Part shown: piece by piece, positions 1-64,000 of the stretch
Position numbering within the stretch: the first letter of the stretch is position 1
Layout of the letters: every line of letters starts with the position of its first letter
Origin: Rhizobiaceae bacterium
Lineage (GTDB): Bacteria > Pseudomonadota > Alphaproteobacteria > Rhizobiales > Rhizobiaceae
Reading direction: 5' to 3'
Assembly (NCBI GenBank): GCA_040830725.1
Contig: JBFOMG010000004.1
Span: 7,567 to 71,566 of the forward strand
Length of the DNA: 64,000 bases
Program-made: the position numbers and the translations under genes
The notes under the pieces: model-generated
Databases searched by the model: none
Told to the model about the DNA's origin: nothing
What the model saw: only the letters and a program-made list of their open reading frames with translations

Positions 1-453
1 CTTCTGGCCGCAAGTGGACACGAACCGCATCTCGATCATCAGCACCGGTTGTTGATTGCCAATTGCCTTGCACAATCCGAAGCGCTGATGCGCGGGCGCA
101 CCGGAATCGAGGCCGCGTCACAATTGGCCGATCAGGGCATGACGCGTCAGGAGGCCGCCAAACTGGTGCCGCACAAGACCTTTCCCGGCAACCGGCCGTC
201 AATGACGATTCTGTACAAGAAACTCACGCCCCACACGCTGGGCGAACTCATTGCGCTTTATGAACACCGCGTATTCGTCGAAGCCTGTCTTTATGGCATC
301 AACGCGTTTGACCAGTGGGGTGTGGAACTTGGAAAGGAACTGGCAACCGGTTTGCTGCCCGTTGTCGAACAGCGCAAATCAGCGAGCGGTCATGATGCGT
401 CGACAAAAAACCTGCTGGCCAGAATATTTACGCTTCGCGAGCAGGTGGGTTAA
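1..453 (+). CDS. pgi: glucose-6-phosphate isomerase, C-terminal fragment (gene starts upstream of window)
   Basis: Frame 1 is open from base 1. The motif [34 protein letters not shown] is typical of the Pgi C-terminus. Confidence 0.9.
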
Positions 454-473
454 AACCCTTCGGTGGAACCGCT

Positions 474-911
474 CTAGCTCGCCAAACCCTCAAGCGCCGA
501 ACGCAATTTGGCGTTCAGCGGCATTGATTTCCGTGTTTTGCGATCGACATAAACATGAATGAAGTGACCCTCGGCGGAGGCGATTTCCTCTTCATTGCGA
601 AACAACCCGACTTCATAGCGGACCGAGGATTTCCCCAGCCGTTCGACTTTGATTCCGGCAGTAACAACGTCGGGGAACGCCATCTCGGCGAAATATCTGC
701 ACCCGGTTTCCACCACCAGTCCGACTTGATCTCCAGCGGTAAGATCGAGAACATCCTGTTCAATCAGCCATCCATTCACCGCAGTGTCGAACAGTGAATA
801 GTGCACCACATTGTTCATGTGACCATAGACGTCATTGTCCATCCAGCGCGTCGAAATGGTGCGAAACACCTTGTAATCGCTTCGGGTGGAAGGCCTCTGC
901 CTTTCGCTCAT
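474..911 (-). CDS. acyl-CoA thioesterase, 4HBT/YbgC-like hotdog fold
   Basis: 145 aa. WMDNDVYGHMNNVVHYSLFD is hotdog-thioesterase-like. ATGA start/stop overlap with the upstream alcohol dehydrogenase gene. Confidence 0.75.
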   Translation of the reverse strand: MSERQRPSTRSDYKVFRTISTRWMDNDVYGHMNNVVHYSLFDTAVNGWLIEQDVLDLTAGDQVGLVVETGCRYFAEMAFPDVVTAGIKVERLGKSSVRYEVGLFRNEEEIASAEGHFIHVYVDRKTRKSMPLNAKLRSALEGLAS

Positions 912-2068
912 AGCGCCGCCTTGTAAATCGCCAATGCATCGGCCTCCGTGACCTCGCGCGGATTATTGACCAGCAATCGCGTCTGCAACATGGAATCAGC
1001 GGCCATTTTCGGAAGGTCACCCTCACTGATGCCGACTTCGCGCAAGGTTGTTTGCAGGCCGAGCTTCCTGGACAAATCTGCCAGCGCCTCGATGAAACCT
1101 GCACACCGGCTTTGGGTGCCGGCCTCATTGGCCAGCCCCGGGAAAGCGTCAGCCGCGATCTCGGCATAAAGCGGCGCCGCGTCGGGGGCGTTGAATCGCA
1201 AGACATGCGGCAGCACCAGCGCGTTTGACAGACCATGGGGGACGTGAAATGTGCCACCTATGGGATAGGCAAGCGCGTGCACGGCCGCAACCGGTGAGTT
1301 GGCGAAGGCCTGTCCCGCCAGCATTGAGCCGAGCAGCATGGCCCCGCGGGCTTTCACATCGCTACCGTTGAACACTGCCGTCTCGATATTGGCTCCCAGA
1401 AGCTGCAAAGCCTGGCGCGCCAGCATTTTCGAAACCGGATTGTTGTTGGCATTCTTTGATGCGTAAGCCTCAATGGCGTGTACCATCGCGTCCACACCGG
1501 TTGCCGCGGTTGTTGCGGCTGGAAGACCGAGCGTCAAATCCGGATCCAGGATTGCGATGTCAGGCAGGATGATAGGCGAGGAGACACCGCGTTTTTCTTC
1601 GCCTCCCACCGTGATGATCGAAACAGGCGTGGCCTCAGATCCGGTCCCTGCGGTTGTTGGCACCAGAACCAGCGGCAGACGTGGCCCCTTGGCATTTGCG
1701 ACACCCCACGCTTCATCGATATCTTCGCCTGATCCTGCAAGCAGCGCAACGAGTTTGGCGATATCCATGGAGGAACCGCCACCAAAACCGATAACGCCGG
1801 TGGCGCCAAGAGAACCAGCCAGTTCCACGGCCTTTTGCAGAGTATCAAGCGACGGATCAGCTTCGACTTCGGAGAAGATTGCCATCGTCAAACCGGCTTC
1901 TTTCAGCGAATCGACCGCTCTGTCTGCAAGGCCCAGCGACATTATTCCCGGATCGGTAACGAACAGGACTTTTGTACCGAGGACAGATCCGGCAATGTTT
2001 CCGAGATCGGCGGCAATACCTTCGCCAAACCGCACGCTGGGCGTTGTGTTGAAGTTAAACGGCGTCAT
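908..2068 (-). CDS. iron-containing (group III) alcohol dehydrogenase
   Basis: 386 aa. GFGGGSSMDIAK and PTTAGTGSE motifs and His-rich metal site (DAMVHAIEAY, HALAYP..HVPHG). Confidence 0.85.
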   Translation of the reverse strand: MTPFNFNTTPSVRFGEGIAADLGNIAGSVLGTKVLFVTDPGIMSLGLADRAVDSLKEAGLTMAIFSEVEADPSLDTLQKAVELAGSLGATGVIGFGGGSSMDIAKLVALLAGSGEDIDEAWGVANAKGPRLPLVLVPTTAGTGSEATPVSIITVGGEEKRGVSSPIILPDIAILDPDLTLGLPAATTAATGVDAMVHAIEAYASKNANNNPVSKMLARQALQLLGANIETAVFNGSDVKARGAMLLGSMLAGQAFANSPVAAVHALAYPIGGTFHVPHGLSNALVLPHVLRFNAPDAAPLYAEIAADAFPGLANEAGTQSRCAGFIEALADLSRKLGLQTTLREVGISEGDLPKMAADSMLQTRLLVNNPREVTEADALAIYKAAL

Positions 2069-2169
2069 TCAAATTCGCTCCATATCGCCCAAGTTTCTGC
2101 ATTCCTGTTTACAGTCCCGTCTGATCGGAATGTAAACAGCAAACGAGAATGATCATCCAAATTGTTTGG

Positions 2170-2199
2170 AAAAAGGCTCAGTTCGGTCCGAATCCGAAC
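2170..2199 (-). terminator. candidate intrinsic terminator of the formate dehydrogenase operon
   Basis: On the minus strand: GTTCGG-7 nt-CCGAAC hairpin, then a 6-nt spacer and T5. The stem is weak and the spacing suboptimal. Confidence 0.3.
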
Positions 2200-2256
2200 C
2201 TCACGGATGTGGTGGCAATTTGGTTTGACGCGCCAGAGCGGAAGCAGGCCTTTCCT

Positions 2257-2382
2257 CTACTCCAGGCGAACCGATGAGCTTGCGTTTACATCAGCGCTGG
2301 AAAACCCGATTTGATCGAGTATCAGATCGGACCCGACTGCAATGACGATGATGGCGGCAAATGCGATCAGCATTGGTTTCAT
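2257..2382 (-). CDS. 41-aa single-pass membrane peptide, last gene of the FDH operon (below the ORF-track cut-off)
   Basis: My own translation: MKPMLIAFAAIIVIAVGSDLILDQIGFSSADVNASSSVRLE. AAAGGA Shine-Dalgarno sits 6 nt upstream. The start is 11 nt after the stop of the WD40-cytochrome c gene. Confidence 0.4.
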   Translation of the reverse strand: MKPMLIAFAAIIVIAVGSDLILDQIGFSSADVNASSSVRLE

Positions 2383-2393
2383 CTCGGATCCTT

Positions 2394-3734
2394 TCAACGC
2401 GACGTGGCTTGACGAAGGTAGTCGATCAGGTCGTCGCGATCTTGTTTTCTGGCAATACGCTGCATCGGCATTTTCGATCCGGGGATGTAGTGATCAGGCC
2501 CCAGATCAAACAGTTTGTCTATCGTGTCGTCACCCCAGACGATATCAGATCCGGACAGGGTTTTGGAGAAATTGTAACCGTCCAGGGCGCCTGCCCTTCG
2601 GCCAAACAGGCCATAAAGCGTTGGCCCGGCCCTGCGGCTGCCTTCGGCTTCGAGCGAATGACAGATTGAACACTTTCTTGCAAACTGCCGTTCGCCGTTT
2701 TCCATTTTGGCCGGATCGCGAAGAAATTCCGGATTGCTGTCAGCCATCGGCCCGAGATCCTTGATCTGGTCGAGCGGCCAGGAATAGACAATGCTTTCAA
2801 TGCCGCCGGCATGAATGTTTTTGCCGTCGTTAGAGAATGCGAGCGCCCAGATCGGACCTCGCAATGCGGCGCGAAAATCATGGATGATTTTCCACTGGTC
2901 CGTATCAACAATCATGATAAAGCCATCGCCATCACCGACCGCTATCTTGTCGCCTGAATCCGTCTGGGAAATCGAAAGAATAGGTCGCCGCTCAAGGGTA
3001 AAATCTGCAATTTGCTCGTCGGTGGACAAGTCGATGACACGCGTGACGCCGTCGACCGCACCATAGGCAAGCCAGCCGTGCCGGTGATTGAGTGTCATGA
3101 CATTGACGCCAAACCCGTGCCGCAGCATCAGGCGTTTTTCCCTGCGTCCGCCCACGTCCCAAGTACGGATAGTTCCGTCGGTTGACGCCGAATAAAGGAG
3201 AGAACCATCGGCAGAAAATGCGACATCATTGACGCCGGATTTGTGGCCGCCCAGGAATGAGACGTCGCCGCGGTCATCAAGCGGCCAAAGCCCGATCGTG
3301 CCGTCCCAGCTTGCTGTTGCCAACAGCGATTGATCCGGAGCCACAGCAAGCGCCATTATTTTGGCCTTGTGCCGCCCGAGCATCCTTCCGGTTCCAGACG
3401 CCCTGTCCCAGAGGCGGACGGAATAATCATCTCCGGCAGAGGCCAATCGATGTTCGCCGATGAAAACGACCGAGTTGACCGCCGCCTCGTGCGCTTCCAG
3501 CCAAACCGGCTTGCGGCCGTCCCAGATGCCGACTGAATTGTCAAAGCTGGCTGTTGCAATGGTTCCGCTATCCGATGACACCGCAACATCCATCACCGGG
3601 CCGCCATGCCCCTTGAGCGTGAAAAATTCTCCGGCGCTGGTTGACAGCGGAACAATGGCCATGCTCAGCGCCGCAGCGACCATAGCGCCAAACGCGGATA
3701 TTCGAAAATCAGCCACGGGATCGGAGTTGGTCAC
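2394..3734 (-). CDS. membrane-anchored/periplasmic WD40 beta-propeller fused to a C-terminal class I cytochrome c domain
   Basis: 446 aa. Repeated WD40-type blades (SFDNSVGIWD, GDDYSVRLWD, SWDGTIGLWP, STDGTIRTWD). C-terminal CSICH heme motif followed by GP.LYGLFGR...IPGSKMP. GTGA overlap with the gamma-subunit stop. Confidence 0.85.
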   Translation of the reverse strand: MTNSDPVADFRISAFGAMVAAALSMAIVPLSTSAGEFFTLKGHGGPVMDVAVSSDSGTIATASFDNSVGIWDGRKPVWLEAHEAAVNSVVFIGEHRLASAGDDYSVRLWDRASGTGRMLGRHKAKIMALAVAPDQSLLATASWDGTIGLWPLDDRGDVSFLGGHKSGVNDVAFSADGSLLYSASTDGTIRTWDVGGRREKRLMLRHGFGVNVMTLNHRHGWLAYGAVDGVTRVIDLSTDEQIADFTLERRPILSISQTDSGDKIAVGDGDGFIMIVDTDQWKIIHDFRAALRGPIWALAFSNDGKNIHAGGIESIVYSWPLDQIKDLGPMADSNPEFLRDPAKMENGERQFARKCSICHSLEAEGSRRAGPTLYGLFGRRAGALDGYNFSKTLSGSDIVWGDDTIDKLFDLGPDHYIPGSKMPMQRIARKQDRDDLIDYLRQATSR

Positions 3735-4942
3735 TCAGCAGGAACAATTTCTCCATCGGGCGCTTCGGTTTCTGCATTCATAACCTCCTCAACCCAAAGG
3801 CTGTGATGTTCCCTCGCCCATTGCAAATCGACTTCGCCGGATCCCATTGCGTCATACGCTCCTTCCATGCCCACCGAGCCGATATAGATATGGGCCAAAA
3901 TTATCGCGATCAGCACGAAAGCGACGATCCCGTGCCACAGTTGCGCATATTGCATTTCTTCGTGTGGCGTCAGTTCCGTTGGAAGCGCACCCATACCGGG
4001 CAGACTGGTGATGCCGATTGCCGACAGCTTCTGGAAAGTCACTTCGAACATGGGTAGTTCGAAGGGGAACAGCAATGACAGGCCGGATGCTGAAATTGAT
4101 GCGCCAAGAATGATCACCGACCAGAAAATCAGTTTCTGGCCCGCATTGAATTTCTTTGCCGGTGGATGAACGCCCTTTACAAAAAGGCCGCCGCCCTTTG
4201 CCATCCATGTCAAATCGGTTCTGCTGGGCAAATTGTGGATCACCCACATGACGAACACCATCACCAGACCGAGGATGAATGCCCACGAAACACTGTTGTG
4301 AACCCATTTGGATGCGAGTGCCAAATTCGAAAACATATCCTTGCCGAGTATTGGAATAAGCGCTGTACGGCCGAACAAGGTAATAAGCCCGGTGATGCCC
4401 AACAGGATGAACGACCCTGCCAGTAGCCAGTGGCCAAATCGCTCAATCGCCTTGAAGCGAGTGATCGTTCGTCCGGTTTTCTCTCCGTCAATCCGGATGC
4501 GACCGCGAAGCGCAAAAAACAGCGCAAGCAAAACAAGAGTGGCGAGCAACAAATACCCGCCCCACTGCGCCATGGGTCCGGCCCGGAACTCGAGCCAGCG
4601 CATGCCGCCATCCTGCACCAAAATTGCACCGACCTCGCCACCGGAAGAAGCATTGATGTCGGCCGAGCCGTAACGGAGTGCTCGCCAAAGCTCTGGATCC
4701 GAAGCACCGCCAAGCGTTCCCAATTGCGATGAAATTGCCGCTGCGCTGTCCGGATCGCCGATCGCTTCGCGTCTGAACGCATCGTCGATCTTCTCCCCGC
4801 GCTGGCGCGCCATGATGTCTTCCAGCGTCTGGGCTCCGCCGGTTGACGACCGGTCGCCGCTTTCCTGGGCCATTGGCGTGACCGGTGCAAAAATGCCGGA
4901 AAGGGCAATCGACAACAGGAGGACAAACAACGCGCGCATCAT
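3731..4942 (-). CDS. formate dehydrogenase gamma subunit (cytochrome b) with long periplasmic N-terminal extension
   Basis: Track ORF 3731..5554 trimmed to the ATGATG at 4942 (MMRALFVLLLSIALSG signal-like start), because the upstream part overlaps the beta-subunit gene. C-terminal multi-TM His-containing cytochrome b region. Confidence 0.8.
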   Translation of the reverse strand: MMRALFVLLLSIALSGIFAPVTPMAQESGDRSSTGGAQTLEDIMARQRGEKIDDAFRREAIGDPDSAAAISSQLGTLGGASDPELWRALRYGSADINASSGGEVGAILVQDGGMRWLEFRAGPMAQWGGYLLLATLVLLALFFALRGRIRIDGEKTGRTITRFKAIERFGHWLLAGSFILLGITGLITLFGRTALIPILGKDMFSNLALASKWVHNSVSWAFILGLVMVFVMWVIHNLPSRTDLTWMAKGGGLFVKGVHPPAKKFNAGQKLIFWSVIILGASISASGLSLLFPFELPMFEVTFQKLSAIGITSLPGMGALPTELTPHEEMQYAQLWHGIVAFVLIAIILAHIYIGSVGMEGAYDAMGSGEVDLQWAREHHSLWVEEVMNAETEAPDGEIVPAE

Positions 4943-5039
4943 GGCAGCACCTCGGTTCAAGCCGGAATATTGCAAGTAAGTTCGACCGGGGCGATCTGTC
5001 GACCGCCCCGGGAAAGGCAATGGGGACAAATGTGCGGCG

Positions 5040-5633
5040 TCAGCCGCCCTTTTGCCCGTATGCCGTGCCCCAGCCCCAGGCACCCGTACCGAATCCGCGG
5101 GCAACAACACGCTCGCGGTAGATGCCTGAAACCACATCGCCATCGCCGGCAAGCAGTGCCTTGGTCGAGCACATTTCTGCGCAAATCGGCAACTTGCCTT
5201 CAGCAATACGGTTGCGTCCGTATTTCTGGAACTCCGCCTGGCTATGGTTTTCTTCCGGTCCACCGGCGCAGAAGGTACATTTGTCCATCTTACCGCGCGA
5301 ACCGAAATTGCCCGCCTGCGGAAACTGCGGTGCTCCGAACGGGCACGCATAGAAGCAGTAACCGCAACCAATGCAGAGGTCCTTCGAATGCAGGACCACG
5401 CCATCGTCGTTCTGATAGAAACAGTCGACAGGGCATACCGCCATGCATGGCGCGTCGGAACAATGCATGCAGGCCACGGAGATCGACCGCTCACCTGGGC
5501 TGCCATCATTGATGGTGACCACCCGGCGACGATTGATACCCCAAGGTACTTCATGCTCGTTCTTACAAGCCGTCACGCAGGCGTTGCATTCAATGCAGCG
5601 TTCGGCGTCGCAGAGGAATTTTGCTCTAGCCAT
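5040..5633 (-). CDS. formate dehydrogenase beta subunit, 4Fe-4S ferredoxin-type
   Basis: 197 aa. CIECNACVTACK, CMHCSDAPC, CIGCGYCFYACP and CTFC cluster motifs. Confidence 0.9.
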   Translation of the reverse strand: MARAKFLCDAERCIECNACVTACKNEHEVPWGINRRRVVTINDGSPGERSISVACMHCSDAPCMAVCPVDCFYQNDDGVVLHSKDLCIGCGYCFYACPFGAPQFPQAGNFGSRGKMDKCTFCAGGPEENHSQAEFQKYGRNRIAEGKLPICAEMCSTKALLAGDGDVVSGIYRERVVARGFGTGAWGWGTAYGQKGG

Positions 5634-5644
5634 TATTTTTCTCC

Positions 5645-8539
5645 TTATGCTGCAGTGATCTTGCAGAGAGTGGCCTTGGTCTCCTGCATCTGGGTGACCG
5701 AGTCGTAACCGTAGGTCTGCGCGGTGTTCGACGACTCACCCAGAACGTATGGATCGGCCCCTTCGGGATATTTGTCCCTCAAGTCGGCGCCCTCAAAATG
5801 GCCGCCGAAGTGGAACGGCATAAACGCAACTCCCGAACCAACTCTCTCGGTGACCATGGCCATGACCTTGACCTTGGCGCCTTCGGCACCTTCGACCCAG
5901 ACCTGTTCGCCGTCGCGGATACCCAAATTGTTGGCATCGCGCGGGTTGATTTCGACGAACATGTCCTGCTGCAGTTCAGCAAGCCACGGATTGGAGCGCG
6001 ATTCATCGCCACCACCCTCGTACTCAACCAGGCGGCCGGACGTCAGGATCATTGGATAATCCTTCGAGAAGTCCTGCTTCTGGATCGACGCATACATGGT
6101 CGGCAGACGATAGAACTTGCGGTCCTCATAGGTCGGATAATCGGCCACGAGATCGCGACGAGGCGTGTAGAGCGGCTCGCGGTGCAAGGGCACCGGATCC
6201 GGGAACGTCCACACAACCGCGCGGGCCTTTGCATTACCAAATGGTGCGCAGCCATGCTTGATCGCTACGCGCTGGATACCGCCAGACAGATCGGTTTTCC
6301 AGTTGGTCTTCGGCCCTGCCACCGCGTCGATCGCAGCACGCTCGTCATCAGTCAGGTCTCCATCCCAACCCAGATCCATCAGCATCTGCATGGTGAATTC
6401 CGGATAACCATCCTGAATTTCCGAACCAGGATTGTAGACGCCCTCCGCCAGGAGATTGTCGCCATCCCGCTCAACGCCGAAGCGGGCACGGAAACACAAG
6501 CCGCCCTCTGCAACAGGCTTGGACATGTCATAGAGGTTTGGCGTACCGGGATGACCCATTTCGGCTGTACCCCAGCAAGGCCAAGGCAGGCCGTAATAGT
6601 CACCGTCAGCCGGACCGCCAATGGCCTGCAGCGTCGTCCTGTCAAACGTATGCTGATTGGCCATGTGCAGTTTCAGCCGTTCGGGCGACTGACCAGTATA
6701 GCCAATCGTCCAGAGCCCGCGGTTGAATTCGCGGGTGATGCTCTCGACGTTTGGTGTTTCCGCATCTTCCATCTCGATGTTGCGGAAGAAACGGTCAGCC
6801 CATCCGAACTTGTTGGCAAACTTCGCCATGATGACTTCATCCGGCAAGCTTTCAAACAGCGGATCGACAACCTTGTCGCGCCACTGGAAGGAGCGGTTTG
6901 ATGCCGTCACCGAACCGCGTGTCTCAAACTGCGTGCACGCGGGCAGCAGATAGACACCGTCGGTCCTGTCATGGAGAACCGCCGAGACGGTTGGATATGG
7001 ATCGATCACGACAAGCATGTCGAGCTTCTCCATCGCCGTCTTCATTTCCTTCATGCGGGTCTGCGAGTTCGGTGCATGGCCCCACAGAACCATTGCCCGT
7101 ACATTATTGGGCTGGTCGATGTTGTCGGCATCCTCGAGAATGCCGTCGATCCAGCGGCTGACCGGAATACCCGTCAAGTTCTGGAGCGACTTTTCTTTGC
7201 CGTCAGCACCGGTGATCTTGTCAAACTGGCCTGCCAGCCAATCCGGATCCTCTTCCCAGACCCGGGCCCAGTGCGCCCACGAACCTTTCGAAAGGCCGTA
7301 GTAGCCGGGCAAAGTGTGACTGAGGACGCCAAGATCTGTTGCGCCCTGCACGTTGTCGTGGCCACGGAAGATATTGGTTCCGCCGCCGGTGGTTCCCATA
7401 TTGCCAAGCGCCAACTGCAAGACACAGTAAGCACGCGTGTTGTTGTTGCCGTTGGTATGCTGGGTTCCACCCATGCACCAGATCACCGTACCGGGACGGT
7501 TGTTGGCCATGGTGCGGGCAACACGGCGAAGCTGCGAACCGGGTGTGCCGGTGACGCGCTCAACTTCCTCAGGCGTCCATTTAGCGACTTCCGCCTTGAT
7601 CTGGTCCATGCCCCACACGCGGGTGCGAATGAACTCATTGTCTGCCCAGTCGTTCTCGAAAATGTGCCAGAGAATACCCCAGATCAGCGCAACGTCCGTG
7701 CCCGGGCGGAAACGCACATATTCATCCGCATGGGCGGCAGTGCGTGTGAACCGCGGATCACATACGATCAGTGGCGCATTGTTTTGCTCCTTTGCCCGCA
7801 GCACGTGCAGCAAGGATACAGGGTGCGCCTCGGCAGGGTTGCCACCGATAATGAAGATCGCCTTGGAATTGTGGATGTCGTTGTAGCTGTTTGTCATGGC
7901 GCCGTAGCCCCATGTGTTTGCCACGCCGGCGACCGTCGTTGAATGACAGATGCGTGCCTGATGGTCCACATTGTTCGTGCCCCAGTAGGCTGCGAACTTT
8001 CTGAACAGGTAGGCCTGTTCGTTATTGTGCTTGGCCGATCCAAGCCAATAAACACTGTCCGGCCCGCTTTCGTCGCGGATTTTCATCATGCCATCGCCGA
8101 TCTCGTTGATGGCCTCTTCCCAGCTGACGCGTTTCCACTCGCCGCCTTCTTTCTTCATCGGATACTTCAGGCGGCGCTCGCCATGGGCGTGCTCGCGTAC
8201 CGATGCGCCTTTTGCGCAATGCGCGCCGAGATTGAACGGGCTGTCCCAGCCGGGTTCCTGGCCGACCCAGACACCGTTGGAAACTTCAGCGATAACTGTG
8301 CAGCCAACTGAACAGTGGGTGCAAACCGATTTGACGGTTTCTACCGCGTCGTTGCCGTTGCTTTGAGCCTTCGCCTTCGTCACCGACCCGGCAGTGGCGC
8401 CAATAGCCGCCAGACCGCCCACGGCCAGTCCCGAACCACGCAAAAATGCGCGGCGGTCAACCGATTTGTCCGCAAAACTTGACAGGATACTGGCCCGCTG
8501 GGGGCGTCTCGCAACCCCGTTGGTCTTTTTCCTTAGCAT
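5645..8539 (-). CDS. formate dehydrogenase alpha subunit, bis-MGD molybdopterin enzyme, Tat-exported, Cys-type
   Basis: 964 aa. Twin-arginine signal DRRAFLRGSGLAVGG. N-terminal CTHCSVGC Fe-S motif. ARICHSTTVAG active-site region with Cys (TGT at 7946-7948) where Sec-type enzymes have TGA. Strong GGAGAGAGGAA RBS. Confidence 0.95.
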   Translation of the reverse strand: MLRKKTNGVARRPQRASILSSFADKSVDRRAFLRGSGLAVGGLAAIGATAGSVTKAKAQSNGNDAVETVKSVCTHCSVGCTVIAEVSNGVWVGQEPGWDSPFNLGAHCAKGASVREHAHGERRLKYPMKKEGGEWKRVSWEEAINEIGDGMMKIRDESGPDSVYWLGSAKHNNEQAYLFRKFAAYWGTNNVDHQARICHSTTVAGVANTWGYGAMTNSYNDIHNSKAIFIIGGNPAEAHPVSLLHVLRAKEQNNAPLIVCDPRFTRTAAHADEYVRFRPGTDVALIWGILWHIFENDWADNEFIRTRVWGMDQIKAEVAKWTPEEVERVTGTPGSQLRRVARTMANNRPGTVIWCMGGTQHTNGNNNTRAYCVLQLALGNMGTTGGGTNIFRGHDNVQGATDLGVLSHTLPGYYGLSKGSWAHWARVWEEDPDWLAGQFDKITGADGKEKSLQNLTGIPVSRWIDGILEDADNIDQPNNVRAMVLWGHAPNSQTRMKEMKTAMEKLDMLVVIDPYPTVSAVLHDRTDGVYLLPACTQFETRGSVTASNRSFQWRDKVVDPLFESLPDEVIMAKFANKFGWADRFFRNIEMEDAETPNVESITREFNRGLWTIGYTGQSPERLKLHMANQHTFDRTTLQAIGGPADGDYYGLPWPCWGTAEMGHPGTPNLYDMSKPVAEGGLCFRARFGVERDGDNLLAEGVYNPGSEIQDGYPEFTMQMLMDLGWDGDLTDDERAAIDAVAGPKTNWKTDLSGGIQRVAIKHGCAPFGNAKARAVVWTFPDPVPLHREPLYTPRRDLVADYPTYEDRKFYRLPTMYASIQKQDFSKDYPMILTSGRLVEYEGGGDESRSNPWLAELQQDMFVEINPRDANNLGIRDGEQVWVEGAEGAKVKVMAMVTERVGSGVAFMPFHFGGHFEGADLRDKYPEGADPYVLGESSNTAQTYGYDSVTQMQETKATLCKITAA

Positions 8540-8642
8540 TTCCTCTCTCCCATTGTTGCGCCTGATTGTCCGGGCGCTTGGAGTTTTTGTGAATCCGGCG
8601 TTCGGGCGTCACGCAACCTTGGCCGGTTCGGCTTGGTTCTTT

Positions 8643-8834
8643 CTAGAACTTTGCCGATGCAAAATAGGCGCGCGTATGCGCAGTATCCTGCATGCGGTCG
8701 CCAGCCTCTTCAGCCTTGGCTTCCGCTTCCGAAACACCTGCCGCAACAGCTGCTGCAGCCGCTGGCGCAGAAAGGCCAGCCAGTTTCAGAAAATCGCGGC
8801 GGTCATTTCGTTTGACCTCCTCGTTTTTACGCAT
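8643..8834 (-). CDS. small twin-arginine-signal protein of the 'formate dehydrogenase region TAT target' type
   Basis: 63 aa. RRDFLKLAG Tat motif, then an Ala-rich segment. GGGAGGA RBS. Lies immediately upstream of the alpha subunit. Confidence 0.8.
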   Translation of the reverse strand: MRKNEEVKRNDRRDFLKLAGLSAPAAAAAVAAGVSEAEAKAEEAGDRMQDTAHTRAYFASAKF

Positions 8835-8885
8835 GGGAAAATTCCTCCCGTTGTTGTGGCGGACATTCCGCCGTTATGACCGGGT

Positions 8886-9503
8886 TCAGCCGGTCCCCAT
8901 CCGGAATGCCTCCTGCTCGATATCCATGAACAGCCGGCCGACAGCGCCGACCGATGCGTAGAACACCGAACTTTTGGTTGATTCCAAATCCGTGAAAAAA
9001 TGCCCGGCCCATGGGCCGATGTGCTTGTCGAAGAAAGCCTTTTGCTCTTCCAATTCGGCGACACTGCCAAAGCGGCCCATAATCAGCCCGCCCATCATCT
9101 CCATCAGCGAGGCAATATTGTCTTCCGGTTCGAAAACGTTTTCAGCTCTGGCAATCTGGCGCTCTGCCATTTCTCCGCGCAATTGTGCCAGCGGTTTCTC
9201 GTTCAGGAACCCTGTCAGATAGTATGATGCATAGGGAAGCAATTCTCCCCGGCTCAACCCGACAAATAACGTGTTGAATTCGCGCTCTGCTGCCTTCGGT
9301 TTCGTGACGTTTGCCACACGCGCCAGTCCTGAGATCGCTTCGCCCAGGTCGCTGGAATCACCTGTCAATTCGGCAGTCTGCTGAAGGAGGCCGGCGTTGG
9401 GTGGGCGGGACAAAATCAAGCCTAGATAGTCGTACAGGTCCGCGCGCATCCGGTCTTCCGGTGCAACCAGTCCCAAAACGGCTTCAGCGGCTGCTGACAT
9501 CAA
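8886..9503 (-). CDS. TorD/DmsD-family redox enzyme maturation chaperone
   Basis: 205 aa. LFVGLSRGELLPYASYYLTGFLNEKPL is typical of TorD-like chaperones. The start is TTG at 9503 or ATG at 9500, abutting the DUF3306 stop. Confidence 0.8.
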   Translation of the reverse strand: MMSAAAEAVLGLVAPEDRMRADLYDYLGLILSRPPNAGLLQQTAELTGDSSDLGEAISGLARVANVTKPKAAEREFNTLFVGLSRGELLPYASYYLTGFLNEKPLAQLRGEMAERQIARAENVFEPEDNIASLMEMMGGLIMGRFGSVAELEEQKAFFDKHIGPWAGHFFTDLESTKSSVFYASVGAVGRLFMDIEQEAFRMGTG

Positions 9504-10154
9504 CTATCCCTTTGCCTCGTGACCTTGCAACTGTTGGTTCTCGCCCGAAAAATGAAACCGCATCCGGCGTATGGGCACTGCTCTGGCTTCCGACACCATG
9601 TTCACTTCAAGCGGCTGTCCTGCCTGTTCGGGAGGCTCACCTTCCGGATCATCTATTGAATCAGCTTCGGCTGACGCCGGAGTGATTTCCACGTCTTCTG
9701 CAAGGTACTCAGAGTCGCCTTCAGTTTCGGTCGAAATCTCAGCTTCATCATCCACATCTGCAAGCGCCTCGATATGTTTGAGCATGCCCTTTCCCACCTG
9801 ATAGGCAGTCTGCAAGTTTTCAACGACCGTTGCACCGTCGGTGTAATCCTCGCCATACTCAATCAGGCCATCAAGATTTGCGAGAGCCGGATTGCTGAGC
9901 CATAGCTTTCTGAGCGCTCGACGCCTGATGCGCTCCGGCACCGCCTTGCCCATGAATGCCTTGAAATCATCGCCTAATTGTAGCTCGTCTGGATCGGGGA
10001 GATTGAGCTCTTCAAGAATTTCACCGTCTGTTTTGGTTTCCAGCTCCTGCAATTCCGCTTCGCGTTGCGTGTCCTCCGCGACGGCGAGCTCGGCCTCTGC
10101 CTCAGCGCGGACACCGGCCTTTCGTTTGCTCCAGAAGTCAGTTGCGGAGGTCAA
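9504..10154 (-). CDS. DUF3306-like acidic low-complexity protein
   Basis: 216 aa, very Glu/Asp-rich. TTGA overlap with the upstream gene. The family call is from memory of FDH-neighbourhood families. Confidence 0.6.
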   Translation of the reverse strand: MTSATDFWSKRKAGVRAEAEAELAVAEDTQREAELQELETKTDGEILEELNLPDPDELQLGDDFKAFMGKAVPERIRRRALRKLWLSNPALANLDGLIEYGEDYTDGATVVENLQTAYQVGKGMLKHIEALADVDDEAEISTETEGDSEYLAEDVEITPASAEADSIDDPEGEPPEQAGQPLEVNMVSEARAVPIRRMRFHFSGENQQLQGHEAKG

Positions 10155-10705
10155 TGCAGTCGCTCCAGCTTGGCAGATTTCGGTGACCGATAGACGTCGG
10201 TCAGTTGCGGAATCCGGGGGTCGCCGACACCATCCTCGACAAGTTCGACGGTAACCCGGTCGCGGCGGCGTTTTACGAACTCTTCCGGCTCATGGTGCTC
10301 GTCAATGAAAGCCTTGATCCAGGCAATCAGGCCTGAAGGCATCGCGACCTTTTCGACGATATCCTCGCCGCTGTCTGCGTAGTCCTGGGCCTCGTATGGA
10401 GAAGCGGTTGCTAGCAGTACCTCCACAGGGATGTCGTCGCCGTTTGCCGGTTCCTGGCGCAGGATTACGAAGATTGAGGGGATTTTTTCGCTCAAGCCCG
10501 TCAGATAGGCTTCCGTGTCAGTCCGGTGCAATTCCAGAGTGACGGTTGCCGCGTGATATTCAACGGCGTCACCTTCTTTTCGCAGCACCTGCCAATTCGC
10601 AGGACCAGCACCGGGGAGGACTGATACAGCCTTCCAAGACCATTTGGCCCAACGCGTAACGCCCGGCAGCCGGCGCACGACAATACCGAGCGGCAAAGTC
10701 CGCAT
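10151..10705 (-). CDS. DUF3305-like protein
   Basis: Track ORF 10151..10777. I prefer the ATG at 10705 (MRTLPLGIVVRRLPGVTRWAKWSW), which matches the usual family N-terminus. The start is uncertain. Confidence 0.6.
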   Translation of the reverse strand: MRTLPLGIVVRRLPGVTRWAKWSWKAVSVLPGAGPANWQVLRKEGDAVEYHAATVTLELHRTDTEAYLTGLSEKIPSIFVILRQEPANGDDIPVEVLLATASPYEAQDYADSGEDIVEKVAMPSGLIAWIKAFIDEHHEPEEFVKRRRDRVTVELVEDGVGDPRIPQLTDVYRSPKSAKLERLH

Positions 10706-11079
10706 TCTTTCAATTTTACCGGACAATGCTCCTCCCAAAGCCTGCGCGGATATTTGTGCACGAACAGAATGCAACATATTGCATTATTTGCAAGCTCCGG
10801 GAGCTGGAATGCTGCAATTGTGAAGACTGTATTCGACTAAAGTGTAAGATGCTTTTCCGGAGCATCCTGAAAACGCACATTTGCTGATGGTTGCGCGCCA
10901 AAAACCCTCCGAATCGTCGTGACTCCAACGAGCTTTTGTCGCTCGGTTGAGAGCGGACAGTCGTGTGGCAGGAAATTAGGTTTCAAACGGCGGCTTTACT
11001 GCCGCGAAGTTTCGTGACTAGTTTCACTGTTCGCACACGGGCAGGCAAGTGCCAAAAGTGAAGTAAGAATTTGAAAAAG

Positions 11080-13056
11080 ATGCCTAAACAATTGGTATTG
11101 TGTGACTGTATGGGTTCGCAAGACATTGACGTAGATGCCTTGTCGAGCGCTTGCGGTGGCATGAAGTGTTCCAACGTTCACACCGAGTTGTGTCTGAGCG
11201 AGATCGAAATTGCTGCCGAAGCGATCCGGTCCGGTGACGCGATTATTGCATGTCAACAGGAGCGGCGGCGGTTCGAGGACCTTGCCGCGGAATTGGAAAT
11301 CGACCCGCCCGGATTTGTAGACATTCGCGACCGGGCCGGCTGGTCTGCCGACAAAAATCCAAAAACCGCCAAAATGGCAGCACTTGTCGCCGAGGCTCAA
11401 TTACCGGCGCAACGGCAAAAGTTGTTCGACATCGTTTCGGAAGGTCTTTGCCTTGTCATGGGCGCCAGTGAGACTGCTTTGGAAGCCGCTGATCAATTGA
11501 GCAACCACCTGAGCGTCACGGTCCTTCTTCCACCGGAATTCGCCAAGGATAGCCAGATTGGCGCCGGCGCCAGGCAATTTGACATTGTGTTTGGCGATCT
11601 GCGGATCGCATCAGGCTCGCTTGGCAATTTTGACCTTACAATCGACAAATTCACTGAGCCAGTACCAGGTGGGCGGGATTCATCCACCTGCACAGAAGCT
11701 CGCGACGGAGCGCAGTCACAATGCGATATCATTGTCGATCTGTCGGGTGCAGCACCTCTGTTTCCAGCCCACAAGAAACGTGACGGATATCTGCGCGCTG
11801 ATCCCCGGTCAGCCGGTGCGGTCGCCAAAACAGTGCTGGATGCATCGCACCTTACCGGCACGTTCGAAAAACCGCTCCATGTAAGGCTGGACGAGCAATT
11901 ATGCGCCCATTCACGGGCGCAAAAAACGGGGTGTTCAAAGTGCCTGGACAATTGTCCGACCGGGGCGATTACGCCGAACGGAGACTTCGTCACCGTTGAT
12001 CCAGCGATCTGTGCAGGCTGCGGCACTTGTTCCGCAATCTGTCCTTCCGGCGCAATCTCATATGATACACCAGCGCCAGCCGAAACGTTCAAGCGTATCG
12101 AAACACTGGCTTCCACCTATCGTAAAATTGCCAAATCGCCACCGAGGTTGCTGGTTCACGATGAAGACCATGGCCGCGAAATGATCTCGCTTTGCGCGCG
12201 CCACGATCGCGGCCTGCCTTCAGATGTAATCCCAATGGAAGTCTCGGCGCTCGCAGCGTTTGGACACGCCGAAATGTTGGCAGCCCTGGGTAGCGGATTT
12301 GCATCGGTAACTGTGTTGCTGTCTCCGAATACCGATAATGATGCAGTCGAGCGTGAGCTTATGATCGTATCGGCCATTGGCGGGACGGGAGCCATCAATC
12401 TTCTGGACATCGCCGATCCGGCCCACCTTGCGGATCACCTCTACAACCAGGCCGAACTCAATGATCCAGTGGTCAAGCCGGTTCTCCCACTGGGTTCCCG
12501 GCGCCAGGTAACCCGCCTAGCTGCAAAGGCCATCAGGCCCGATGTAAACACAATCGAATTACCCCAGGGCGCGCCCTATGGCACGATAATGGTCGATACT
12601 GAAGCATGCACACTTTGTCTTGCCTGTGTGTCGCTCTGCCCGTCCGGTGCCCTGGGAGACAATACGGAATCTCCGCAACTTCGTCTTCAGGAAAGCGCGT
12701 GCCTGCAATGTGGCCTGTGCAAAAACACCTGCCCGGAATCCGCTATTTCCCTGAAACCACAACTCAATCTTGCTGACGAGGCGCTGTCGCACCAAGTGCT
12801 GCACGAAGAAGAACCTTTTGCCTGCATCGAATGCGGAAAACCATTTGGCGTGAAATCCACGGTCATGCGGATCACCGAAAAACTGGCTGGCAAACATGCC
12901 ATGTTCGAGAACTCAGACGCCGTGAAAATCATCCAGATGTGCGATGATTGCCGTGTGAATGCGCAGTTTCACTCCGAGAACAATCCATTTGCCGGCGGAG
13001 AGCGCCCACGTGTACGCACAACAGACGACTACCTGTCGAAAAGACGGGATCATTGA
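11080..13056 (+). CDS. large polyferredoxin (four 4Fe-4S-type motifs plus N- and C-terminal Cys clusters)
   Basis: About 658 aa. CSKCLDNCP, CAGCGTCSAICP, CTLCLACVSLCP, CLQCGLCKNTCP and C-terminal CIECG...CDDC. TTG at 11071 is an alternative start. Confidence 0.8.
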   Translation: MPKQLVLCDCMGSQDIDVDALSSACGGMKCSNVHTELCLSEIEIAAEAIRSGDAIIACQQERRRFEDLAAELEIDPPGFVDIRDRAGWSADKNPKTAKMAALVAEAQLPAQRQKLFDIVSEGLCLVMGASETALEAADQLSNHLSVTVLLPPEFAKDSQIGAGARQFDIVFGDLRIASGSLGNFDLTIDKFTEPVPGGRDSSTCTEARDGAQSQCDIIVDLSGAAPLFPAHKKRDGYLRADPRSAGAVAKTVLDASHLTGTFEKPLHVRLDEQLCAHSRAQKTGCSKCLDNCPTGAITPNGDFVTVDPAICAGCGTCSAICPSGAISYDTPAPAETFKRIETLASTYRKIAKSPPRLLVHDEDHGREMISLCARHDRGLPSDVIPMEVSALAAFGHAEMLAALGSGFASVTVLLSPNTDNDAVERELMIVSAIGGTGAINLLDIADPAHLADHLYNQAELNDPVVKPVLPLGSRRQVTRLAAKAIRPDVNTIELPQGAPYGTIMVDTEACTLCLACVSLCPSGALGDNTESPQLRLQESACLQCGLCKNTCPESAISLKPQLNLADEALSHQVLHEEEPFACIECGKPFGVKSTVMRITEKLAGKHAMFENSDAVKIIQMCDDCRVNAQFHSENNPFAGGERPRVRTTDDYLSKRRDH

Positions 13057-13802
13057 TGTTTGATCGGCGCACCAAGATTAGCGGGGGAAATCGTCGCAGC
13101 GTAGGCCATGATCGCCTCGAGATCTTCAAGCGTCATTTCCAACGGCGCGATCGGCGAAGGCCGCTGGGAGCTAAACGGCTCTGTGACTTCCTCGATCTGC
13201 GTGAATGCGGGGTGCGGGTTGAGCACGTAGAATGTCTGAAAACGCGCTTCCCAATCTTCAAAACTGCGCAAGAGCGAGAAGGATGGTGTGGATCCGATGG
13301 CGTTCATCCGGTTCGTTTCGTTAACGACGTGGCAGCGCCCACAATGGCGGAGGGACAACTTCTCTCCTGCAGCGGCGTCACCACCGTTCGAGACCACTTT
13401 TACCACGGCCACTTTCTTTGCCTGTGGCGAAAATGGCGCAACTCCATCCGGTTTGAACGAACCGATCGTCCGGCGTCCGACATCGGAAGCCAGCCATTTG
13501 GCAAACCGTTCGGCATGCGGCCGCCGGTCCGAGGCGGTAATTCCGAGATACCAGTTTTGCTCCACACCGCTGAATGCAATCGTTCCGGAGCTATCCGCAG
13601 AAAAACTCGCGTCCGCGGGTTCGCCAAAATTGACGACCGTGATGCGTATTCCGGTTTTCAGCGAAAAGCGCGGCAGCAAGTATTTGAGAAATCCCGTCTC
13701 GACAATATCGGGGTGTGCGCTGAGCTTGAATTCCCGCTCCTGCGCAACTGCAATGCCTGCGAAAACACCTGCAGATATTACCAATATGGCCAATCTGTGC
13801 AT
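13050..13802 (-). CDS. secreted protein: TupA/ModA-like N-terminal segment fused to a single-heme CxxCH domain
   Basis: 250 aa. Signal peptide MHRLAILVISAGVFAGIAVA. ETGFLKYLLPRFSLKTGIRITVV resembles tungstate/molybdate-binding proteins. CGRCH heme c motif. Its 3' end overlaps the polyferredoxin 3' end by 7 nt (convergent). Confidence 0.55.
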   Translation of the reverse strand: MHRLAILVISAGVFAGIAVAQEREFKLSAHPDIVETGFLKYLLPRFSLKTGIRITVVNFGEPADASFSADSSGTIAFSGVEQNWYLGITASDRRPHAERFAKWLASDVGRRTIGSFKPDGVAPFSPQAKKVAVVKVVSNGGDAAAGEKLSLRHCGRCHVVNETNRMNAIGSTPSFSLLRSFEDWEARFQTFYVLNPHPAFTQIEEVTEPFSSQRPSPIAPLEMTLEDLEAIMAYAATISPANLGAPIKHQ

Positions 13803-13903
13803 CGATTAATCCCGGTTTGCATCCCATCCCGGACCAATGAAGCGTAAATTGCACAGGACGATAAGGTCAATGCTCGTGATTCTATTGAAGGAGGGAGAGA
13901 ACC

Positions 13904-14098
13904 TTGAGTGACGAATTCAACATGTCGATGCGAAAATTTTTAAAACAGGTCGGCGTAACATCACAGCAAGCTATCGAGAACGCGATGCGAAGCGCCGAGG
14001 CTACCGGTGGGAAAAGCTATAAGGTGAAGGTGGTTTTGACGATCGAAGAAGTTGGCCTGGAACACGTTGTCGATGGATCAATCGAGGGTCCTGAGTGA
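13904..14098 (+). CDS. small conserved protein (DUF6494-like)
   Basis: 64 aa. FNMSMRKFLKQVGVTSQQAIENAMR. Strong GAAGGAGGGAGAG RBS. TTG start (ATG at 13922 is the alternative). Confidence 0.55.
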   Translation: MSDEFNMSMRKFLKQVGVTSQQAIENAMRSAEATGGKSYKVKVVLTIEEVGLEHVVDGSIEGPE

Positions 14099-14099
14099 C

Positions 14100-15191
14100 G
14101 TGAGCCTCAGCCGCGAAATAATCCATTCTGCGCTCAAGCCAGTCATCGACCCGGCTTCAAGGAGCGATATCGTTGCAGCAAACATCATCGACGACCTGGT
14201 GATCGATGATGACGGTGTCCGGCTGGTGCTCACCGTTGACCCATCATTCGCCGCTGAAATGGAAGCTGTTCGAGCAGCAGCAGAAAAGCGCATTAGCGCG
14301 GTGGCCGGCCGACGAAAAGTGACGGTCATTCTGACTGCGCATAGCGATGCACCGTCCGCCACAACCGGTCCGGATGATGATGAGCGCTCGCATGAATCCC
14401 CCCGCGAGAATGGAGCGGCCGGACCAGAAACAATACCGGGCATCGATCGCATCATTGCGGTTGCGTCGGGCAAGGGCGGGGTTGGCAAATCGACCGTTGC
14501 AGCGAATTTGGCATGCGCATTGGCACTTGGTGGTCACCGCGTCGGTCTGCTGGATGCAGATGTTTACGGCCCGTCACAACCCCGGATGCTTGGTATATCG
14601 GGCCGGCCGGCATCGCCGGACGGGCAGATGATCCTTCCGTTGCGCGGCCACGGGGTTACCTTGATGTCGATCGGCTTGCTTGCAGAGGAAGGCGAAGCAG
14701 TGGCTTGGCGGGGCCCGATGCTGATGGGAGCGCTGCAACAGATGCTGTCAAAAGTGCAGTGGGGGGCGCTTGACGCGTTGCTGGTGGATCTGCCGCCCGG
14801 GACTGGCGACGTTCAGATGACACTTGCACAGACGGTTCGGGTTGACGGCGCAATCGTCGTTTCGACCCCGCAGGACATTGCCTTGCTCGACGCCCGAAAG
14901 GGGATCGACATGTTCCGGCAAATGAATGTTCCGATATTTGGCCTGATTGAGAACATGTCGTCCCACATATGTTCGAAATGCGGTCACGAAGAGCACATTT
15001 TCGGGCATGGCGGCGTCAAGGCCGAAGCGGAAAAACTGGATGTACCGCTGTTGGGAACAATTCCCTTGCTGATGGACATTCGCACCGCATCAGACGACGG
15101 AACACCGATCGTAATTTCAATGCCTGAAAGCGCGGCCGCCGCTGCTTTCTCAGACATTGCCAGCAAGATCATTAAGGGCGAAGTCAAGTGA
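14100..15191 (+). CDS. apbC: Mrp/NBP35/ApbC-family iron-sulfur cluster carrier ATPase
   Basis: Deviant Walker A motif ASGKGGVGKST. CSKCGHEEHIFG motif. GTG at 14100 lies 1 nt after the upstream stop. The track ORF starts at 14052 and ATG 14073 is also possible. Confidence 0.9.
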   Translation: MSLSREIIHSALKPVIDPASRSDIVAANIIDDLVIDDDGVRLVLTVDPSFAAEMEAVRAAAEKRISAVAGRRKVTVILTAHSDAPSATTGPDDDERSHESPRENGAAGPETIPGIDRIIAVASGKGGVGKSTVAANLACALALGGHRVGLLDADVYGPSQPRMLGISGRPASPDGQMILPLRGHGVTLMSIGLLAEEGEAVAWRGPMLMGALQQMLSKVQWGALDALLVDLPPGTGDVQMTLAQTVRVDGAIVVSTPQDIALLDARKGIDMFRQMNVPIFGLIENMSSHICSKCGHEEHIFGHGGVKAEAEKLDVPLLGTIPLLMDIRTASDDGTPIVISMPESAAAAAFSDIASKIIKGEVK

Positions 15192-15895
15192 GCAGCCTTG
15201 TTTTCCCGCCTCTGATGAGCGGACAGGAGGTCGAGGCAAATGTCGACCCGTTCGAAAATGCCTGTGGCAGGGCTGCGCTCGGCTGCGATTCCGGTCTCGT
15301 CGTCTATCGCTTTGATCCGGATTGGTTGCGCGCAGCAATCGTCTTCGCGCCCGAAGTCCCGCTTGAGGACGCTGTTGTGATGATGCCCGCCTGCGGTGTC
15401 GGATTTCAAAATGCGCTTGGAGCGCTGGCGCCGCCGGAGGTCGCTGTTCATCTGGAGTGGAGCGGCGGCATCCGCGTCAATGGCGCAGCTTGCGGCCGAT
15501 TGAGGATGGCGGCATCGAGCAAAGTTCCCAGCGTTGAACCGGATTGGCTGATTGTGGGGATCGAGATACCGCTACTGCCTGCCGGCGATTCCCCCGGGAA
15601 CGACCCCGCACGAACCACGCTCTTCGAGGAAGGCTGTGCGGAAGTCGAGCCGCCCCGGTTGCTGGAAAGCTGGACAAAACACACGCTGGTCTGGATCAAC
15701 CGGTGGGTAGGCGAAGGCGTCGAGCCGCTGCACGAGGCATGGCGTGGATTGGCGCATAATATGGGTGAAGAAACCGCAGAACTCGGCCACAGTGGCGTTT
15801 TCCTGGGCGTCGATGAACGGTTTGGAATGTTGTTGAGAAAAGGCGATGACACAGACCTCCTGCCGCTGACATTACTGCTGGAGGGCGAAGAATGA
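15188..15895 (+). CDS. biotin/lipoate protein ligase (BPL/LplA)-like protein lacking the GRGRxGR-type loop
   Basis: 235 aa. LRAAIVFAPEVPLEDAVVMMPACGVGFQNALGALAPPEVAVHLEWSGGIRVNGAACGRL follows the BirA-core pattern (..KWPNDi..ng.K.aGiL). GTGA overlap with the Mrp gene. Confidence 0.55.
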   Translation: MSSLVFPPLMSGQEVEANVDPFENACGRAALGCDSGLVVYRFDPDWLRAAIVFAPEVPLEDAVVMMPACGVGFQNALGALAPPEVAVHLEWSGGIRVNGAACGRLRMAASSKVPSVEPDWLIVGIEIPLLPAGDSPGNDPARTTLFEEGCAEVEPPRLLESWTKHTLVWINRWVGEGVEPLHEAWRGLAHNMGEETAELGHSGVFLGVDERFGMLLRKGDDTDLLPLTLLLEGEE

Positions 15896-16368
15896 ATCTC
15901 GCGCGGGCAATTCATGTCGATGAAAGCGACATGCACGTGTTTGCCCAACCGGCCCGCACCGGCGAATGGTGCATTTCAGGCGGCTTTGAATTCTCGAACT
16001 GGACCGAAGCGGATCTGACCGGCAAGGCGCGGCAGGCATTTGCGAATGGCTGGCTCGGTGTTGAGACGTTCGGGCGTGTGACCTTCGTTGCCGTGACCAA
16101 AATCGAACAGCACGAATTGGAAGGCCTGACCGAACAATTGGCCAAGCATTTCGTCGAAACCTATGGCGCTCCATCAATGGACGCCGCGATGCCGGTCGCA
16201 ATGCAAGAACTGGAGCATATGGCGGAGCTGTGTCGCGAACACCCTGCAAACACAATGATCACCGTCCATCGAGAGCTGGGCGAGGACGGCGTGAGAGAGA
16301 GTTTCCGCACGATCGCTCCGCAATCGGCAGGACTGGAGCAATTCGCAGTGCATGGATCTGGTGCATAG
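15892..16368 (+). CDS. conserved hypothetical protein (possibly DUF6505-like)
   Basis: 158 aa. ATGA overlap with the BPL-like gene. I recognise no motif. Confidence 0.55.
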   Translation: MNLARAIHVDESDMHVFAQPARTGEWCISGGFEFSNWTEADLTGKARQAFANGWLGVETFGRVTFVAVTKIEQHELEGLTEQLAKHFVETYGAPSMDAAMPVAMQELEHMAELCREHPANTMITVHRELGEDGVRESFRTIAPQSAGLEQFAVHGSGA

Positions 16369-16499
16369 CGAATGCGCCACGACTGTGTACTTGCCCTTAA
16401 TGTTTGGGTGCAGAACCTGAACAATCAATGAATATGCGCCTCAGTCGGAGTTCAGCCGCAGAACGCATACTTGGCTGGAATTCAAGGGAGGACGAGTTC

Positions 16500-16733
16500 A
16501 TGTTCAGCCGATCCACAATCACATTTTCCGCCGTAACCATTATTGCTGCGTCTCTCTTTGCTGGGCAGCCAGTGCCAGCACATGCGGCAGCCTTAGACAA
16601 CAGCGCCAGCGAAGCCCAATTCGGCGATCAAGAGTATTTTCCTCTTCGCAGGTGCTATTTGCATCTAATCAGATACAGAAATACCGGACTCAGGTACCAT
16701 CTGAGAAAATATTACAGATGCATGAGGCGTTAG
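16500..16733 (+). CDS. 77-aa secreted precursor of a cationic two-cysteine peptide
   Basis: AAGGGAGGA RBS ends 7 nt upstream of the ATG. Signal peptide MFSRSTITFSAVTIIAASLFAGQPVPAHA. Mature tail RRCYLHLIRYRNTGLRYHLRKYYRCMRR. The 3' half is visibly AT-richer than its surroundings. Confidence 0.45.
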   Translation: MFSRSTITFSAVTIIAASLFAGQPVPAHAAALDNSASEAQFGDQEYFPLRRCYLHLIRYRNTGLRYHLRKYYRCMRR

Positions 16734-16770
16734 ACCCTGTAATTAGGGCAGCATGCGGTGGTGACACGGT

Positions 16771-19700
16771 TCACCCCGCCGCAGCCAACAGGCTGGCATT
16801 GCCACCTGCGGCGGTCGTGTCGACGCAGACTGCCCGTTCATGGGCATGGGCAACTGCATCCAGCGGTTCACTGATCATCCGGACGATCGGCCCGTCACGG
16901 CCTGCCAATAATTTGCGGATATCGCGGGTCATGGCAGGCGATCCACAGAAAGCCACCGCGTCGACAGCCAGTGTGGATATCTCCTCCAACTTCGGCGACC
17001 CATCCACGACGATCAGCGGCAGGCTTTTGACTTTCGACAGCACCGCAAGGGACTGCCTGGCACCCTCAGACACGGCGATGACCGAGTTTCCCGCTGCCAG
17101 CGCCAGGACCGTTTGATTGAGCAGTGCGTCCGGATCGGGCCCGAGACAAAGAACGTTGCCGCGCGGATGCAATGCGAGCGAATTGGCCTCTCCGGTCGGT
17201 CCGGGCAAATCAACAGGGCCGAAATCGAGCGATGCAGCGGCGGCGACAGCGCTGGCAGCGCGACCCCGCAGCGCTTTTCGCAGAATTGCAATTCTGTCCT
17301 GGCGAAGCTGCCATTCACCGGCTTCAGCAAAGGCTTTCGGCAGATCAGTCTTACCAGTTTTTACCTCCGGTTCTCCGGTCACCCCAGCGTCAACTGACTT
17401 CCTGAACCTGCGCAGATAATGCGGGCCGCCGGCCTTTGGGCCTGTGCCTGACAGTCCCTCTCCGCCAAATGGTTGGGAGCCAACGATAGCGCCGATCTGG
17501 TTGCGATTGACGTAGACATTGCCGGCGTGGACCTGATCGATAACGTCTTGAACGCGGCCCTCAATGCGAGTGTGCAGCCCAAAAGTCAGACCATATCCGC
17601 GGGCGTTGACATCATCGATGACTTTGCCGATTTGCTCAGCTTCGAACGTCGCCACATGAAGCACTGGTCCGAATATCTCTCGGTCCATATCACCAATGCC
17701 GTTCACCTTGATGATATGTGGTGCAACGAATAGACCCTCTTCAGGCACCTCCAGTCTGGCGATCACCCTGCCCTCCTGTTCCGCCGCTTGGCAGTAATCA
17801 AGGATGGATTGCCGGGCTTCCTGGTCGATCACCGGCCCGACATCGCTGGACAGCTGCCAAGGGTCGCCAACCGATAGCGCGTTCATCGCACCGGTAAGCA
17901 TTTCGAGCACTTTTGGCGCCACATCGTGTTGCACATACAGGATGCGAAGGGCTGAACATCGCTGGCCGGCACTTTGAAACGAAGACGCAACAATATCTCG
18001 CACCGCCTGCTCGGGAAGCGCGGTTGAATCGACGATCATCGCGTTCAGTCCGCCGGTTTCGGCGATCAGCATCGCGTCAGGTGGGGCAGAATTTGCCAGT
18101 TGAGCTTCGATAAGCTTGGCGACTTCCGTGGAGCCGGTGAAACAGACGCCGGCAATGCGCGGATCAGCAACCAGCGGCCCACCGACTGACGGTCCATCGC
18201 CCGGCAACAGTTGAATGACGTGTTCGGGGATGCCGGCTTCAAGCATCAACCCGACCGCGCGGGCTGCAATCAGCGGCGTCTGCTCGGCAGGTTTTGCAAT
18301 CACTGCATTTCCGGTTACCAGCGCTGCTGCGATCTGGCCGGTAAAGATCGCCAGCGGAAAATTCCACGGCGAAATACAGACGATCACTCCGCGGGCGATT
18401 GTATCGCGCTCGGCTTTCAGAGCTTCATTGGCATAGTACCGCAGGAAATCGACCGCCTCGCGCACCTCCGCAATACCGTCTGCGAGTGTTTTCCCTGCCT
18501 CCCGGGCGGTGAGCGCGAAGAACTCGGCGGCGTTTTCCTCATAATGATCGGCAATGCGCCTGAGGATTTCGGCACGATCGCTCACCGGTCTGGCAGACCA
18601 GTCAGGTTGAGCGGCGACGGCCCTGCCGATCGCTTCTGTGGCAATCCCGGCATTGGCTTCGGTAACTTCACCGACAGTCTCGACAGGACGCGCAGGATTG
18701 GCAACATCGCGCGCCTTGCCGCCTTCAACCTGCGGGATCGGCCCTGACTTCCAGCAATGAGGCTGTTCAAACAGCTTGCGGTTGTTTTCGATTACCGACA
18801 CAGCGTTGCGGTCGAAAATATCCCAACCGCGCGAATTTACCCGTTCCGGACCGAAGATGCGCGAAGGATGCTGAATAACCGGATTGACCGCGCTCTGCCC
18901 TTCTGCCAGCGCAACCGGATCGCTTGCTATCTCCTCTGCACTGACTGCCTCATCGACGATCTGGTGTACGAAAGAAGAGTTAGCGCCGTTTTCCAACAAA
19001 CGCCGCACAAGATAGGCCAGCAGGTCCTCATGCGCCCCTACCGGTGCATAGATCCGGCAGCGCGTGCCTTCAGCTTTTCTGATTTCCTCGTGCAGCGCAT
19101 CGCCCATGCCGTGAAGGCGCTGAAACTCGTATAGCGTCCGGTCTTCCGCCATTTCCAGGATTGCCGCAGCAGTGTGTGCGTTGTGGGTGGCAAATTGCGG
19201 ATAGATGCGATCGGTCAAACCGAGCAGTTTTCGCGCACAGGCAAGATAGGAAATGTCGGTGTTGCATTTGCGGGTGAAGACCGGAAAGCCCTCAAGTCCA
19301 AGCACTTGCGCCCGCTTGATCTCGGTATCCCAATAGGCGCCCTTGACCAATCGCACCATCACCTTGCGGTCAAGGCGCTCCGCCAAATTGTGCAACCAGT
19401 CAATGACGAAGGGTGCACGCGGTCCATAGGCCTGAACAACGACACCGAAGCCTTCCCAACCTGCCAGCGATTTATCCCCCAGCACCGTTTCGATGACGTC
19501 CAGCGACAGATCGAGCCGGTCGGCCTCCTCCGCGTCGATATTCAAGCCCATGCGTGCGTCGCGAGCCTCCTGGCAGAGATCCAGAAGCCGCGCCGACAGT
19601 TCCGGAAGCATGCGTTCGCGCTGCGGCTCTTCATAACGCGGATGCAGCGCCGACAATTTGACCGATATGCCCGGATTGGTGCGGATGTCGTCGCGGTTGG

Positions 19701-20499
19701 ATTCCCGCTTCAATGCCCTGATTGCCTGTCGGTAGGCCTCGAAATAGCGGTCAGCATCGGAATGGGTGCGTGCCGCTTCACCGAGCATGTCGTAGGAATA
19801 GAGATATCCTTTCGCGGTCATGGGTTTGCCGCGCGAGACCGCCTCCTTGATCGTCTGACCAAGAACGAACTGATCGCCCATTTCGCGCATGGCGGTGCCG
19901 ACCGCCGTACGGATCACCGGCTCGCCCAGCCGTCTGATCATGCCAAACAATGTGGCTTCGATCGGCCCTTCGCCCTGCTCCAACACGCGTCCGGTCAGCA
20001 TAAGCGCCCAGGTCGAGGCGTTGACGAACATGGAGGCGGATTCGCCTGAATGCGAAGACCAGTCATGCGGCACGATCTTGTCAGCAATCAATTCATCGAT
20101 GGTCTCGGCGTCGGGCACCCGCAGCAGTGCTTCGGCCAGACACATCAAGGCAACGCCTTCATTGGTCGACAAGCCGTATTCAGCCAGGAACGCTTCCATG
20201 AGTTTCGGTTCACTGGAGGCGCGCACCGCCCGTACCAGATCGGCGCCACGCCCGGAAATACGTGCGCGTGTATTCGCATCCAGTGCAGCGAGTTTCGACA
20301 GGCGTGTTACGGCTGCCGCTTCATCGGCATATATATTTTCGCGAATGGCGCCGCGAAGCGCTTCAAGAGACTTTGCCACTTCAACCCCCTGAAAGTCGGC
20401 GTGCGAGTTTGCCTTGTTGGCGGTCGAGAACGATTTTACCAAACTTGAGAAAACCGATTTGACCAAAGATTGGCCAGTGTTAGTCTGTTTGATGCTCAA
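16771..20499 (-). CDS. putA: bifunctional proline dehydrogenase / L-glutamate gamma-semialdehyde dehydrogenase
   Basis: 1242 aa, with PRODH barrel and ALDH domains (FTGSTEVAK, ETGGLNAMIVD, QRCSALR). The TTG start given by the track is uncertain. Confidence 0.95.
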   Translation of the reverse strand: MSIKQTNTGQSLVKSVFSSLVKSFSTANKANSHADFQGVEVAKSLEALRGAIRENIYADEAAAVTRLSKLAALDANTRARISGRGADLVRAVRASSEPKLMEAFLAEYGLSTNEGVALMCLAEALLRVPDAETIDELIADKIVPHDWSSHSGESASMFVNASTWALMLTGRVLEQGEGPIEATLFGMIRRLGEPVIRTAVGTAMREMGDQFVLGQTIKEAVSRGKPMTAKGYLYSYDMLGEAARTHSDADRYFEAYRQAIRALKRESNRDDIRTNPGISVKLSALHPRYEEPQRERMLPELSARLLDLCQEARDARMGLNIDAEEADRLDLSLDVIETVLGDKSLAGWEGFGVVVQAYGPRAPFVIDWLHNLAERLDRKVMVRLVKGAYWDTEIKRAQVLGLEGFPVFTRKCNTDISYLACARKLLGLTDRIYPQFATHNAHTAAAILEMAEDRTLYEFQRLHGMGDALHEEIRKAEGTRCRIYAPVGAHEDLLAYLVRRLLENGANSSFVHQIVDEAVSAEEIASDPVALAEGQSAVNPVIQHPSRIFGPERVNSRGWDIFDRNAVSVIENNRKLFEQPHCWKSGPIPQVEGGKARDVANPARPVETVGEVTEANAGIATEAIGRAVAAQPDWSARPVSDRAEILRRIADHYEENAAEFFALTAREAGKTLADGIAEVREAVDFLRYYANEALKAERDTIARGVIVCISPWNFPLAIFTGQIAAALVTGNAVIAKPAEQTPLIAARAVGLMLEAGIPEHVIQLLPGDGPSVGGPLVADPRIAGVCFTGSTEVAKLIEAQLANSAPPDAMLIAETGGLNAMIVDSTALPEQAVRDIVASSFQSAGQRCSALRILYVQHDVAPKVLEMLTGAMNALSVGDPWQLSSDVGPVIDQEARQSILDYCQAAEQEGRVIARLEVPEEGLFVAPHIIKVNGIGDMDREIFGPVLHVATFEAEQIGKVIDDVNARGYGLTFGLHTRIEGRVQDVIDQVHAGNVYVNRNQIGAIVGSQPFGGEGLSGTGPKAGGPHYLRRFRKSVDAGVTGEPEVKTGKTDLPKAFAEAGEWQLRQDRIAILRKALRGRAASAVAAAASLDFGPVDLPGPTGEANSLALHPRGNVLCLGPDPDALLNQTVLALAAGNSVIAVSEGARQSLAVLSKVKSLPLIVVDGSPKLEEISTLAVDAVAFCGSPAMTRDIRKLLAGRDGPIVRMISEPLDAVAHAHERAVCVDTTAAGGNASLLAAAG

Positions 20500-20511
20500 A
20501 ATTCAAATACA

Positions 20512-20988
20512 ATGCCGAAATGGGCTGCAGAAATGATGAATGCCGAACATTTGGACCGCATGGATCAGAAAATCGTCGCTGCACTTGCAGCCGACGGCCG
20601 TCAATCCATGGCGCAGCTTGCCGTCAATGTGGGACTGTCGAAGACACCGGTACAGGCTCGCGTCAGGCGTTTGGAGAAGGACGGATATATTCGCGGCTAT
20701 ACCGCTATCATTGATCGCGAACGCATGGGCGAAGGCCACATCGCCTTCGTTCAGGTGACCTTGTCGGATACCCGTTCATTGGCACTTGATGCCTTCAACA
20801 AGGCAATTCTCGCGGTTCCCGAAATCGAACAGTGCCATATGATCGCTGGCGGATTCGACTATCTGCTCAAAGTCCGCACCAGAGACATCGCCTCCTACAG
20901 ACGCGTTCTTGGAGAACGCATCTCCGCCCTGCCCCATGTGGCGCAGACTTCGACCTTCGTGGCGATGGAGACGGTCAAAGACCGGTAG
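20512..20988 (+). CDS. putR: Lrp/AsnC-family regulator, divergent from putA (PutR-type)
   Basis: LDRMDQKIVAALAADGRQSMAQLAVNVGLSKTPVQARVRRLEKDGYI helix-turn-helix plus RAM domain. The start could be 20512, 20533 or 20536. Confidence 0.85.
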   Translation: MPKWAAEMMNAEHLDRMDQKIVAALAADGRQSMAQLAVNVGLSKTPVQARVRRLEKDGYIRGYTAIIDRERMGEGHIAFVQVTLSDTRSLALDAFNKAILAVPEIEQCHMIAGGFDYLLKVRTRDIASYRRVLGERISALPHVAQTSTFVAMETVKDR

Positions 20989-21994
20989 GCAGTTTAAACC
21001 GATATTCCGTCACCTGATGATACGTCTCACCCGGGCGCAGGATACAGTTTGGGAAATATGGCCGGTTCGGGCCGTCCGGCCAGGTTTGCGCTTCCAGGCA
21101 AAAACCTGAATGCGCCTTGTAGGCCCTGCCCTCCAGCCCGCCATCCATTTCGGCAATGCCACCGCCAGCATAAAACTGAACCCCAGGCTCGGTCGTCCAG
21201 ACCTCCATCTCGACGCCTGATGCATTGCCCTGGGCCCAGACGGCACGCCGCAAAGCACCACGCTGCGCCGACAGGCAAAAATTATGATCGTATAGCTGCT
21301 GCTCACCGCCGGAATCATAGCGGATCGGACGGGCCAAGCGGAAATCAAAGTCCGTTCCTTCCACCGGCTTTACTACGCCGGTAGGGATCAATTCATCGTC
21401 GACCGGGAGATAAGCGGCGGCTGCGATTTGCAGCCGGTGATCAAGCACATCACTTTGCCCGCCGTCATTGAGGTTGAAATAGGAATGATGGGCAAGATTG
21501 CATGGCGTCGGGGCGTCAGTCGTCGCTTCGAATTCGACCACCAACCGCCCGGGCGGCAGCAGGCGATAGGTGCAGGAAATCTCGAGATTCCCTGGAAATC
21601 CCATCTCGCCCGCAGCATCAATCACGGTCAGTGTGACAAAATCTTCGCCGGTATCCGCAATCTTCCAGTTCCGTTTGCCGGTTCCATTTGCACCGCCGTG
21701 CAGCGTGTGTTTGCCAAGGAAATTTTGATCTGCCTGAAATTCTTCTTCGTCAATCGAAAACCGGCCACTTGCAATGCGATTGGCAAAACGCCCGGCGATG
21801 GCTCCAAAATAGGGGGATTTTTCCGGATAATCCGCGAATTTCTCACATCCGAGCACCAGTGGCGGGCGATGACCTTCCAACCGAAGGTCTTGGATCACCG
21901 CACCCCAGCTAATGATGTTCGCAGAAAGGCCTCCGCCGGAAATGCCCTTCCGGTGAACGTCAGCACCGTCATCAGTGTTTCCGAATACCTCCAC
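20975..21994 (-). CDS. aldose 1-epimerase (galactose mutarotase family)
   Basis: 339 aa. GRFANRIA, HTLHGG, NLAHHSYFNL and FCLEAQ motifs. GTG start. Confidence 0.85.
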   Translation of the reverse strand: MEVFGNTDDGADVHRKGISGGGLSANIISWGAVIQDLRLEGHRPPLVLGCEKFADYPEKSPYFGAIAGRFANRIASGRFSIDEEEFQADQNFLGKHTLHGGANGTGKRNWKIADTGEDFVTLTVIDAAGEMGFPGNLEISCTYRLLPPGRLVVEFEATTDAPTPCNLAHHSYFNLNDGGQSDVLDHRLQIAAAAYLPVDDELIPTGVVKPVEGTDFDFRLARPIRYDSGGEQQLYDHNFCLSAQRGALRRAVWAQGNASGVEMEVWTTEPGVQFYAGGGIAEMDGGLEGRAYKAHSGFCLEAQTWPDGPNRPYFPNCILRPGETYHQVTEYRFKLPTGL

Positions 21995-22005
21995 CGGCGG
22001 TCCCG

Positions 22006-23463
22006 TTACAGTCCGAGGCCGCCTATGCAGACATATTTGGAATCGAGATAGTCTTCGATGCCCTGGTGTCCACCTTCCTTGCCCAGGCCGGATTCCTTCA
22101 GGCCGCCAAACGGCGCTTCGACAGTCGTAATCAGACCTTCGTTGACGCCGATCAGTCCATATTTGACGCCATCTGAAACGCGGAAAGCCCGTCCGAGGTC
22201 GCCGGTGTAGAAGTAACAGGCCAGACCATATTCGGTGTCGTTGGCCATGGCGATCGCTTCTTCTTCGGTCTCGAACTTGTAGACCGGCGATATCGGTCCG
22301 AAAATCTCTTCCTTCGTAAAACGCATGTCGGAAGAGGCATCGGCGATCACCGTCGGCTGGAAAAAGGTTCCGCCAAGTTCGTGGCGCTCACCGCCCGCAA
22401 CGACGCGTCCACCCTTGGCCTTGGCGTCCGCAATCATGCCTTCAACGGTGTCGACCGCTCCGCCGTCAATCAGCGGTCCTTGTTTTGTGCCGTCTTCAAG
22501 ACCGGGTCCGACCTTCAGGTCATTGGTGGCAGCGATCAGCTTGTCGAGGAACTCGTCATAGACGCCAGCCTGAACCAGAAAGCGGTTGGTGCAGACACAG
22601 GTCTGACCGGAATTGCGGTATTTGGCGATAATCGCACCCTCCACCGCCCGGTCAACGTCTGCGTCGTCGAACACAATGAACGGCGCGTTACCGCCAAGTT
22701 CCATCGAGACCTTTTTCACTGTTCCAGCCGCGCGCTGCATGATGACCTTGCCAACCTCGGTCGAACCGGTGAATGTGATTTTGCGCACCAGCGGGTTGTC
22801 ACATATTTCATTGCCGATCGCCGACGCCGCACCGGTGACAATGTTGACGACTCCGGCGGGAATGCCGACTTCCTCGCAGAGCACACCCCATGCGAGCCCC
22901 GAGTAAGGCGTGGCAGTCGCCGGTTTGACCACCGCGGTACAGCCTGCCGCCAGCGCTGGTCCGATCTTGCGTGCCAGCATGGATGAAGGGAAATTCCACG
23001 GCGTAATCGCTGCAATAACCCCGACCGGCTCTTTGGTGACCATGATTTTGCGATCAGCCCAGGGCGCCGGTACGAGATCGCCGTAGACCCTGCGGCCTTC
23101 CTCGGCAAACCAGAGCACATAAGCCGCCGACATGCCGATCTCGCCCTTGGCTTCGGAGAGCGGTTTGCCTTGTTCCAGCACAAGCAATTCGGCGAGCACA
23201 TCCTGGTTGTCCATGATTGCATCGTGCAGTTTGCGCAGAAGCTGTGAACGATGAAGCGCTGAGGTCTTTTGCCATTCCAGGAAAGCGTCTTGCGCAGCTG
23301 ATATGGCGCGGGCCGTCTCGGCTGCTCCCGACTTCGGCACCGTGCCCAGCTTCAGGCCGGTGGCCGGGTTGGTGACATCGATCGTTTCACCTGAATCTGC
23401 GCCAACCCATTGCCCGCCGATGAGGTTGGCTTCACGCATGAAATGGCTTGTTTTCTGCAACAT
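22006..23463 (-). CDS. gabD: NAD(P)-dependent succinate-semialdehyde dehydrogenase
   Basis: Trimmed from track ORF 22006..23571 to the ATG at 23463 (MLQKTSHFMREANLIGGQWV). ALDH motifs FTGSTEVGK, ELGGNAP and GQTCVCTNR. Confidence 0.85.
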   Translation of the reverse strand: MLQKTSHFMREANLIGGQWVGADSGETIDVTNPATGLKLGTVPKSGAAETARAISAAQDAFLEWQKTSALHRSQLLRKLHDAIMDNQDVLAELLVLEQGKPLSEAKGEIGMSAAYVLWFAEEGRRVYGDLVPAPWADRKIMVTKEPVGVIAAITPWNFPSSMLARKIGPALAAGCTAVVKPATATPYSGLAWGVLCEEVGIPAGVVNIVTGAASAIGNEICDNPLVRKITFTGSTEVGKVIMQRAAGTVKKVSMELGGNAPFIVFDDADVDRAVEGAIIAKYRNSGQTCVCTNRFLVQAGVYDEFLDKLIAATNDLKVGPGLEDGTKQGPLIDGGAVDTVEGMIADAKAKGGRVVAGGERHELGGTFFQPTVIADASSDMRFTKEEIFGPISPVYKFETEEEAIAMANDTEYGLACYFYTGDLGRAFRVSDGVKYGLIGVNEGLITTVEAPFGGLKESGLGKEGGHQGIEDYLDSKYVCIGGLGL

Positions 23464-23685
23464 TGAGAATTCTCCCTGCGCAACGGAAGCGCTGATTTTC
23501 CGGAAAAGAAGACAGGCGACACCTGACCGTTCACACGGTTTCGAGTAGCACCTTGAACATCTGCGCGGCAAGGCCCGAATTCAGCCGCAGAGGTGCCATC
23601 AATCAAATTCGGTGTAATTCTTCTATCTTATGTCTTACAAGAAGCAGTAACGGACCTGCCGAGAGCAGCCTTTGGACAAGATCAC

Positions 23686-24420
23686 ATGCCTGAAGTTGGT
23701 GCAAAACCGGCGTTTGCCTACAAACCGCTCTACATGCAGGTCAAGGAGAGCCTGATCGGCTACCTGGTCGATGGCACCTGGCAACCTGGTCAATTGATTC
23801 CATCGGAAATCGAATTGGCGCGGCAGACCGGCGTCAGTCAGGGGACCGTTCGCAAAGCCCTGGACGCCATGACTGCCGAGCATTTGCTTGTTCGTCACCA
23901 GGGCCGGGGTACTTATGTTGCGGTGCCCGAAGAGAGCCAGATTCTGTTCCGGTACTATCGGTTGCGACCCGATCACGGAGAACACGGATTTCCAAACTCC
24001 AAGGTGCTCAGGCGCGAGCAGAAACCAGCGACAGAACATGAGCAGAAGGCGCTGCATCTTGCGGACAATGGCGAGGTGTTCCGAATTTCCCGTTCGCGGT
24101 TGATTGACGGTGTTCCGCTGATCGCAGAGGCGATTTCACTTCCATCGGCACGGTTTGACGGATTCAACGATTTGAGTGAGATTCCCAACAACGTCTATCA
24201 GCTTTATTCCGAACGCTGGGGAATTACGGTCGGCCGTGCAGCCGAAAAACTGAAAGCAGTTGCCGCCTCGGCAGCCGAAGCGCAACTGCTTGGTTGTGCT
24301 GAAGGTTCGCCATTGCTGGAAATCGCGCGGATCGCCTACGATCTCGAAGACAAGCCGGTGGAGCTCCGGATTTCCCACTGTCTGACAGATCGTATTCACT
24401 ACCAAATTGACTTGAAGTGA
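23686..24420 (+). CDS. GntR-family regulator, HutC subfamily (UTRA effector domain)
   Basis: Trimmed to the ATG at 23686. LIPSEIELARQTGVSQGTVRKALDAM winged helix-turn-helix. Divergent from gabD. Confidence 0.85.
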   Translation: MPEVGAKPAFAYKPLYMQVKESLIGYLVDGTWQPGQLIPSEIELARQTGVSQGTVRKALDAMTAEHLLVRHQGRGTYVAVPEESQILFRYYRLRPDHGEHGFPNSKVLRREQKPATEHEQKALHLADNGEVFRISRSRLIDGVPLIAEAISLPSARFDGFNDLSEIPNNVYQLYSERWGITVGRAAEKLKAVAASAAEAQLLGCAEGSPLLEIARIAYDLEDKPVELRISHCLTDRIHYQIDLK

Positions 24421-24466
24421 TTTCTGCACAACGTCTGCGACGATCGACACCACAGGTGAGACCGCA

Positions 24467-24673
24467 ATGGGAACGAACGATCAGCTACTGAAGGTCGGAA
24501 TCGCCGGATCGATTGTCACAGCGGTCTGCTGTTTTACACCGTTATTGCCATTTTTGCTCGGCGCGATCGGCATTTCCTGGTTTGTCGGATATCTGGACAT
24601 CATTTTGCTGCCACTTCTTGCCATCTTTGCGGTCATTACGTTGTTTGCATATTGGAAACGGCGGTCGGCATGA
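24467..24673 (+). CDS. merF: MerF-like two-TM metal transporter
   Basis: 68 aa. LLKVGIAGSIVTAVCCFTPLLPFLLGAIG...GYLDIILLPLLAIF closely parallels MerF (vicinal CC in TM1). It lacks the C-terminal CC pair of canonical MerF. Confidence 0.75.
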   Translation: MGTNDQLLKVGIAGSIVTAVCCFTPLLPFLLGAIGISWFVGYLDIILLPLLAIFAVITLFAYWKRRSA

Positions 24674-24873
24674 CCGAATTGAAGTCGACAATTGCTTGCC
24701 CGGAGTGCGGGAAACGTGCAACTGAAACCATGCCAACCAATGCCTGTCAGTGGTTTTACGAATGCAAGGGGTGTGGTGCGTTGCTGAAACCACTTCCCGG
24801 TGATTGTTGTGTGTACTGCTCTTATGGAACGGTCCCTTGCCCGCCCATCCAGGAGGGCAAGAACTGCTGCTGA
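24670..24873 (+). CDS. GDCCVxC-domain cysteine-rich protein
   Basis: 67 aa, 12 Cys. CPECG, CKGCG, GDCCVYC and a C-terminal NCC. ATGA overlap with the merF-like stop. Confidence 0.75.
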   Translation: MTELKSTIACPECGKRATETMPTNACQWFYECKGCGALLKPLPGDCCVYCSYGTVPCPPIQEGKNCC

Positions 24874-24883
24874 AGCGGATCGC

Positions 24884-25783
24884 TTATTGAGCGTGGGCTT
24901 TCAGAAATTCCGCAACCTCGTCGCGCGTCGGAATTCCCTCCCTGCCTCCGAATCGCGTGCATTTCAGCGAAGCCACCGCATTGGCAAACCGGACTGCCTC
25001 CAACTCATCGGAGCCTTCTCCAAGAGCCAAGGCAAAGGCTCCATGCCAAGCGTCACCAGCTCCCAGCGTATCGACAACATCCACCTGTGGGGGAAGAACA
25101 GTCTTTTCGGAATCACCGTTCAGATAGGTCACACCGTTGGGGCCGTCGGTAAAGCAAACCCACGCGCCGGTTTGAGCGGCCGCTTCCCGCAATCCGCGGA
25201 CAAGATCCTGATGACCCGAATAATCCCGTAACCCTTGCGCCGAGAATGCAATATGCGAAGCGACCTTTAATGCATCGGCCGCCTCTGCAACCGGCGCTTC
25301 GGCATCAATTACACCCGGTTTCGAATGTTCACGGGCAGCGGTCATAATGGCGAGCGCACCGGCCGGCCATCTCGTATCGGCCATTGCGGCATCAAACCCG
25401 CTCCCCAACTGTGAAGTTAGCCATTCAGCATCCGCCGGGATGTTGGGGTCGCGGAAACTGACAATCTGACGCTCCCCGGATTTGTCGATGAGGACCGATG
25501 CATAGGGCGAACGCGCTTCGGGAAAAGACTGTATGTACCGGCAATCAACACCGTCGTCGATCAGATCCGACCGGATAATCTCGCCAATCCGGTCTGCGCC
25601 AAGCCTTGATGCAAGCTGGGCTCTACCGCCAAGTCTGGCCACAGCTACTGCTGCGCTGGCCGCACACCCGCCACCGACAATCGATGAATCGCTTGCCCGG
25701 TATTTTTCTGGCTTGTTGGGCATCTCATCTACCAGAAACACGAAGTCGACAACGGCGACACCGGCCAAAAGTACAGTCGTCAT
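24884..25783 (-). CDS. PfkB-family sugar/nucleoside kinase
   Basis: Trimmed from 24884..26008 to the ATG at 25783 (MTTVLLAGVAVVDFVF). DTLGAGDAWHGAF PfkB signature. Confidence 0.85.
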   Translation of the reverse strand: MTTVLLAGVAVVDFVFLVDEMPNKPEKYRASDSSIVGGGCAASAAVAVARLGGRAQLASRLGADRIGEIIRSDLIDDGVDCRYIQSFPEARSPYASVLIDKSGERQIVSFRDPNIPADAEWLTSQLGSGFDAAMADTRWPAGALAIMTAAREHSKPGVIDAEAPVAEAADALKVASHIAFSAQGLRDYSGHQDLVRGLREAAAQTGAWVCFTDGPNGVTYLNGDSEKTVLPPQVDVVDTLGAGDAWHGAFALALGEGSDELEAVRFANAVASLKCTRFGGREGIPTRDEVAEFLKAHAQ

Positions 25784-25927
25784 GCCTGTTCCAACACTCC
25801 TGCGCGACAAATGCAATTCCACCAACCGCGGTACAGAAACCACAGGTTCAACGCAACTGGCAGGCGCGAACAATGCCCCGACCGATAAAAATTTGAAAAC
25901 TGCAGCCTTCTGTGAAAAGAAGCTGCC

Positions 25928-27499
25928 ATGCAGGAAAAACGAAAAAGATTTGTGATTGTCGGCGGAGGAACGGCGGGATGGATTGCCGCGCTGATGATGC
26001 AAAAACATGCGGCACAGAACAAACTGCCGATTGACATCACTGTGGTTGAATCAAGCAAGATTCCAACAATTGGCGTCGGCGAAGGCACGACCGCCGTTTT
26101 CCGGCAGATTCTGTTTGAGCTGAAGTTGGACGAAGTTGAATTCGTCCGAGAAACCGGAGCGACGATCAAATTCGGCATTCGTCACAAGGAGTGGAAGCGA
26201 AAGGGACACAGCTACGACGGCCCTATCGATGATCCCAATCTCCTCGCGCCAAACCCCGCATTCTCCCCCGCCGAACAAGCCTCTGCACTCGATGTATATG
26301 CAGTTTCTGCCGGTAAGGGTGTGGCCGGAACCCACCTGTTTCAACATCTCATGCTCAGGGAAAAGAGCCCCTTCGGCCTTGATGAAGCGACCGGCGAACT
26401 CATCCCTTCCGGCCCTTTCCAGCACGCATTTCATTTTGACCAGTCGCAAGTCGGAGCCTGGTTGCGGAAAAAGGCCAGCGGCATTGAACATATTGACGCC
26501 GAGGTAGACAACGCACGAAAAAACAACGAGACGGGCGACCTGGAAGCACTTGTCCTGTCTGATGGACGGGAAGTCTCGGGCGATTTCTTTTTCGACTGCA
26601 CCGGTTTCCGCAAAAAACTCATCGGCGACATCATGGGAGCGAAATGGGTTTCTTATGCGGATACATTGCCGGTCAATCGCGCCATGCCTTTCTGGATTGA
26701 GCACGATGAAAGCAAGGACATTGCACCGCTGACGCTCGCGTGGGCGCAAAAGGCCGGTTGGATGTGGTCCATTCCCACGCGCGAACGCATTGGCTGCGGA
26801 TACGTGTATTCCGACGAATTCACGACGCCTGATCAGGCCAAGTCGGAAATCGAAACAGCGCTTGGCCATGAGATCGAACCACGCAATGACATCAGGTTCG
26901 TTGGCGGGCGGCTGGACAGAGCCTGGATCAAAAACTGTTTGTCGTTGGGTTTGTCATCCAGTTTTCTGGAGCCCCTTGAAGCCACCTCCATTCACGGCAC
27001 GATCGTACAGCTTATGCTTTTTACGAAATTCCACATGAAGGACGCAGCTGGAGCCAGCGATCAGACGCGCGATCATTTCAACCACGCAGTTGAGCGGCAG
27101 CTGGATGATTTCCGCACGTTCATCAACATCCATTATGCCGGTCAGCGTGAAGAACCTTTCTGGCAACATGTGCGAGAAAACTGCATGCACGAGAAAGCAC
27201 GTGAAATGCTTGCCCATTGGTCAGGCAACATGCCACGGCGGACCGATTTTGCGGCATTTCCCGGAGATCTGCCTCATATCAATGAACAACTCTACTACCC
27301 GGTACTGGACGGGCTGGGACTGTTGGACCCCAAGGTCGCAAAAACCGACATGGCCGCACGACCAAAGGTCCGGGCGCACGCACGCAAAGCCACCGACGCA
27401 ATGATACGAGACTTCCGGCAGGCCGCAGGCAAATGTATTGGGCATCGGGAATATCTGGACAAGGTAGCTGAAGGCAGCGTCAGCTTCAGTTGGCATTGA
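25928..27499 (+). CDS. flavin-dependent halogenase (tryptophan halogenase family)
   Basis: 523 aa. FAD motif IVGGGTAGWIAA, GVGEGT, and the halogenase signature GWMWSIP (WxWxIP). Confidence 0.85.
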   Translation: MQEKRKRFVIVGGGTAGWIAALMMQKHAAQNKLPIDITVVESSKIPTIGVGEGTTAVFRQILFELKLDEVEFVRETGATIKFGIRHKEWKRKGHSYDGPIDDPNLLAPNPAFSPAEQASALDVYAVSAGKGVAGTHLFQHLMLREKSPFGLDEATGELIPSGPFQHAFHFDQSQVGAWLRKKASGIEHIDAEVDNARKNNETGDLEALVLSDGREVSGDFFFDCTGFRKKLIGDIMGAKWVSYADTLPVNRAMPFWIEHDESKDIAPLTLAWAQKAGWMWSIPTRERIGCGYVYSDEFTTPDQAKSEIETALGHEIEPRNDIRFVGGRLDRAWIKNCLSLGLSSSFLEPLEATSIHGTIVQLMLFTKFHMKDAAGASDQTRDHFNHAVERQLDDFRTFINIHYAGQREEPFWQHVRENCMHEKAREMLAHWSGNMPRRTDFAAFPGDLPHINEQLYYPVLDGLGLLDPKVAKTDMAARPKVRAHARKATDAMIRDFRQAAGKCIGHREYLDKVAEGSVSFSWH

Positions 27500-27643
27500 A
27501 CACCAAACTTTGAGGACAAGACGTATTTGAAACCGAATGTGCCTGTTGAAAACCACTCTTGAAATCCCACCTTCCCCTTGCCCTAAAAAACCGTTAGAAG
27601 CGCCCGACATTTCAACAAGCCGCAATCTCCGAGGAATCAAAAC

Positions 27644-27925
27644 GTGTCCGAAATCTTCGACAAGGTCGCCGACATCATCGCCGAAACCAGCGAGATCGAT
27701 CGCGATACTATTACACCTGACAGCCATACAATCGACGATCTCGGGATCGACAGCCTTGATTTCCTCGACATCGTATTTGCCATCGACAAGGAATTCGGCA
27801 TCAAGATACCGCTTGAAAAATGGACCCAGGAAGTCAATGACGGAAATGCTCCGACCGAGGAGTACTTTGTCATGAAGAACCTGTGCGGGAAAATTGGTGA
27901 ACTGATCGAGGCCAAAGAAGCCTGA
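27644..27925 (+). CDS. acpXL: specialised acyl carrier protein (AcpXL type)
   Basis: 93 aa. [23 protein letters not shown] phosphopantetheine site. GTG start. Context with two KS genes, an MDR dehydrogenase and the lipid A acyltransferase. Confidence 0.85.
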
Positions 27926-28040
27926 CTTCTGCCTTTGAACAGGATTGACTTGGCAGCTACATTGACGTTGCGGCCTGGCTGGCGCGTTTGGCCGGCTCAA
28001 AACCCTTGACGACAACCCGAGGCTGTCGCAAGAGCGGCCC

Positions 28041-29255
28041 ATGAAAAACAACGAAGTCGTGATAACGGGCATCGGGTTGGTTTCGTCGCTCGGCGAAGGC
28101 CGCGAAGCAAATCTGAATGCATTGAACACCGATCCGGTTCCCTCGGTAATCGACAACGAGCGGTTCGCGCCCTACCCGGTTCACCCTCTACCCGAGATCG
28201 ACTGGAGCACGCAGATCGCCAAGCGGGGCGATCTTCGCCAAATGGACGGCTGGCAGCGGCTGGGTGTCCACACGGCCGGTCTGGCGCTTGATGATGCCGG
28301 TTTGAAGGGTGACGAAACGCTCTGCGGCACCATGGACATGATTGTTGCGGCGGCAGGAGGTGAGCGCGATCAGGAGGTGGATGAGGCCATCCTGGAGGCT
28401 GCTCTGTCCAGAAACGACCGTGACGTCTTGCTAAACGAAAAACTGACCACGGAACTGCGGCCGACCCTGTTTCTGGCCCAATTGTCAAACCTCATGGCGG
28501 GGAACATCTCGATCGTCCACAAAGTAACCGGTTCGTCACGTACGTTCATGGGTGAGGAAGGCTCCGGTATTTCGGCTGTTGAACACGCGGTTGCCCGCAT
28601 CCGGTCCGGCCAATCCACCCATGCGTTGGTCGGCGGTGCCTATTATACAGAGAGCCTGGATTTTCTTCTGACGTTCGAGTTCGGCCAATATCTGCACCAG
28701 GGGCAATGGAAACCGCTGTGGCAACGGCAAAGTGATCCGGGAGGAGGTCTGATCCTGGGTTCCGGTTCAGCGTTTCTGGTTCTCGAGGAACGTTCCCACG
28801 CGGATGCCCGTGGAGCCAACAAATATGCGGCGATTGAAGAAGTCGTATCGGGGCAAGCTCAAAGACATTCCGGATCCTATGACGCATCGCTCGGGCAGTT
28901 ATTTGGGCGGATTTCCGATGGGCACGACATCGACCTTCTAATAACCGGGGCCTCCGGTTCTGACCTGGCAACGAAGGCAGAATTGCAGGTTCTGGACAAG
29001 GTGGAGGCAAAAGCGGTTCGGGCGCTTTCCTCCGCTACCGGCCATCTCAAGGAAGCGCAATTTCCATTCGCGGTCGCCGCGGCAGCATTGGCCATACACC
29101 AGAATAAATGTTTTCCCGAGTTCTCACCAGCTGAAGAGAGCGCCTATGACGGACCGGTGTCCTCGGCGATTGCGACGACCGTCGGCTATCACCGAGCGGA
29201 AGGTGCAGCGCGAATTTCTAAGCCTGGATCACAGCGAAAACGGAGCGATCCATGA
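28041..29255 (+). CDS. ketosynthase-like protein lacking the catalytic Cys and first His (FabF2XL position)
   Basis: 404 aa. Aligned to the downstream FabF, active-site Cys corresponds to Glu173 (GAA at 28557-28559, MGEEGSG) and AHGTST corresponds to TGASGS. Confidence 0.75.
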   Translation: MKNNEVVITGIGLVSSLGEGREANLNALNTDPVPSVIDNERFAPYPVHPLPEIDWSTQIAKRGDLRQMDGWQRLGVHTAGLALDDAGLKGDETLCGTMDMIVAAAGGERDQEVDEAILEAALSRNDRDVLLNEKLTTELRPTLFLAQLSNLMAGNISIVHKVTGSSRTFMGEEGSGISAVEHAVARIRSGQSTHALVGGAYYTESLDFLLTFEFGQYLHQGQWKPLWQRQSDPGGGLILGSGSAFLVLEERSHADARGANKYAAIEEVVSGQAQRHSGSYDASLGQLFGRISDGHDIDLLITGASGSDLATKAELQVLDKVEAKAVRALSSATGHLKEAQFPFAVAAAALAIHQNKCFPEFSPAEESAYDGPVSSAIATTVGYHRAEGAARISKPGSQRKRSDP

Positions 29256-30526
29256 CAGACATGACTGATCACAAAGGCCGCCCGATTGTCGTTGTGACCG
29301 GCATCGGTGTCATAACTTCGCTCGGCTCGGGCAAGAAGGAGAATTGGCAGGCGCTAACCTCGGGGAACTCGGGCATACACTCAATCACCCGTTTTCCGAT
29401 CAACGATTTGGCGACCACGATGGCCGGTACGGTTGATTTTCTCGAAACCGGTGACAAAGGCATCGTCGCACATACCTACAATCTTGCGGCGCTTTCGGCT
29501 GAGGAGGCACTGGATCAAGCAGGCCTCAACGGCGGATCATTTGGAGGGCCATTGTTCCTTGCCGCACCTCCGGTCGAAATTGACTGGAACCAGCGCTACA
29601 GCCTGTTTGACCGCGGCAAGAGCGAATTGTCCGGCTATGCGCGCCTTTTGGATGCCGCTCGCGAGGGTCAAGCCGTGGAAATGTTCGATAATATCCAGTT
29701 TGGAACGATTGCCGATCAGATTGCCGCAAAATTCGGCACCACGGGCCTTCCCGTGACCTTGTCGACAGCTTGCGCATCCGGTGCGACCGCAATTCAACTT
29801 GGTGTGGAGGCAATTCGCCGCGGTGAGTGTGACCGGGCTATCTCCATTGGTGCCGATGGATCAGCGTCTGAAGAGGCGCTTATTCGTTTCTCGCTTCTAT
29901 CGGCACTGTCGACGCAAAACGATGTACCGGAAAGGGCTTCAAAACCATTCTCCAAGGACCGGGACGGATTTGTGCTCGCCGAGGGTTCCGCAGCTTTAGT
30001 GCTGGAATCGCTTGAAAGTGCAGCAGCACGGGGCGCCGAAATTCTCGGTGTGATGAAAGGATGCGGCGAGAAGGCCGACGATTTTCACCGTACCCGCTCC
30101 AAACCCGACGGCTCCCCGGCCATCGCTGCGGTGGAAGCGGCATTGGACGATGCCGGCATAAGCGCCGATGACATCGAATATATCAACGCCCATGGCACTT
30201 CGACGCCAGAAAACGACAAGATGGAACATCTTTCGCTATCGCATGTGTTCGGCAATCGATTGCCTACAATCCCGATTTCATCGAATAAATCGATGATCGG
30301 TCACACATTGTCGGCAGCCGGTGCAATCGAGGCAGCGTTTTCGCTGATGACGATGCGCGAAAGTGTGATTCCGCCGACAATCAACTATGATAATCCGGAC
30401 CCGGCCATCGAGCTCGATGTCGTTCCAAACCGTGCGCGCAAGACAGATGTTTCCAATGTCCTGTCCAATTCCTTTGGTTTTGGCGGACAGAACGCTTGTC
30501 TTGTCATGGCACGGGAACCGGTCTAA
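29252..30526 (+). CDS. beta-ketoacyl-ACP synthase II (FabF1XL position)
   Basis: 424 aa. LSTACASGATAI, NAHGTSTPENDK and GHTLSAAG catalytic triad motifs. ATGA overlap with the upstream gene. Confidence 0.88.
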   Translation: MTDMTDHKGRPIVVVTGIGVITSLGSGKKENWQALTSGNSGIHSITRFPINDLATTMAGTVDFLETGDKGIVAHTYNLAALSAEEALDQAGLNGGSFGGPLFLAAPPVEIDWNQRYSLFDRGKSELSGYARLLDAAREGQAVEMFDNIQFGTIADQIAAKFGTTGLPVTLSTACASGATAIQLGVEAIRRGECDRAISIGADGSASEEALIRFSLLSALSTQNDVPERASKPFSKDRDGFVLAEGSAALVLESLESAAARGAEILGVMKGCGEKADDFHRTRSKPDGSPAIAAVEAALDDAGISADDIEYINAHGTSTPENDKMEHLSLSHVFGNRLPTIPISSNKSMIGHTLSAAGAIEAAFSLMTMRESVIPPTINYDNPDPAIELDVVPNRARKTDVSNVLSNSFGFGGQNACLVMAREPV

Positions 30527-30560
30527 GCGACGATCCTGATTGAGCAATCCGGAAAAACCC

Positions 30561-31592
30561 ATGCGCGCATTGCAACTGATCGAGGATCGCAAACTCGAAA
30601 CCGTCGAGATTGAGTCTCCCGCAGATCCAGGGCCGGGAGAAGCCATCGTAAAGATATCGGCTGTAGCGCTAAACCACATTGATGTGTGGGGCTGGCGCGG
30701 CATGGCATTCGCGAAACGAAAGCTGCCTTTGACCGTCGGCGCAGAAGCTTCCGGAATCGTGCAAGCGATCGGTGCCGGTGTTTCCAATGTGTTGCCGGGG
30801 CAACTTGTTTCAATTTATGGCGCGTTGACCTGCGGACTGTGCGGTCCCTGCAGCGAGAACCGTGATAATCTGTGTGAAAACGTCGGCGGCGTCCATGGAT
30901 TTCACCTGGATGGATTTGCTCAGGAATTGGCAAAATTGCCGGCTCGAAACCTGGTTCCGGCACCGCCCGGTATTGACGCCGTTGCTGCGGCAGTTGCCCC
31001 GGTTACGTTCGGAACTGTCGAACACATGCTGTTTGACAATGCGCGGCTTCAACCGGGTGAAACAATTCTTGTTCAGGCTGGCGGATCAGGCATCGGCACC
31101 GCGGCCATTCAACTGGCAAAAGCCATGGGATGCACTGTCATCACAACTGTCGGATCTAATGAAAAGGGCGAGAAGGCATCTGCACTCGGTGCAGACCACG
31201 TCATCAACTACCGTGAAGACCGCTTTGAAGGGGTGGTAAGAAAGATCACCCGCAAGAAAGGGGTCGATGTCGTTTTCGAGCACGTCGGTGCGGACACCTG
31301 GGCAGGCTCGCTGTTGTCGATGAAGCGCGGAGGGCGCCTCGTTACCTGCGGTTCAACGTCCGGTGTATCGACGTCGATGAACCTCATGCAGTTGTTTCAA
31401 CAGCAGCTGAAAATATTCGGTTCATTTGGTTGCCGGATGCAAAACATGGCCGATGCGATGCAAAAAATGGCCCGCGGCATCGTCCACCCGGTGGTTGATG
31501 CCGAGGTTGGATTTGACGACATTGATACGGCACTTTCGCGCATGGAAAGCCGCGACGTTTTCGGCAAAATCATTTTGCGGCTCGATGCGTAA
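30561..31592 (+). CDS. zinc-type medium-chain dehydrogenase/reductase (AdhA2XL position)
   Basis: MRALQLIEDRKLE start (TTG at 30540 is the alternative). GGSGIGTAAIQLAK Rossmann motif. Confidence 0.8.
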   Translation: MRALQLIEDRKLETVEIESPADPGPGEAIVKISAVALNHIDVWGWRGMAFAKRKLPLTVGAEASGIVQAIGAGVSNVLPGQLVSIYGALTCGLCGPCSENRDNLCENVGGVHGFHLDGFAQELAKLPARNLVPAPPGIDAVAAAVAPVTFGTVEHMLFDNARLQPGETILVQAGGSGIGTAAIQLAKAMGCTVITTVGSNEKGEKASALGADHVINYREDRFEGVVRKITRKKGVDVVFEHVGADTWAGSLLSMKRGGRLVTCGSTSGVSTSMNLMQLFQQQLKIFGSFGCRMQNMADAMQKMARGIVHPVVDAEVGFDDIDTALSRMESRDVFGKIILRLDA

Positions 31593-31606
31593 CTCATAAC
31601 AAACCG

Positions 31607-32524
31607 ATGAAACCTTCCACGGCGATTGCCCTGAACCGCATCAAACGGCCTGTTGACTGGCTTGTGGCCAAGCTGATCATGCTAGTGCTGAGGTTTCTTC
31701 GACTTTTTCCGGCAAAACCTGCACTCAATTTTGTTGGCGCGGCAGCACGAAAAATCGGCCCTCTCATGGGACGGCACCGTACCGCGTTGGCCAATCTTCG
31801 CCAGGCCTATCCAGAAAAATCCGAGGAAGAGTTGCTCCAAATCGCGCTCGACATGTGGGAAAACATGGGAAAACTCGCGACCGAGTACATCTTTCTCGAC
31901 CGGTTGGCCGGGTTTGTCGGAGAAGGTGCAGATTCCCCGAACGTGGAGTGGAAAGGTATCGATACCTTCAACCGCATTCGCGACGGTGGCAAACCAACCA
32001 TATTCTTCACAGCGCATATGGGTAATTTTGAGCTTCTGCCGATTACAGCCAAGCAATATGGGCTGCCAATGACGGCGCTGTTTCGTCCACCCAACAACCA
32101 GTTTATCGCAGAGGAAGTCGCCAAGGTCAGAAATATGTCGATGGACAATTTGCTGGCTTCTCGGGTTGGCGCAGCCTTCACTCTGGCCAGAATTCTCGAC
32201 AACGGAGGCAATATCGGCGCTCTGGTCGATCAGAAATTCAGCCACGGAGTGGCGTCGACTTTTTTCGGCAGGGAGTGCAAGACAAACCCGCTTCTGGCAA
32301 AGCTTGCACGTCAATTTGACTGCGATATTCATCCTTGCCGGTGTCTCCGGCTGCCTGGCAACAGGTACCGAATTGAAATCATGGAAAAGATAGATCCTCC
32401 ACGTGACAAGGAGGGACGGATTGACGTTCCCGGCACCGTTCAGCTGTTCAACGATATTGTAGAGAGCTGGATTCGCGAATATCCCGGCCAGTGGATGTGG
32501 TTCCACCGGCGATGGACTGTTTGA
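31607..32524 (+). CDS. lpxXL: lipid A late acyltransferase (HtrB/MsbB family, LpxXL type)
   Basis: 305 aa. FFTAHMGNFELL (HX4E-type acyltransferase motif) and C-terminal YPGQWMWFHRRW. Confidence 0.85.
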   Translation: MKPSTAIALNRIKRPVDWLVAKLIMLVLRFLRLFPAKPALNFVGAAARKIGPLMGRHRTALANLRQAYPEKSEEELLQIALDMWENMGKLATEYIFLDRLAGFVGEGADSPNVEWKGIDTFNRIRDGGKPTIFFTAHMGNFELLPITAKQYGLPMTALFRPPNNQFIAEEVAKVRNMSMDNLLASRVGAAFTLARILDNGGNIGALVDQKFSHGVASTFFGRECKTNPLLAKLARQFDCDIHPCRCLRLPGNRYRIEIMEKIDPPRDKEGRIDVPGTVQLFNDIVESWIREYPGQWMWFHRRWTV

Positions 32525-32574
32525 ACCGATGATATCCTTTTCGGCTGGCCATGCTTGGTGGTTAGCTGAATCAA

Positions 32575-33507
32575 TCAGGCTACTGCCGCAATTCCTCGAC
32601 TTCGGAAAAACGCTGCGACCGCGAATCCCGAGATGATGTGCCAGACGCCCCACCAGGCCGCGACAATGGCCATGCCTCCGAGACCATCGAAGAAATTGAA
32701 AATTAGGATCAGGCCCAGGCCGGAATTCTGTATGCCGGTTTCAATCGAAATTGCGCGGCGGTCACGCTCCGGCAACCCGCTTGCAAAAGCGATCCCATAT
32801 CCTCCGGACAGTGCGATTGCGTTGTGCACCAAGACCAGCAGGAACACGACGCCGACATAGTCGAGAAAATGCTGCCAATTTGCCGCCAGCGCACCGATGA
32901 CAAATGCGGCGAAAATCAGCATTGAGATGATCCGCATCGGCCCTCTCAATCTTTCAGCCAGTTTCGTGTAGCGGGCGTTGACGGTCATCCCCAGTATCAG
33001 AGGTACCACCAGCAGTATGGCGACCGTAAAGGCCATCTGAAGTGGACTGACACTGGTTTCGCGCACGAGAGCAGCCGACGGCTCGTAGAATGAACCCCAG
33101 AACGCGAGATTGAATGGAGTCATGATTACGGCCGACATGGTAGCCACCGCCGTCAGCGAAACAGACAGGGCGGTCGTTCCCCCTGCCCTGTGCGTAAAAA
33201 AGTTCGAAATGTTCCCACCGGGACAAGCTGCGACCATCATCATTCCCAGCGCAACGCTTGCCTGCGGCTGGATTAGAATGACAAGGAGAAAGGTCGCGGC
33301 CGGCAGAAAAATGAACTGCGAACCGAACCCTGCCAGGAACGCCACCGGCGCACGCAGAAGCCTTTGAAAATCTTCAATTTTCAGATCGAGCGCAACGCCG
33401 AACATGACGATGCCAAGAATGAAATTGAGCAGCAACAAACTGCCGGGCGAGAAATTCAGAGCGACGTCGTCAAGGGGTGTCATCGCCGGTATCGGCCTCC
33501 CGTCCAT
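32575..33507 (-). CDS. bile acid:sodium symporter (BASS) family transporter
   Basis: 310 aa, polytopic membrane protein. ACPGGNISNFF and ETGIQNSGLG motifs. Confidence 0.85.
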   Translation of the reverse strand: MDGRPIPAMTPLDDVALNFSPGSLLLLNFILGIVMFGVALDLKIEDFQRLLRAPVAFLAGFGSQFIFLPAATFLLVILIQPQASVALGMMMVAACPGGNISNFFTHRAGGTTALSVSLTAVATMSAVIMTPFNLAFWGSFYEPSAALVRETSVSPLQMAFTVAILLVVPLILGMTVNARYTKLAERLRGPMRIISMLIFAAFVIGALAANWQHFLDYVGVVFLLVLVHNAIALSGGYGIAFASGLPERDRRAISIETGIQNSGLGLILIFNFFDGLGGMAIVAAWWGVWHIISGFAVAAFFRSRGIAAVA

Positions 33508-33651
33508 GGAATTTTGTTATTTTGATTATCGGTAACACGCGATCGCCGCGCATTCCACCGCAAGGTCTGCGTAATTGCGATCTACCTCTGGATTTTTGCG
33601 CCCACGGCACTATTCAAGGTTTCGATAGTTTTATTGATATCGGATCATCCA

Positions 33652-35271
33652 ATGACCACTCCAATGCCTGCCGGCCTGTTTCCGCTCGGTGAAGATCACA
33701 CGACCTATCGCAAACTGACCGGAGATTTCGTGTCAACTGAGACATTCAAAGGACAGGAAATCCTGACCGTCGACCCTGAGGCGCTTCGCCTGTTGTCGGA
33801 GACCGCTTTCGGTGACATCAATCACCTGCTGCGACCAGGCCACCTGAAACAGCTCGCTTCAATCCTGGAAGACCCGGAAGCTACCGACAATGACCGCTTC
33901 GTTGCCTACGATTTGCTGAAAAACGCCAATATCGCGGCCGGTGGGGTGCTGCCGATGTGCCAGGATACCGGCACAGCGATTGTCATGGGCAAGAAAGGCC
34001 GCCTTGTGTGGACCGAGGGAGGCGATTCCGAACAGCTCGGTCAAGGCGTGCGCGATGCCTATGAGCGCAAGAATTTGCGCTATTCCCAACTGGCGCCGCT
34101 TTCAATGTTCGAGGAAAAAAACACCCGAAATAACCTGCCTGCTCAGATCGACATCTACGAAGAGGGGGAGGACGCCTACAAATTCCTTTTCATTGCCAAG
34201 GGTGGCGGTTCGGCAAACAAGACGTTTCTCTATCAGGGTACGCCGTCATTGCTCACCCATGACCGGTTAATCGAGTTTCTCAAAGAGAAGATACTGACAC
34301 TCGGCACGGCTGCCTGCCCGCCATATCATCTGGCGATTGTCATTGGTGGTACCTCGGCAGAAATGAACCTCAAGACCGTGAAACTGGCTTCAACCCGCTA
34401 TCTCGACACGCTGCCGACCGAAGGCAGCGACAATGGACACGCTTTCCGCGATCTGGAAATGGAGGCAGAGGTACACAGGCTTACACAGCAGATGGGTGTT
34501 GGTGCCCAGTTCGGCGGCAAGTATTTTTGCCACGATGTGCGCGTCATTCGCCTGCCCCGGCACGGCGCTTCGTTGCCTATTGGCCTTGGCGTTTCATGCT
34601 CCGCCGACCGGCAGGCGCTTGGCAAAATCACCAAAGACGGCGTTTTCATCGAGGCGCTGGAAACGGATCCTTCGAAATACATGCCCGATATCGACGAGGA
34701 TGCACTGACCAGCCACGTTGTCGAAGTCGACCTTAACCGGCCAATGGCTGAAATCCTCGGCGAATTGAGCAAGCATCCGGTAAAAACAAGGCTTTCTCTC
34801 AGCGGCTCGATTATCGTGGCCCGCGATCTGGCGCATGCGAAAATCCGCGAGCGGCTCGAAAATGACGAGCCGATGCCGGACTATTTCAAGAACCACCCGA
34901 TCTACTATGCCGGTCCGGCGAAAACGCCGGAAGGCTATGCATCAGGTTCTTTCGGTCCGACAACCGCCGGACGGATGGATTCCTTCGTCGACCAGTTCCA
35001 GTCATTTGGTGGCTCAATGGTCATGCTCGCCAAGGGCAACCGTTCGCGCACCGTTCGTGAGGCGTGCAAACGTCATGGTGGGTTTTATCTCGGCTCGATC
35101 GGCGGCCCCGCCGCGCGGCTGGCTCAGGACTGCATCAAGAAGGTCGAAGTGGTGGAATATCCCGAACTGGGCATGGAGGCCATCTGGCGCATTGAGGTGG
35201 AAAATTTTCCCGCTTTCATCGTTATTGACGACAAGGGCAATGACTTTTTCAAGGAGCTGAATCTTGGGTAG
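33652..35271 (+). CDS. fumA: class I (Fe-S) fumarate hydratase
   Basis: [15 protein letters not shown] and KGGGSANK motifs and C-terminal beta domain [12 protein letters not shown] at 33652 preferred over the track start 33634. Confidence 0.9.
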
Positions 35272-35469
35272 TCTTTCGGACTAGGGTGGACAACAATTCG
35301 TCGTCTAATGTACGATTTGGCAAAACGCCATGAAAAAAACCTTTGAGTCCAGTTCGGCGATTAACGATCCCAGTTAACCCCACATTCACCTTGTGCGCGC
35401 CGTCACAGCGTTTCTCCTCTATATCCCGGATAACAGCGTCAACACCGGAACTTGAGAGGAACAAATCCG

Positions 35470-36087
35470 ATGAAACGCTTTTTGACCACACTTTGCGCCG
35501 CAACGATCGCCGCAACCGCCGCCATGACAGCAGCTCCCGCACCAGCAGAAGCCGGTGTGTTCTCGAAATTCATGCAGGGCGGTCAGGAGCGCGTGAATCC
35601 CGTCAAGCGCGTTGCGGTAAGGAATTCCAACGCTTCTCCCATCCCGCGCGAAACAGTTCGTTTTGATGAACCTGCTTCTGCCGGCACCATCATCGTCGAG
35701 ACGTCAGAACGCCGCCTTTACTATGTGCTCGGCAATGGATTGGCGATCAAATATGCGATTGGCGTTGCCCGGCCAGGCTTTGAATGGGCCGGCACCAACC
35801 GGATCAGCCGCAAGGCCGAGTGGCCGGACTGGCGTCCGCCGGCAGAGATGATTGCGCGCGAAGCCCGCAAAGGCCGTAAACTTCCCGCTTTCATGGCCGG
35901 AGGCCCGAATAATCCGCTGGGCGCGCGCGCCATGTATCTCGGTTCGACGATCTATCGTATCCACGGCACCAATCAGCCTTGGACCATCGACAAGAACATG
36001 TCTTCGGGTTGCATCCGCATGGCCAACGATGATGTGACGCACCTTTACCAACAGGCAAAGATCGGGGCCAAAGTTATCGTCCGTTGA
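35470..36087 (+). CDS. L,D-transpeptidase (YkuD domain)
   Basis: Signal peptide MKRFLTTLCAATIAATAAMTAAPAPAEA. YRIHGTN...SSGCIRM catalytic motif. Confidence 0.85.
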   Translation: MKRFLTTLCAATIAATAAMTAAPAPAEAGVFSKFMQGGQERVNPVKRVAVRNSNASPIPRETVRFDEPASAGTIIVETSERRLYYVLGNGLAIKYAIGVARPGFEWAGTNRISRKAEWPDWRPPAEMIAREARKGRKLPAFMAGGPNNPLGARAMYLGSTIYRIHGTNQPWTIDKNMSSGCIRMANDDVTHLYQQAKIGAKVIVR

Positions 36088-36117
36088 TCTGGTCGGAAAA
36101 TTGATAAAAGATTGCAG

Positions 36118-36146
36118 CGGCCGGAACTGACCGGCCGTTTGCTGTT
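36118..36146 (+). terminator. intrinsic terminator after the L,D-transpeptidase gene
   Basis: CGGCCGG-AACTGA-CCGGCCG hairpin followed by TTTGCTGTT. Confidence 0.6.
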
Positions 36147-36157
36147 GGAGGATCAGT

Positions 36158-36559
36158 TTGAAGAAGGGTTTCCAGGCGCTGCTCGACGAGGCCAATGCCG
36201 AAATAAAAGCGATTTCTCCGCAAGAGGCGGCAGAAATGGCAAAATCAGATGATGTCACCCTGGTAGACATTCGTGATATTCGCGAACTGAATCGCGAAGG
36301 CCGGATCAATGGCGCGATCCACGCACCACGCGGTATGCTGGAGTTCTGGGTCGATCCGGAAAGTCCCTATCATCGCGACGTCTTCGCATCAGGCAATACC
36401 TTCGTCTTTTTTTGCGCGGCGGGCTGGCGTTCTGCGCTTGCGACCAAATCGATGCAAGAGATGGGCCTTGAACCCGTCATGCATATCGAAGGCGGTTTCG
36501 CTGCCTGGAAGGAAGCGGAATTGCCGATCAACGAGCCCGATGCAGCGAAAAAGAGCTGA
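36158..36559 (+). CDS. rhodanese-like sulfurtransferase domain protein
   Basis: 133 aa. Active-site loop FFCAAGWRS. TTG start. Confidence 0.8.
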   Translation: MKKGFQALLDEANAEIKAISPQEAAEMAKSDDVTLVDIRDIRELNREGRINGAIHAPRGMLEFWVDPESPYHRDVFASGNTFVFFCAAGWRSALATKSMQEMGLEPVMHIEGGFAAWKEAELPINEPDAAKKS

Positions 36560-36577
36560 GCGGTAGGTCAGCCACTA

Positions 36578-37486
36578 TCACGCGGCAAGTTTTTGCCATT
36601 CAAGGTTCACAAAACCGGCGATTTCAGCAAGAACTCTCGCATCCGAGATAATGCGGCTGTGGCCCAAACCGTCGGCACGAAGAAGACGCACGTGCCCGCC
36701 GGCGACGGCCATTGCTTCGGCACCGGCAAACTCCACCTGGCGGTCATCCGGCGCATGGGCGATCAACGTTGGCACCTTAAGCGACTTTAACTGCTCGTCT
36801 CCGCAAAAAACCTCGACCGGGTTTCCGGTCAGCCTCTCAACTTCTTTCTCCATGGCACGTTGTGATTTTGGCCCAAGCCCGACAACCGATCCGAACCATC
36901 TGAAGACGCGTTTCATCCTGTTTGGGGAGGAAATCAGAACCATGCGGCTGGTTTCCACCGGTTCAAACTGCCTGACCGAACCGTAGGCAGCATTCAGCAC
37001 CACGACGCCACCGAAAGAGTGTCCGATCATCGCCTGGAACGGTCCAAACCAGGTTTCAGCCTGTTTGACTGCCTCAACTGCATTGGCCATGTTGATCTGC
37101 CGTCCGCTTGATTTGCCGTGTCCGGGCAGATCGAGAGAGATGACCCGAAAGCCCAGATCCCTCGACATGCGAATCAGGCTTGTCATGTGCTCCGTTCTGG
37201 AGCGCCAGCCATGAACAATCAGCATTGCAGGAGCGGAAGGATTGTAAATCACTGGCTTGAACTCGTAGGCCAGGACCCAGCCCCTCTTCGTGACGAGATG
37301 GTGACGGCGCGCTTCAGCCATCAGCTCTCCTGCACGCTCGTTGGCTCTGATTTCTCCGGCACTGAGGTGATTTGGGTTTTTTGTACGCGCAAACAGCCAG
37401 AAAGCGGATTTGCCGGAAATCCCAGGTGCAAGCTTCTCGCCAACCAAAAAAGCGGCATTGATGATTTTTTTCATAAAAGCTGCCAT
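36578..37486 (-). CDS. alpha/beta hydrolase
   Basis: Trimmed to the ATG at 37486. GHSFGG nucleophile elbow and HGW oxyanion region. Divergent from the MarR gene. Confidence 0.8.
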   Translation of the reverse strand: MAAFMKKIINAAFLVGEKLAPGISGKSAFWLFARTKNPNHLSAGEIRANERAGELMAEARRHHLVTKRGWVLAYEFKPVIYNPSAPAMLIVHGWRSRTEHMTSLIRMSRDLGFRVISLDLPGHGKSSGRQINMANAVEAVKQAETWFGPFQAMIGHSFGGVVVLNAAYGSVRQFEPVETSRMVLISSPNRMKRVFRWFGSVVGLGPKSQRAMEKEVERLTGNPVEVFCGDEQLKSLKVPTLIAHAPDDRQVEFAGAEAMAVAGGHVRLLRADGLGHSRIISDARVLAEIAGFVNLEWQKLAA

Positions 37487-37529
37487 AGTGAAACCTATTC
37501 CGTTCAACCATGAACAATTTAGTTCAAGT

Positions 37530-38000
37530 ATGGACAATATGCAAGAGACGATTTGGGACAATCCGCGTTTTCGCAATTGGGTGGCTGTCGCGAGGGCGTG
37601 TCAGGCCGTTGATCGTACACTCAGTCAGGCGCTTTCCGGGCTTGAGCTGAAAACAGCGCATCTCGACATGATGATGAATATTCACCGTCATCCTGGCATG
37701 TCACAACAAGAGCTGGCGAATAAACTGCTGGTGGGCCGCTCGAACATCACAATGCTTCTTCCGCAAATGGAAAAACGCGAGCTGGCGCGACGGGTGCCTG
37801 ACAAGAAAGACAAGCGGGTATTGCGCCTTTACCTGACAGAAAAAGGTGAAGCTTTGCTTCAGGAAGCATTGAAGATCCACTTGGCGTTGGTTGAACGAAT
37901 CATGGCGGAAACGCCGGAATACGAATGCGACGTTGTAGGCGCAGCGATGAACCGTGTTGTTGCCGCGCTGAGCGCTGATGACAGAGAATTCCCGGAATGA
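37530..38000 (+). CDS. MarR-family transcriptional regulator
   Basis: Trimmed to the ATG at 37530. MSQQELANKLLVGRSNITMLLPQMEKRELARRVPDKKDKRV winged helix-turn-helix. Confidence 0.85.
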   Translation: MDNMQETIWDNPRFRNWVAVARACQAVDRTLSQALSGLELKTAHLDMMMNIHRHPGMSQQELANKLLVGRSNITMLLPQMEKRELARRVPDKKDKRVLRLYLTEKGEALLQEALKIHLALVERIMAETPEYECDVVGAAMNRVVAALSADDREFPE

Positions 38001-38087
38001 TCCTGCGCGATAATGAATTGACCTACCGCAAAGCCGGTTCAGAAATCGTTGGCTAGACTGCCGCCGAAGAAATTGGGAGATCAGACC

Positions 38088-38501
38088 ATGTTCAATAAAA
38101 TCATGATTCCCGTTGACTTGGCGCATGCCGACAAGCTCGACACGGCAATGGCAATCGCGACCAAGATTGCCAAAAACGAAAATGCCAGTCTCGTCGCGAC
38201 CGGCGTTACAACGTCGCAGCCATCCAGCGTTGCTCACAATCCCGAGGAGTTCGCTCAAAAACTGGCTGAATTTGCTGCGTCGGCGTCATCGAAATATGGG
38301 GTCGACATTGATACCGTCACCCTGAATAGTCACGATCCGGTCCGCGACCTCGACGAGTTACTGATGCAGTCAATTGAAGAAAACGGCATCGATCTGGTGG
38401 TTATGGCGTCTCACGTTCCAGGCGCGATGGATTATCTGTTCGCCTCCAATGCCGGTTACCTGGCATCGCATGCGCCGGTATCGGTGTTCGTTGTGCGGTA
38501 G
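38088..38501 (+). CDS. universal stress protein (UspA family)
   Basis: MFNKIMIPVDLAH start and DLVVMASH..GAMDYLFASNA motifs. Confidence 0.85.
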   Translation: MFNKIMIPVDLAHADKLDTAMAIATKIAKNENASLVATGVTTSQPSSVAHNPEEFAQKLAEFAASASSKYGVDIDTVTLNSHDPVRDLDELLMQSIEENGIDLVVMASHVPGAMDYLFASNAGYLASHAPVSVFVVR

Positions 38502-38554
38502 CTGGGTAGCTACATCTTTCAACGTGGACGCTTGGGCTCGGTTGCGACCCGTCG

Positions 38555-38935
38555 TTAGGGTTCTCGCGACAGTCCTTTCTCGGCCAGCTCATCCAGATAT
38601 TGTCGCCAGCGTTCGTCCTTTTCGCCGCCGAGCTCGCGAAAATAGTCCCAGGAGTAAATTCCAGTGTCGTGCATGTCGTCGAACGTGATGCGCACTGCAT
38701 AATTGCCGATCGGCGCGATGGTCATGATTTCCACGTTTGCCTTACCGGAAACGGTGACGCGTTGATCGGGCGAATGGCCCTGCACCTCGGCACTTGGAGA
38801 CATCACGCGCAGCATTTCTGCCGAAAATTCATACCTGTGCGTGGCCCCGAAGCTGATGGTGAGCAGTTTTCGGTCCTTCGAAACCCGAATTTCGCTTGGT
38901 GTTTCCGCAGTCATGGTATTCTCCGTCAGCGGCAC
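38555..38935 (-). CDS. DUF971 (gamma-butyrobetaine hydroxylase-like N-terminal domain) protein
   Basis: 126 aa. EFSAEMLRVMSPSAEVQGH...GNYAVRITFDDMHDTGIYSWDY is typical of DUF971. Confidence 0.75.
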   Translation of the reverse strand: MPLTENTMTAETPSEIRVSKDRKLLTISFGATHRYEFSAEMLRVMSPSAEVQGHSPDQRVTVSGKANVEIMTIAPIGNYAVRITFDDMHDTGIYSWDYFRELGGEKDERWRQYLDELAEKGLSREP

Positions 38936-39082
38936 CAGTCATAGCCGAACTCGCGGAAATGTGTAGCGGATTTCGACATTCTCGCACCTTGAACGCCGCA
39001 AGGAAAATGTTCACCATGGACTACAAGAACGTCCAGCGCTAATTGTTCGTGTTCTTGAAGCATTTCAGTCGATCGGAACCCA

Positions 39083-40102
39083 ATGGTGACAATCTCCAGT
39101 ACAAATACCGTAATGACCGATCCGTTCGGTCGTGATGTCACCTATCTGCGGGTCTCGGTAACCGACCGTTGCGATTTCCGCTGCACCTATTGCATGGCGG
39201 AGAACATGACCTTTTTGCCGAAGAAGGATCTGCTGACACTGGAAGAACTGGACCGGATGTGTTCCGTCTTCATCGAAAAAGGCGTCAGAAAACTCCGGCT
39301 GACAGGCGGGGAGCCACTCGTCCGAAAAAATATCATGCATCTGGTGCGGCAATTGTCGAGGCACCTCAAATCAGGTGCCCTGGACGAACTGACACTGACG
39401 ACCAATGGTTCACAGCTGGCGCGCTTTGCAGATCAACTCGCTGATGCCGGCGTTAAGCGCATCAATGTCTCGCTCGACACGCTCGACAAAACCAAATTTC
39501 AGCAGATCACCCGTTGGGGCCAGCTGGGCAAGGTGATGGAAGGCATTCAGGCAGCCGAGAACGCCGGGTTGAAAATCAAGATCAATGCAGTAGCGCTTAA
39601 GAATTTCAACGATACCGAAATACCCGAGATGATACGCTGGGCCCATGGCCGCGGGATGGACATGACCGTCATCGAGACCATGCCCATGGGTGAAATCGAC
39701 GAGGACCGGACCGACCAGTATCTGCCGTTGTCGCAACTTCGTCAGGATCTCGAAAAGCAATTCACATTGAACGATATTCCGTTCAAAACCGGCGGCCCTG
39801 CACGCTACGTCGAAATTGCGGAAACCGGTGGCAAACTGGGTTTCATCACGCCGCTAACCCATAATTTTTGCGAAAGTTGCAACAGGGTTCGCCTGACATG
39901 TACCGGAACCCTTTACATGTGCCTTGGCCAGGATGACGCTGCCGACCTGCGAGCAGCACTTCGTGCTTCGGAAGGAAACGAACTGGTATCCGCCGCGATC
40001 GATGAAGCGATCACCCGCAAGCCCAAGGGCCATGATTTCATCATCGACCGAGGCACTCAGCGTCCTGCGGTGGCGCGGCACATGAGTGCGACAGGCGGCT
40101 GA
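39083..40102 (+). CDS. moaA: GTP 3',8-cyclase (radical SAM, Moco biosynthesis)
   Basis: [18 protein letters not shown] radical-SAM motif and C-terminal [14 protein letters not shown] cluster. ATG at 39113 is an alternative start. Confidence 0.92.
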
Positions 40103-40284
40103 TCTCGCATTTGATCAACCATTTGCACTTCGTGCAATCATCGAATCCCGGCAACCCAGCCATGCGCTGAGCGCATTGGTAATCAGTTTGTCCGTGACAT
40201 ATCTGTTGCTTGTCGAGACCGGCGCCAGCCGGTGAAAAATCAAGGCGCATCCTCCCAGCGCCGAGGGAATTCAGGAACAGACCA

Positions 40285-40440
40285 ATGAGCGATCATCGCG
40301 ATCACACCCAGAACGAAGCCTTTCGCGGATATGACTACTACATGGAACGCGCACGGATCGAGCGCAGCAAAGCTGCCCGCCGCTTTTTCCGCCGCCTTGT
40401 TGGTGCGGTAGACAAGGCCGACACCAAATCCTGGGGCTAA
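40285..40440 (+). CDS. 51-aa hypothetical basic protein
   Basis: MSDHRDHTQNEAFRGYDYYMERARIERSKAARRFFRRLVG. Followed by a 9-bp perfect hairpin at 40457-40480. Coding status is uncertain. Confidence 0.3.
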   Translation: MSDHRDHTQNEAFRGYDYYMERARIERSKAARRFFRRLVGAVDKADTKSWG

Positions 40441-40560
40441 CCACTGGTCCCGTGAAGCGGCTGGCGAATTTGCCAGCCGCATCATAGCCGATGCGATGAG
40501 TTCAAGGGTGGCGCAAATAGTAGCCGGTCTGTGATGAATATCACGTGACGCGGGCTTCAT

Positions 40561-41817
40561 TTGGCCCTATGCCGATGCAGTTCGCCCGCAATTCGCCGGG
40601 CACTCACATTGACGGCAACGGATTTCTTGAAACCGGCATCTCCTCCACACATCGTAACTCTGGTGCTCTGCTCGGCCACCGGTGCGCTGTCGATGAACGT
40701 GTTTCTGCCGTCAATGCCCGGTATGGCGCGTTATTTCGGTGTCGACTACGCGTTGATGCAGCTGACCGTCTCGCTGTTTCTTGCCTCGACCGCCGTTTTG
40801 CAACTGATCGTCGGACCTTTGTCAGACCGCTTCGGCCGCAGGCCAGTCATGATCACTTGCTTTCTGATCTTTCTTGCTGCCACTGCCGCGGCAACCCGCT
40901 CGACAAGTTTTGAATTCCTCCTGGCCATGCGCATACTGCAATCATTCTCGGCAGCGGGAATGGTGCTGTCGCGCGCCATAGTTCGTGACCTGGTCGAACC
41001 AAATCGAGCCGCCAGCATGATCGGATACGTGACCATGGGCATGGCGCTGGCGCCGATGATCGGGCCTGTCATCGGCGGGTTGCTGGAGCAGGAATTCGGT
41101 TGGCAATCCACTTTTATACTGACTTTTGCCTTCGGCTTGGTCGCATTTGGCTTTGTCTGGTTCGATCTCGGCGAGACAAACCTGAATCGGACATCCAGTT
41201 TTGCTGCGCAGTTCAGGGCCTATCCCGAACTCCTGACGTCACGCCGATTTTGGGGCTACACGCTGACGGCCGGATTCACGTCTGGACAGTTTTTTGCCTT
41301 CCTCGGCGGCGGGCCATTTGTTGCCTCCGAAATCCTTGAACTCCAGCCGGCGGAATATGGTCTTTATTTTGGCATCATTTCGGTTGGTTACATTTTCGGC
41401 AATTTTCTGTCGGGCAGGCTTTCAGAAAAAATGGGCATCAATCGAATGATGCTAGCTGGTGGAATTCTAGCCTCGCTTGGGATGCTTGCTTCGCTGCTGC
41501 TTTTCGCTTCCGGTTTGTTCCATCCACTATCGCTATTCGGTCCCGTGATCATGACAGGTGTCGGAAACGGACTGACATTGCCCAACGCCGGAGCCGGCAT
41601 CGTAAGCGTCAGACCGCATCTGGCCGGCTCTGCGTCGGGTCTCGGATCGGCAATGCAAATCGGATTGGGTTCGGTGCTGGCGGTTGTCGCGGGCGCCTTG
41701 CTTACGGCGCAGTCTGGCCCCTATCCGCTGATCTGGGTCATGCTCGCCACATCTATCGCCGGTGTATTCACAGCGCTATATGTAATCTTCGTGGAAAGGC
41801 AATTGGCGAGACAATAG
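40561..41817 (+). CDS. MFS transporter, Bcr/CflA drug-resistance subfamily
   Basis: 12-TM pattern. GPLSDRFGRRPVM motif A. The start codon is uncertain. Confidence 0.85.
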   Translation: MALCRCSSPAIRRALTLTATDFLKPASPPHIVTLVLCSATGALSMNVFLPSMPGMARYFGVDYALMQLTVSLFLASTAVLQLIVGPLSDRFGRRPVMITCFLIFLAATAAATRSTSFEFLLAMRILQSFSAAGMVLSRAIVRDLVEPNRAASMIGYVTMGMALAPMIGPVIGGLLEQEFGWQSTFILTFAFGLVAFGFVWFDLGETNLNRTSSFAAQFRAYPELLTSRRFWGYTLTAGFTSGQFFAFLGGGPFVASEILELQPAEYGLYFGIISVGYIFGNFLSGRLSEKMGINRMMLAGGILASLGMLASLLLFASGLFHPLSLFGPVIMTGVGNGLTLPNAGAGIVSVRPHLAGSASGLGSAMQIGLGSVLAVVAGALLTAQSGPYPLIWVMLATSIAGVFTALYVIFVERQLARQ

Positions 41818-41842
41818 CGTGGCATGTGCCCAGAAGAAGAAG

Positions 41843-42736
41843 ATGTCTGACCGAATAGATGAATTCGCCGTCAAACCGGATCCCGGCAATCCCCGGCTAT
41901 CCGTGAAAGTGCAGGGCATCGACCACACCGGAAATCCGATCACTCAGCAGGTGGTCACAGAAAAACCGCTGACGCTGTATCTCAACCGACAGGAGATCGT
42001 CACGATGATGACGATTGGCGATCATCCAAATCTGCTTGCGGTCGGTTATCTTCTGAACCAGAACATGCTCAGCCCGGAAGACGAGATTGAGGGAATTGAT
42101 GTCGATGAAGATCTTGATGTCATAGTCGTTCGGACAGCACGAGAAACCGATTATGAGACAAAGCTGCAAAAAAAGGTTCGCACGTCCGGCTGCGCTCAGG
42201 GAACTGTTTTTGGTGACGTCATGGAAGGCTTCGATTCAACCGCTCTGTCGACGACCGCCAGACTGAAAACATCCTGGCTTTATGAACTGACCAAGAAAAT
42301 CAACACGGCGCCAAGCCTTTATCTTGAAGCCGGTGCAATTCACGGCTGTGTGCTGTGCCAAGAGGACAAACCGCTTGCCTATATGGAAGATGTCGGCCGG
42401 CATAACGCCGTCGACAAGATTGCCGGCTGGATGTTCATGAACGGAATATCTGCAGCCGACAAGATTTTCTACACAACCGGACGCCTTACTTCGGAGATGG
42501 TGATCAAGACCGTGATGATGGGTATTCCCATATTGGTGTCGCGATCAGGTTTCACGGCTTGGGGTGTCGATCTCGCCCGCCAGGCGGGACTGACCTTGAT
42601 CGGCCGGGCTCGCGGCAAGCGATTTATCGCGCTCTCCGGTGAAAACCGAATTGTCTTCGACCTCGATCCTGAAACCATCGCCGAAGAAGGCGATCGTCAT
42701 CTCCGCCGGGGTGCCAGACGGGCGGCCGCCGAGTGA
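41843..42736 (+). CDS. fdhD: formate dehydrogenase accessory sulfurtransferase
   Basis: SGCAQGTVFG (catalytic Cys loop) and EDVGRHNAVDK motifs. ATG at 41843 preferred. Confidence 0.9.
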   Translation: MSDRIDEFAVKPDPGNPRLSVKVQGIDHTGNPITQQVVTEKPLTLYLNRQEIVTMMTIGDHPNLLAVGYLLNQNMLSPEDEIEGIDVDEDLDVIVVRTARETDYETKLQKKVRTSGCAQGTVFGDVMEGFDSTALSTTARLKTSWLYELTKKINTAPSLYLEAGAIHGCVLCQEDKPLAYMEDVGRHNAVDKIAGWMFMNGISAADKIFYTTGRLTSEMVIKTVMMGIPILVSRSGFTAWGVDLARQAGLTLIGRARGKRFIALSGENRIVFDLDPETIAEEGDRHLRRGARRAAAE

Positions 42737-43362
42737 CAGTTGCCGGCGTCATTTTGGCTGGAGGCCAATCGCGGCGCATGGGCGGTGGCGACAAGAGCCT
42801 GCTTTCGATTGCCGGAAGTACCATGCTGCAAAGGGTCGTCGACAGGCTCAGACCGCAGGTCGGAGAACTGGCGCTCAACGCAAATGGTGATTTGTCCAGA
42901 TTTTCCGGCATCGGGCTTCCGATCATCACCGATCCAATCGACGGTTTTGCCGGGCCGCTTGCAGGTGTGCTTTCCGGCATGCATTGGGCCGCTTCACTTG
43001 GACCGTCACCAACCCATATTGTTACAGTCGCTTCCGACACGCCCTTCTTCCCAACGAACCTGGTAGCTGGTTTTCGCGACGTGAATGAAGGGGCCACGGA
43101 TCGTATTGTGTTGGCGAGGTCAAACGGAAATCGCCACCCCGTTTTTGGCTTCTGGCCCGTCGCGTTGCGCAACGATCTGGCGAAATTCATGGCAAACACA
43201 GACACTTTAAAAGTCATGGCCTTCGCCAATCATCACGACCTGCGGTTCGCCGATTTCCCGCTGATTGAAATCAACGGATTGGAGGTCGATCCGTTCTTTA
43301 ACGCCAACACGCCCGATGATATTGAAACGGCAGAAAGAATTGCGACGGAGACGATTTCTTGA
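42733..43362 (+). CDS. mobA: molybdenum cofactor guanylyltransferase
   Basis: GVILAGGQSRRMGGGDKSL N-terminal motif. GTGA overlap with fdhD. Confidence 0.9.
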   Translation: MTVAGVILAGGQSRRMGGGDKSLLSIAGSTMLQRVVDRLRPQVGELALNANGDLSRFSGIGLPIITDPIDGFAGPLAGVLSGMHWAASLGPSPTHIVTVASDTPFFPTNLVAGFRDVNEGATDRIVLARSNGNRHPVFGFWPVALRNDLAKFMANTDTLKVMAFANHHDLRFADFPLIEINGLEVDPFFNANTPDDIETAERIATETIS

Positions 43363-43877
43363 CGCATCGCGTGTTCGGCATCACGGGCTGGAAGAATTCC
43401 GGCAAGACGACACTGACCGTTCGCCTTGTGGAAGAGTTGACCGCGCGCGGCTACAAGGTTTCGACGATTAAACACGCGCATCATGCGTTTGATATCGACA
43501 GGCCGGGGGCGGACAGTTACCGACATCGCGAGGCCGGAGCGGGCGAAGTCGCTATTGTATCGGGAACGCGCTGGGCCTTGATGCATGAAATGCGAGGCGA
43601 GAAAGAACCACCGATAGAAGAAATACTCACCCGTCTCGAGCCTTGTGACATCGTGCTGGTCGAGGGCTACAAGCGCGAAAACCACCCAAAAATTGAAGCC
43701 CGGCGCAAGGGTACAAAAGACGATCAGCCCTTGTCGAAAACCGATCCGGCAATTGCCGCCATCGCCTCGGACTATGCGATAACCGGTGAGACATTGCCTT
43801 TGTTCAATATTGATGACATCAGCCGCATCGCCGACTTTGTCGAACTCAAAAGCGGGCTGAAAGAAGAAGCGGCGTGA
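43359..43877 (+). CDS. mobB: molybdopterin-guanine dinucleotide biosynthesis adaptor protein
   Basis: GITGWKNSGKTTL P-loop. TTGA overlap with mobA. Confidence 0.88.
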   Translation: MTHRVFGITGWKNSGKTTLTVRLVEELTARGYKVSTIKHAHHAFDIDRPGADSYRHREAGAGEVAIVSGTRWALMHEMRGEKEPPIEEILTRLEPCDIVLVEGYKRENHPKIEARRKGTKDDQPLSKTDPAIAAIASDYAITGETLPLFNIDDISRIADFVELKSGLKEEAA

Positions 43878-45151
43878 GCACCGGCCGGAAATTGCTGGAC
43901 GATTGTTTCCTGCATGACAAGGACCGGCTCCGCCATGAAGAATGTCTCGGCCTTATCCTTGAGCGACTAGGTCCGGTTACCGGCAAATCGACTGTACCGA
44001 TAGACACCGCGAGTGGAATGTATCTGGCGCAGGATGTCGCCGCACCACGTGACGTACCGTTGCACACCAACTCGGCAGTGGACGGCTATGCATTTGCCCA
44101 TTCATCGCTGGCCGCAACAGGCGGCACGCTGGAGGTTGCGGCGCGAATTGCCGCCGGCGAATTGACCCCTGCCCCGCTTGCAGCCGGCACCGCAGCCCGG
44201 ATCTTCACCGGTGCCACTCTTCCTTCCGGAGCCGACACCGTGGTCATGCAGGAAGATTGTGAAGCGTCATCCGATGGACGGTCTGTAGACATTCCAGCTG
44301 GTGCAAAGCCGGGATCCAACATCCGCAAGGCGGGCGAAGACCTTCGCGCGGGCGACGCTGTTTTAAACACCGGTCAACGATTACGGCCGCAGGATATCGC
44401 TACCCTCGCCTCGATTGGATTCGCCGAGGTGGAGATGTTCGAACCGGTGCGTGTGGCGCTTGTTTCAAGCGGCAATGAACTCGTGCAACCCGGCGAACCG
44501 ATTTCCGAAGGCCAGGTATATGATTCGAATCGAACCATGATTGCCTCGTTATTGTCTTCACTACCGGTACAGGTCACCGATTTGGGTGTGCTGGCAGACG
44601 ATGCATCGATCGTTGAAACGAAGCTTGAGCAGGCCTGTGAAGCCCATGACCTCATCCTGACGTCAGGCGGGGCTTCCCGGGGCGAGGAGGACCATATTGT
44701 CGAGGTGCTGGACAAGCTTGGCAAACGTCACCTTTGGCAGATTGCCATCAAGCCCGGCCGGCCGATGGTGATGGGGCAGATCGGCGATTGCGCCGTTATG
44801 GGTCTTCCCGGAAATCCGGTCGCAGCATTCGTTTGTTTCCTGCTCTACTGCCGTCCCGCCATCGCCCGGCTGGGAGGTGGCATCTGGCTTGAACCGCAGC
44901 GTTTCCCGGTTCAAGCCGGATTCTCGGTGCCAAAAAAGAAGCCGGATCGACGAGAATTTTGGCGGGGATGGCTTGAACATGATCAAGACGGCAGGTTGGT
45001 CGCGCAAAAGTTCACCCGGGACGGCTCCGGGCTGATCTCCGGCCTGCGCCAGGCGACCGGTCTGATTGAAGTCACCGAAGATGTTACTGAAATCAGGCAG
45101 GGGCAGGAATTGGCATTTATCCCGTTTTCGCAATTCGGCATCCATAACTAG
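43874..45151 (+). CDS. moeA: molybdopterin molybdotransferase
   Basis: 425 aa. NSAVDGYA, TSGGASRGEEDH and PGNPVAAFV motifs. GTGA overlap with mobB. Confidence 0.9.
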   Translation: MSTGRKLLDDCFLHDKDRLRHEECLGLILERLGPVTGKSTVPIDTASGMYLAQDVAAPRDVPLHTNSAVDGYAFAHSSLAATGGTLEVAARIAAGELTPAPLAAGTAARIFTGATLPSGADTVVMQEDCEASSDGRSVDIPAGAKPGSNIRKAGEDLRAGDAVLNTGQRLRPQDIATLASIGFAEVEMFEPVRVALVSSGNELVQPGEPISEGQVYDSNRTMIASLLSSLPVQVTDLGVLADDASIVETKLEQACEAHDLILTSGGASRGEEDHIVEVLDKLGKRHLWQIAIKPGRPMVMGQIGDCAVMGLPGNPVAAFVCFLLYCRPAIARLGGGIWLEPQRFPVQAGFSVPKKKPDRREFWRGWLEHDQDGRLVAQKFTRDGSGLISGLRQATGLIEVTEDVTEIRQGQELAFIPFSQFGIHN

Positions 45152-45225
45152 GGATCGAACCCTTCGAGAACGGCGAAGTTGCGATTTGCGCAGACCAAAT
45201 AAGCCAATCTCCAGATTGACCTGAC

Positions 45226-45241
45226 ATAAAGAATTCTTTAT
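45226..45241. promoter_or_regulatory. perfect 16-bp palindrome ATAAAGAATTCTTTAT, candidate operator upstream of the homocysteine methyltransferase gene
   Basis: Read directly from the sequence, ending 32 nt upstream of the ATG at 45274. It shares the half-sites ATAAAGA/TCTTTAT, at identical 2-nt spacing, with the site at 56693-56714. Confidence 0.5.
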
Positions 45242-45273
45242 ATGTTTATTTCTTCCAGCTTTGCAGGTGAACC

Positions 45274-46284
45274 ATGTCGAATCCAATTGATGCACTTATT
45301 GCGGAAAAAGGTGTGTTGCTTGCCGATGGCGCCACTGGCACCAATTTGTTTGCGATGGGCCTGGAGGCCGGCGAAGCCCCGGAACTCTGGAATGAAAGCG
45401 CACCCGACAAGATCCGCGCCCTGCATCAAGGTTTCGTCGATGCTGGCTCTGATATCATCCTGACCAACTCTTTTGGGGGCACCCGCCACCGCCTGAAGCT
45501 GCATCATGCTCAGGACCGGGTGTTCGAACTCAACAAACTGGCCGCGGAAATTGCCTGCGAGATTGCTGCGTCGGTCGAACGGACAATAATTGTGGCCGGC
45601 TCGGTAGGACCGACCGGGGAGTTGCTCCAACCATTGGGCACGCTTTCCTTCGAACAGACCATAGATGCTTTTGTCGAGCAGATAGAAGGCTTGAAGGCTG
45701 GCGGTGCCGAAGTTGCCTGGATTGAGACCATGTCGGCGCCAGACGAAATCCGCGCTGCAGCAGAGGCGGCGATTCGCGTTGGCCTGCCCTACACCTATAC
45801 CGGTTCATTCGATACGGCTGGCCGAACCATGATGGGCCTTCTGCCAAAGGATATTCATGGTGTGAACGAGGATCTTGCGGGTAAACCGGTAGCCGTTGGC
45901 GCAAATTGCGGAGTCGGTGCGTCGGACATATTGGCATCATTGCTGGATATGACCGAAGCGGACGATGACGCAACAATTATCGTCAAAGGCAATTGCGGCA
46001 TCCCGGAATTCCGTGGCTCCGAGATTCACTATTCCGGCACACCGGAGCTGATGGCGGAATATGTTCGAATGGCAATCGATGGCGGAGCAAAGATCATCGG
46101 CGGCTGTTGCGGAACGTCCTGTGATCATTTGAAAGCCATGCGTGCCGCGTTGGATAGCCACACCAAAGGTGCCCGGCCGACAATCGAAGATATTACCGCG
46201 CGCATCGGCCCCATGCGCAACAAGATCGCCAATCAGAATGAGCAAAGCGGCAGCCGCCGCGAACGGCGGAGGCGGAGAGCCTGA
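45274..46284 (+). CDS. stand-alone homocysteine S-methyltransferase domain protein (annotated type: betaine-homocysteine methyltransferase / MetH Hcy-binding module)
   Basis: 336 aa. LLADGATGTNL, ILTNSFGG, GANCG and IIGGCCGTS (zinc-binding Cys) motifs. C-terminal tail SGSRRERRRRRA. Confidence 0.85.
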   Translation: MSNPIDALIAEKGVLLADGATGTNLFAMGLEAGEAPELWNESAPDKIRALHQGFVDAGSDIILTNSFGGTRHRLKLHHAQDRVFELNKLAAEIACEIAASVERTIIVAGSVGPTGELLQPLGTLSFEQTIDAFVEQIEGLKAGGAEVAWIETMSAPDEIRAAAEAAIRVGLPYTYTGSFDTAGRTMMGLLPKDIHGVNEDLAGKPVAVGANCGVGASDILASLLDMTEADDDATIIVKGNCGIPEFRGSEIHYSGTPELMAEYVRMAIDGGAKIIGGCCGTSCDHLKAMRAALDSHTKGARPTIEDITARIGPMRNKIANQNEQSGSRRERRRRRA

Positions 46285-46379
46285 TTGAAAAAATTGACCG
46301 GCAGGTTGCCCCGCCGGCCAAATTTGGCTCCACAAAGAGCCCGCCCACAATTTGCTCCATCTTGCTCCGGTAATCAGTC

Positions 46380-48461
46380 TTAGTCCAACGCGTCGGCAAT
46401 GCGCACAAGCGACAGGAACTCGGCGCGGTATCCATAGGGGTCCGAGCCCCGTGCCGCCTGCGCCAACTTCAAAATCTCGTCGTAACCGTAGTTCGATGTC
46501 TGATCGGTATCACGAAGCTTTTGGCCGAATGCCGCCACCGCCACCGAGAAACGCTGATCATCACTTGCTGACCCAAGGCCATCGACTTCGTTGCTTACAG
46601 TCACGGGCGTCGTGATCAGCTTGCTTGTATCCTCATCGGGCAATTTGTAGCGCAGTTTCAGGAACGCATATTCATCTTCAACGCCAACTGGCCTATCGCC
46701 GTCAAATTGCACGGGTTTTTCGCCTTGCGCGTCCTGATTGGCTGCGTAACGCAGCGCGTCGCTGGTCACTGCCGGACTTCCGATCGGTGTGATCTCATAG
46801 ATTGCAGTCACAGAGTGACCGGAGCCGATATCGCCTGCGTCGATACGATCGTTGTTGAAATCCTCACGTTTCAGCGCACGGGTTTCATAACCGATCAGCC
46901 GGTATTCAGCGACACGGGCCGGATTGAACTCAACCTGGATCTTCACATCCTTGGCAATCGGGAAAAGTGTTGATCCGGCTTCCTCGACAAGCGTTTTTTG
47001 CGCCTCGGCGACCGTGTCGATGTAGGCAGCCTGCCCGTTACCGTTTTGCGCCAATGTTTGCATCAGCTGGTCGTTGTAATTGCCGTGACCAAACCCGAAT
47101 ACTGACAGAAAGATGCCGCTTTCGCGTTTTTTCTCGATGATCCGCTTTAGCGACGCATCGTCTGATACGCCGACATTGAAATCGCCGTCTGTTGCCAACA
47201 TGACACGATTGACGCCATCCTTGACGAAGGCCTGCTCCGCCAGCCGGTATGCCTGCTCGATTCCAGCCGCACCCGCTGTTGACCCCCTAGCCCCCAATGA
47301 ATCGATCACATTGAGAATTTTCGATTTCTCGGAAGCCTTTGTCGGCTCAAGCGCGGTGCCGGCGCTACCAGCGTAGGTCACGATGGATATCGTGTCTTCC
47401 GCATCAAGCCGGTCCAAAAGCATCCTGAAAGAGGTTTTCAATAGCGGCAATTTGTCGGGCTGGTTCATTGAACCGGACGTGTCGATCAGAAAGACAAGAT
47501 TGGCTCGCGGTTTTTCCGATGGCTGAACGTCATAGCCCTTGATCGCCACATGCATCAGCTTGGTGTTCTCATTCCACGGTGACGGCATGACCGTGACCGT
47601 GGAATTAAAAGGTACGGAAATGTTCTCAGGCCCGGCCCAATTGTAAGGAAAATAGTTGATCATTTCCTCAACACGCACCGCATCGGGATTAGGCATACCG
47701 TTTCGCATCAGCGCGCTTCGCACGAACGAATAGGAAGCCGTATCCACGTCGATAGAGAAAGTTGAGACTGGATCGCGCAACGCCTGCTTGACCGGATTGG
47801 TATCAAAATTCTCAAACCGGTCCCGGTTCTGCTCTTCGACGATCACCGGCTCTGGAAGCATGATACGACCCTTTTCGGCCAGCAACTTGGGTTGAGGCGC
47901 CGCTGCCTGCAGGGTTCCGACTGCGTTCGGCCGAGCCTCATCTGCCACGACCAGATTTTCAGCCTCGCGCAGACCATCGACTGCGCGCTCCTCTTTATCA
48001 GAGTCCGCGCGCCCGGCAGTAACCGTATCGACTTCGAGCTGTTGGCGAACCCGCTTGTCGTCAGCGCTGGTTGCCTCGCCTTTCAGTTTCTCTTCCTGCG
48101 GCCTGAAATTGGCGTCCTTCTTGCCGGCAGTCTCGTTTATATCGGCCGGCTCCAGCCTGTCGCCGATCGCAAACGGGGTCTCCTGTGCCAGATACCAAGC
48201 TGCATAGCCTGCGATTGGCAGTGCCAGAATTCCGGCAATTGTCGGTGTCGCACTCAATTTTCGTTCCATCATTGCTCTCCAAAAATCTGCCGCCCGTGAA
48301 CTCAGACGATTTCCAGAAGCTGATCCTTGGGTTGAACTTGAGAATTTTTGCTCGTCGAACGCATCCATTGCCGCTGAAAGCGCGGCGGCGCGCCGTTTTG
48401 CATCCGGTTTTTCCATGGGCATCTTGCCCAGCAGTTTCAATTCACGATCATCCATGATCAT
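46380..48461 (-). CDS. membrane-anchored anti-sigma-like N-terminus fused to a periplasmic von Willebrand factor A (YfbK-type) domain
   Basis: 693 aa. One TM segment (TIAGILALPIAGYAAWYL). VWA MIDAS motif DTSGSM. ATGA overlap with the ECF sigma gene. Confidence 0.8.
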   Translation of the reverse strand: MIMDDRELKLLGKMPMEKPDAKRRAAALSAAMDAFDEQKFSSSTQGSASGNRLSSRAADFWRAMMERKLSATPTIAGILALPIAGYAAWYLAQETPFAIGDRLEPADINETAGKKDANFRPQEEKLKGEATSADDKRVRQQLEVDTVTAGRADSDKEERAVDGLREAENLVVADEARPNAVGTLQAAAPQPKLLAEKGRIMLPEPVIVEEQNRDRFENFDTNPVKQALRDPVSTFSIDVDTASYSFVRSALMRNGMPNPDAVRVEEMINYFPYNWAGPENISVPFNSTVTVMPSPWNENTKLMHVAIKGYDVQPSEKPRANLVFLIDTSGSMNQPDKLPLLKTSFRMLLDRLDAEDTISIVTYAGSAGTALEPTKASEKSKILNVIDSLGARGSTAGAAGIEQAYRLAEQAFVKDGVNRVMLATDGDFNVGVSDDASLKRIIEKKRESGIFLSVFGFGHGNYNDQLMQTLAQNGNGQAAYIDTVAEAQKTLVEEAGSTLFPIAKDVKIQVEFNPARVAEYRLIGYETRALKREDFNNDRIDAGDIGSGHSVTAIYEITPIGSPAVTSDALRYAANQDAQGEKPVQFDGDRPVGVEDEYAFLKLRYKLPDEDTSKLITTPVTVSNEVDGLGSASDDQRFSVAVAAFGQKLRDTDQTSNYGYDEILKLAQAARGSDPYGYRAEFLSLVRIADALD

Positions 48462-49048
48462 TCTTCCCTGGCCCGTTTGGCCAAATCCTTGAGCCGCTTC
48501 TTCGCTTCATGGATGTGCCAGGAGATGGTCGTCTCGGCACATCCCAACACATCGCTCGCATCTCCGTGCGACAGGCCCTCGCCATAAACCAGCAATACCG
48601 CGTCGCGCTGTTTGGCGGGCAGTTGCTGTACCAGCCGCCACAGTTCTGCAGCTCGCGCTTCTTCATCACCGGCGCCGCTATCACCGAACAGCTTGCTGTG
48701 TTCACCCCAGGCCTCTGCCTTTACGGCCTCGCGATTGCTTTTGCGCAACAAGTCCCGGGCAGCGTTAATCGTCAATGCATAGAGCCAGGTGGTAAACCGG
48801 CTTTCGCCCTTGAAATTTTGGATTGCCCTGGCGAGCCGAACACAGACTTCCTGTGTGATATCCTCGGCGTTGGCACGATCGCCACACCAGCGCAGCGCCA
48901 CCCGAAAGACAAAGTCGTAGTGCCGCTCGACAAGCATGGCAAAGGCCGCACGGTCACCCTCGACCGCACGCCCCACCAATGCACCGTCTGACGTGGCATC
49001 CAACCCGCCTTCCGGCACCTCTGCTTCGGCAAGCGTCATGACCTTCAT
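48458..49048 (-). CDS. ECF-type RNA polymerase sigma-70 family factor
   Basis: 196 aa. Region 2 (HYDFVFRVALRW...AEDITQEV) and region 4 (LPAKQRDAVLLVYGEGLSHGDASDVLGCAETTISWHIHEAKKRL). Confidence 0.9.
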   Translation of the reverse strand: MKVMTLAEAEVPEGGLDATSDGALVGRAVEGDRAAFAMLVERHYDFVFRVALRWCGDRANAEDITQEVCVRLARAIQNFKGESRFTTWLYALTINAARDLLRKSNREAVKAEAWGEHSKLFGDSGAGDEEARAAELWRLVQQLPAKQRDAVLLVYGEGLSHGDASDVLGCAETTISWHIHEAKKRLKDLAKRAREE

Positions 49049-49102
49049 CGCCCTTTCGACGAATCGAATGGGCCGATCCTTTGGTTTTTTGATGAAAATA
49101 AT

Positions 49103-49801
49103 CTAATTCGGCGTGTTATTCGCCAAAAAAGCTGCCATGTGAAAGGCTTGAACCTCGGCTGGATACCGGTAATTGGCGCCGACGGGACACGAATTTCGGG
49201 CCAGGCAGCCAGTATTTCTGCAATGGCCATCATCTGCGGTTGAAACATGACCGGCGCAGCCCGCAACATCATAACCGTTCAGGGAGATTGCGCTAACAGG
49301 GCACGTGATCAGGCACGGCTTGTCTTCGCAATCATCGCATGGGTGGCTTGATTTTGGTGGTTGCGGAAGGCCAATCACATCATCAAACAACAATGCTCCA
49401 CGGTATGCATGCCAAAGCCCAAACTCGGGGTGAATCAGAATTCCCAAAGGTGACGGTCTCAACCCCTCTGCCCGACTTGCCCATTGCTGAAATGGCAGCC
49501 ATGGTTTGTCTGATGGAAACACAGCGCGTGCGGAACAGTCAGCAGCGACCACGCAAATGACTTCTCTCGACCACGTATCCAGAGGATTTTCTGGTTTATT
49601 TTTAAATTTTTGTAGCCATTTATTAAAGTGATTCCAATTTCCTGCGCCACGTTGTCCTACCAGCAATACGGACTTGGCAGGTTCGCTACGTATACCGGCT
49701 GGCGCATCCTCATCTTTTGCAAAATCGAAACCGCCTCGCAGAACAAGACCGTTTTCTGCCAGTGCCGCTGCTATCGATTTCAAAAAACCCGGTTCAGCCA
49801 C
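49103..49801 (-). CDS. ferredoxin-like protein with a C-terminal Cys-rich (4Fe-4S-type) region
   Basis: 232 aa. CDDCEDKPCLITCPVSAI followed by CAGH..CRNTGCLARNSCP. I do not recognise the N-terminal domain. Confidence 0.55.
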   Translation of the reverse strand: MAEPGFLKSIAAALAENGLVLRGGFDFAKDEDAPAGIRSEPAKSVLLVGQRGAGNWNHFNKWLQKFKNKPENPLDTWSREVICVVAADCSARAVFPSDKPWLPFQQWASRAEGLRPSPLGILIHPEFGLWHAYRGALLFDDVIGLPQPPKSSHPCDDCEDKPCLITCPVSAISLNGYDVAGCAGHVSTADDGHCRNTGCLARNSCPVGANYRYPAEVQAFHMAAFLANNTPN

Positions 49802-49865
49802 CTTCCTGATCCGGATCCTTGAACGCGGAGCGCCAGACTTCCTTGTGTATCATGTTGGCCACTTT

Positions 49866-49885
49866 AGCCCGGCCGTCCTCGGGCT
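49866..49885. terminator. hairpin abutting the MttB stop codon (weak terminator candidate)
   Basis: AGCCCG-8 nt-CGGGCT. The T-run lies on the plus strand, not on the strand of the gene it follows, so the function is uncertain. Confidence 0.3.
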
Positions 49886-49889
49886 TTTT

Positions 49890-51455
49890 TCACGTGAAAG
49901 CGTCGGGCATCGATTCCTTTTTCTTGGCAATGAATGCCTGCAACGCTTCATCAATGCCCGCATCGAGTTCAGGGGCCTGATAGCTGCTCAACCATTGGCG
50001 CGCCAATTCATTGGCCCTTTGATTTGCGGCTTTCTCACCTTCGGCCTGCCATTGCTCAAACGAATTGTTGTCGGCAATTGTCGAACGGTAGAAGGCGGTC
50101 TGAAAGTTCGCCTGCGTATGGCTGCAGCCAAGATAGTGGCTGCCCGGGCCAACTTCGCGAATGGCATCCAGCGCCTGGTCGTTCTCGGTCAGCGAAACAC
50201 CCTCGGCGATGCGCTGTTGCATGCCCAGTTGATCGATATCCATCATGAACTTTTCGTAGGAACTGACGAGGCCGCCTTCCAGCCAACCAGCGGCGTGAAG
50301 GACAAAATTCGTCCCTGCGAGCACTGTGGAGTTGATTGTGTTGGCGCTCTCATAGGCAGCCTGTGCATCGCTCAGTTTCGAACCACACAAGGACCCACCG
50401 GTTCGAAACGGCAATCCCAGTCTGCGCGCCAATTGTGCGGCTCCATAAGACACGAGTGTTGGCTCAGGGGTGCCGAAGGTCGGCGCACCCGATTGCATGG
50501 AAATTGAAGAGGCAAAAGTGCCAAACAATACCGGTGCACCTGGCCGGACCAATTGCGTAAACGCCGCGCCTGCCAAAACTTCAGCCAGAACCTGGGTCAG
50601 CGTTCCTGCCACGGTGACCGGGCTCATGGCACCGGCGAGGATGAACGGTGCGATAATGCAGGCCTGGTTGTTGCGGGCGTAAACCTTGGCCGCTCCAACC
50701 ATTGTCTCGTCAAAAACCATTGGTGAATTTGCATTGATAAGGCTGACCAACACAGTGTTGTCGGTAACAAACTGCTCGCCGAACAGGATCTTGCACATTT
50801 CGACAGTGTCCTCGGCGCGTTCAGGCGCTGTGACCGATCCCATGAACGGCTTGTCGGAATAACGGATATGGGAATAGATCATGTCGAGGTGGCGCTTGTT
50901 GACCGGTATGTCCACCGGTTCGCACACGGTGCCGCCTGAGTGATGTATTGCCGGCGCCATATAGGCCAGTTTCACAAAGTTGCGAAAATCCTCAATGGTT
51001 GCATACCGGCGCTCACCTTCGAGATCGCGTACAAATGGCGGCCCGTAGACAGGCACGAAGACGGTCGCATTGCCGCCAATCTGCACCGATCTTTCGGGGT
51101 TGCGCGCGTGTTGCGTAAAAACCGGAGGAGCGGATTTGATCAGCGCACGACACAGGCCTTTTGGAAAATGAACTCTTTCACCCTTAACCTCGGCACCAGC
51201 GTTCCGCCAGAGTTCCAGCGCCTCGGTATCATCGCGAAATTCAACACCAATTTCTTCCAGAATCGTATCAGCGTTGGCCTCGATCAGAGCCAGACCTTCG
51301 TCATCAAGCACTTCAAACGGCTTCAATGCCCGCTTTATGTAGGTCAACTGCGTTCCCGGCCCGCCTCCGGATCGTGCGGCGCGCCGGGCGGCCGCACCGC
51401 CACCCGCACGAGCACTGCGCCTTGATCTTCCGCCGTCTGCAGAAACTTCGTTCAT
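49890..51455 (-). CDS. MttB-superfamily (trimethylamine methyltransferase family) non-pyrrolysine methyltransferase, probable quaternary amine:corrinoid methyltransferase
   Basis: 521 aa, uninterrupted frame with no in-frame TAG. Family-typical TIM-barrel segments. N-terminal Arg/Gly/Ala-rich leader GGRSRRSARAGGGAAARRAARSGGG. Confidence 0.88.
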   Translation of the reverse strand: MNEVSADGGRSRRSARAGGGAAARRAARSGGGPGTQLTYIKRALKPFEVLDDEGLALIEANADTILEEIGVEFRDDTEALELWRNAGAEVKGERVHFPKGLCRALIKSAPPVFTQHARNPERSVQIGGNATVFVPVYGPPFVRDLEGERRYATIEDFRNFVKLAYMAPAIHHSGGTVCEPVDIPVNKRHLDMIYSHIRYSDKPFMGSVTAPERAEDTVEMCKILFGEQFVTDNTVLVSLINANSPMVFDETMVGAAKVYARNNQACIIAPFILAGAMSPVTVAGTLTQVLAEVLAGAAFTQLVRPGAPVLFGTFASSISMQSGAPTFGTPEPTLVSYGAAQLARRLGLPFRTGGSLCGSKLSDAQAAYESANTINSTVLAGTNFVLHAAGWLEGGLVSSYEKFMMDIDQLGMQQRIAEGVSLTENDQALDAIREVGPGSHYLGCSHTQANFQTAFYRSTIADNNSFEQWQAEGEKAANQRANELARQWLSSYQAPELDAGIDEALQAFIAKKKESMPDAFT

Positions 51456-51756
51456 AGCAATCCCTCAGAGCCATTCTTAACGGTCCAATCGCCCGTTTTC
51501 CAGAATCGTAGTTGACGTCTCGCGTTGAACGTTTCCGCCAACGCCAAGGCGTGTCGCAAAAGCGATAAGGCAGCAAGTGCGGAACTCCAATTCGAGCTGT
51601 CCAACTACGCCATTCAGGGACAGGCAAGGCAAAGTGGCGTTATCGTCGTCGCGCACGTCGCAATCCGGCTATGCCATTGGCATCTGGAGGAAATATGGAT
51701 AGTGAAGATATCACCATTGCGCACTGCGCCGGGCGAATCTGAGGGAGCCTCCGGAA

Positions 51757-52455
51757 ATGTCTGATGACGAAATCATTCTGTCCGAACTGAGTGACGACGA
51801 GCTCGTGCCGCAGATGCACGATGATCTTTATGACGGGCTGAAGGAGGAAATCGAGGAAGGTACCCAGATTCTGCTCGATCGTGGCTGGATGCCTTATGAT
51901 GTACTGACCAAAGCTCTGGTCGAAGGTATGCGCATCGTGGGTGAGGATTTCCGTGACGGTATCCTGTTTGTGCCGGAAGTCCTGCTATCAGCCAATGCGA
52001 TGAAGGCTGGCATGGCGATTCTGCGCCCACTGCTTGCGGAGACCGGCGCCCCAAAACTCGGCAAGATGGTCATTGGTACCGTCAAGGGTGATATTCACGA
52101 TATCGGTAAAAACCTCGTCGGCATGATGATGGAGGGAGCCGGCTTTGATGTGGTCGATCTCGGCATCAACAATCCGGTCGAAAACTATCTCGAGGCCATT
52201 GAGCGCGAGGAACCCGACATTGTCGGCATGTCGGCATTGCTCACAACAACCATGCCCTACATGAAAGTGGTCATCGATACGATGGTTGAGAAGGGCATCC
52301 GTGACGACTACGTCGTGCTTGTAGGTGGCGCCCCGCTGAACGAGGAATTCGGCAAGGCTGTTGGAGCCGACGCTTACTGCCGAGACGCTGCTGTAGCGGT
52401 TGAAACCGCCAAGGAGTTCATGTCGCGCCGTCACAATCAACGCGCCACTGCGTAA
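51757..52455 (+). CDS. corrinoid (cobalamin-binding) protein, cap helical domain plus B12-binding Rossmann domain
   Basis: 232 aa. DxHxxG motif GDIHDIGKNLV, then SALLTTT and GGAPL. N-terminal 35 aa contain 14 Asp/Glu and 1 Lys. Confidence 0.9.
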   Translation: MSDDEIILSELSDDELVPQMHDDLYDGLKEEIEEGTQILLDRGWMPYDVLTKALVEGMRIVGEDFRDGILFVPEVLLSANAMKAGMAILRPLLAETGAPKLGKMVIGTVKGDIHDIGKNLVGMMMEGAGFDVVDLGINNPVENYLEAIEREEPDIVGMSALLTTTMPYMKVVIDTMVEKGIRDDYVVLVGGAPLNEEFGKAVGADAYCRDAAVAVETAKEFMSRRHNQRATA

Positions 52456-52558
52456 ACTTTTGGGCATTGGCCGAGACTCGGCCATATCGGCGAGTGTTCC
52501 CGGCTGTGCGGATCTCACAATTTGAGCAATGCAGGATGTGTATGCGGGCTACACATGC

Positions 52559-52605
52559 AAAAAAATACCGCGCCGCGATGCCGCCGCTTGGCACCGGGCG
52601 CGGTA
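52559..52605 (-). terminator. strong minus-strand intrinsic terminator with no confidently annotated gene upstream of it
   Basis: On the minus strand: TACCGCGCC...GGCGCGGTA (9 bp), extended by a 7-bp inner stem (CGGTGCC/GGCATCG with one G-U), then T7. Confidence 0.7.
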
Positions 52606-53173
52606 CACCGGGAAAGACCATGGGGCAACGGTCAAGTTGTCCGGTGTCAAACTGATCGGCCTTACGACAGGCCGTTAGTTTCGTTTCCGTCGCCAATTAT
52701 CCGTTTTGGCGATTCGACAGTGGCGGCCCCCCGCCGCTGTATTTCGTTTCGTTCCCATATATTCCTAAACCGGGCGAACCCCGCCATCATTTGACCGTCG
52801 ATGGTGATCGGCAACGAGCCTGGTCAGCATGGCCGAACCCTGTTCCGCGAAATGTTTCATCTGTGCGCGCCTGCAGCGGCGAACAGCACGACGATGTTGA
52901 ATTGCGTCTCTCCAATGGTGCGTCGAGCGCGGCTCCGTACGCTCAAAAACCGGCAGAATGTTTGGAAGTTCAATCGTGTAATCCCCAAACGTAGCCTGTA
53001 TCCCGTTCCTTCCTTGATGTAACTGGCCCATTTCATCCTCCCTGGGCAGGCGGTTGCCATCGCCTGAATTCATCACTACATGCATCCAACTGCTGCGTAC
53101 GTGAATTAAATCACACAACGTCGTGAATTCTCCGTGATATTTCACCGGTCGGCCACTGCCCAGGAGTTGGAAA

Positions 53174-53815
53174 TTGGACATTTCGACCCGAAAGAAGAGG
53201 CAAAACGGCGAAATCCGGACCCAAAAGGTCCGAATAATTGCCTGTGGAATGATCGCTCGTGAAGTTCTTGCAGTTAAAGAACGTCACGGACTGGAAAACC
53301 TGGATCTGGTGTGTTTACCGGCGCAATTTCACTATTACCCGGATCGTATCGCCCCGGCGATGGAAGAAGCGATTCAGCAGGCAAAAGAGGAAGGCGTTGA
53401 GCACATACTCGCCGGATATGCAGATTGTGGAACCGGCGGGCATCTTGATCTTGTCTGTGAAAAATACGGCATAGACCGAATCGACGGTCCTCATTGTTTT
53501 GCGTTCTATCAAGGCATGAAGTCCTACGAACAGGTTGCTGACGAGGACATGACGGCGTTCTACATGACTGATTTTTTGTGCCGGCAGTTTGACGCTTTTT
53601 TCATGAAACCGCTTGGCCTTGATAAGCACCCTGAACTGGCGAGCGACTATTTCGGCCACTATGAGAAACTGGTGTATCTTGCTCAGACGGATGACCCGTC
53701 TCTCGACCAGGTGGCTGAAGACGCGGCCAGAATGTTGGGACTTCGATACGAGCGTCGATATACGGGATATGGCGATTTGACGACATCACTGTTGGCCGCC
53801 ACCGCGACGCCATGA
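53174..53815 (+). CDS. DUF1638 domain protein
   Basis: 213 aa. VRIIACGMIAREV N-terminus and GYADCGTGG motif as I remember for DUF1638. TTG start 7 nt after AGGAG. Confidence 0.75.
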   Translation: MDISTRKKRQNGEIRTQKVRIIACGMIAREVLAVKERHGLENLDLVCLPAQFHYYPDRIAPAMEEAIQQAKEEGVEHILAGYADCGTGGHLDLVCEKYGIDRIDGPHCFAFYQGMKSYEQVADEDMTAFYMTDFLCRQFDAFFMKPLGLDKHPELASDYFGHYEKLVYLAQTDDPSLDQVAEDAARMLGLRYERRYTGYGDLTTSLLAATATP

Positions 53816-53915
53816 ATGTGTTATAGTGTGTGCGCCAGTTAACAGCAGATTTACGGGCGCGATGTAATCTTGTGCAGGGTATTTACCCACGCATGCGCGC
53901 CGAGGCATATGGACC

Positions 53916-54551
53916 ATGGACGACCTGACTGCTGACAGTGCCTTAAGAGCCAGCCCTGCGCCCCGGCGCCTGTCGGTGATAATCTCCCAACTGGCACAAA
54001 ATGCGACCGGTCCCGTGTCCATCGAGCAGATTCGCGATGCTTTGGGCGACCGGTCTTTTGCGGCAATGCTGGCGTTTTTCGCTGTATTGAACCTTGTGCC
54101 CTTCCCTCCAGGTACGACGTTAATCCTGGGACCGCCCCTGGTCATTGTCGCGGTCCAGATGGCGCTCGGCCACCATCGAGTGTGGTTGCCGAAATTTGTG
54201 CTTCGAAAATCCGTCAGCCGTGAGCGCTTCGTAGCCATGACTGAGCGGCACCTTCCAAGACTGCTGCGTTTGGAGACTTTGATTCGGCCGCGGCATTGGC
54301 CCTTTACCGACAGTGGTTTGGCTGATCGAATCATTGGATGGTTTGCGCTTGTTCTCTCCATTGCGGTCACCATCCCAATCCCCCTCGGCAACTGGCTGCC
54401 TGCACTCGGTATCCTGTTGATTGCATTCGCACTTTCCGAGCGTGACGGAATCCTTTTCTATGCTGGGGTGTTCGTGGGCACGTTGGCACTTGTTGTCATC
54501 GCTGCGGTGATTGGTGCTGCTGGAGCAGCCGCAGGCATTCTGTTTGGCTGA
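53916..54551 (+). CDS. ExoD-family membrane protein
   Basis: 211 aa. LGDRSFAAMLAFFAVLNLVPFPPG and TM-rich C-terminus are typical of ExoD. Confidence 0.8.
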   Translation: MDDLTADSALRASPAPRRLSVIISQLAQNATGPVSIEQIRDALGDRSFAAMLAFFAVLNLVPFPPGTTLILGPPLVIVAVQMALGHHRVWLPKFVLRKSVSRERFVAMTERHLPRLLRLETLIRPRHWPFTDSGLADRIIGWFALVLSIAVTIPIPLGNWLPALGILLIAFALSERDGILFYAGVFVGTLALVVIAAVIGAAGAAAGILFG

Positions 54552-54684
54552 AACCCGGTTTTCCCAGTTCATACGCCCGCGTCGTTTTTGAATTTGCCGG
54601 TGTCGTCCTGTAAACAGCGGCAAAGCGGCCCTTCCGGCAATTGTCCGCGCAACTATCAGGCCGCTGTTTTGTTGGGAACTGACC

Positions 54685-54987
54685 ATGGCTGATCTCACCA
54701 TCGTCTATTGGCGCGATATTCCCGCGCAGGTCATTGTCAAGAAGGGTCGCGCAAATGCCAAGCGCGAACTTCCGCTTCGATTCACAGAAGCAATTGATAT
54801 GTGTGCCATGCGTTCCGGTGCTGACGATACCGATGCCTATCTCGCCGAATGGCGCCGGGGAGAACCTGTTTCAGTTGGAGATGACCTCGAGATCGAAGCT
54901 GACAAGGCGATGAACGAAATCGATTCCGCCTATCCCAAGGATCGGCTGGTGGCGTTGGTCAATGCCGGTGGTATCGACAATGGCTAA
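54685..54987 (+). CDS. small conserved protein of the family usually annotated 'virulence factor' domain, found next to MTHFR_C genes
   Basis: 100 aa. MADLTIVYWRDIPAQVIVKKGR. Overlaps the next gene by 8 nt (ATGGCTAA). Confidence 0.55.
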   Translation: MADLTIVYWRDIPAQVIVKKGRANAKRELPLRFTEAIDMCAMRSGADDTDAYLAEWRRGEPVSVGDDLEIEADKAMNEIDSAYPKDRLVALVNAGGIDNG

Positions 54988-55564
54988 AAATACACCAATC
55001 GTCACTCAGGCAACCAAGGTGCGTAAAGCCGCGCCAAAGCTTGCGTATAAACCGGCGCATGTCAGTCCGACTCAACGGTTGCGCAAGGGATATACAATCA
55101 GGCTTTGGTCGGTACGGCATTCCCGCAGCCTGGAGTGGCTCTATGAGCAGTTCGCCAATATCTTTTTGATGCTGCACCCATTCTGGAAGGCGGTCGGCTA
55201 CCATCGCGCCGAAAAGCCGGTGACGTTTGTGGAAAGGCGTGTCAAGGGCCTATTGTTCGACTGCCGCATGTGTGGACAGTGCATCTTGTCGTCGACGGGC
55301 ATGTCTTGTCCCATGAATTGCCCAAAACAGCTTCGCAACGGCCCATGCGGTGGCGTTCGTGCTGACGGCAATTGCGAAGTCGAGCCTGACATGCCTTGTG
55401 TTTGGGTTCAGGCGTGGGAAGGCGCTGAGCGCATGCGGGAAGGTGAGCAGAACCTCGCAGCAGTGCAAAAGCCGGTCGACCAATCTTTGCGGGAAACCTC
55501 TTCCTGGTTGCGGGTAACGGCATCTGCAGCGGCTGAACGAGCCGCCAAGAATGGTGGCAAGTAA
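54980..55564 (+). CDS. methylenetetrahydrofolate reductase C-terminal-domain protein (MetV-like, Cys-rich)
   Basis: CRMCGQCILSSTGMSCPMNCPKQLRNGPCGG motif. ATG at 54980 preferred over track start 54962. Confidence 0.8.
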   Translation: MAKNTPIVTQATKVRKAAPKLAYKPAHVSPTQRLRKGYTIRLWSVRHSRSLEWLYEQFANIFLMLHPFWKAVGYHRAEKPVTFVERRVKGLLFDCRMCGQCILSSTGMSCPMNCPKQLRNGPCGGVRADGNCEVEPDMPCVWVQAWEGAERMREGEQNLAAVQKPVDQSLRETSSWLRVTASAAAERAAKNGGK

Positions 55565-56667
55565 TGCAAAACGGTAAGCGACCACCTCAACGGGACGAAA
55601 ATCCAGCCGGTATCGATCTGCCGCTCGATCCACTGCCCGGCCATACATCACGCAGCCGTCTTGAGCGGATTCTTCGCCGTGGAGAGTTTGCTGTCACAAC
55701 CGAACTCAACCCTCCAGACAGCGCCAATCCGGAGGACGTCTACGAGCGCGTAGCCATCTTCGATGGCTGGGTCGATGGTATCAACGCTGTCGATGCGTCG
55801 GGTGCAAACTGCCACATGTCTTCTGTCGGCATCTGCGCGCTTCTGACCCGCATGGGTTATGCACCGATCCTGCAAATTGCTTGTCGTGACAAAAACCGTA
55901 TTGCCATTCAGGGTGACGTGCTCGGCGCTGCTGCCATGGGTGTTGCCAACATACTCTGCCTGACCGGAGATGGCGTGCAGGCAGGAGACCAACCTGGCGC
56001 AAAGCCCGTCTTCGATCTCGATTGCATGAGCCTTTTGGAGACCATTCGCACCATGCGCGATGAGTCGAAGTTTTTGTCAGGCCGCAAACTGACGACGCCG
56101 CCGGAAGTATTTCTGGGCGCGGCAATCAATCCGTTTGCCCCGCCCTATGATTTCCGCCCGCTGCGTCTGGCAAAGAAGATCGCGGCCGGTGCCCAGTTCG
56201 TTCAAAGCCAGTATTGCTTTGACGTGCCGATGTTCCGTGAATACATGAAACGGGTCAACGACATGGGGTTGACCGAGGAGTGTTTCGTGATGTGCGGCGT
56301 CGGTCCCCTGGCTTCAGCCAAGACCGCACGTTGGATCAGGTCAAATGTTCCCGGAATTCATATCCCCGACCAGGTTATCGAACGGCTGGAAGGCGCCGAA
56401 AACCAAAAGCAGGAGGGGAAGCGTCTTTGCATCGACATCATCAATGAGGTCAAAGAGATCGAAGGCGTATCCGGCGTCCACGTCATGGCCTATCGGCAGG
56501 AAGAGTTTGTTGCTGAAATCGTCCACGATTCCGGTGTGTTGAGGGGTCGCAAGCCATGGCAACGTGAACCCCGCGCTGACGATGTGCTGGTTGCCGAAAG
56601 GTTGGAAGAAGTATTGCAGAATCCATCCGCGGAAAGCCCCGCGGATGTCATCAGGGACACCGTCTAG
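55564..56667 (+). CDS. metF: methylenetetrahydrofolate reductase catalytic subunit
   Basis: 367 aa. FAVTTELNPP, ILQIACRDKNR and ILCLTGD motifs. TAATG overlap with the MetV-like gene. Confidence 0.88.
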   Translation: MQNGKRPPQRDENPAGIDLPLDPLPGHTSRSRLERILRRGEFAVTTELNPPDSANPEDVYERVAIFDGWVDGINAVDASGANCHMSSVGICALLTRMGYAPILQIACRDKNRIAIQGDVLGAAAMGVANILCLTGDGVQAGDQPGAKPVFDLDCMSLLETIRTMRDESKFLSGRKLTTPPEVFLGAAINPFAPPYDFRPLRLAKKIAAGAQFVQSQYCFDVPMFREYMKRVNDMGLTEECFVMCGVGPLASAKTARWIRSNVPGIHIPDQVIERLEGAENQKQEGKRLCIDIINEVKEIEGVSGVHVMAYRQEEFVAEIVHDSGVLRGRKPWQREPRADDVLVAERLEEVLQNPSAESPADVIRDTV

Positions 56668-56692
56668 CGACGGTTGAAACCAATCACACAGC

Positions 56693-56714
56693 GATATAAA
56701 GAAATCTTTATATC
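56693..56714. promoter_or_regulatory. 22-bp palindrome GATATAAAGA-AA-TCTTTATATC, candidate operator immediately upstream of the pterin-binding methyltransferase gene
   Basis: 10-bp perfect arms read directly from the sequence. It lies between the metF stop (56667) and the ATG at 56728, and has the same core as the site at 45226-45241. Confidence 0.5.
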
Positions 56715-56727
56715 ATTGGAGAAAATA

Positions 56728-57702
56728 ATGACACGCACAGTCGTAGCATCCGCCTCAAAAGAGATCATCATCGGTTTCGACCAGCCATTCTGCGTCATCG
56801 GTGAGAGAATAAATCCGACCGGTCGAAAAAAGCTCGCCGCGGAGATGAATGAAGGCAACTTTGAAACCGTCAAGAAAGACGCACTTGAGCAAGTCGCCGC
56901 TGGTGCAACAATGCTCGACGTCAATGCAGGTGTCACCGCTGTTGATCCAAACGTGACCGAGCCTCCGCTTCTCGTAAAGACGCTGGAGATCGTTCAGGAA
57001 CTCGTCGATGTGCCGCTCTCGATCGACAGCTCCGTAACGGCTGCAATCGAGGCTGGCCTCAAGGTTGCCAAGGGCCGTCCTCTGGTCAACTCGGTTACCG
57101 GTGAAGAGGAAAAGCTCGAAGCGATTTTGCCTCTGATAAAGAAATACGACGTGCCGGTTGTCGCTATCTCCAATGATGAAACGGGAATCTCCGAGGACCC
57201 GGATGTGCGCTTCGAGGTTGCCAAGAAAATTGTTGAGCGTGCCGCCGATTTTGGCATTCCCGCACATGACATTGTTGTCGATCCGCTGGTGATGCCGATC
57301 GGTGCAATGGGCACTGCGGGAAAGCAGGTGTTTGCACTGCTGCGCCGCTTGCGCGAAGAACTCAAAGTCAACACGACCTGCGGTCTTTCCAACATCTCGT
57401 TCGGCCTGCCGCACCGGCATGGGATCAATGCGGGCTTCATTCCGATGGTTATCGGCGCCGGCATGACATCGGCCATCATGAATCCCTGCCGCCCGCAGGA
57501 GATGGAGGCTGTCCGCGCCGCAAATGTTCTGAACGGAACTGATCCGGACTGCATGACCTGGATTCGCACTTACAAGGACTATCAGCCGCATGCGCCTGGT
57601 GCACCGGCCGCGGCCAATGCCAATCCGGCCGCCAGTGGCGCGTCGGGCGGACGTTCGGGCCGCCGTGGCGGCCGCGCAGCCAGAGCTGGCGCGAGGGGCT
57701 AG
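56728..57702 (+). CDS. methyltetrahydrofolate:corrinoid methyltransferase (pterin-binding domain, MtrH/AcsE/MetH-module type)
   Basis: GERINPTGRKK, LDVNAG, SIDSS, VNSV and GLSNISFGLP motifs. C-terminal tail SGGRSGRRGGRAARAGARG. GGAGAA RBS. Confidence 0.88.
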   Translation: MTRTVVASASKEIIIGFDQPFCVIGERINPTGRKKLAAEMNEGNFETVKKDALEQVAAGATMLDVNAGVTAVDPNVTEPPLLVKTLEIVQELVDVPLSIDSSVTAAIEAGLKVAKGRPLVNSVTGEEEKLEAILPLIKKYDVPVVAISNDETGISEDPDVRFEVAKKIVERAADFGIPAHDIVVDPLVMPIGAMGTAGKQVFALLRRLREELKVNTTCGLSNISFGLPHRHGINAGFIPMVIGAGMTSAIMNPCRPQEMEAVRAANVLNGTDPDCMTWIRTYKDYQPHAPGAPAAANANPAASGASGGRSGRRGGRAARAGARG

Positions 57703-57808
57703 AGCAATCTCGAATGTTCAACCGGAAACCGGGAAGACGGTTCTGACGATATTGGAAAGCCGTCTTCCGCACGAGCCAACACGCATCAATTGCGACGACA
57801 GCTCTGCC

Positions 57809-58000
57809 ATGGATGCACAGACGATATGCTTCGCAGACCGCGATACGGGTGAGGAATTCGATCACTTTCTTGCCGACACGGCCGTGAAAGATGAAACGAT
57901 CTTCCTGCGCACAGACGACGTTGCAAAACTTGTTGATCCGACAACGGAAGTGGTGATTTATGACGCCGTCGCGGATAGTGAAAAGCGATGGCGGAAATGA
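57809..58000 (+). CDS. possible 63-aa acidic protein between the methyltransferase and activase genes
   Basis: ATG-initiated part of track ORF 57590..58000: MDAQTICFADRDTGEEFDHFLADTAVKDETIFLRTDDVAKLVDPTTEVVIYDAVADSEKRWRK. Its stop overlaps the activase start by 13 nt. No clear RBS. Confidence 0.3.
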   Translation: MDAQTICFADRDTGEEFDHFLADTAVKDETIFLRTDDVAKLVDPTTEVVIYDAVADSEKRWRK

Positions 58001-60033
58001 CCGATCCCCTCATTCTCTTCATGCCATCGGGCAAACGCGGGCGATTTCCCGCGGGAACGCCCATTCTCGATGCGGCGCGCGAACTGGGCGTGTATGTGGA
58101 GAGCGTCTGCGGTGGACGTGGCATCTGCGGGCGTTGCCAGATCGAAGTCCAGGAAGGCCAATTCGCCAAACATGGCATTACCTCAGCCAAGGACCACATT
58201 TCACCGGTCGGTTCGAAGGAAACCCGTTACGCCGAAAAGCGTACGTTGAAGCCGGGACGACGCCTCTCCTGTTCATCGACCATCATTGGAGATCTCGTTA
58301 TCGATGTGCCTGCCGATGCGCAGGTCAACGAACAAGTCGTGCGCAAAGCAGCGATCGATCGTGTCATCGAACGCAATCCCGCCGTTCAGCTTTGCTATGT
58401 CGAGGTTGACGAACCCGACATGCACAAACCGCTTGGAGATCTCGACCGTCTTGAGGCGGTTTTGGAAGCCGATTGGGGCTGGAAGGACCTCCTTGTTTCC
58501 CAACATCTGCTCCCGGATGTGCAGAAGATACTGCGTAAGGGCGGCTGGGCAGCAACTGCCGCCATCCACATGGATTTGGAATCGTCGCGGCCGTCAATCG
58601 TTGCACTATGGCCTGGTTTGAAAAACGAAGCCTATGGAATTGCTTGCGATATCGGCTCGACCACGATCGCCATGCACCTTGTGTCGCTGCTTTCCGGCCG
58701 GATCATCGCGTCTTCCGGTACATCCAATCCGCAGATCCGTTTTGGCGAAGACCTGATGAGCCGGGTTTCATATGTAATGATGAATCCGGACGGGCGCGAA
58801 GCCATGACCAGGGCGGTTCGCGAGGCAATCAACGATCTCATAGCGAAAGTCTGCGAGGAAGGTGGGATCACACCCGAAGACATTTTGGACGCGGTGTTCG
58901 TCGGCAATCCGATCATGCATCACCTGTTTCTCGGAATTGACCCGACCGAGCTGGGCCAGGCTCCGTTCGCGCTTGCCGTGTCTGGTGCGGTTCATACCTG
59001 GGCAAGCGAGATTGGTCTCGACATCAATCAGGGTTCGCGTGTGTACATCTTGCCGTGCATTGCCGGTCATGTAGGCGCCGACGCCGCAGCCGCCACGTTG
59101 TCTGAAGGGCCGCACCGTCAAGACAGCATGATGTTGTTGGTCGATGTCGGAACCAATGCAGAGATCGTGCTGGGAAACTCAAACCGTGTTGTGGCAGCCT
59201 CATCTCCGACCGGCCCGGCTTTCGAGGGTGCTGAAATATCGTCAGGGCAACGGGCAGCGCCTGGCGCCATAGAACGGGTGCGCATTGATCCGGAAACCCT
59301 GGAGCCGAGATTTCGGGTTATCGGCGTGGACCATTGGTCTGACGAAGAAGAATTTGCCGATGCAGCCGAGAAGACTGGCGTCACCGGCATTTGCGGTTCT
59401 GCAATCATTGAAGTTGTCGCCGAGATGTACCTGGCAGGCATCATCTCCGAGGATGGTGTCGTCGACGGAAGTCTCGCTGCAAGAAGTTCCCGGATCATCG
59501 CCGACGGCCGAACCTTCTCCTATCTGGTTCACGAGGGGAACCAGAAAATCACCGTTACCCAGAATGATGTTCGCGCCATACAGCTGGCAAAGGCAGCACT
59601 TTATGCGGGCATCAAGCTGTTGATGCAAAAACAGGATGTGGAATCCGTTGACGTCATTCGCTTCGCTGGTGCGTTCGGCTCCTTCATTGATCCGAAATAC
59701 GCAATGGTTCTGGGATTGATCCCCGATTGCGATCTCGGCGAGGTGAAGGCTGTCGGCAACGCCGCCGGAACCGGCGCTCTCATAGCATTGCTCAATCGAG
59801 ACTACCGGCGTGAGATCGAGACCACAGTCCGCAGAATCGAGAAAATCGAAACCGCCCTAGAGCCGGACTTCCAGCAATTATTCGTCAACGCGATGGCGAT
59901 GCCAAACAAGGTCGATCCTTTTCCCAAATTGGGGAAGCAGGTGGCACTGCCGGAGCGCAAAGTGCTTGAAACTGCGGAGACCAATGGAGGAAGACGCAGA
60001 CGGCGCGACGGCGGGCGGCGCAGTCGCAGTTAG
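57988..60033 (+). CDS. corrinoid reductive activase (RamA/RACo type): N-terminal 2Fe-2S ferredoxin plus ASKHA ATPase domain
   Basis: 681 aa. CGGRGICGRCQIEV plant-type ferredoxin motif. DIGSTTIAMHLV and VDVGTNAEIVLG ASKHA phosphate-binding motifs. C-terminal tail GGRRRRRDGGRRSRS. Confidence 0.88.
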   Translation: MAEMTDPLILFMPSGKRGRFPAGTPILDAARELGVYVESVCGGRGICGRCQIEVQEGQFAKHGITSAKDHISPVGSKETRYAEKRTLKPGRRLSCSSTIIGDLVIDVPADAQVNEQVVRKAAIDRVIERNPAVQLCYVEVDEPDMHKPLGDLDRLEAVLEADWGWKDLLVSQHLLPDVQKILRKGGWAATAAIHMDLESSRPSIVALWPGLKNEAYGIACDIGSTTIAMHLVSLLSGRIIASSGTSNPQIRFGEDLMSRVSYVMMNPDGREAMTRAVREAINDLIAKVCEEGGITPEDILDAVFVGNPIMHHLFLGIDPTELGQAPFALAVSGAVHTWASEIGLDINQGSRVYILPCIAGHVGADAAAATLSEGPHRQDSMMLLVDVGTNAEIVLGNSNRVVAASSPTGPAFEGAEISSGQRAAPGAIERVRIDPETLEPRFRVIGVDHWSDEEEFADAAEKTGVTGICGSAIIEVVAEMYLAGIISEDGVVDGSLAARSSRIIADGRTFSYLVHEGNQKITVTQNDVRAIQLAKAALYAGIKLLMQKQDVESVDVIRFAGAFGSFIDPKYAMVLGLIPDCDLGEVKAVGNAAGTGALIALLNRDYRREIETTVRRIEKIETALEPDFQQLFVNAMAMPNKVDPFPKLGKQVALPERKVLETAETNGGRRRRRDGGRRSRS

Positions 60034-60044
60034 CGTGTAGTGGA

Positions 60045-60758
60045 ATGGCCCATCCGAAGGCTTTGATATTCGATGTTTTTGGCACCTGCGTCGACTGGCG
60101 CCAAGGTGTTGCCAATGAAGCTGCAAGCTGGTTTGCCGAACTGAATATTGATGCCGATCCAGTTGCTTTTGCCGCTGCCTGGCGCGGAGAGTATCAGCCG
60201 GCGATGGAGCGTATCCGTTCGGGAAGCCGGGGTTATAGCGATCTGGACGACCTGCATCTGGAAAATCTCGATATCGTCCTGGATCGATTCAGAATCGCGA
60301 ACCGCTTTGATGAAGCTGCGCGCAAAGCCTTCAATCGCGCCTGGGAAAAACTGCCTCCTTGGCCTGATACCGTTCCGGGTCTTGCTGCAATTCGGCAACA
60401 AGCGATCATTGCGCCCTGCTCCAACGGTTCAATCGCGCTGATGACCCATTTGGCACGTTACGCGAAATTGCCCTGGGATTGCATCGTCGGCGCCGGGGTT
60501 GCCCGTGACTACAAGCCAAAGCCGGTTGTTTACCTGGCGTCGTGCCGGGCGCTTCGGCTGGAGCCGGAAGAAGTCATGATGGTCGCCGCGCACAATGATG
60601 ACCTGGCCGCAGCTGAGGCTTGCGGACTGATGACAGCGTTCGTCGCGCGGCCAACCGAGCATGGTACTGGCCAAACAAGCGACCTTGCCCCATCGAAAAA
60701 GTGGACGGTCAGCTCCAACGACTTTCTCGAATTGTCCGGGCAACTGGCTCATATTTGA
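60045..60758 (+). CDS. HAD-superfamily hydrolase, type II haloacid dehalogenase-like
   Basis: 237 aa. ALIFDVFGTCVDW (DxFGT nucleophile motif), SNGS and AAHNDDL motifs. Confidence 0.8.
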   Translation: MAHPKALIFDVFGTCVDWRQGVANEAASWFAELNIDADPVAFAAAWRGEYQPAMERIRSGSRGYSDLDDLHLENLDIVLDRFRIANRFDEAARKAFNRAWEKLPPWPDTVPGLAAIRQQAIIAPCSNGSIALMTHLARYAKLPWDCIVGAGVARDYKPKPVVYLASCRALRLEPEEVMMVAAHNDDLAAAEACGLMTAFVARPTEHGTGQTSDLAPSKKWTVSSNDFLELSGQLAHI

Positions 60759-60871
60759 CCTTCGCGCTGTGCGCTTGGTCACACCTCGAACATCACAAAG
60801 CGAATAAATTTGGTGACACACCGGAATTGCCCGCTTGAGCAGCAATCCGAACAAACGGCCGCGCGATGTGA

Positions 60872-61360
60872 ATGAGGTCGCGGCTTTTCATGAAGGCGCC
60901 TGTGATGTTGAACTTGACCGGAAACGACGCACTCGGATTGGCACTGGCGCTCGCGATGGCCATGGCGGCGACCACGAACGGGGCCGAGGCAAAGAAGAAA
61001 ACTTCAAACAGCAGCCCCGTCGAAGTGTCCGAAGTAAAACTGTTCACGCAGCCGCACAATCCGGTTTGCGGAGAACCGGTTCAGATCATCGCCGAGATTC
61101 ACACAAAAAAGCCTGGTGCTGTCGAGTTTATGCTCCATCGAAAGGAAGGCCGCAGCCAGCGGGCCTCGTTGACGACGCAGAAGACCGAACATGGATATGT
61201 GGAGCGTTGGCAAAGACAGTACGTCTACAAATATTCGGTACGGCGAGAATACCGGATCGTGATCAACGGCGGCAAACTGTCAACCAACTGGATGCCGGTG
61301 AGCGTCAGATGCAACTACACCGGAACCTACAAAGGGCTGGCCAGTTTGAAATACCACTGA
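60872..61360 (+). CDS. secreted hypothetical protein
   Basis: 162 aa. Signal-like ALGLALALAMAMAATTNGAEA. I recognise no domain. Confidence 0.5.
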   Translation: MRSRLFMKAPVMLNLTGNDALGLALALAMAMAATTNGAEAKKKTSNSSPVEVSEVKLFTQPHNPVCGEPVQIIAEIHTKKPGAVEFMLHRKEGRSQRASLTTQKTEHGYVERWQRQYVYKYSVRREYRIVINGGKLSTNWMPVSVRCNYTGTYKGLASLKYH

Positions 61361-61418
61361 CTTCCTCCTCCCGAAGACCAGGCTTTTTCGGCTAAGCGTC
61401 CCATCCGAGAAGCCAGGC

Positions 61419-61449
61419 GAAAGGCCAGTGCTCCCAGCACTGGCCTTTC
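61419..61449. terminator. bidirectional intrinsic terminator between convergent genes
   Basis: Perfect 14-bp stem GAAAGGCCAGTGCT/AGCACTGGCCTTTC with a CCC loop, followed by the T-rich stretch TTTGTGCTGTTTGGTTTTT on the plus strand. Confidence 0.75.
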
Positions 61450-61494
61450 TTTGTGCTGTTTGGTTTTTCCGCGATAAGCACAGCTTGCCGATGC

Positions 61495-61914
61495 CTATTC
61501 CCCAAAACCGGCGCCGGGCTGCCGCGGCGACATACGGATCAGGCGGGAATCTTCGACAGCAGCCGTACGATGAACAACTGCCTTTTGGTAATCGGGATCC
61601 TTGACCATTGAAACAAAGGCATTCGCGTCCGGATATTCGGCAATGAAGCAGGCATCCCAGGCTTCATCCTCGGGTCCGGTCAGCATAAAGCGAAAATCTC
61701 CCGACCAGACAATTCGCCCGCCAAGTCTGCGAAAGATCGGACCGCTTTCGCGCCCATACGCGGCATAGGCTTCCGCTCCGGTGGCTTCCCGACCATCGGG
61801 GTAGTCTGCCTTGGCGCGAAAACGGACCAGATTGAGCATGTGGATAGGACCATCGTCAGGTAGGCTGCGAAAGCCACCAAAACGTTCTCTGGAGGGATTG
61901 ATGTATCCGGTCAT
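61495..61914 (-). CDS. DUF1330 domain protein
   Basis: Trimmed to the ATG at 61914 (MTGYINPSRERF). PIHMLNLVRFRAKADYPDG...FIAEYPDANAFVSM is typical of DUF1330. Confidence 0.8.
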   Translation of the reverse strand: MTGYINPSRERFGGFRSLPDDGPIHMLNLVRFRAKADYPDGREATGAEAYAAYGRESGPIFRRLGGRIVWSGDFRFMLTGPEDEAWDACFIAEYPDANAFVSMVKDPDYQKAVVHRTAAVEDSRLIRMSPRQPGAGFGE

Positions 61915-61943
61915 TTTATTCCTTTTCCTCCTCACGCGGCTGT

Positions 61944-62834
61944 TCACTGCCGGGAAAGTATCCAATTTAGCTCACTGCGCCAGTCGATCATTCGAATGGG
62001 CGTACCGTGCGTACCGGTTTCGAACCGGATAAACCGGGCGGGGTAATTTGCCGATTTTGCTTTGAAGCGCCTGAAGTGCTTTTCGATGTCATCGATCGAA
62101 TACACCTGATCGCGCGAACCATGAGCAAACAGAAATGGCGTTTTTCGTTTGTAGGCGGCGCTCGATACCATCCCCGTGACCGGCGGCGCACCAAGCAGAA
62201 CATATCCACCTATCATCGCGGCAGCGCCCGGGTTTTGAGCGATCTGATAGCAAATCTCCGCTCCAAGCGAACCGCAGGCAAGGATGACCGGCGCCCGGCG
62301 TGTAATCTTGCGGTAATGGGCTATCAGGGCCGATATGGCCTTCGCCCCATTCTGATCGAAATGCGGAACATCAGGCGAGATATAAATGCCCCGGTTGCGC
62401 ACCATCAGGTTTTTGATGCGGTTGAAATTGCCGCCAAATGAATAGTCATTAACACCTTGTTTCCGGTTGCCGCCCTTGCCGTGAATGTAGATGACGGTCA
62501 ACTGCGCGCCTTCGGGTTGGCCGACAACATAATGTTTCAGCCGGCCCGAGGGGGTGTCGACTTCGAGCTCGGCTTGAACCTTGCGCACCTTCAGCGAAAC
62601 GTAGCGGCTCCAAACCCGGCGTTCTGGAACCTGGTCGCGCTGGTCGATATCGCGCGATTCGCGATAGTCGATGATGCTGTAGCTGTCATTTCCGTCCGGC
62701 TGCAAGATACCCGGGTAACCGAACAACCGGTCTTTATATGGCTTGAGCTCGAGCGCGTGTGCTTCGGCCGCCATCTGCATAACGGCTGCAAACATCACTG
62801 CCAAAAAACAACAGATTGCTTTTGATTTGCTCAC
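61944..62834 (-). CDS. secreted alpha/beta hydrolase (esterase/peptidase-like)
   Basis: 296 aa. Signal peptide, then IYIHGKGGN, CGSLGA (GxSxG) and HGSRD motifs. Confidence 0.7.
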   Translation of the reverse strand: MSKSKAICCFLAVMFAAVMQMAAEAHALELKPYKDRLFGYPGILQPDGNDSYSIIDYRESRDIDQRDQVPERRVWSRYVSLKVRKVQAELEVDTPSGRLKHYVVGQPEGAQLTVIYIHGKGGNRKQGVNDYSFGGNFNRIKNLMVRNRGIYISPDVPHFDQNGAKAISALIAHYRKITRRAPVILACGSLGAEICYQIAQNPGAAAMIGGYVLLGAPPVTGMVSSAAYKRKTPFLFAHGSRDQVYSIDDIEKHFRRFKAKSANYPARFIRFETGTHGTPIRMIDWRSELNWILSRQ

Positions 62835-62894
62835 GATTGGGGGATCAGACTCACAGCCGGTTGGATGCCATTTTTCGTTTAGCAGACAGCAGTA

Positions 62895-63416
62895 TCATTC
62901 ACAGCGTAAAATCGTAAGCGCCGTGTAGTCTCCGGCAGGGTATTGTGATCCGGTGCGTGTGGCATCCATATTGATGGTCACCCTTGTTGCCCCGTAGCGG
63001 CGGCGCAGACGAATGCGCTGGTTTCCGGGACGCTCGGCAAAATTCCGTCCCCGTCGCGTCAAGGCCTGGCCAGAAAATGTTGAGGAGATCGTCACGCCCG
63101 TGTCGCCGCCAGGCGGCATCGCCAGGAAGAAGGGAACCGCATCGGCCTGCAGCCAGTAGTTCGAAAAGGAGTGAACATCTGCGACTGCTGCGACCCCTCC
63201 GGCTTCCTTGGAACTAAGAACCTGACGCGTTGTGTCCAAGCCGAGCGTACCGTCATTTTGAACCAGGATAATGCATGCATTGGGAATGAATATGTTGATG
63301 CCGAAGTTGATATTGCCGCTTGCAGCATCGGCCGTCCGCTCGGCGGAAATTCCAAGCAGCATCGCCGCAGCAACGGCGATCGCGGAAACTCGCGAACCCT
63401 TTCGCATCAAGAACAA
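62895..63416 (-). CDS. secreted protein with pilin/SCPU-like features
   Basis: 173 aa. Signal peptide ending ADA. Two Cys (PNACII and ILRCE). C-terminal GDYTALTILRCE resembles fimbrial subunit C-termini. The call is weak. Confidence 0.45.
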   Translation of the reverse strand: MFLMRKGSRVSAIAVAAAMLLGISAERTADAASGNINFGINIFIPNACIILVQNDGTLGLDTTRQVLSSKEAGGVAAVADVHSFSNYWLQADAVPFFLAMPPGGDTGVTISSTFSGQALTRRGRNFAERPGNQRIRLRRRYGATRVTINMDATRTGSQYPAGDYTALTILRCE

Positions 63417-63537
63417 AGTCCCCTGTACCCCTCAGGTCTGGCAGTGTTTCATGATAATCTAAAGAATCAGTATTAAAGCCGGTTGCGGTTAGTTAAGGAA
63501 AATCACCGGTATGTGGCTTCCTTGGCCGCAATGTCGG

Positions 63538-64000
63538 TCAGTCGCGAAATCCCGAAATTGCATCAACGACAGGATGCCTGATACGGGCACCGATCTTGAT
63601 GCCCTTTGCCGCAGCCGTCCCCTCATTCAGTTCGAGGACGAACCGGACAGGGTAAATGGGTGATATGGTTGAGTCGCTGAATGGAACGCCCCTTCTGATC
63701 GCGACGACCCTTCCGCTTTCCGAGATGAACAGCAAATCCAGTGGCAGTGGCGTATTCCGCATCCAAAATCCGCGCTGGGCGGTGTTGTCGAAAACAAACA
63801 ACATACCCCGGTCGGCAGGGAAATCGCGGCGAAACATCAGGCCTCTTGCCCGCTCGATTTCATCGTCCGCGACTTCGATCGTGAATTCGGCTGTCCCACC
63901 GCTGGTTTCAATGACCAACGGTACTGCATGCGGCGGCAGCAGCATTGGTTCGTTCAGTTGCGCATGGCTGTTGTTCGTCACCAACAGGGTCGCGGTTACC
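63538..64000 (-). CDS. DUF192 domain protein, N-terminus probably beyond the window end
   Basis: RGLMFRRDFPADRGMLFVFDN...FWMRNTPLPLDLLFI is typical of DUF192. The frame stays open upstream of the GTG at 63984 to the window edge (..TATLLVTNNSHAQ looks like the end of a signal peptide). Confidence 0.75.
   Translation of the reverse strand, partial: VTATLLVTNNSHAQLNEPMLLPPHAVPLVIETSGGTAEFTIEVADDEIERARGLMFRRDFPADRGMLFVFDNTAQRGFWMRNTPLPLDLLFISESGRVVAIRRGVPFSDSTISPIYPVRFVLELNEGTAAAKGIKIGARIRHPVVDAISGFRD

Follow-up and report, generated by a model that had tools for sequence, protein, structure and literature searches.

FDH3-type enzymes are the periplasmic formate dehydrogenases (FDHs) of many marine Rhodobacterales, Stappiaceae, and methylotrophs, in which formate is the end product of the oxidation of methyl groups from DMSP, TMAO, glycine betaine, and methanol. 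Which acceptor takes up the electrons of FDH3 in vivo has, to our knowledge, not been settled. In a Ruegeria transcriptome, fdh was found to be induced during C1 catabolism. In the 64,000-nt stretch of DNA analyzed here (the window), an FDH operon ends in two additional genes, one encoding a fusion of a WD40 β-propeller to a cytochrome c and the other a 41-residue membrane micro-protein, and the locus raises the question of whether these proteins belong to the enzyme and, if they do, whether they receive its electrons.

The Formate Dehydrogenase Operon

All features of the operon lie on the minus strand, and coordinates are given as positions in the window. The upstream part of the conserved cluster (8643..10777) comprises the genes for a 63-residue Tat-target protein (8643-8834), a TorD-like chaperone (8886-9503), a DUF3306 protein (9504-10154), and a DUF3305 protein (10151-10777), an order that is kept in most of the 80 best genome loci, which come from Rhizobiaceae MAGs, Roseibium/Labrenzia, Ruegeria, Roseovarius, Sedimentitalea, Litoreibacter, Defluviicoccus, and others. 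The three subunits of the enzyme follow: the molybdopterin catalytic subunit FdhA (5645..8539), which is Tat-exported and carries an RRAFL twin-arginine motif at residue 29; FdhB, the β subunit (5040..5633; 197 residues); and FdhC, the γ subunit (3731..4942; 403 residues), a di-heme cytochrome b (PF01292, TIGR01583) whose gene ends in a TGA stop codon at 3733-3731. Genes of the maturation type are abundant around the FDH cluster and include those for the TorD-like chaperone, the DUF3305 and DUF3306 proteins, a polyferredoxin, and Mrp.

The enzyme is a periplasmic formate dehydrogenase of the FDH3 type, with the Shewanella FdhAB (PDB 9VAP) as its nearest relative of known structure. FdhB scores 346.6 bits against the NCBIfam model NF038355 (FDH3_beta; cut-off of 240) and shares the operon with a Tat-exported α subunit and a di-heme γ subunit, the latter scoring 128.7 bits against TIGR01583 (cut-off of 115.85). 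FdhA matches chain A of 9VAP with 1427 bits, and FdhB matches chain B with an E value of 1.6e-101. The initial annotation had measured the complex against classical enzymes of the FDH-N type (FdnGHI), but it is not an FDH-N, given scores below the cut-offs of TIGR01582 (53.4 versus 334.7 bits) and NF007558 (74 versus 339 bits) and a β subunit of only 197 residues.

The α-β-γ logic of Escherichia coli FDH-N (FdnGHI, PDB 1KQF) is nevertheless retained, as is a γ subunit with four heme b histidines. In an alignment of FdhC to chain C of 1KQF, all four heme-ligand histidines are kept, and the quinone-reducing redox loop is therefore likely to be kept as well. In contrast to FDH-N, FdhB of the window has no C-terminal membrane helix, and FdhC has an N-terminal extension of ~157 residues, in which a signal or transmembrane segment, a periplasmic domain of ~100 residues, and one more transmembrane helix precede the FdnI-like four-helix core. 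The FdhT-FdhX-FdhA1-FdhB1-FdhC1 cluster of Shewanella oneidensis MR-1, which encodes the closest solved catalytic core (SoFdhAB, 9VAP), shares with the window a TorD-like chaperone, a small Tat-target protein, FdhA, a short anchorless FdhB, and an FdhC of the cytochrome b kind; as listed, it contains no propeller, c-type cytochrome, or micro-protein gene (PMC13066108). The FDH3 of Methylorubrum/Methylobacterium extorquens AM1 (fdh3ABC) is of the same enzyme type, periplasmic with a cytochrome b γ subunit, and is described as fdh3ABC only, with a propeller-cytochrome c protein and a micro-protein unmentioned (PMC2991311).

The probable end of the operon is a terminator-like GC hairpin with a T-run (2180..2200), located 57 nt past the stop codon of the micro-protein gene and ahead of an Fe-ADH gene. 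The hairpin is a consensus match only, and such matches show no clear enrichment in the region (15, versus 9.7 ± 3.3 in shuffled sequences). A promoter scan gave matches at chance level, and an Rfam scan of positions 1-17000 found no family at gathering score, with no Moco riboswitch.

The Propeller-Cytochrome c Fusion Protein

The fusion gene occupies 2394..3734 and comprises 446 codons if the GTG at 3734 is its start codon. This GTG (3734-3732) overlaps the fdhC stop codon as GTGA, as had been noted before, and the reading frame ends with TGA at 2396-2394. The overlap is thus present, but the GTG is not a secure start, since the nearest relative (L042, 91% identical) reads GTA at this position. 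Two alternative start codons, a GTG at codon 7 (3716) and an ATG at codon 18 (3683), are kept in both the window and this relative. The true start is uncertain; judging from the sequence, the spacing between fdhC and the fusion gene is at most about 50 nt whichever start is used.

The first 34 residues (3633..3734) are predicted to form a Sec-type signal peptide, cleaved between STSA and GEFF, on the basis of the −1/−3 rule and the charge of the n-region. More than 4000 homologues of the fusion protein were found, for which the only label is “c-type cytochrome”. A set of 50 homologues has pre-sequences of 21 residues in the median, with Lys or Arg in the n-region of 46, Ala at position −1 in 43, and a small residue at position −3 in 48, a pattern that indicates a classic signal-peptidase I site. 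These positions immediately precede a conserved (E/D)FFTLKGHGG segment. The N-terminal membrane anchor that had been proposed for the protein is disfavored by this pattern, and the fusion protein is probably secreted and soluble, with its Sec signal cleaved.

The mature protein comprises two domains (Pfam matches: WD40, PF00400, E value of 2.2e-39; Cytochrom_C, PF00034, E value of 7e-11), and the earlier description of a WD40 propeller that ends in a mitochondrial-type cytochrome c is borne out. Residues 36-322 (2769..3629) constitute a seven-bladed WD40 β-propeller. In the AlphaFold2 model, 28 strands form seven blades between residues 38 and 320, with pLDDT values mostly above 90, giving the closed ring of tandem repeats, usually seven-bladed, that defines a WD40 propeller. 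The top Foldseek match is the seven-bladed WD40 domain of PkwA (5yzv), with a target-normalized TM-score of 0.94, and WDR5 and RACK1 match with TM-scores of 0.82-0.87.

Residues 340-446 (2397..2717) constitute a class I monoheme cytochrome c domain. The sole CxxCH motif of the protein is CSICH (residues 355-359; nucleotides 2658-2672), and the predicted axial ligand is Met422 (nucleotides 2469-2471) in a PGSKMP motif; Cys355, Cys358, His359, and Met422 are invariant in 51 sequences. An alignment of residues 344-445 to human cytochrome c (residues 3-103) has a single gap, ~45% identity, and an E value of 1e-25. The domain thus combines the features of the class: a single CxxCH motif, a distal Met in PG(S/T)KM, and a full-length alignment to the mitochondrial protein. 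It is predicted to carry covalently bound heme, and the Sec signal is consistent with maturation in the periplasm. In the AlphaFold2 model, this domain has pLDDT values of 33-59, such that its orientation on the propeller is not readable from the model. In the genus g164, the gene looks broken, with a TAG stop codon in one genome (G167) and a split reading frame in another (G321).

Quinohemoprotein alcohol dehydrogenases and the cytochrome cd1 nitrite reductase NirS likewise pair a periplasmic β-propeller with a class I cytochrome c, which carries electrons toward or away from the propeller partner. The propellers of these enzymes have eight blades and hold PQQ or heme d1 as a cofactor, whereas the propeller of the window is a seven-bladed WD40 domain with no match to a cofactor family, and homology extends only to the general fold class. 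A catalytic propeller of the PQQ or cd1 type was accordingly rejected on the grounds of the seven blades and the lack of a PQQ family among the best 25 of 43 Pfam matches.

The Micro-protein and the Linkage of Both Genes to FDH3

The last gene of the operon (2257..2382) encodes a 41-residue single-pass membrane protein, MKPMLIAFAAIIVIAVGSDLILDQIGFSSADVNASSSVRLE, recognized from homology, codon periodicity, and hydropathy. Its ATG lies 11 nt past the fusion stop codon, and an AAAGGA Shine-Dalgarno-like motif (2389..2394), read directly from the sequence, is found 6 nt 5′ of the ATG and shares the last base of that stop codon. The peptide and its ribosome-binding site had been picked out from the window alone, and both stand. 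Kyte-Doolittle hydropathy averages 2.61 over residues 4-22, and the family consensus consists of MK, a transmembrane helix, GFS, and a C-terminal VRL, of which the Arg is nearly invariant.

The gene is real and under purifying selection. The three codon positions show variabilities of 0.88, 0.63, and 1.40 bits, respectively, and comparison with the nearest relative reveals 11 synonymous and three nonsynonymous codon differences. The family contains 338 database protein clusters, all labeled “hypothetical” and none with a Pfam domain. It was defined by a length of 40-77 residues, an N-terminal MK or MR, one transmembrane helix, a C-terminal (V/A)R(L/V), and a position beside fdhC or beside an FDH-linked cytochrome c; the peptide of the window has all of these features and seeds the alignment and HMM, with relatives down to an E value of ~1e-22. 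A type I toxin, a leader peptide, and a chance open reading frame were rejected in view of the excess of synonymous changes, the 338-cluster family, and the conservation of the gene in 79 of the 80 loci. In size (~40 residues), in having one transmembrane helix, and in being the product of a gene that ends the operon of a membrane redox enzyme and that gene callers easily miss, the micro-protein resembles CydX and CydH of cytochrome bd and CcoQ of cbb3 oxidase; it has no sequence similarity to CydX-like proteins and no Pfam or NCBIfam match, and the resemblance is an analogy only.

The initial annotation had made its proposal depend on synteny of the fusion gene with FDH in relatives, and the synteny held: the fusion gene lies 3′ of fdhC in 80/80 of the best loci, followed by the micro-protein gene in 79, and rearranged loci retain the association as well. 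The fusion gene is found at the far end of the FDH cluster, convergent with a polyferredoxin gene, in six loci (L017-L021 and L027), and it converges on fdhC in three others (L025, L136, and L140). In one further genome (G414), it lies ~12 kb from fdh3C, adjoining the polyferredoxin gene, and the peptide of this genome is close to those of Methylobacterium.

A split form is present in 10 of 52 evaluable fdhC loci, with separate genes for a WD40 protein (~322 residues) and a cytochrome c (~131 residues) beside fdhC. In one of these loci (L037), both genes start with a signal-peptide-like segment, and in eight of the 10, the micro-protein gene is directly 3′ of the stand-alone cytochrome c gene, forming a two-gene unit. 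The stand-alone WD40 protein beside fdhC is the best genome-wide match to the propeller of the window in 5/5 split-form genomes, and the stand-alone cytochrome c is the best match to the cytochrome c domain in four of the five, with one near tie. By sequence, the fused and split forms make up a Rosetta-stone pattern.

Co-occurrence across genomes agrees with this linkage. Fusion genes and an FDH3-like γ subunit are found together in 35 of 36 fusion genomes of a class-level sample. Among 401 Pseudomonadota genomes, all 19 that bear the fusion also encode an FDH3 β subunit above the curated cut-off, and the fusion is present in 0/356 genomes without one, counts whose statistical support is overstated by kinship among the genomes. 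Within the same sample, 19 of the 23 FDH3 genomes from Alphaproteobacteria have the fusion, as against none of 22 from other classes. Neither the propeller nor the cytochrome c is nearby in 19 of the 52 sampled FDH3-type loci, and this absence, together with that from the 22 non-alphaproteobacterial genomes, shows the module to be dispensable for core FDH function.

These data bear on the simplest alternative, in which both genes share no more than the neighborhood or the regulation of FDH, within C1 metabolism, and serve another periplasmic redox system. One genome (G251), in which 84 kb separate the fusion gene from the FDH cluster and no FDH gene is closer to it than 4 kb, is as this explanation would have it. 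Against it stand the linkage in every one of the 80 loci, which has outlasted several rearrangements, the absence of the fusion from the FDH3-β-negative genomes, and the adjacency of fused and split forms alike to fdhC; the alternative is already disfavored and is considered very improbable. Full-text literature searches returned no description of the fusion or the micro-protein beside FDH. The last two operon genes very probably encode widely conserved, uncharacterized accessory proteins that are specific to FDH3.

The two genes are not equally tied to each other. The micro-protein gene is present in 34 of the 52 fdhC loci, some of which contain no WD40 or cytochrome c gene. In a 100% complete genome (G280), it lies beside fdhC with no WD40 match genome-wide, and in Methylobacterium marchantiae, fdh3C is directly followed by a gene for a 67-residue family member, and the 10 kb on each side contain no gene for a propeller or a cytochrome c. 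Assignment of the peptide to the FDH operon is thus upheld, but it follows the γ module and not the fusion specifically. A role as a propeller-specific tether is weakened by its occurrence beside fdhC in propeller-less loci and genomes, which makes a subunit of the γ module more likely. The micro-protein is most likely a small subunit of the FdhC membrane module, a partner suggested by gene position.

Electron Transfer from Formate Dehydrogenase

The initial annotation had suggested an alternative periplasmic electron outlet or a supercomplex scaffold, and both are hypotheses. In the mechanism proposed here, the fusion protein would be exported by Sec, its signal peptide probably cleaved, and its heme attached in the periplasm. 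The seven-bladed propeller would then act as a docking platform on the FDH complex, holding the mitochondrial/c2-type cytochrome c domain within electron-accepting range of the enzyme. The donor could be either the iron-sulfur chain of FdhB or the periplasmic-side heme b of FdhC, and the cytochrome c domain would pass electrons on to cytochrome-c-dependent acceptors, such as heme-copper oxidases, of which three catalytic subunits are encoded in the host genome. The cytochrome c would be a second outlet alongside the intact quinone route of FdhC, an addition and not a replacement, given the four conserved heme-ligand histidines. The micro-protein would span the membrane once, probably with its N terminus inside and its C terminus outside, exposing the conserved …VRL tail to the periplasm. 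The explanation as a whole, an accessory pair particular to alphaproteobacterial FDH3 that consists of a propeller-docked cytochrome c outlet and a micro-protein of the FdhC module, is judged to have slightly better than even odds; the chances that the fusion protein is an outlet of this kind to the cytochrome c part of respiration are put at about even.

The initial annotation had pointed out that the textbook FDH-N complex includes no c-type cytochrome. This is true of E. coli FDH-N, which has no c-type cytochrome, propeller, or micro-protein, but the periplasmic FDHs of Desulfovibrio/Nitratidesulfovibrio use c-type cytochromes, as in FdhABC3, with its tetraheme c3 subunit, and in FdhAB, which works with TpIc3. 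In these systems, a Mo/W-FDH α-β core with a short β subunit delivers electrons to a dedicated c-type cytochrome from the same operon, and they are the closest precedent for the way in which the system of the window may work. The window system differs in having a single-CxxCH class I domain instead of a multiheme c3, which places it outside the FdhABC3 family, in the fusion or pairing of the cytochrome with a WD40 propeller, in the additional presence of a cytochrome b γ subunit, and in its aerobic hosts.

Thermodynamics are less favorable to an outlet. Direct reduction of a high-potential cytochrome c by formate (about −420 mV) would waste energy relative to the quinone loop, and this loss, along with the absence of the module from many FDH3 loci, counts against an outlet. 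The report that Fdh3 activity of M. extorquens could not be assayed (PMC2991311) fits a natural electron acceptor that is still to be identified.

A more elaborate version of the mechanism treats alphaproteobacterial FDH3 as a five-component formate:cytochrome c oxidoreductase, in which the propeller would clamp onto FdhB or FdhC, the VRL tail would plug the propeller channel as a membrane tether, and the cytochrome c domain would carry electrons directly from FDH to terminal oxidases, with neither the quinone pool nor bc1 on the path. Such a five-component enzyme is regarded as doubtful. A related possibility, considered less likely again, is that the fusion protein organizes a supercomplex and is not there chiefly for FDH catalysis, with the propeller bridging FDH to a cbb3 or aa3 oxidase or to bc1, the cytochrome c serving as the resident carrier, and the 41-residue protein tethering the propeller through its …VRL tail. 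WD40 propellers are typically multipartner platforms with a central channel that binds short Arg-containing peptides, as is known for WDR5, itself among the Foldseek matches of the window propeller. Also in favor of the supercomplex are the nearly invariant C-terminal Arg of the micro-protein, the placement of the peptide gene directly 3′ of the stand-alone cytochrome c gene in 8/10 split loci, and the type of the cytochrome c domain, one known to dock on bc1 and oxidases. The supercomplex is opposed by the presence of the micro-protein in FDH loci that have no propeller or cytochrome c, those of G280 and M. marchantiae among them, and by the lack, in the loci examined, of any linkage between the FDH cluster and genes for an oxidase or bc1.

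The fusion protein could also serve FDH without being an outlet, as a periplasmic factor for its stability, maturation, protection, or redox sensing; it might, for instance, keep the enzyme oxidized or activated under air while not carrying the bulk electron flux. Strict conservation of the heme ligands and a full mitochondrial-type cytochrome c fold point instead to genuine electron transfer, and cofactor insertion into Tat substrates is cytoplasmic whereas the fusion protein is periplasmic; a role of this kind is held to be improbable, somewhat more so than the supercomplex. It would nonetheless account for the optional occurrence of the module among FDH3 clusters and for the complete di-heme quinone route that remains in FdhC, and it would be at home in a cluster rich in maturation-type genes and in a clade of aerobes, whose FDH must tolerate O2, as the related enzyme SoFdhAB is reported to do (PMC13066108).

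The preferred reading, a propeller-docked cytochrome c that works beside the quinone route, has consequences beyond this operon. A cytochrome c that is conserved, dedicated, and mounted on a WD40 platform offers a concrete candidate for the acceptor of FDH3 and, if it is the acceptor, would change the energy-yield calculation for formate oxidation in FDH3 bacteria. Should the five-component version prove true, the “unassayable” Fdh3 of methylotrophs would have its long-missing physiological acceptor, and a WD40 protein of the bacterial periplasm would, as is rarely seen, act as a respiratory docking module. The fusion protein is in any event an uncommon example of a eukaryote-style WD40 propeller in the bacterial periplasm, and with the peptide, respiratory enzymes gain another conserved micro-protein among their overlooked small subunits. 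For wiring O2-tolerant FDHs such as SoFdhAB to electrodes, a cytochrome that is their natural partner could also be of use.

Operon layout and architecture of the fusion protein

The FDH operon lies on the minus strand and encodes, from its first listed gene, a TorD-like chaperone (9503–8886), a 63-aa Tat-target protein (8834–8643), FdhA (α, 8539–5645), FdhB (β, 5633–5040), and FdhC (γ, 4942–3731, with its TGA stop at 3733–3731), followed 3′ of fdhC by the genes for the WD40 propeller-cytochrome c fusion and the micro-protein. The 446-codon fusion frame runs from a GTG at 3734–3732 to 2394, the GTG and the γ stop sharing bases as GTGA. The initial annotation took this GTG as the start; the overlap is present, but the codon is not conserved, being GTA in the nearest relative (91% identical), and the true start is uncertain. 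Alternative starts at GTG codon 7 and ATG codon 18 are kept in both the window and this relative, and fdhC and the fusion gene are tightly packed whichever start applies. The micro-protein frame of 41 codons opens with an ATG at 2382, 11 nt past the fusion stop, preceded by AAAGGA at a spacing of 6 nt, and ends at 2257. Between this gene and an Fe-alcohol dehydrogenase gene lies a terminator-like hairpin with a T-run (2200–2180, minus strand), which is only suggestive of a terminator because such matches in the region are not clearly above shuffle expectation. The γ stop-to-stop frame (3731–5554, minus strand) remains open for ~200 codons 5′ of the real start, ATG 4942, across the fdhB coding region, and so appears as a false 607-aa ORF when ORFs are listed mechanically.

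By Pfam, the fusion comprises WD40 repeats (PF00400, E 2.2e-39) and, towards the C terminus, a Cytochrom_C domain (E 7e-11). In an AlphaFold2 model built from an alignment of 51 homologues, 28 strands fold into seven blades (residues 38–320, pLDDT mostly >90), and the cytochrome domain is poorly modelled. In Foldseek, the propeller matches canonical seven-bladed WD40 domains, with a target-normalised TM-score of 0.94 to PkwA (5yzv) and TM-scores of 0.82–0.87 to WDR5 and RACK1. Human mitochondrial cytochrome c aligns end to end, with one gap, to the last 107 residues (E 1e-25), CSICH and PGSKM included, and the 51 aligned sequences all share the haem-binding residues Cys355, Cys358, His359, and Met422. 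The seven-bladed propeller and the mitochondrial-type C-terminal cytochrome c of the initial annotation are thus borne out; a structure search found this domain combination in no solved structure. The N terminus is better described as a signal peptide than as the membrane anchor originally assigned. The pre-sequences of 50 homologues are 21 residues long at the median and carry Lys or Arg in the n-region (46/50), Ala at −1 (43/50), and a small residue at −3 (48/50); an invariant (E/D)FFTLKGHGG comes directly after them. This pattern points to a standard signal-peptidase I site, and with such a site the mature protein is most likely periplasmic and soluble.

Linkage of the fusion to FDH genes

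In a named-genome scan that took one genome per species, 576 relatives were found and gene order was examined in the best 80. In these, fdhC is directly upstream of the fusion gene in 80/80 and the micro-protein gene directly downstream in 79/80. The gap between aligned fdhC and fusion segments is mostly 0–100 nt, the outlier of 1116 nt being on a short contig (locus L087). The recurring arrangement consists of a TupA-like/cytochrome c gene, a polyferredoxin gene in the opposite orientation, and then, all in the orientation of the first gene, DUF3305, DUF3306, TorD-like, Tat-target, α, β, γ, fusion, and micro-protein genes. Hosts include Rhizobiaceae MAGs, Roseibium/Labrenzia, Defluviicoccus, one Burkholderiaceae MAG, and many Rhodobacterales (Ruegeria, Roseovarius, Sedimentitalea, Litoreibacter, Marivita). 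The linkage is independent of position, persisting despite rearrangement in distant relatives (30–40% identity), and the synteny with FDH genes, which the initial annotation had named as a check, holds. The fusion gene is found at the opposite end of the cluster, convergent with the polyferredoxin gene, in loci L017–L021 and L027, and convergent with fdhC in L025, L136, and L140.

Other secreted proteins are encoded in these clusters. A 250-aa secreted protein (13050–13802, minus strand) matches Cytochrom_C weakly (E 0.0019, residues 143–236), and its gene converges on and overlaps the end of the polyferredoxin gene (11071–13056). Since 53/80 related clusters have a homologue in this place, it is a candidate for a second FDH-linked c-type cytochrome; in some other genomes this position is taken by the WD40-cytochrome c gene. 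A Pfam-negative secreted protein of 123–128 aa is encoded in some relatives between fdhC and the WD40 gene (L037:2649–3020, minus strand) or directly 3′ of fdhC (L032 and L033). It may be a further uncharacterised FDH3-cluster accessory, and its gene could cause the ~0.5-kb γ-fusion gaps of loci such as L023, L128, and L130.

The propeller and cytochrome c also occur as separate proteins. An even sample of 401 alphaproteobacterial genomes gave 52 fdhC loci that could be evaluated: the fusion is downstream in 21, separate propeller and cytochrome c genes are present in 10, the propeller alone is within the retrieved stretch in 2, and neither is nearby in 19. In five further loci, for which <2.5 kb of sequence downstream was retrieved, the fusion is located at the other end of the cluster. 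In the split forms, the propeller protein is ~322 aa long, with seven WD40 Pfam repeats, and the cytochrome c ~131 aa, both genes opening with a signal-peptide-like segment in locus L037. In five split-form genomes that were compared, the propeller of the window finds its top genome-wide match in the WD40 gene next to fdhC in 5/5, and the cytochrome domain finds its own in the cytochrome c gene next to FDH in 4/5, with one near tie. This fused-or-split (Rosetta stone) pattern argues for a shared function of the propeller and the cytochrome c, and for one that involves FDH. Locus L150 (G090:C17:37800–44200), in which fdhC, the micro-protein gene, and a stand-alone cytochrome c gene share a strand and the WD40 gene is convergent, shows that the three accessory genes can permute around fdhC.

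In a class-level sample, this γ type is present in 35/36 fusion-bearing genomes, the lone exception being an assembly 82% complete in 660 contigs. In a phylum-level sample, 45/401 genomes have FDH3-β above the cut-off (23 alphaproteobacterial, 22 of other classes); the fusion occurs in 19, all alphaproteobacterial and FDH3-β-positive, and in 0/356 FDH3-β-negative genomes, counts that are descriptive and carry no statistical test because related genomes are not independent. The propeller-cytochrome c module is an optional one, and these samples show it in Alphaproteobacteria only. It and the FDH3 cluster are rare in the family of the window: 0/15 in the phylum sample and 5/24 among close relatives, 4/5 of these in its own genus. 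Beyond that genus, the best matches to the fusion are in Rhodobacterales and Roseibium, at 60–63% identity, and the genus may plausibly have gained the cluster by horizontal transfer. In genus g164 (loci L131 and L127), the fusion gene has an in-frame TAG in one genome (G167:C7:153369–154658) and is split over two frames in the other (G321:C1:2799660–2800888), with no micro-protein match after it in either, which may reflect decay of the module or sequencing errors.

The micro-protein

The micro-protein contains one strongly hydrophobic helix (residues 4–22, mean hydropathy 2.61), and Lys2 before it and an acidic tail ending in SVRLE after it suggest, by the positive-inside rule, an N-in/C-out topology. 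A 12-member profile retrieved 338 database clusters, all named hypothetical protein and none with a Pfam domain, from Roseibium, Labrenzia, Roseobacter, Methylobacterium, and Salinarimonas. Variability at codon positions 1, 2, and 3 is 0.88, 0.63, and 1.40 bits among 34 equal-length members, and the window gene differs from its nearest relative by 11 synonymous and 3 non-synonymous codons. These patterns mark a translated gene that is under purifying selection, and the small peptide of the initial annotation stands as a gene.

Its position varies. Of the 18 fused loci that have the micro-protein gene, 14 carry it after the fusion gene and 4 carry it between fdhC and the fusion gene or convergent on the latter; it follows the stand-alone cytochrome c gene in 8/10 split-form loci, and follows or converges on fdhC in 6/19 loci with neither propeller nor cytochrome nearby. 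One complete genome that lacks any WD40 match has the gene next to fdhC, and in Methylobacterium marchantiae a called 67-aa version is directly 3′ of fdh3C. What these settings thus share is the FDH membrane module, and we read the micro-protein as a probable small subunit belonging to the FdhC module; that it tethers the propeller protein is the weaker alternative.

Enzyme type and proposed electron route

FdhB passes the NCBIfam FDH3_beta model (NF038355; 346.6 bits, cut-off 240) and fails the FDH-N β model. Among solved structures, SoFdhAB of Shewanella oneidensis (PDB 9VAP) is nearest for both α (1427 bits) and β (E 1.6e-101); its operon, FdhT-FdhX-FdhA-FdhB-FdhC, lacks a cytochrome c, whereas that of the window includes the fusion cytochrome. 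The γ subunit aligns to Escherichia coli FdnI and is di-haem, with all four haem-b histidine ligands kept, so the quinone route looks intact and the cytochrome c appears to be an addition to it. Unlike FdnI, γ is extended at its N terminus by residues 1–157, in which a hydrophobic signal or membrane-spanning segment is followed by ~100 aa on the periplasmic side and then by one additional transmembrane helix (residues ~126–150). As FdhB lacks the C-terminal anchor of E. coli FdnH, this extension may substitute for the anchor or serve as a docking surface.

In the proposed mechanism, the propeller would dock on the periplasmic FDH surface, at FdhB, the FDH3-γ-specific N-terminal domain, or a γ loop, bringing the c2/mitochondrial-type cytochrome c within reach of electrons from the Fe-S chain or haem bP. 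The cytochrome could then hand electrons on to cytochrome-c-dependent acceptors; the host genome encodes three haem-copper oxidase catalytic subunits. Against such an outlet, many FDH3 clusters do without the module, and less energy would be conserved than via the quinone loop. The outlet mechanism is plausible and directly testable.

Periplasmic FDHs of Desulfovibrio donate electrons to dedicated c-type cytochromes, and this family is the closest functional precedent. A full-text literature search on WD40, cytochrome c, and FDH themes found no account of the fusion or the micro-protein. In Methylobacterium extorquens, Fdh3 and Fdh4 activities could not be assayed (PMC2991311), and in Ruegeria pomeroyi, fdh is induced during catabolism of TMAO-derived C1 units (transcriptome preprint). 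The fusion and micro-protein constitute a real, conserved, uncharacterised accessory module of FDH3-type formate dehydrogenase, a variant of the already known periplasmic FDH with a dedicated cytochrome c.

Follow-up and report, generated by a model that had tools for sequence, protein, structure and literature searches.

A four-gene module with a BirA-type protein probably helps to build a secreted formate dehydrogenase in Alphaproteobacteria

NapF is a cytoplasmic polyferredoxin required ahead of molybdoenzyme Tat export, and Olmo-Mira and colleagues are said to have reported in 2004 that it is needed for NapA maturation in Rhodobacter. For the secreted formate dehydrogenase encoded by fdhTXABC of Shewanella oneidensis (SO_4507-4511; PDB 9VAP), the helpers named are the TorD-like chaperone FdhT and the Tat mini-protein FdhX only, and genes for biotin protein ligase-like (BPL-like), DUF6505, DUF6494 and Mrp proteins are left undiscussed (PMC13066108). 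Among the Fe-S clusters named for that enzyme are A1 of FdhA and B1-B4 of FdhB. Its expression plasmid carries fdhT and fdhX as the sole helper genes, and the host is Shewanella itself (PMC13066108). Production from this plasmid counts against reading the genes described below as an accessory module, though the test is not a clean one because the plasmid was expressed in Shewanella itself.

We analysed a 64,000-nt stretch of DNA from a Rhizobiaceae bacterium (hereafter the window), which contains a formate dehydrogenase cluster with the following genes.

2394-3734, minus strand: WD40 propeller fused to a cytochrome c domain (WD40 and Cytochrom_C Pfam matches)
3731-4954, start approximate, minus strand: cytochrome b gamma subunit (TIGR01583, 126 bits against a cut-off of 116)
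5040-5633, minus strand: FDH3 beta (Fe-S) subunit (NF038355 FDH3_beta equivalog, 346.6 bits against a cut-off of 240)
5645-8539, minus strand: FDH3/FdhA-type formate dehydrogenase catalytic subunit (molybdopterin domains)
8643-8834, minus strand: 63-aa twin-arginine mini-protein, FdhX-like (Tat-signal Pfam match, E 3e-4)
8886-9503, minus strand: TorD/NarJ-type chaperone, FdhT-like (PF02613, E 1.8e-28)
9504-10154, minus strand: DUF3306 (PF11748, E 5.8e-20)
10151-10777, minus strand: DUF3305 (PF11749, E 4.5e-42)
11071-13056, plus strand: 661-aa cytoplasmic polyferredoxin, a conserved cluster partner (several Fer4 families)
13050-13802, minus strand: conserved gene for a 250-aa protein, lying between the polyferredoxin gene and the four-gene operon (orthologues in loci L004, L005 and L047)

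Judged by its sequence, the enzyme is a periplasmic formate dehydrogenase of the FDH3 or Shewanella FdhABC type, and its catalytic subunit matches S. oneidensis FdhA (PDB 9VAP) over the full length with 1427 bits. The TIGR01583 match that marks the gamma subunit falls in residues 364-593 of an over-extended 607-aa ORF reaching 5554; a 607-aa beta-gamma fusion was rejected because the FDH3 beta subunit is the separate ORF 5040-5633. The gamma subunit of Alloyangia has 406 aa. The twin-arginine mini-protein gene precedes the alpha subunit gene in all loci compared, and the WD40-cytochrome c gene follows the gamma subunit gene in many of them. The DUF3305 gene, which also matches an NCBIfam MobA-DUF3305 fusion model, is divergent in most loci from the polyferredoxin gene, the most constant neighbour. 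The product of 13050-13802, whose orthologues are 40-63% identical and equivalently placed in their three loci, gave faint matches to Cytochrom_C (E 0.0019) and to a C-terminal piece of TupA (E 0.009); a plus-strand ORF at 12948-13847 was discarded as the shadow of this conserved minus-strand gene.

Downstream lie four genes on the plus strand, at 13904-16368, identified by Pfam matches and ORF reading.

13904-14098, plus strand: DUF6494 small protein, 64 aa, first of the four (PF20104, E 1e-29)
14100-15191, plus strand: Mrp/ApbC-type Fe-S carrier paralogue, 363 aa (PF10609, E 4e-99, and FeS_assembly_P)
15188-15895, plus strand: BPL-like, BirA-derived pseudo-ligase, 235 aa (PF16917, E 1.8e-75, and PF14563 (DUF4444), E 1e-17)
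15892-16368, plus strand: DUF6505 protein, 158 aa (PF20115, E 1e-80)

The gene order and the three junctions given by a first-pass annotation were borne out by the Pfam matches and by direct reading of the sequence: a 1-nt gap (TGA-c-GTG) separates the DUF6494 and Mrp genes, a GTGA overlap joins the Mrp and BPL-like genes, and an ATGA overlap joins the latter to the DUF6505 gene. The DUF6494 gene has a TTG start with AGGAGG upstream, and the GTG start of the Mrp gene is the RefSeq-annotated start of its Alloyangia orthologue. Gene spacing alone suggests that the four genes would be transcribed and translated together. Since the opposite-strand gene 13050-13802 parts them from the polyferredoxin gene, they have their own 101-nt upstream region in this window; promoter, terminator and Rfam scans around the operon found no signal.

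The BPL-like protein is a two-domain, class-I BirA-type protein. It scores 253 bits against PF16917 (gathering threshold 27) and 63.8 bits against PF14563 (threshold 31.6), together covering its full length, and its family is already catalogued in Pfam with a structural-genomics crystal structure, PDB 3BFM, entitled 'biotin protein ligase-like protein of unknown function', to which it is 60% identical (E 5e-91 by sequence). The predicted model (pLDDT 95) superposes on 3BFM with a TM score of 0.94-0.96 and, in Foldseek, on many class-I biotin protein ligases with 0.70-0.78, retaining the catalytic-domain fold and a C-terminal SH3-like domain, so that the BirA core fold proposed in the first-pass annotation is preserved. 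Furthermore, hhalign aligns the protein to the genome's own BirA with 95.6% probability, and the homologue at locus L007 matches BPL_C. Of the earlier label 'biotin/lipoate-ligase-like', only the biotin-ligase half applies, the protein being BirA-derived; affinity to LplA or LipB was rejected because the best 50 fold matches are all biotin protein ligases.

The ligase signatures have disappeared from this fold. In the alignment, the loop GKGRNGRTW, present in the genome's own BirA, faces a gap of 16 columns in each of the nine BPL-like sequences, and none of 120 BPL-like homologues carries a GRGRxGR-like motif, which upholds the earlier remark that the Gly/Arg-rich loop is missing. The position of the KWPND lysine is occupied by E, A, T, D, G, R, N, V or Q, never by K, in 34 BPL-like sequences (Glu in the window protein), and the biotin-contact motif GSTN is absent, its place being taken by VDPF. 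The possibility that the protein is the cell's own BirA or LplA was dismissed because a normal BirA is encoded after nuoN; a LipB, too, is encoded elsewhere in the genome. The non-ligase role suggested at first pass is thus in line with the loss of GSTN, GRGRxGR and the catalytic lysine, and sequence and model together support a degenerate ligase without its catalytic parts.

That the protein might still be an enzyme, using another active site to attach or activate a different carboxylate or cofactor on an FDH3 component, is suggested by the intact and confidently predicted fold with both domains and by a family-specific set of near-invariant residues (P7, P8, D20, P82, P83, W91, N98, W120, T143, L145, E148, G149, W173 and W185). 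However, all three signatures for biotin binding, ATP binding and adenylate formation are gone, the glycine motif opposite GCGIN of the genome's own BirA is reduced to its first Gly, and no biotinyl or lipoyl acceptor domain was found among the neighbouring proteins, which makes such an activity very improbable.

By sequence family, the second gene product is an Mrp and not a certified ApbC equivalog, as it scores 337.7 bits with the NCBIfam ApbC equivalog model, just short of the 348 cut-off. The window protein has the deviant Walker A motif GKGGVGKS and a C-terminal CxxC (CSKC), and both motifs are kept in all operon copies. In the tree, the operon Mrps form a clade apart from housekeeping Mrps (support 100/100). 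A second, housekeeping Mrp of this genome is encoded on another contig (C5), and two copies each were found in genomes G000, G110 and G112; the sole Mrp adjoins the module in G178 and the FDH3 cluster in G064. DUF6352 is absent from all four whole genomes with the dedicated Mrp clade that were checked, and it is found in the module of 12 of the other 14 genomes. The operon Mrp belongs to a dedicated paralogue clade, a trait particular to this window's version of the module.

The link to FDH3 was examined in 200 Alphaproteobacteria genomes, mostly one per family, with DUF3305 as the FDH3 marker. The BPL-like profile also matches true BirA in most genomes, so E-values alone cannot part the two, and they were separated by second-copy counts and motif checks; ten further profile matches (best single hits, and second hits where DUF3305 is present) retain KWPND and are true BirA. 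The BPL-like paralogue was present in 16 of 26 DUF3305-positive genomes and in none of the 174 others (Fisher p = 3e-17, an overstatement because related genomes are not independent). It is missing from the remaining 10 of 26, and so is not generally required, which counts against a helper role. Consistent with the co-occurrence, an FDH3/DUF3305 cluster is encoded in all 18 BPL-like genomes examined, at most 10 kb from the BPL-like gene in 14 of them, with shuffled gene order; neighbourhood conservation with FDH, DUF3305 and DUF3306, a point raised at first pass, thus proved strong and crosses taxonomic families. On a plasmid of Alloyangia pacifica, the polyferredoxin, DUF6494, Mrp, BPL-like and DUF6505 genes are contiguous on one strand beside fdh3, with fdhD, mobA, mobB and glp near the module. 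The BPL-like gene is accompanied by DUF6352, DUF6494 or both in 15 of 18 loci examined, DUF6505 and Mrp each being optional. In terms of gene content, the four genes in this order represent a lineage-specific form of a wider FDH3-linked module.

Because the gene set travels with a single type of secreted formate dehydrogenase across the Alphaproteobacteria, it probably helps to build that enzyme. On this gene context we put the probability at roughly 55% that FDH3-type, Tat-exported formate dehydrogenase is served by a conserved accessory module in the cytoplasm, of which the four genes are a lineage-specific version.

For the two small families, both assignments are clear (DUF6505, 269 bits against a threshold of 23.9; DUF6494, 103 bits against 24), and DUF6494 orthologues were located in FDH3-linked modules, DUF6494 standing alone in six of eight loci of the phylum sample. 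The DUF6505 model is confident (pLDDT 91), and it has no fold match in the PDB (best E 0.14, TM at most 0.27). At 50% identity this family comprises 797 cluster representatives; the apparent fusions among them are either partial read-throughs into DUF6352 or chimeric gene calls, and so offer no functional clue. Neither DUF6505 nor the BPL-like protein has a conserved Cys or His that would point to metal binding. The latter result and the solitary DUF6494 loci speak against the accessory-module reading, as does the finding that in 4 of 13 loci DUF6505 adjoins a GGDEF gene and has no BPL-like gene nearby.

This GGDEF diguanylate cyclase gene, lying directly upstream of DUF6505 in L008, L010 and L011 and about 0.9 kb upstream in L016, raises the possibility of a regulatory or sensory module, in which the BPL-like protein would bind a small metabolite and DUF6505 and DUF6494 would relay the signal to FDH3 expression or activity, with no role in building the enzyme. 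In Alloyangia, the gene after DUF6505 encodes a HAMP sensor kinase; moreover, class-II BirA proteins double as repressors and pseudoenzymes often turn into sensors, a background that favours the same idea. Domain searches, however, found no DNA-binding or signalling domain in any of the four proteins. A polyferredoxin that shares an operon with a dedicated Fe-S carrier suits assembly better than signalling, and genes close by serve maturation, namely the TorD-like gene and DUF3305, the latter MobA-fused in one NCBIfam model. We therefore regard regulation as unlikely.

The polyferredoxin could also be read otherwise. As the most constant neighbour, co-oriented with the four genes in Alloyangia, it might join the four proteins in a complex with a redox or repair task, reactivating or protecting FDH3 or its cofactor, rather than serving one-time assembly; O2 tolerance has been reported for FdhAB of this type (PMC13066108), and such an enzyme might need upkeep. 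Against this, the BPL-like, DUF6505 and DUF6494 proteins carry no redox-cofactor motifs. In addition, FDH3 is periplasmic and no signal peptide was read in the four-gene proteins, which therefore could act before export only. Such a maintenance complex seems improbable to us.

Returning to the accessory-module reading, we infer each mechanistic step, the client protein included, as follows. Fe-S clusters and the metal-pterin cofactor would have to enter the apo-enzyme before export. The [4Fe-4S] clusters would come from the dedicated Mrp paralogue and pass either to the alpha and beta subunits or to the 661-aa polyferredoxin, which would then be NapF-like. The BirA-derived protein, having presumably lost acyl-adenylate synthesis, may serve as a non-catalytic binder or adaptor for the client or for a small ligand, with DUF6505 and DUF6494 as its putative partners. 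A bolder version, which we consider doubtful, is that the pseudo-ligase was re-used as a cofactor- or client-holding chaperone in a so far undescribed maturation route for O2-tolerant, Shewanella FdhAB-like enzymes of the FDH3 type, where the dedicated Mrp and DUF6352 would be interchangeable.

Enzymes of the FDH3/FdhAB type are under development as O2-tolerant catalysts of CO2 reduction (PMC13066108). Cofactor assembly limits how well they can be produced in other hosts, and the conserved, putative helper genes make up a concrete candidate list for better FDH3 expression. A helper role, if true, would close a gap in what is known of molybdenum and tungsten enzyme maturation and assign a role to four Pfam families that lack one, as well as to one orphan crystal structure; a biotin-ligase fold without its chemistry in a metalloenzyme operon would then be a clear case of pseudoenzyme re-use. 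A literature search that also covered fdh3 and SO_4503-4506 found no functional study of these DUF families, of 3BFM or of the module, in agreement with the first-pass view that the function of the BPL-like protein and its operon is uncharacterised.

Comparison with known systems places each component. The BPL-like protein and 3BFM (TM1040_0394 of Silicibacter sp. TM1040) belong to the same family, share both domains and show no structural difference. The fold is also common to the class-I biotin protein ligases of M. tuberculosis, A. aeolicus and P. horikoshii (BirA); unlike them, the BPL-like protein has no GSTN, GRGRxGR or KWPND lysine and is tied to FDH3 instead of biotin enzymes. The operon Mrp has the DUF59-type N-terminal domain, deviant Walker A and CxxC of the Mrp/ApbC/Nbp35 carriers, whereas, in contrast to a typical Mrp/ApbC, it falls in a second clade of paralogues tied to the operon and scores slightly too low for the ApbC equivalog. 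For the polyferredoxin, NapF (with NapD) of the periplasmic nitrate reductase may serve as a working analogy that implies no likeness beyond ferredoxin motifs, and we know of no BPL-like or DUF6505 partner in NapF systems. As for the enzyme, the type encoded by Shewanella oneidensis fdhTXABC and by Methylobacterium FDH3 matches that of the window, where FdhT and FdhX, the TorD-like chaperone and the Tat mini-protein, have counterparts as well.

The four genes belong to families that are all already catalogued, one of which, the BPL-like family, has a crystal structure.

Within window 13904–16368, plus strand, first ORF: DUF6494, 64 aa (PF20104, E 1e-29)
Window 14100–15191, plus strand: Mrp/ApbC-type P-loop protein, 363 aa (PF10609, E 4e-99), with an N-terminal FeS_assembly_P domain
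Within window 13904–16368, plus strand: BPL-like protein, 235 aa (PF16917 BPL_LplA_LipB_2, E 1.8e-75; PF14563 DUF4444, E 1e-17)
Within window 13904–16368, plus strand, last ORF: DUF6505, 158 aa (PF20115, E 1e-80)

The genes are joined by TGA-c-GTG, GTGA and ATGA junctions, which we read from the sequence exactly as the first-pass annotation had given them. The Mrp protein scores 337.7 bits against the NCBIfam ApbC model, just under the 348-bit cut-off, and the NCBIfam search returned no model for the DUF6494, BPL-like or DUF6505 proteins. Nothing was found by a promoter and terminator scan and an Rfam search of the operon surroundings, and a literature search on the four families found no functional paper.

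A cluster for FDH3, a Shewanella FdhABC-type periplasmic formate dehydrogenase, neighbours the four genes and forms a minus-strand block upstream of them.

Window 10151–10777, minus strand: DUF3305
Upstream block, minus strand: DUF3306
Upstream block, minus strand: TorD/NarJ-type chaperone
Upstream block, minus strand: twin-arginine mini-protein, 63 aa
Upstream block, minus strand: molybdopterin subunit, 964 aa
Window 5040–5633, minus strand: Fe-S subunit (FDH3 beta), 197 aa
Window 3731–5554, minus strand: cytochrome b (gamma) subunit, as an over-extended 607-aa ORF
Upstream block, minus strand: WD40–cytochrome c fusion

The sequence matches clearly point to FDH3 as the enzyme type: the beta subunit exceeds the FDH3_beta equivalog cut-off (NF038355, 346.6 bits vs 240), and the large subunit aligns along its whole length with PDB 9VAP at 1427 bits. 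This entry is the FdhA protein of SoFdhAB from Shewanella oneidensis, a system whose chaperone is named FdhT and whose mini-protein is named FdhX (PMC13066108). The 607-aa ORF was not accepted at face value, being an over-extended gamma call; the true beta subunit lies in a different frame. DUF3305 also matches the C-terminal part of the NCBIfam MobA–DUF3305 fusion model NF011058 (E 1e-25), which hints at a role in bis-MGD cofactor handling. The window also holds an FdhD-type sulfurtransferase gene (~41954–42652, plus strand; PF02634, E 1.6e-77), ~25 kb downstream and apart from the FDH3 cluster.

A 661-aa polyferredoxin gene is divergent from the FDH3 block and is separated from the four genes by a minus-strand gene (13050–13802), which is conserved at the same position in three other genomes (loci L004, L005 and L047). 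Its 250-aa product faintly resembles cytochrome c and the C-terminal part of TupA, possibly a hint at tungstate handling; the gene also occurs near FDH3 clusters elsewhere.

The link between the BPL-like gene and FDH3 is strong. Co-occurrence was scored in 200 genomes of the same class as the window, mostly one per family, and second BPL-family copies were counted, as the family profile also picks up true BirA. Such copies occur in 16 genomes, every one positive for the FDH3 marker DUF3305 (16/26 vs 0/174), with a Fisher p of 3e-17 that is overstated because related genomes are not independent. Ten further profile matches, namely the best single matches plus the second matches from genomes that carry DUF3305, proved to be true BirA containing KWPND. 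DUF6505 is present in 13 of the 200 genomes, 11 of them DUF3305-positive. Synteny with FDH, DUF3305 and DUF3306 was likewise borne out: each of the 18 BPL-positive genomes whose loci were annotated carries the FDH3/DUF3305 cluster, within 10 kb of the BPL-like gene in 14 and in many different gene orders, the module standing apart from the cluster in G178, G064, G127 and G170. The BPL-like gene is also carried on 75 plasmids or chromids. On an Alloyangia pacifica plasmid (RefSeq), polyferredoxin, DUF6494, Mrp, BPL-like and DUF6505 genes form an unbroken same-strand run next to fdh3, and fdhD, mobA, mobB and glp are close by; a redox or repair complex with polyferredoxin is a rival reading of the module. 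At this locus (L048, 13311–15254), a HAMP sensor histidine kinase gene lies 3' of DUF6505, and adjacent to it is a second, cytoplasmic fdhF-type FDH with fdhD, mobA, mobB and glp.

The wider module comes in several versions, of which the four-gene order is one. This order recurs in G112, G110, G322 and Alloyangia, and the commonest other order is BPL-(DUF6505)-DUF6352-DUF6494, with DUF6494 first in G266; in G045 and G170 the BPL-like gene is the only module member at its locus, and in the class sample 16 genomes are BPL-positive, 8 of which lack DUF6505. The operon Mrps form their own clade (100/100 support) apart from housekeeping Mrps and retain Walker A and CxxC, and two Mrps are present in each of G000, G110 and G112. 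DUF6352 is absent genome-wide from the four dedicated-Mrp genomes (these three and G322), and no dedicated Mrp was seen at the 12 DUF6352-carrying module loci. A genome-wide Mrp search in two DUF6352-carrying genomes found a sole, housekeeping-type Mrp in each, adjoining BPL-DUF6505-DUF6352 in G178 and beside the FDH3 cluster in G064. This distribution suggests that the module once adjoined mrp, which then duplicated, and that DUF6352 was lost; the dedicated Mrp and DUF6352 may be interchangeable, a possible case of non-orthologous replacement.

From gene context, the best-supported reading is that the module is a cytoplasmic, pre-export FDH3 biogenesis set. Mrp would supply [4Fe-4S] clusters to FDH3 or to the NapF-like polyferredoxin, and DUF6505 and DUF6494 would be partners of the BPL-like protein. 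Against this biogenesis reading, the BPL-like paralogue is missing in 10 of the 26 DUF3305-positive genomes, no conserved metal-binding residues were found in the BPL-like protein or DUF6505, and DUF6505 also has a GGDEF context, which bears on a rival regulatory role for the module. At 4 of 13 loci, a GGDEF diguanylate cyclase gene lies just 5' of DUF6505, directly in three and at ~0.9 kb in L016, and BPL-like genes are missing from the vicinity.

L008 9736–11307, L010 9779–11131, L011 3715–5039, L016 8133–10164: DUF6505 with GGDEF
L040–L045, ~9900–10300 of each, L041 at 3444–4004: lone DUF6494, no FDH3 or BPL-like gene within 10 kb

The three directly linked copies share 43–46% identity with the window protein, similar to FDH3-linked copies, and that of L016 only 23%. 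Of 8 DUF6494 loci in a phylum-wide sample, 6 hold the gene on its own; two of these six genomes fall in the window's own family and two in other classes. DUF6505 and DUF6494 are therefore not exclusive to FDH3. The DUF6505 family (797 cluster representatives at 50% identity) is nearly always stand-alone at ~160 aa, the few apparent fusions tracing back either to read-through into DUF6352 or to chimeric gene calls. Its predicted model is confident (pLDDT 91) and matched no PDB fold (best E 0.14, TM ≤0.27).

Within the biogenesis reading, the BPL-like protein would serve as an adaptor or hold a ligand, in either case without catalysis. It is not the cell's own BirA or LplA, because the genome encodes LipB and a normal BirA, located after nuoN with GKGRNGR and KWPND. 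In alignment with this BirA, GSTN corresponds to VDPF, all family members have a gap of 16 columns opposite the GKGRNGRTW loop, and the KWPND Lys is Glu in the window protein and Lys in none of 34 diverse members; a GRGRxGR-like motif was found in 0 of 120 homologues. The first-pass annotation's proposal of a degenerate ligase-like protein thus stands, with the BirA-type fold kept in the model and GSTN, GRGRxGR and the KWPND Lys missing; a ligase with new chemistry is a rival reading. Profile comparison with the same BirA (95.6% probability) extends from the KWPND strand to the end of the C-terminal domain, so that DUF4444 is a disguised BPL_C domain; one homologue matches BPL_C directly. The sequence matched one PDB entry, 3BFM (E 5e-91), a structural-genomics protein labelled "of unknown function", to which the AlphaFold model (pLDDT 95) aligns with a TM of 0.94–0.96. 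Neither LplA nor LipB is among the best 50 fold matches; beyond 3BFM, the model resembles class-I biotin protein ligases exclusively (TM 0.70–0.78), at 13–17% identity.

Follow-up and report, generated by a model that had tools for sequence, protein, structure and literature searches.

SahR and split methionine synthases

SahR is reportedly a SAH-responsive repressor for which an architecture, autoregulation and a core regulon have been published (Novichkov et al. 2014, Environ Microbiol 16:1; Leyn 2014). The SahR of Desulfovibrio alaskensis G20 is the experimental prototype, and the deltaproteobacterial SahR motif is slightly unlike the alphaproteobacterial one (PMC4239095). The SahR motif has been described as a 20-bp palindrome, and in Rhizobiales the regulon scores are 1.0 for sahR, ahcY and metF, 0.9 for metH, 0.5 for metK, 0.3 for bhmT and 0.1 for metH2 (Leyn 2014, PMC4239095). 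In 30% of the Rhizobiales regulons, SahR also targets the gene listed as 'bhmT', which is of the mtgE type (PMC4239095). In Ensifer aridi, boxes were found at ahcY, metH, metK and bhmT, and sahR expression is highest in a sahR deletion mutant, i.e. the sahR promoter is derepressed (PMC8877191). Other bacteria also use dedicated repressors of methionine genes. SamR of the Xanthomonadales shares ~30% identity with SahR; its motif measures 24 bp and its regulon is larger. MetJ of the Gammaproteobacteria, from an unrelated family, recognizes tandem metboxes with SAM as its co-repressor. SamR, MetJ and SahR are alike in that they read a metabolite of the SAM cycle and bind repeated or palindromic boxes. 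In Rhodobacterales, Mtg-type genes are reported to be controlled mainly by MetR and SAM-SAH riboswitches (Leyn 2014, PMC4239095).

A split methionine synthase has been described in Phaeobacter (Price 2018, PMC5764234). The MtgBCDE hub of Ruegeria, which includes such a split enzyme, has glycine-betaine demethylation as a further function (Mausz 2025, PMC12478193); a search of this study and of a related 2025 bioRxiv preprint found no mention of SahR, a promoter or an operator.

Here we analyzed a 64-kb stretch of DNA (hereafter the window) on contig C4 of a 4.74-Mb Rhizobiaceae assembly that is 98.65% complete. Two palindromes in the window are predicted to be operators of SahR, a SAH-sensing ArsR-family repressor with a SAM-methyltransferase-fold domain, a reading to which we assign a probability of about 0.92. 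In common with the SahR regulons of Rhizobiales and other Alphaproteobacteria (RegPrecise), the genome encodes a regulator combining an ArsR wHTH with a SAM-methyltransferase fold and contains a 20-22 bp palindromic box, an autoregulated sahR linked to metF, and boxes at ahcY and at methionine-synthase genes. It differs from them in that no MetH reactivation domain was found in the searched genomes of its genus, a second box is found at a predicted internal promoter of mtgD, and metK is outside the regulon. The domain architecture is also shared with the Desulfovibrio prototype, from which relief of SAM-cycle repression by SAH is assumed for the present system by analogy. With the MtgBCDE-RamA hub, the window shares the same separate modules MtgE, MtgD, MtgC and MtgB, a RamA-like activase and DUF1638. 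The feature as a whole is one more ordinary example of the SahR regulon already published, and its sole part that may be new is the target of the second site, namely a predicted internal promoter that serves mtgD and probably ramA.

Two palindromic boxes in the window

The boxes and the surrounding genes are as follows (MtgB through metF2 were assigned by domain/family search):

45223..45244, strand not applicable: predicted SahR box before mtgE (site 1), GACATAAAGAATTCTTTATATG; PWM score 25.7, third in the genome
45274..46284, plus strand: mtgE, PF02574 (7e-60), NCBIfam equivalog PRK07534 (556.6 bits, cut-off 338)
49890-51455, minus strand: MtgB, MttB family
51757-52455, strand not given: MtgC corrinoid protein
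53174-53815, strand not given: DUF1638
54962-55564, plus strand: MetV-like (DUF5981)
55564-56667, plus strand: MetF-like (MTHFR), metF2
56693..56714, strand not applicable: predicted SahR box before mtgD (site 2), GATATAAAGAAATCTTTATATC, perfect 10-2-10 palindrome; PWM score 34.7, second in the genome
56728..57702, plus strand: mtgD, methyl-THF:corrinoid methyltransferase (pterin-binding module), PF00809 (5e-28), PRK07535 (405 bits, cut-off 259)
57988..60033, plus strand: ramA/RACo-type reductive activase of corrinoid protein, with RACo_C_ter, Raco_middle, RACo_linker and Fer2 domains

Read directly from the sequence, site 1 has a perfect 16-bp core, ATAAAGAATTCTTTAT (45226-45241), which 32 nt separate from the ATG (45274) of the PF02574 homocysteine S-methyltransferase gene. 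The core of site 2, ATAAAGAAATCTTTAT (56696-56711), lies inside a perfect 10-2-10 palindrome (56693-56714). It is flanked by two genes of the same strand, an MTHFR gene whose stop lies 28 nt before the core and a Pterin_bind gene (PF00809) whose ATG (56728) follows the core after 16 nt. An earlier sequence-only reading had pointed out the palindrome 32 nt ahead of the start codon and its equally spaced repeat before the pterin-binding gene, and on re-reading both agree with the sequence. The 16 bp that it took as the unit stand as the perfect core, but not as the full unit, as both cores sit within 22-bp units (45223-45244 and 56693-56714), which form the functional unit. It had also seen no other full copy in the window, and the number stays at two when up to two mismatches are allowed (no further core copies at ≤2 mismatches in the 64 kb). 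Only 0.05 sites would be expected against the two observed, and two were not reached in any of 100 shuffles of the window that preserved its dinucleotides (0/100).

In the middle of site 1, the bases GAATTC (45231-45236) make up an EcoRI site. This hexamer is kept within the genus and not outside it, and is therefore regarded as a by-product of the free central dinucleotide described below.

The predicted regulator and its genome-wide regulon

The sequence-only reading had found no regulator gene adjacent to either site, which holds for the window; the gene encoding the predicted regulator is located on another contig:

L004:477-1484 on contig C5, minus strand: sahR, 335 aa, ArsR HTH plus SAM-methyltransferase fold

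Pfam searches identified an HTH_5 domain (residues 22-66, 4e-13) and a Methyltransf_11/25 domain (residues 161-257, 6e-24) in the SahR protein, and NCBIfam likewise returned ArsR/SmtB plus methyltransferase matches. The glycine-rich motif I (DLGTGTG) of the class-I methyltransferase domain is intact. Among solved structures, no full-length SahR-like protein was found, the matches being limited to separate ArsR or methyltransferase domains. Directly 3' of sahR and on the same strand, a MTHFR-like (metF-type) ORF was recognized by eye from its translation. Contig C5 also carries, divergent from sahR, a TrmO_N-domain gene (L004:1573-2055, plus strand; tRNA-methyltransferase-O-like, SAM-dependent fold). 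As the SahR box is located ~50 nt upstream of this gene, it may be a fifth regulon member.

Eighty close SahR homologs with 61-96% identity were identified in Rhizobiaceae/Phyllobacteriaceae, including Mesorhizobium, Chelativorans, Nitratireductor, Aquamicrobium and Phyllobacterium, and the single-copy homologs of Mesorhizobium, Chelativorans, Nitratireductor and Phyllobacterium match over their full length in the same identity range (61-96%). The SahR proteins named in the literature, of which the present protein is a putative ortholog, include SMc01842 of S. meliloti. In addition, mll1589 of Mesorhizobium and Meso_2029 of Chelativorans are listed as SahR (Leyn 2014, PMC4239095). A box (≤2 mismatches) is present upstream of 78 of the 80 sahR orthologs, mostly 17-20 nt before the start codon, and the consensus derived from these sahR-upstream sites is GATATAAAGATATCTTTATATC.

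In the whole genome (4.74 Mb), the core occurs in three perfect copies and one copy with a single mismatch. Control permutations of the half-site in the form X-NN-rc(X) gave no copies for 41 out of 41, which together with the window shuffles places the motif far above the random-expectation frequency that the sequence-only reading had named as a refutation. The third perfect copy is located on contig C58, about 110-115 nt 5' of ahcY (PF05221, 2e-144), and the one-mismatch copy, GATATAAAGATATGTTTATATC, lies on contig C5, 17 nt before the start codon of the 335-aa sahR. A PWM trained solely on sahR-upstream sites from other Rhizobiaceae/Phyllobacteriaceae was then used to scan the whole genome. 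Its top four scores, sahR (41.1), mtgD (34.7), mtgE (25.7) and ahcY (17.9), fall on the same four sites, and the scan yielded no further credible ones. Two lower matches with scores of 14.2 and 9.9 (C16:25581 and C30:49270) have unrelated contexts and were dropped as regulon members.

The gene with the highest score in the genome is sahR itself, whose ~20-bp palindromic operator is the predicted autoregulation site. The boxes at ahcY, sahR-metF, mtgE and mtgD cover the core regulon of ahcY, metF and methionine synthase. This combination of a domain fusion, a self-site and targets among ahcY, metF and methionine-synthase genes equals the published definition of a SahR regulon (Leyn 2014, PMC4239095). 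The box itself is probably the published SahR motif, judging from orthology, regulon content and palindrome length. A full-text literature search for the half-site turned up unrelated papers only, and no motif is given in the DvH sRNA preprint or the G20 mutant-library paper. No box was found at metK in this genome, which agrees with its score of 0.5 in the published Rhizobiales regulon.

The proposal of the sequence-only reading, a dimeric regulator of a methionine or methyl-group regulon, is strengthened by the remaining two genome sites, which precede ahcY and the autoregulated sahR-metF pair. It is supported as essentially right, the system being the already-published SahR system. Among the members it had expected, ahcY and metF-type genes were recovered by the genome search and metK, which has no site, was not.

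Conservation across relatives

The motif is present in 38 of 41 related genomes at ~4 copies each; in most of these genomes, hardly any copies of the reversed control pattern occur. As the sequence-only reading had asked, the motif is kept upstream of orthologous genes: boxes precede ahcY in 28 of 30 relatives, mtgE orthologs in 20 of 24 and mtgD orthologs in 16 of 26, with a gap of 13-16 nt to the mtgD ATG throughout the genus. The spacing between the paired sites of the window (11-13 kb) is also kept within the genus. In alignments of the upstream regions, the arms of the box are invariant and the central dinucleotide is free (AA, TT, AT, GT, CT, AC); the flanks are unconserved apart from -35-like or short promoter-like blocks and the Shine-Dalgarno sequence (SD).

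Promoter geometry at the boxes

The following promoter elements were assigned at the two window sites, the hexamers being probable:

45217..45222, plus strand: probable mtgE -35, TTGACC; TTGAC is the sole conserved block 5' of the box in 11 aligned genomes
45240..45245, plus strand: probable mtgE -10, TATATG, with a 17-nt spacer from the -35; TATATC in most relatives
56674..56679, plus strand: probable mtgD -35, TTGAAA, with the core GTTGA (56673-56677); internal promoter between metF2 and mtgD
56718..56722, plus strand: mtgD Shine-Dalgarno, GGAGA, 3 nt past the box and invariant in the alignment

The candidate mtgE -10 shares the last five bases of the right arm of the box. Given the positions of TTGACC and TATATG, the mtgE box would occupy the whole -35/-10 spacer and run into the -10. 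At mtgD, GTTGA is kept in 10 of 10 aligned genomes immediately past the stop of the upstream gene, and the box starts 13 nt after the TTGAAA hexamer. Since it trails a conserved TTGA -35 by 13 nt, the mtgD box would cover the -10/+1 region. The sahR promoter has the same architecture as mtgD (TTGnnn, 13 nt, box, 5-7 nt, GGAG, ATG), and in this TTGnnn-13 nt-box layout we infer that the -10 must fall in the left arm and the transcription start inside the box. Transcription is predicted to start near 45251-45253 at mtgE and near 56705-56710 at mtgD. The predicted layouts at mtgE, mtgD and sahR all fit steric exclusion of RNA polymerase.

The geometry at ahcY appears to differ from that of the other three promoters. 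Here the box is located ~110 nt before the ATG, CATATG is conserved upstream of it, and TTGCC-N17-CTGnTA is conserved 3 nt downstream (L003, L194-L208). Depending on which of these two elements is taken, the box would lie either just downstream of a -10 or upstream of a -35, so the putative promoter assignment is ambiguous. At the two window sites, a generic and stricter sigma-70 scan yielded no promoter, and a terminator scan returned weak minus-strand matches only, which were judged irrelevant.

Alternative explanations

Instead of being DNA operators, the palindromes might act as RNA, forming mRNA-leader hairpins that serve in attenuation, processing or message stability. Site 2 folds as a 9-bp hairpin of -10.8 kcal/mol (z = -5.5) and would be transcribed if metF2 transcription reads through, but such a z score is expected from any perfect palindrome, and the fold of site 1 is weak (22-mer, -2.5 kcal/mol; z = -0.4 in context). 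Furthermore, site 1, flanked by the conserved -35 and -10 elements, is for this reason probably untranscribed, a U-tract is absent after both sites, and the SD is not covered by the hairpin. In over 100 instances, the arms never vary, no compensatory pair changes occur and the loop-equivalent centre is variable, a pattern predicted for a dimeric DNA-binding protein and not for an RNA helix. The Rfam scan of the whole window, which also bears on a riboswitch, returned nothing at gathering score, and the same box precedes the gene of an ArsR-family regulator in 78 of 80 genomes, which makes a role as RNA hairpin highly improbable. The riboswitch classes SAM-II, SAM-SAH and SAH were considered as well and set aside, as neither a match to an Rfam covariance model nor covarying helices were found.

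The boxes could also bind another dimeric regulator, such as a MetR-like LysR protein or a betaine/one-carbon regulator, with the ArsR-methyltransferase merely being co-regulated. A catabolic regulator is conceivable because mtgD-ramA has a second use in glycine-betaine demethylation (PMC12478193). However, the betaine-specific genes mtgB and mtgC have no box and no inverted repeat lies between them, and the box is tied to the ArsR-methyltransferase gene in 78 of 80 genomes, which disfavours such a regulator. Among these 78 carriers the box is found mostly 17-20 nt before the gene, a classic sign of autoregulation, the regulon recovered here (sahR-metF, ahcY and parts of methionine synthase) equals the published SahR core, and MetR was found in none of the Rhizobiales studied (Leyn 2014, PMC4239095). 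We consider a different regulator very unlikely. AT-rich palindromes do occur in intergenic DNA and site 1 holds the EcoRI site GAATTC, so that an origin by chance or from a decayed mobile or repeat element might be proposed, in which case the palindromes would have no regulatory role. Yet only 0.05 sites are expected in the window, composition-matched controls gave no copies in the genome, the position is kept across the whole family and beyond, and genomes outside the genus do not retain the GAATTC centre; the probability of a chance origin is negligible. Predicted SahR operators are the reading retained below.

Predicted target genes and the split methionine synthase

NCBIfam annotates mtgE as an equivalog of the 'betaine-homocysteine S-methyltransferase' type. 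The gene is monocistronic, the next gene being convergent, and by analogy with the system of Mausz 2025 (PMC12478193) its product is assigned as the putative homocysteine-binding module of a split B12-dependent methionine synthase. Site 1 is a known type of interaction, since bhmT is a listed SahR target (Leyn 2014) and has a box in the Ensifer aridi study. Convergent with mtgE (46380-49048, minus strand), an ECF-type sigma factor gene (48458-49048, minus strand) overlaps by 4 nt a gene (46380-48461) whose 693-aa product contains VWA and YfbK_C domains; this pair is apparently unrelated to the SahR boxes.

Upstream of mtgD, a small ORF with a PF13769 'Virulence_fact' domain, the MetV-like DUF5981 gene and the second MTHFR gene overlap mutually (54685-56667, plus strand), and this cluster ends 25 nt before the 22-bp mtgD box. 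As the canonical metF is located downstream of sahR on another contig, the genome contains two MTHFR systems, one of them behind a SahR box. Downstream of mtgD, ramA is probably co-transcribed, judging from the sequence of the 285-nt gap, in which no terminator-like or promoter-like site was found. The gap also contains a possible acidic small ORF of 63 codons (57810-58000, plus strand), whose stop (57998-58000) overlaps the ramA start. The betaine-specific mtgB and mtgC received no box in the genome PWM scan, and their shared intergenic region contains no inverted repeat.

The MetH reactivation domain (PF02965) is absent from this genome. None of the other six genomes of the genus encodes it above the Pfam cut-off, G005 having one sub-threshold match of 23.5 bits. 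Because no MetH reactivation domain was found in the genomes searched, mtgE and mtgD, probably with RamA, are taken as parts of the split methionine synthase of the genus, an enzyme of the type described in Phaeobacter. For the same reason, the methionine-synthase arm of the regulon rests on mtgE and on the second box at mtgD, probably with ramA. No description of this second target, the internal mtgD-ramA promoter, was found in the SahR and Mtg literature examined.

Among the 26 relatives with MtgD (L147-L172), a box precedes mtgD in 15 of the 18 without the MetH reactivation domain versus 1 of the 8 with it. The mtgE box is kept in both groups. The MtgD tree holds only ~3 independent contrasts, a number at which a sign test cannot reach significance, and the association between the mtgD box and MetH is therefore suggestive and not demonstrated. 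An extension of SahR control to the internal mtgD-ramA promoter specifically in MetH-losing lineages is accordingly a tentative and rather doubtful proposition. The pattern would fit recruitment of mtgD-ramA once the split system had become the sole B12-dependent methionine synthase.

Proposed mechanism and implications

With SAH as the presumed effector and the sign of regulation taken from Desulfovibrio SahR (summarized in PMC4239095 and PMC8877191), the following model can be proposed. A role of SahR as repressor is indirectly backed by the overlap of the boxes with conserved promoter-like elements and by the derepressed sahR promoter of the Ensifer aridi deletion mutant (PMC8877191). At low SAH, a SahR dimer would occupy the 22-bp boxes (GAyATAAAGA-NN-TCTTTATrTC) at four loci and hold down sahR-metF, ahcY, mtgE and mtgD, probably with ramA; on the mtgE and mtgD boxes it would shut out RNA polymerase. 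Methylation reactions would raise SAH, upon which SahR would leave the DNA. Its release would increase expression of ahcY for SAH hydrolysis, of metF for the supply of methyl-THF, and of mtgE and mtgD, probably with ramA, for the conversion of homocysteine to methionine, with the Mtg genes replacing MetH in this genus.

SahR control of Mtg modules is no new kind of system. The analysis assigns a four-operator regulon, a regulator and a putative effector logic to an uncharacterized Rhizobiaceae genome. Genes annotated as 'betaine-homocysteine methyltransferase' and 'methyl-THF:corrinoid methyltransferase' appear to be regulated as methionine-cycle genes, which supports a role of mtgE and mtgD as the methionine synthase of the organism. 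To the MtgBCDE hub, this would add a regulatory layer in the form of SAH-dependent control of MtgE, MtgD and probably RamA, and not of MtgB and MtgC. If SahR control has indeed been extended to mtgD-ramA in MetH-losing lineages, a SAH signal would steer the shared corrinoid hub (MtgC/MtgD/RamA) between methionine synthesis and glycine-betaine demethylation.

What the first reader, a model, noticed from the sequence alone, without database searches (positions are those of the whole stretch)
45274..60033. Arg/Gly-rich terminal tails on exactly the four enzymes that must dock on the corrinoid protein, which itself has a poly-acidic N-terminus
**Tails seen directly in the translations**
- The stand-alone homocysteine methyltransferase ends in SGSRRERRRRRA (46252-46281).
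- The MttB-family methyltransferase begins with GGRSRRSARAGGGAAARRAARSGGG (51360-51434, minus strand).
- The pterin-binding methyl-THF:corrinoid methyltransferase ends in SGGRSGRRGGRAARAGARG (57643-57699).
- The RamA/RACo activase ends in GGRRRRRDGGRRSRS (59986-60030).

**Why this is striking**
- These are four unrelated folds, with tails at either terminus and no DNA-level repeat, so the feature is convergent at the protein level.
- Their one shared property is that each must transiently bind the same corrinoid protein (51757-52455).
- The first 35 residues of that protein carry 14 Asp/Glu and one Lys (MSDDEIILSELSDDELVPQMHDDLYDGLKEEIEEG).
- MetF, MetV, ExoD and most of the roughly 60 other CDS in the window lack such tails. 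Weaker basic termini occur in FdhD (RHLRRGARRAAAE) and DUF1638 (N-terminal KKRQNGEIRTQK).

**Inference**
- The tails may act as electrostatic tethers that replace the covalent linkage of modules seen in single-chain MetH. They would recruit donor, acceptor and repair enzymes to one acidic corrinoid carrier.
- I am not aware of this being described, but I cannot search the literature here.
Basis: partly seen in the sequence, partly recalled or inferred. Interest (0 to 1): 0.85.

Follow-up and report, generated by a model that had tools for sequence, protein, structure and literature searches.

The report
Arginine tails on corrinoid-protein partner enzymes
In a known split vitamin-B12 methyltransferase system, every enzyme that must dock on the small B12-carrier protein has a conserved arginine-rich end, and the carrier has a matching, clade-specific acidic cap, which suggests an undescribed electrostatic docking code that has not been shown biochemically.

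Summary
The genes form the known MtgBCDE/RamA system, a split methionine synthase and glycine-betaine methyltransferase.

**Conservation.**
- The four Arg/Gly tails are conserved in every orthologue examined: MtgE 55/55, MtgD 46/46, RamA 43/43, and MttB-type N-termini in about 60 proteins.
- This covers Hyphomicrobiales, Rhodobacterales and four more distant metagenomic lineages.
- Tail sequences drift, but composition is kept. They are Arg-rich with almost no Lys.

**Background and controls.**
- Among 1,209 other ORFs in the same loci, 1.2% have such a C-terminus.
- MetF, MetV, DUF1638, PF13769 and orf232 have none.

**The carrier.**
- The MtgC N-terminus is nearly invariant, with net charge −13 in 35 residues.
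- AlphaFold places most of this charge on helices 1-2 of the B12 cap domain, not on a disordered tail.

**Co-variation.**
- Sister systems have the same five proteins, but their corrinoid protein lacks the acidic cap. These comprise about 25 loci of one clade, a Gemmatimonadota type, and structures from anaerobes.
- All of them lack the tails.

Physical binding is untested, and the correlation traces essentially to one clade. I found no mention of the tails in the papers searched.

The parts
45274..46284 (+). MtgE-like stand-alone homocysteine S-methyltransferase (PF02574)
   Evidence: Pfam match E 7e-60. NCBIfam NF005718 covers residues 1-335. 55 orthologues found in the loci.
46246..46281 (+). 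MtgE C-terminal Arg tail, SGSRRERRRRRA
   Evidence: 55/55 orthologues end in [RK]ERRxRR[RG][AG]-like tails, even at 53% overall identity. Median 6 Arg and 0 Lys in the last 15 residues.
49103..49801 (-). Conserved Cys-rich ORF (orf232) next to the MttB gene. It has no tail and serves as a negative control. Its function is unassigned.
   Evidence: No Pfam or NCBIfam hit. Present in 50/80 loci. C-terminal net charge median +1.
49890..51455 (-). MttB-superfamily (PF06253) non-pyrrolysine methyltransferase, MtgB-like
   Evidence: Pfam match E 4e-238. 80% identical to PDB 4YYC.
51360..51434 (-). MttB N-terminal Arg/Gly tag, GGRSRRSARAGGGAAARRAARSGGG
   Evidence: Conserved as GRRxRG..GGAAARRAARSGGGPG in orthologues and as RRGGRxARRxxR in paralogues down to 28% identity. 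Absent from D. hafniense MtgB and from the non-acidic sister clade.
51757..52455 (+). MtgC corrinoid carrier protein (B12-binding_2 cap plus B12-binding Rossmann domain)
   Evidence: Pfam. 83-93% identical across 80 species. AlphaFold2 pLDDT 92.
51757..51861 (+). Acidic N-terminal 35 residues of MtgC: a short extension plus cap helices 1-2
   Evidence: Net charge -13. The sequence M[SA]DDEIILSELSD[DE]ELVQQMHDDLYDGLKEEIEEG is nearly invariant. The extra negative charge is confined to this segment: the remaining part of the protein has the same median charge, -7, in acidic and non-acidic relatives.
53174..53815 (+). DUF1638 protein (negative control: no conserved tail)
   Evidence: Pfam. N-terminus not conserved. 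Present in both tailed and tail-less systems.
54685..54987 (+). PF13769 small protein (negative control)
   Evidence: Pfam. C-terminal net charge median +1.
54962..56667 (+). MetV (DUF5981) and MetF (MTHFR), pathway enzymes that do not dock on MtgC and have no tails
   Evidence: Pfam. C-terminal net charge medians are +1 for MetV and -3 for MetF.
56674..57702 (+). MtgD pterin-binding methyl-THF:corrinoid methyltransferase (likely start ATG 56728)
   Evidence: Pfam PF00809. Structural homologues (AcsE/MeTr) end at query residue ~301. Shine-Dalgarno sequence before 56728.
57643..57699 (+). MtgD C-terminal Arg/Gly tail, SGGRSGRRGGRAARAGARG, preceded by a Pro/Ala linker
   Evidence: 46/46 complete orthologues carry GGRR(R)GGR[EA]AR. 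The tail is kept at 60-65% identity in L088-L091. 0/26 in non-acidic systems.
57988..60033 (+). RamA/RACo-type ATP-dependent reductive activase (Fer2, RACo linker, RACo middle and ASKHA domains)
   Evidence: Pfam. PDB 3ZYY aligns to query residue 640.
59986..60030 (+). RamA C-terminal Arg tail, GGRRRRRDGGRRSRS
   Evidence: 43/43 complete orthologues carry GGRRRRRSRE or PRRRSREERAARR. 100% of 48 sequences in acidic-cap systems have 5 or more Arg, against 0/16 in non-acidic systems.

Best explanation
The region encodes the known MtgBCDE/RamA system. One small corrinoid carrier (MtgC) shuttles a methyl group between several separately encoded enzymes: the MttB-family substrate methyltransferases, the pterin methyltransferase MtgD and the homocysteine methyltransferase MtgE. 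RamA re-reduces it.

**Shown here.**
- Every one of these partners carries a short terminal segment, probably disordered, made almost only of Arg, Gly, Ala and Ser.
- These segments are under selection for composition rather than sequence.
- The MtgC clade they serve has about 10 extra negative charges, concentrated in its first 35 residues. These are a 7-12-residue extension plus the solvent faces of cap-domain helices 1 and 2.
- Homologous systems without the acidic cap lack all the tails.

**Inferred.**
- The tails act as interchangeable docking tags. They make dynamic, multivalent Arg-carboxylate contacts with the acidic cap.
- This would overcome repulsion between the acidic partner cores (net -7 to -25) and acidic MtgC (net -22).
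- It would raise the encounter rate and hold the cap aside while the cobalamin face enters the partner's barrel.
- All partners carry a similar low-specificity tag, so they could compete and exchange quickly. That would substitute for the covalent tethering of modules in single-chain MetH.
- Any MttB paralogue bearing the tag would gain access to the same hub.
For: **Conservation of the tails.**
- MtgE 55/55, MtgD 46/46 and RamA 43/43; MttB orthologues.
- Paracoccus.
- Four more distant acidic-cap lineages in which partners are only 58-65% identical and tail sequences differ, but Arg richness persists.
- MttB paralogues down to 28% identity keep R..GGR.ARR.LR.
- The same RRGGRxAR core occurs at the MttB N-terminus and the MtgD C-terminus.

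**Specificity.**
- 1.2% background among 1,209 ORFs.
- MetF, MetV, PF13769, DUF1638 and orf232 controls have neutral termini.
- Tails use Arg, with a Lys median of 0.

**The receptor candidate.**
- The MtgC N-terminus is nearly invariant.
- The excess negative charge is localised there: N-region median -12 against -2, and remaining part of the protein -7 in both groups.
- It is structured as amphipathic cap helices.

**Co-variation.**
- Acidic-cap systems have 5 or more Arg in 98% of MttB, 85% of MtgD, 100% of RamA and 98% of MtgE termini.
- Non-acidic systems: 0/26 MtgD, 0/16 RamA, 0/6 MtgE, and 2/13 MttB, the last being ORF-extended and therefore an upper bound.
- Spearman rho is -0.63 over 115 loci.
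- One lineage with a half-acidic cap (net -9) has a short RPRERRTR tail on RamA.
- Homologues from anaerobes with solved structures (D. hafniense MtgB, AcsE/MeTr, RACo) end before or begin after the tail positions.
- DUF1638 and PF13769 occur in tail-less systems too, so they are not the co-varying partner.
Against: - There is no direct evidence of binding. A multimer prediction was not possible with these tools.
- All acidic-cap MtgCs form one clade (55% identity or more). Phylogenetically, the co-variation is close to a single event plus two intermediates.
- One CmuA-like system (L087) has its corrinoid domain fused and non-acidic. Its partners still have weakly basic, Lys-containing ends on RamA and MtgD. 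That contig is low-coverage and frameshifted.
- A few MttB paralogues in tag-bearing taxa lack the tag or have ambiguous starts.
- Arg/Gly-rich tails are also typical of RNA-binding or condensate-forming segments.
- The partner cores are themselves acidic, so the tails could fold back on their own proteins.
Confidence: 0.5

Rival explanations
1. The tails bind a different polyanion, such as RNA, the nucleoid, polyphosphate or acidic membrane lipids. This would co-localise the pathway enzymes in a condensate or at a surface, and the acidic cap of MtgC would be recruited to, or unrelated to, that assembly.
For: The Arg/Gly-rich composition with almost no Lys resembles RG/RGG segments known, from general knowledge, to bind RNA and drive phase separation. 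All partners share the feature whichever terminus carries it.
Against: - MetF and MetV act in the same pathway but do not dock on MtgC, and they lack tails.
- Tail presence tracks the charge of the MtgC cap across lineages.
- The tails have no hydrophobic or amphipathic element expected of membrane-targeting sequences.
- Nothing else in about 1,200 neighbouring ORFs shares the feature.
Confidence: 0.15
2. The tails act within each enzyme or homo-oligomer, for example in solubility, oligomer stabilisation, autoinhibition on the enzyme's own acidic surface, or turnover signalling. The match with the MtgC cap would be coincidental clade history.
For: - Partner cores are acidic, net -7 to -25.
- In archaeal MttB, the N-terminal 22 residues form strands that stabilise the oligomer (PMC9842639).
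- The co-variation is essentially one clade.
Against: - Four unrelated folds (five counting MttB paralogues) acquired the same composition at either terminus in the same lineage that acquired the acidic cap.
- The archaeal MttB N-terminus is not Arg-rich, and D. hafniense MtgB lacks the segment entirely.
- The sister clade has the same domain cores but no tails.
Confidence: 0.15
3. The tails are neutral by-products: GC-driven Arg-rich terminal extensions, mis-called starts or stops, or assembly artefacts.
For: Off-frame ORFs in this 56% GC DNA are often Arg-rich.
Against: - Stop codons are unambiguous, and the MttB start is supported by a Shine-Dalgarno sequence and by orthologues.
- Conservation is 100% in more than 140 orthologous termini, against a 1.2% background.
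- The tails are absent in the sister clade of non-acidic systems, even though its off-frame and upstream ORF translations are often Arg-rich.
- The NCBIfam and Pfam profiles extend into the tails.
Confidence: 0.03

Closest known systems
MtgBCDE/RamA split methionine synthase and glycine-betaine methyltransferase of aerobic marine and soil Alphaproteobacteria (Mausz et al. 2025, PMC12478193; Price et al. 2018, PMC5764234)
   Same: The gene set is the same: stand-alone MtgC, MttB-family MtgB, pterin-binding MtgD, homocysteine methyltransferase MtgE, RamA, DUF1638, and MetF2/MetV next door. MtgC is 84-86% identical to Ruegeria MtgC. S. meliloti is described in that paper as having the same co-localised arrangement.
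   Different: Nothing differs in gene content; this window is another member. The Arg tails and the acidic cap are not mentioned in these papers or in the MtgB and MttB structure papers.
Single-chain cobalamin-dependent methionine synthase MetH
   Same: It has the same four activities and the same cap-plus-Rossmann B12 module that must visit each substrate domain in turn.
   Different: In MetH the modules are covalently linked. Here they are separate proteins. The canonical MetH genes seen in Tritonibacter and Phyllobacterium show no such tails at the MetH C-terminus.
MtaB-MtaC and MttB-MttC complexes of methanogens
   Same: A corrinoid protein docks its cobalamin face onto a TIM-barrel methyltransferase. 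In MtaC, an extra N-terminal helical domain grips the partner (PMC9842639).
   Different: There, recognition uses folded surfaces or oligomer loops. No Arg-rich terminal tails or acidic cap are described in that paper. The bacterial anaerobe D. hafniense MtgB lacks the tail segment entirely.
Acidic carrier or hub proteins that serve many partners electrostatically: acyl carrier protein helix II with basic patches, and the acidic C-terminal tip of SSB (general knowledge, not tested here)
   Same: One small, very acidic, highly conserved hub is visited by many unrelated enzymes through charge complementarity.
   Different: Here the basic element is a terminal, low-complexity Arg tail on each partner rather than a folded basic patch. 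The polarity is also opposite to SSB, where the hub carries the tail.
RACo-CoFeSP activation complex (PDB 4C1N, 3ZYY)
   Same: RamA shares the Fer2, linker, middle and ASKHA architecture and must bind its corrinoid protein to reduce Co(II).
   Different: RACo aligns only to query residue 640 (chain residue 621 of 631). The window protein has a further ~41 residues ending in the Arg tail.

Membership tests
MtgBCDE/RamA split methionine synthase and GBT methyltransferase | Stand-alone corrinoid protein with B12-binding_2 cap and B12-binding domain, closely related to R. pomeroyi / P. inhibens MtgC | tested here: met
   Pfam PF02607 and PF02310. 84-86% identity to Ruegeria spp. loci L072 and L079.
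MtgBCDE/RamA split methionine synthase and GBT methyltransferase | Separate genes for an MttB-family (PF06253) methyltransferase, a pterin-binding methyltransferase (PF00809) and a homocysteine S-methyltransferase (PF02574) | tested here: met
   All three are found as separate ORFs with strong Pfam matches.
MtgBCDE/RamA split methionine synthase and GBT methyltransferase | RamA/RACo-type reductive activase and DUF1638 associated with the system | tested here: met
   Pfam RACo domains plus Fer2, and PF07796. The same neighbours occur in 46 and 73 of 80 loci respectively.
MtgBCDE/RamA split methionine synthase and GBT methyltransferase | Genetic requirement of mtgC/mtgD for methionine prototrophy and growth on glycine betaine | not testable with these tools
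   Shown for R. pomeroyi in PMC12478193.
NCBIfam glycine-betaine-specific corrinoid protein MtgC (anaerobe type, NF047995/NF047996) | Score above the curated cut-off of the model | tested here: not met
   202 and 178 bits, against cut-offs of 370 and 310. This agrees with the separate phylogenetic position reported in PMC12478193.
Canonical single-chain MetH | Hcy, pterin, cap/B12 and activation domains in one polypeptide | tested here: not met
   The domains lie in separate ORFs spread over 15 kb, on both strands.
Twin-arginine (Tat) signal peptide (considered for the MttB N-terminus) | S/T-R-R-x-F-L-K motif followed by a hydrophobic h-region and a cleavage site | tested here: not met
   The Arg segment is followed by SGGGPGTQLTYIKR and the enzyme core, with no hydrophobic stretch. 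Three of the four tails are C-terminal.
RG/RGG-type RNA-binding or condensate-forming disordered segment | Arg/Gly-rich low-complexity composition | tested here: inconclusive
   The composition fits: Arg median 5-7, Gly median 2-7 and Lys 0 in the last 15-20 residues. The segments are only 10-25 residues long, and few have canonical RGG triplets.
RG/RGG-type RNA-binding or condensate-forming disordered segment | Demonstrated nucleic-acid binding or phase separation | not testable with these tools
   No assay is available.
Electrostatic carrier-hub docking (ACP-like) | Small, strongly acidic, highly conserved carrier serving many partners | tested here: met
   MtgC has net charge -22 and is 83-93% identical across two orders, while its partners are 53-80% identical.
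Electrostatic carrier-hub docking (ACP-like) | Physical contact between the acidic element of the carrier and the basic element of each partner | not testable with these tools
   Only clade-level co-variation is available.

The most novel reading that the evidence does not exclude
The Arg tail and the acidic cap form a modular docking code. Any methyltransferase that acquires a terminal RRGGRxARR-like tag becomes a client of the single MtgC 'methyl carrier protein'.

This would explain three things:
- how a split B12 system works without covalent tethering;
- why MtgC is frozen at 83-93% identity across orders;
- how roseobacters and rhizobia could expand to many MttB paralogues, all feeding one corrinoid hub.
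Probability: 0.4. Interest if true: 0.75.

Novelty: new variant of a known kind. Interest (0 to 1): 0.62.

Why it matters
The MtgBCDE system was recognised only recently as a major route for glycine-betaine demethylation and methionine synthesis in abundant marine bacteria. How one corrinoid protein finds and switches between up to ten separate partners is an open question.

A conserved tag-and-cap pair gives a concrete, cheap experimental handle: tail deletions, Arg-to-Lys swaps and cap charge reversals.

It also has practical uses:
- It offers a sequence signature for predicting which MttB-family paralogues and other enzymes are clients of MtgC.
- It separates the aerobic acidic-cap systems from look-alike systems in metagenomes.
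- It is a possible design principle for building split B12 methyltransferase pathways.

Tried and rejected
- **The search for homologous proteins with MtgC.** It returned only relatives at 88% identity or more and gave no view of distant lineages. The representative search did.
- **Contexts of P0153 and P0132.** These were uninformative: one is an unrelated neighbourhood and the other a frameshifted contig.
- **Plasmid hits H25 and H30.** These turned out to be canonical MetH, not independent corrinoid systems.
- **Unfiltered scan for Arg-rich windows in all stop-to-stop ORFs.** It was swamped by off-frame and antisense ORFs and was abandoned in favour of the greedy non-overlapping ORF set.
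- **FdhD orthologues.** None are in the fetched loci, so the FdhD tail was not evaluated.
- **DUF1638 and PF13769 as alternative tail receptors.** Rejected because both occur in tail-less systems.
- **Tat signal, degradation tag and membrane anchor.** Considered and rejected on sequence grounds.
- **Complex prediction of MtgC with a partner.** Not possible, because chimeric or multi-chain inputs are not accepted.

Full report
**What is there.**

ORF listing and Pfam scans show that window 45274-60033 holds these genes:
- a stand-alone homocysteine S-methyltransferase (45274-46284, +);
- an MttB-family methyltransferase (49890-51455, -);
- a corrinoid protein with cap and Rossmann B12 domains (51757-52455, +);
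- DUF1638;
- a PF13769 small protein;
- MetV and MetF;
- a pterin-binding methyltransferase (56674-57702, +; probable true start ATG 56728);
- a RamA/RACo-type activase (57988-60033, +).

This is the gene set described as the split methionine synthase of Phaeobacter inhibens (PMC5764234). It is also the dual-function MtgBCDE glycine-betaine methyltransferase and methionine synthase of Ruegeria pomeroyi, where the corrinoid protein MtgC is the shared core (PMC12478193). The window's MtgC is 83-93% identical to that of 80 species of Hyphomicrobiales and Rhodobacterales. The gene system itself is therefore already known.

- The four tails and the acidic N-terminus are present as described. The only correction is a two-codon offset for the MtgE tail.
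- The MttB N-terminal tail is inside the CDS. Its ATG has a GAGGGA ribosome-binding site, and all orthologues begin further upstream.
- In the window, only MtgE, RamA, MtgD and FdhD reach 5 Arg in a terminal 12-mer, and MttB has 7 Arg in 25 residues.
- No DNA repeats connect the tail-coding segments.

**The tails are conserved and specific.**

In the 80 genomic loci fetched around MtgC:
- All 55 MtgE orthologues end in [RK]ERRxRR[RG][AG]-like tails. This holds even in Rhodobacteraceae, where the enzyme is only about 53% identical and the preceding linker differs.
- All 46 complete MtgD orthologues end in GGRR(R)GGR[EA]AR.
- All 43 complete RamA orthologues end in GGRRRRRSRE or PRRRSREERAARR.
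- MttB orthologues carry GRRxRG..GGAAARRAARSGGGPG.
- MttB paralogues as distant as 28% identity still begin with R..GGR.ARR.LR. They come from P. inhibens, Cereibacter sphaeroides, Leisingera and S. meliloti pSymA.
- The same RRGGRxAR core sits at the MttB N-terminus and the MtgD C-terminus.

Controls and homologues:
- Only 15 of 1,209 other ORFs in the same loci have 5 or more Arg in their last 12 residues, and most of these look like spurious frames.
- Pathway neighbours that do not dock on MtgC have neutral ends: MetF, MetV, PF13769, DUF1638 and the Cys-rich orf232.
- The tails are almost purely Arg, with a Lys median of 0.
- Solved structures of homologues from anaerobes stop short of the tails. 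D. hafniense MtgB begins at query residue ~42. AcsE/MeTr ends at ~301. RACo aligns only to query residue 640.

**The carrier.**

- The first 35 residues of MtgC (net -13) are nearly invariant across 80 species.
- AlphaFold2 (pLDDT 92) predicts residues 1-7 as coil. Residues 13-25 and 29-41 form the first two helices of the four-helix cap.
- The 'acidic N-terminus' is therefore a short extension plus the acidic faces of folded cap helices, not a floppy tail.
- Among 50%-identity representatives, every relative at 55% identity or more carries the motif D..L..L.D[DE]EL..Q[MV]HDDLY[DN]GL, apart from two. Those at 52% or less do not.
- The extra negative charge is confined to this segment. The N-region median is -12 against -2, while the remaining part of the protein has median -7 in both groups.

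Acidic-cap lineages beyond the 80 genomes are the Paracoccus plasmid and metagenomic contigs L088-L091. They keep Arg-rich ends on MtgD, RamA and MttB, although these partners are only 58-65% identical and the tail sequences differ.

Homologous systems whose corrinoid protein is not acidic lack the tails:
- A clade sampled in about 25 metagenomic loci has an MtgC-like protein at 44-50% identity. Its neighbours are MttB-, MtgD-, RamA- and MtgE-like genes.
- In that clade MtgD ends ..WIAAHRARQAAAA, RamA ends ..DFNDRFVDQLAFPG and MtgE ends ..ANALADGAID.
- A Gemmatimonadota-type system also lacks them.

Counts:

| Partner | Acidic-cap systems with 5 or more Arg | Non-acidic systems |
|---|---|---|
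| MttB | 98% | 2/13 (upper bound from ORF extension) |
| MtgD | 85% | 0/26 |
| RamA | 100% | 0/16 |
| MtgE | 98% | 0/6 |

- One lineage with a half-acidic cap (net -9) has a short RPRERRTR end on RamA.
- One CmuA-like fusion without the acidic N-terminus has only weak, Lys-containing basic ends.
- DUF1638 and PF13769 occur in tail-less systems too, so they are not the co-varying element.

**Interpretation.**

The best-supported reading is that the tails are selected docking tags for the acidic cap of MtgC.
- The partner cores are acidic (net -7 to -25) and so is MtgC (net -22). A cationic tail would offset repulsion, speed encounter, and could hold the cap aside while the cobalamin face enters the partner barrel.
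- Similar low-specificity tags on all partners would allow fast exchange, functionally replacing the covalent tether of MetH.
- These mechanistic steps are inference.
- All acidic-cap MtgCs form one clade, so the co-variation is close to a single historical event plus two intermediates.
- Against coincidence, four or five unrelated protein families acquired the same composition at different termini in that one lineage.

Rival readings:
- Binding to RNA, polyphosphate or another polyanion.
- An intramolecular or oligomeric role.
- Neutral extension, which is effectively excluded by the conservation and background counts.

**Novelty.**

Full-text searches and reading found no mention of these tails or of the acidic cap. 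The sources were the two MtgBCDE papers, the MtgB active-site paper and the MttB-MttC structure paper. The library is incomplete, so prior description elsewhere cannot be excluded. I rate this as a previously unremarked, well-supported feature of a known system: a new variant of electrostatic carrier-hub docking. It has clear and inexpensive experimental tests.

Noticed in passing
window 49103-49801 (-): A Cys-rich 232-aa ORF (CDDCEDKPC...C..C..C) with no Pfam or NCBIfam match. It lies next to the MttB gene in 50 of 80 related genomes, and in Paracoccus it is annotated as hypothetical. It could be an unassigned Fe-S partner of the system.
   Followed up: partly
window 41819-42736 (+): The FdhD-like protein ends RHLRRGARRAAAE. 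It is the only non-Mtg terminus in the window with 5 or more Arg in 12 residues, and it loosely resembles the RRGxRR tag. No orthologues were in the fetched loci, so its conservation is unknown.
   Followed up: partly
L092/L093 (gene at 10001-10981 of L092); window 54685-54987: In Gemmatimonadota-type systems, the PF13769 'Virulence_fact' domain is fused to the C-terminus of the corrinoid protein. In the window it is a separate small gene in the cluster. This points to a direct role of this uncharacterised domain with the corrinoid protein.
   Followed up: no
L087 1694-3481 and 9355-11142: Two copies of a URO-D::corrinoid fusion (CmuA-like, 57% identical to MtgC in the B12 part) are flanked by transposase genes. 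DUF1638, PF13769, a pterin methyltransferase and RACo lie between them.
   Followed up: partly
L089 12799-16317: A single 1,172-aa gene call joins RACo and MTTB domains. The junction holds both a RamA-type Arg tail (GRRRRRQ) and an MttB-type tag (RSRRSGGRAGRQ). It may be a real fusion or an assembly frameshift.
   Followed up: partly
window 45274-46284; 51757-52455: The NCBIfam 'betaine--homocysteine S-methyltransferase' equivalog NF005718 matches MtgE end to end, including the tail. PMC12478193 argues that these proteins are MtgE modules, not true BHMT. The window MtgC falls well below the cut-offs of both NCBIfam MtgC models.
   Followed up: partly
L184 (Mesorhizobium WSM1497 plasmid), L181 (S. 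meliloti pSymB), L182 (Halomicrococcus): Some MttB-family members lack the N-terminal tag (pSymB copy, haloarchaeal copy). One has an annotated start that may cut off an upstream GERRGRR segment. These may be MtgC-independent enzymes or mis-annotated starts.
   Followed up: partly
L082 11535-13360 (Paracoccus aminovorans plasmid IV): A family 1 encapsulin shell gene with a Dyp-type peroxidase cargo lies about 7 kb from the mtg cluster. It is probably unrelated to the finding.
   Followed up: no
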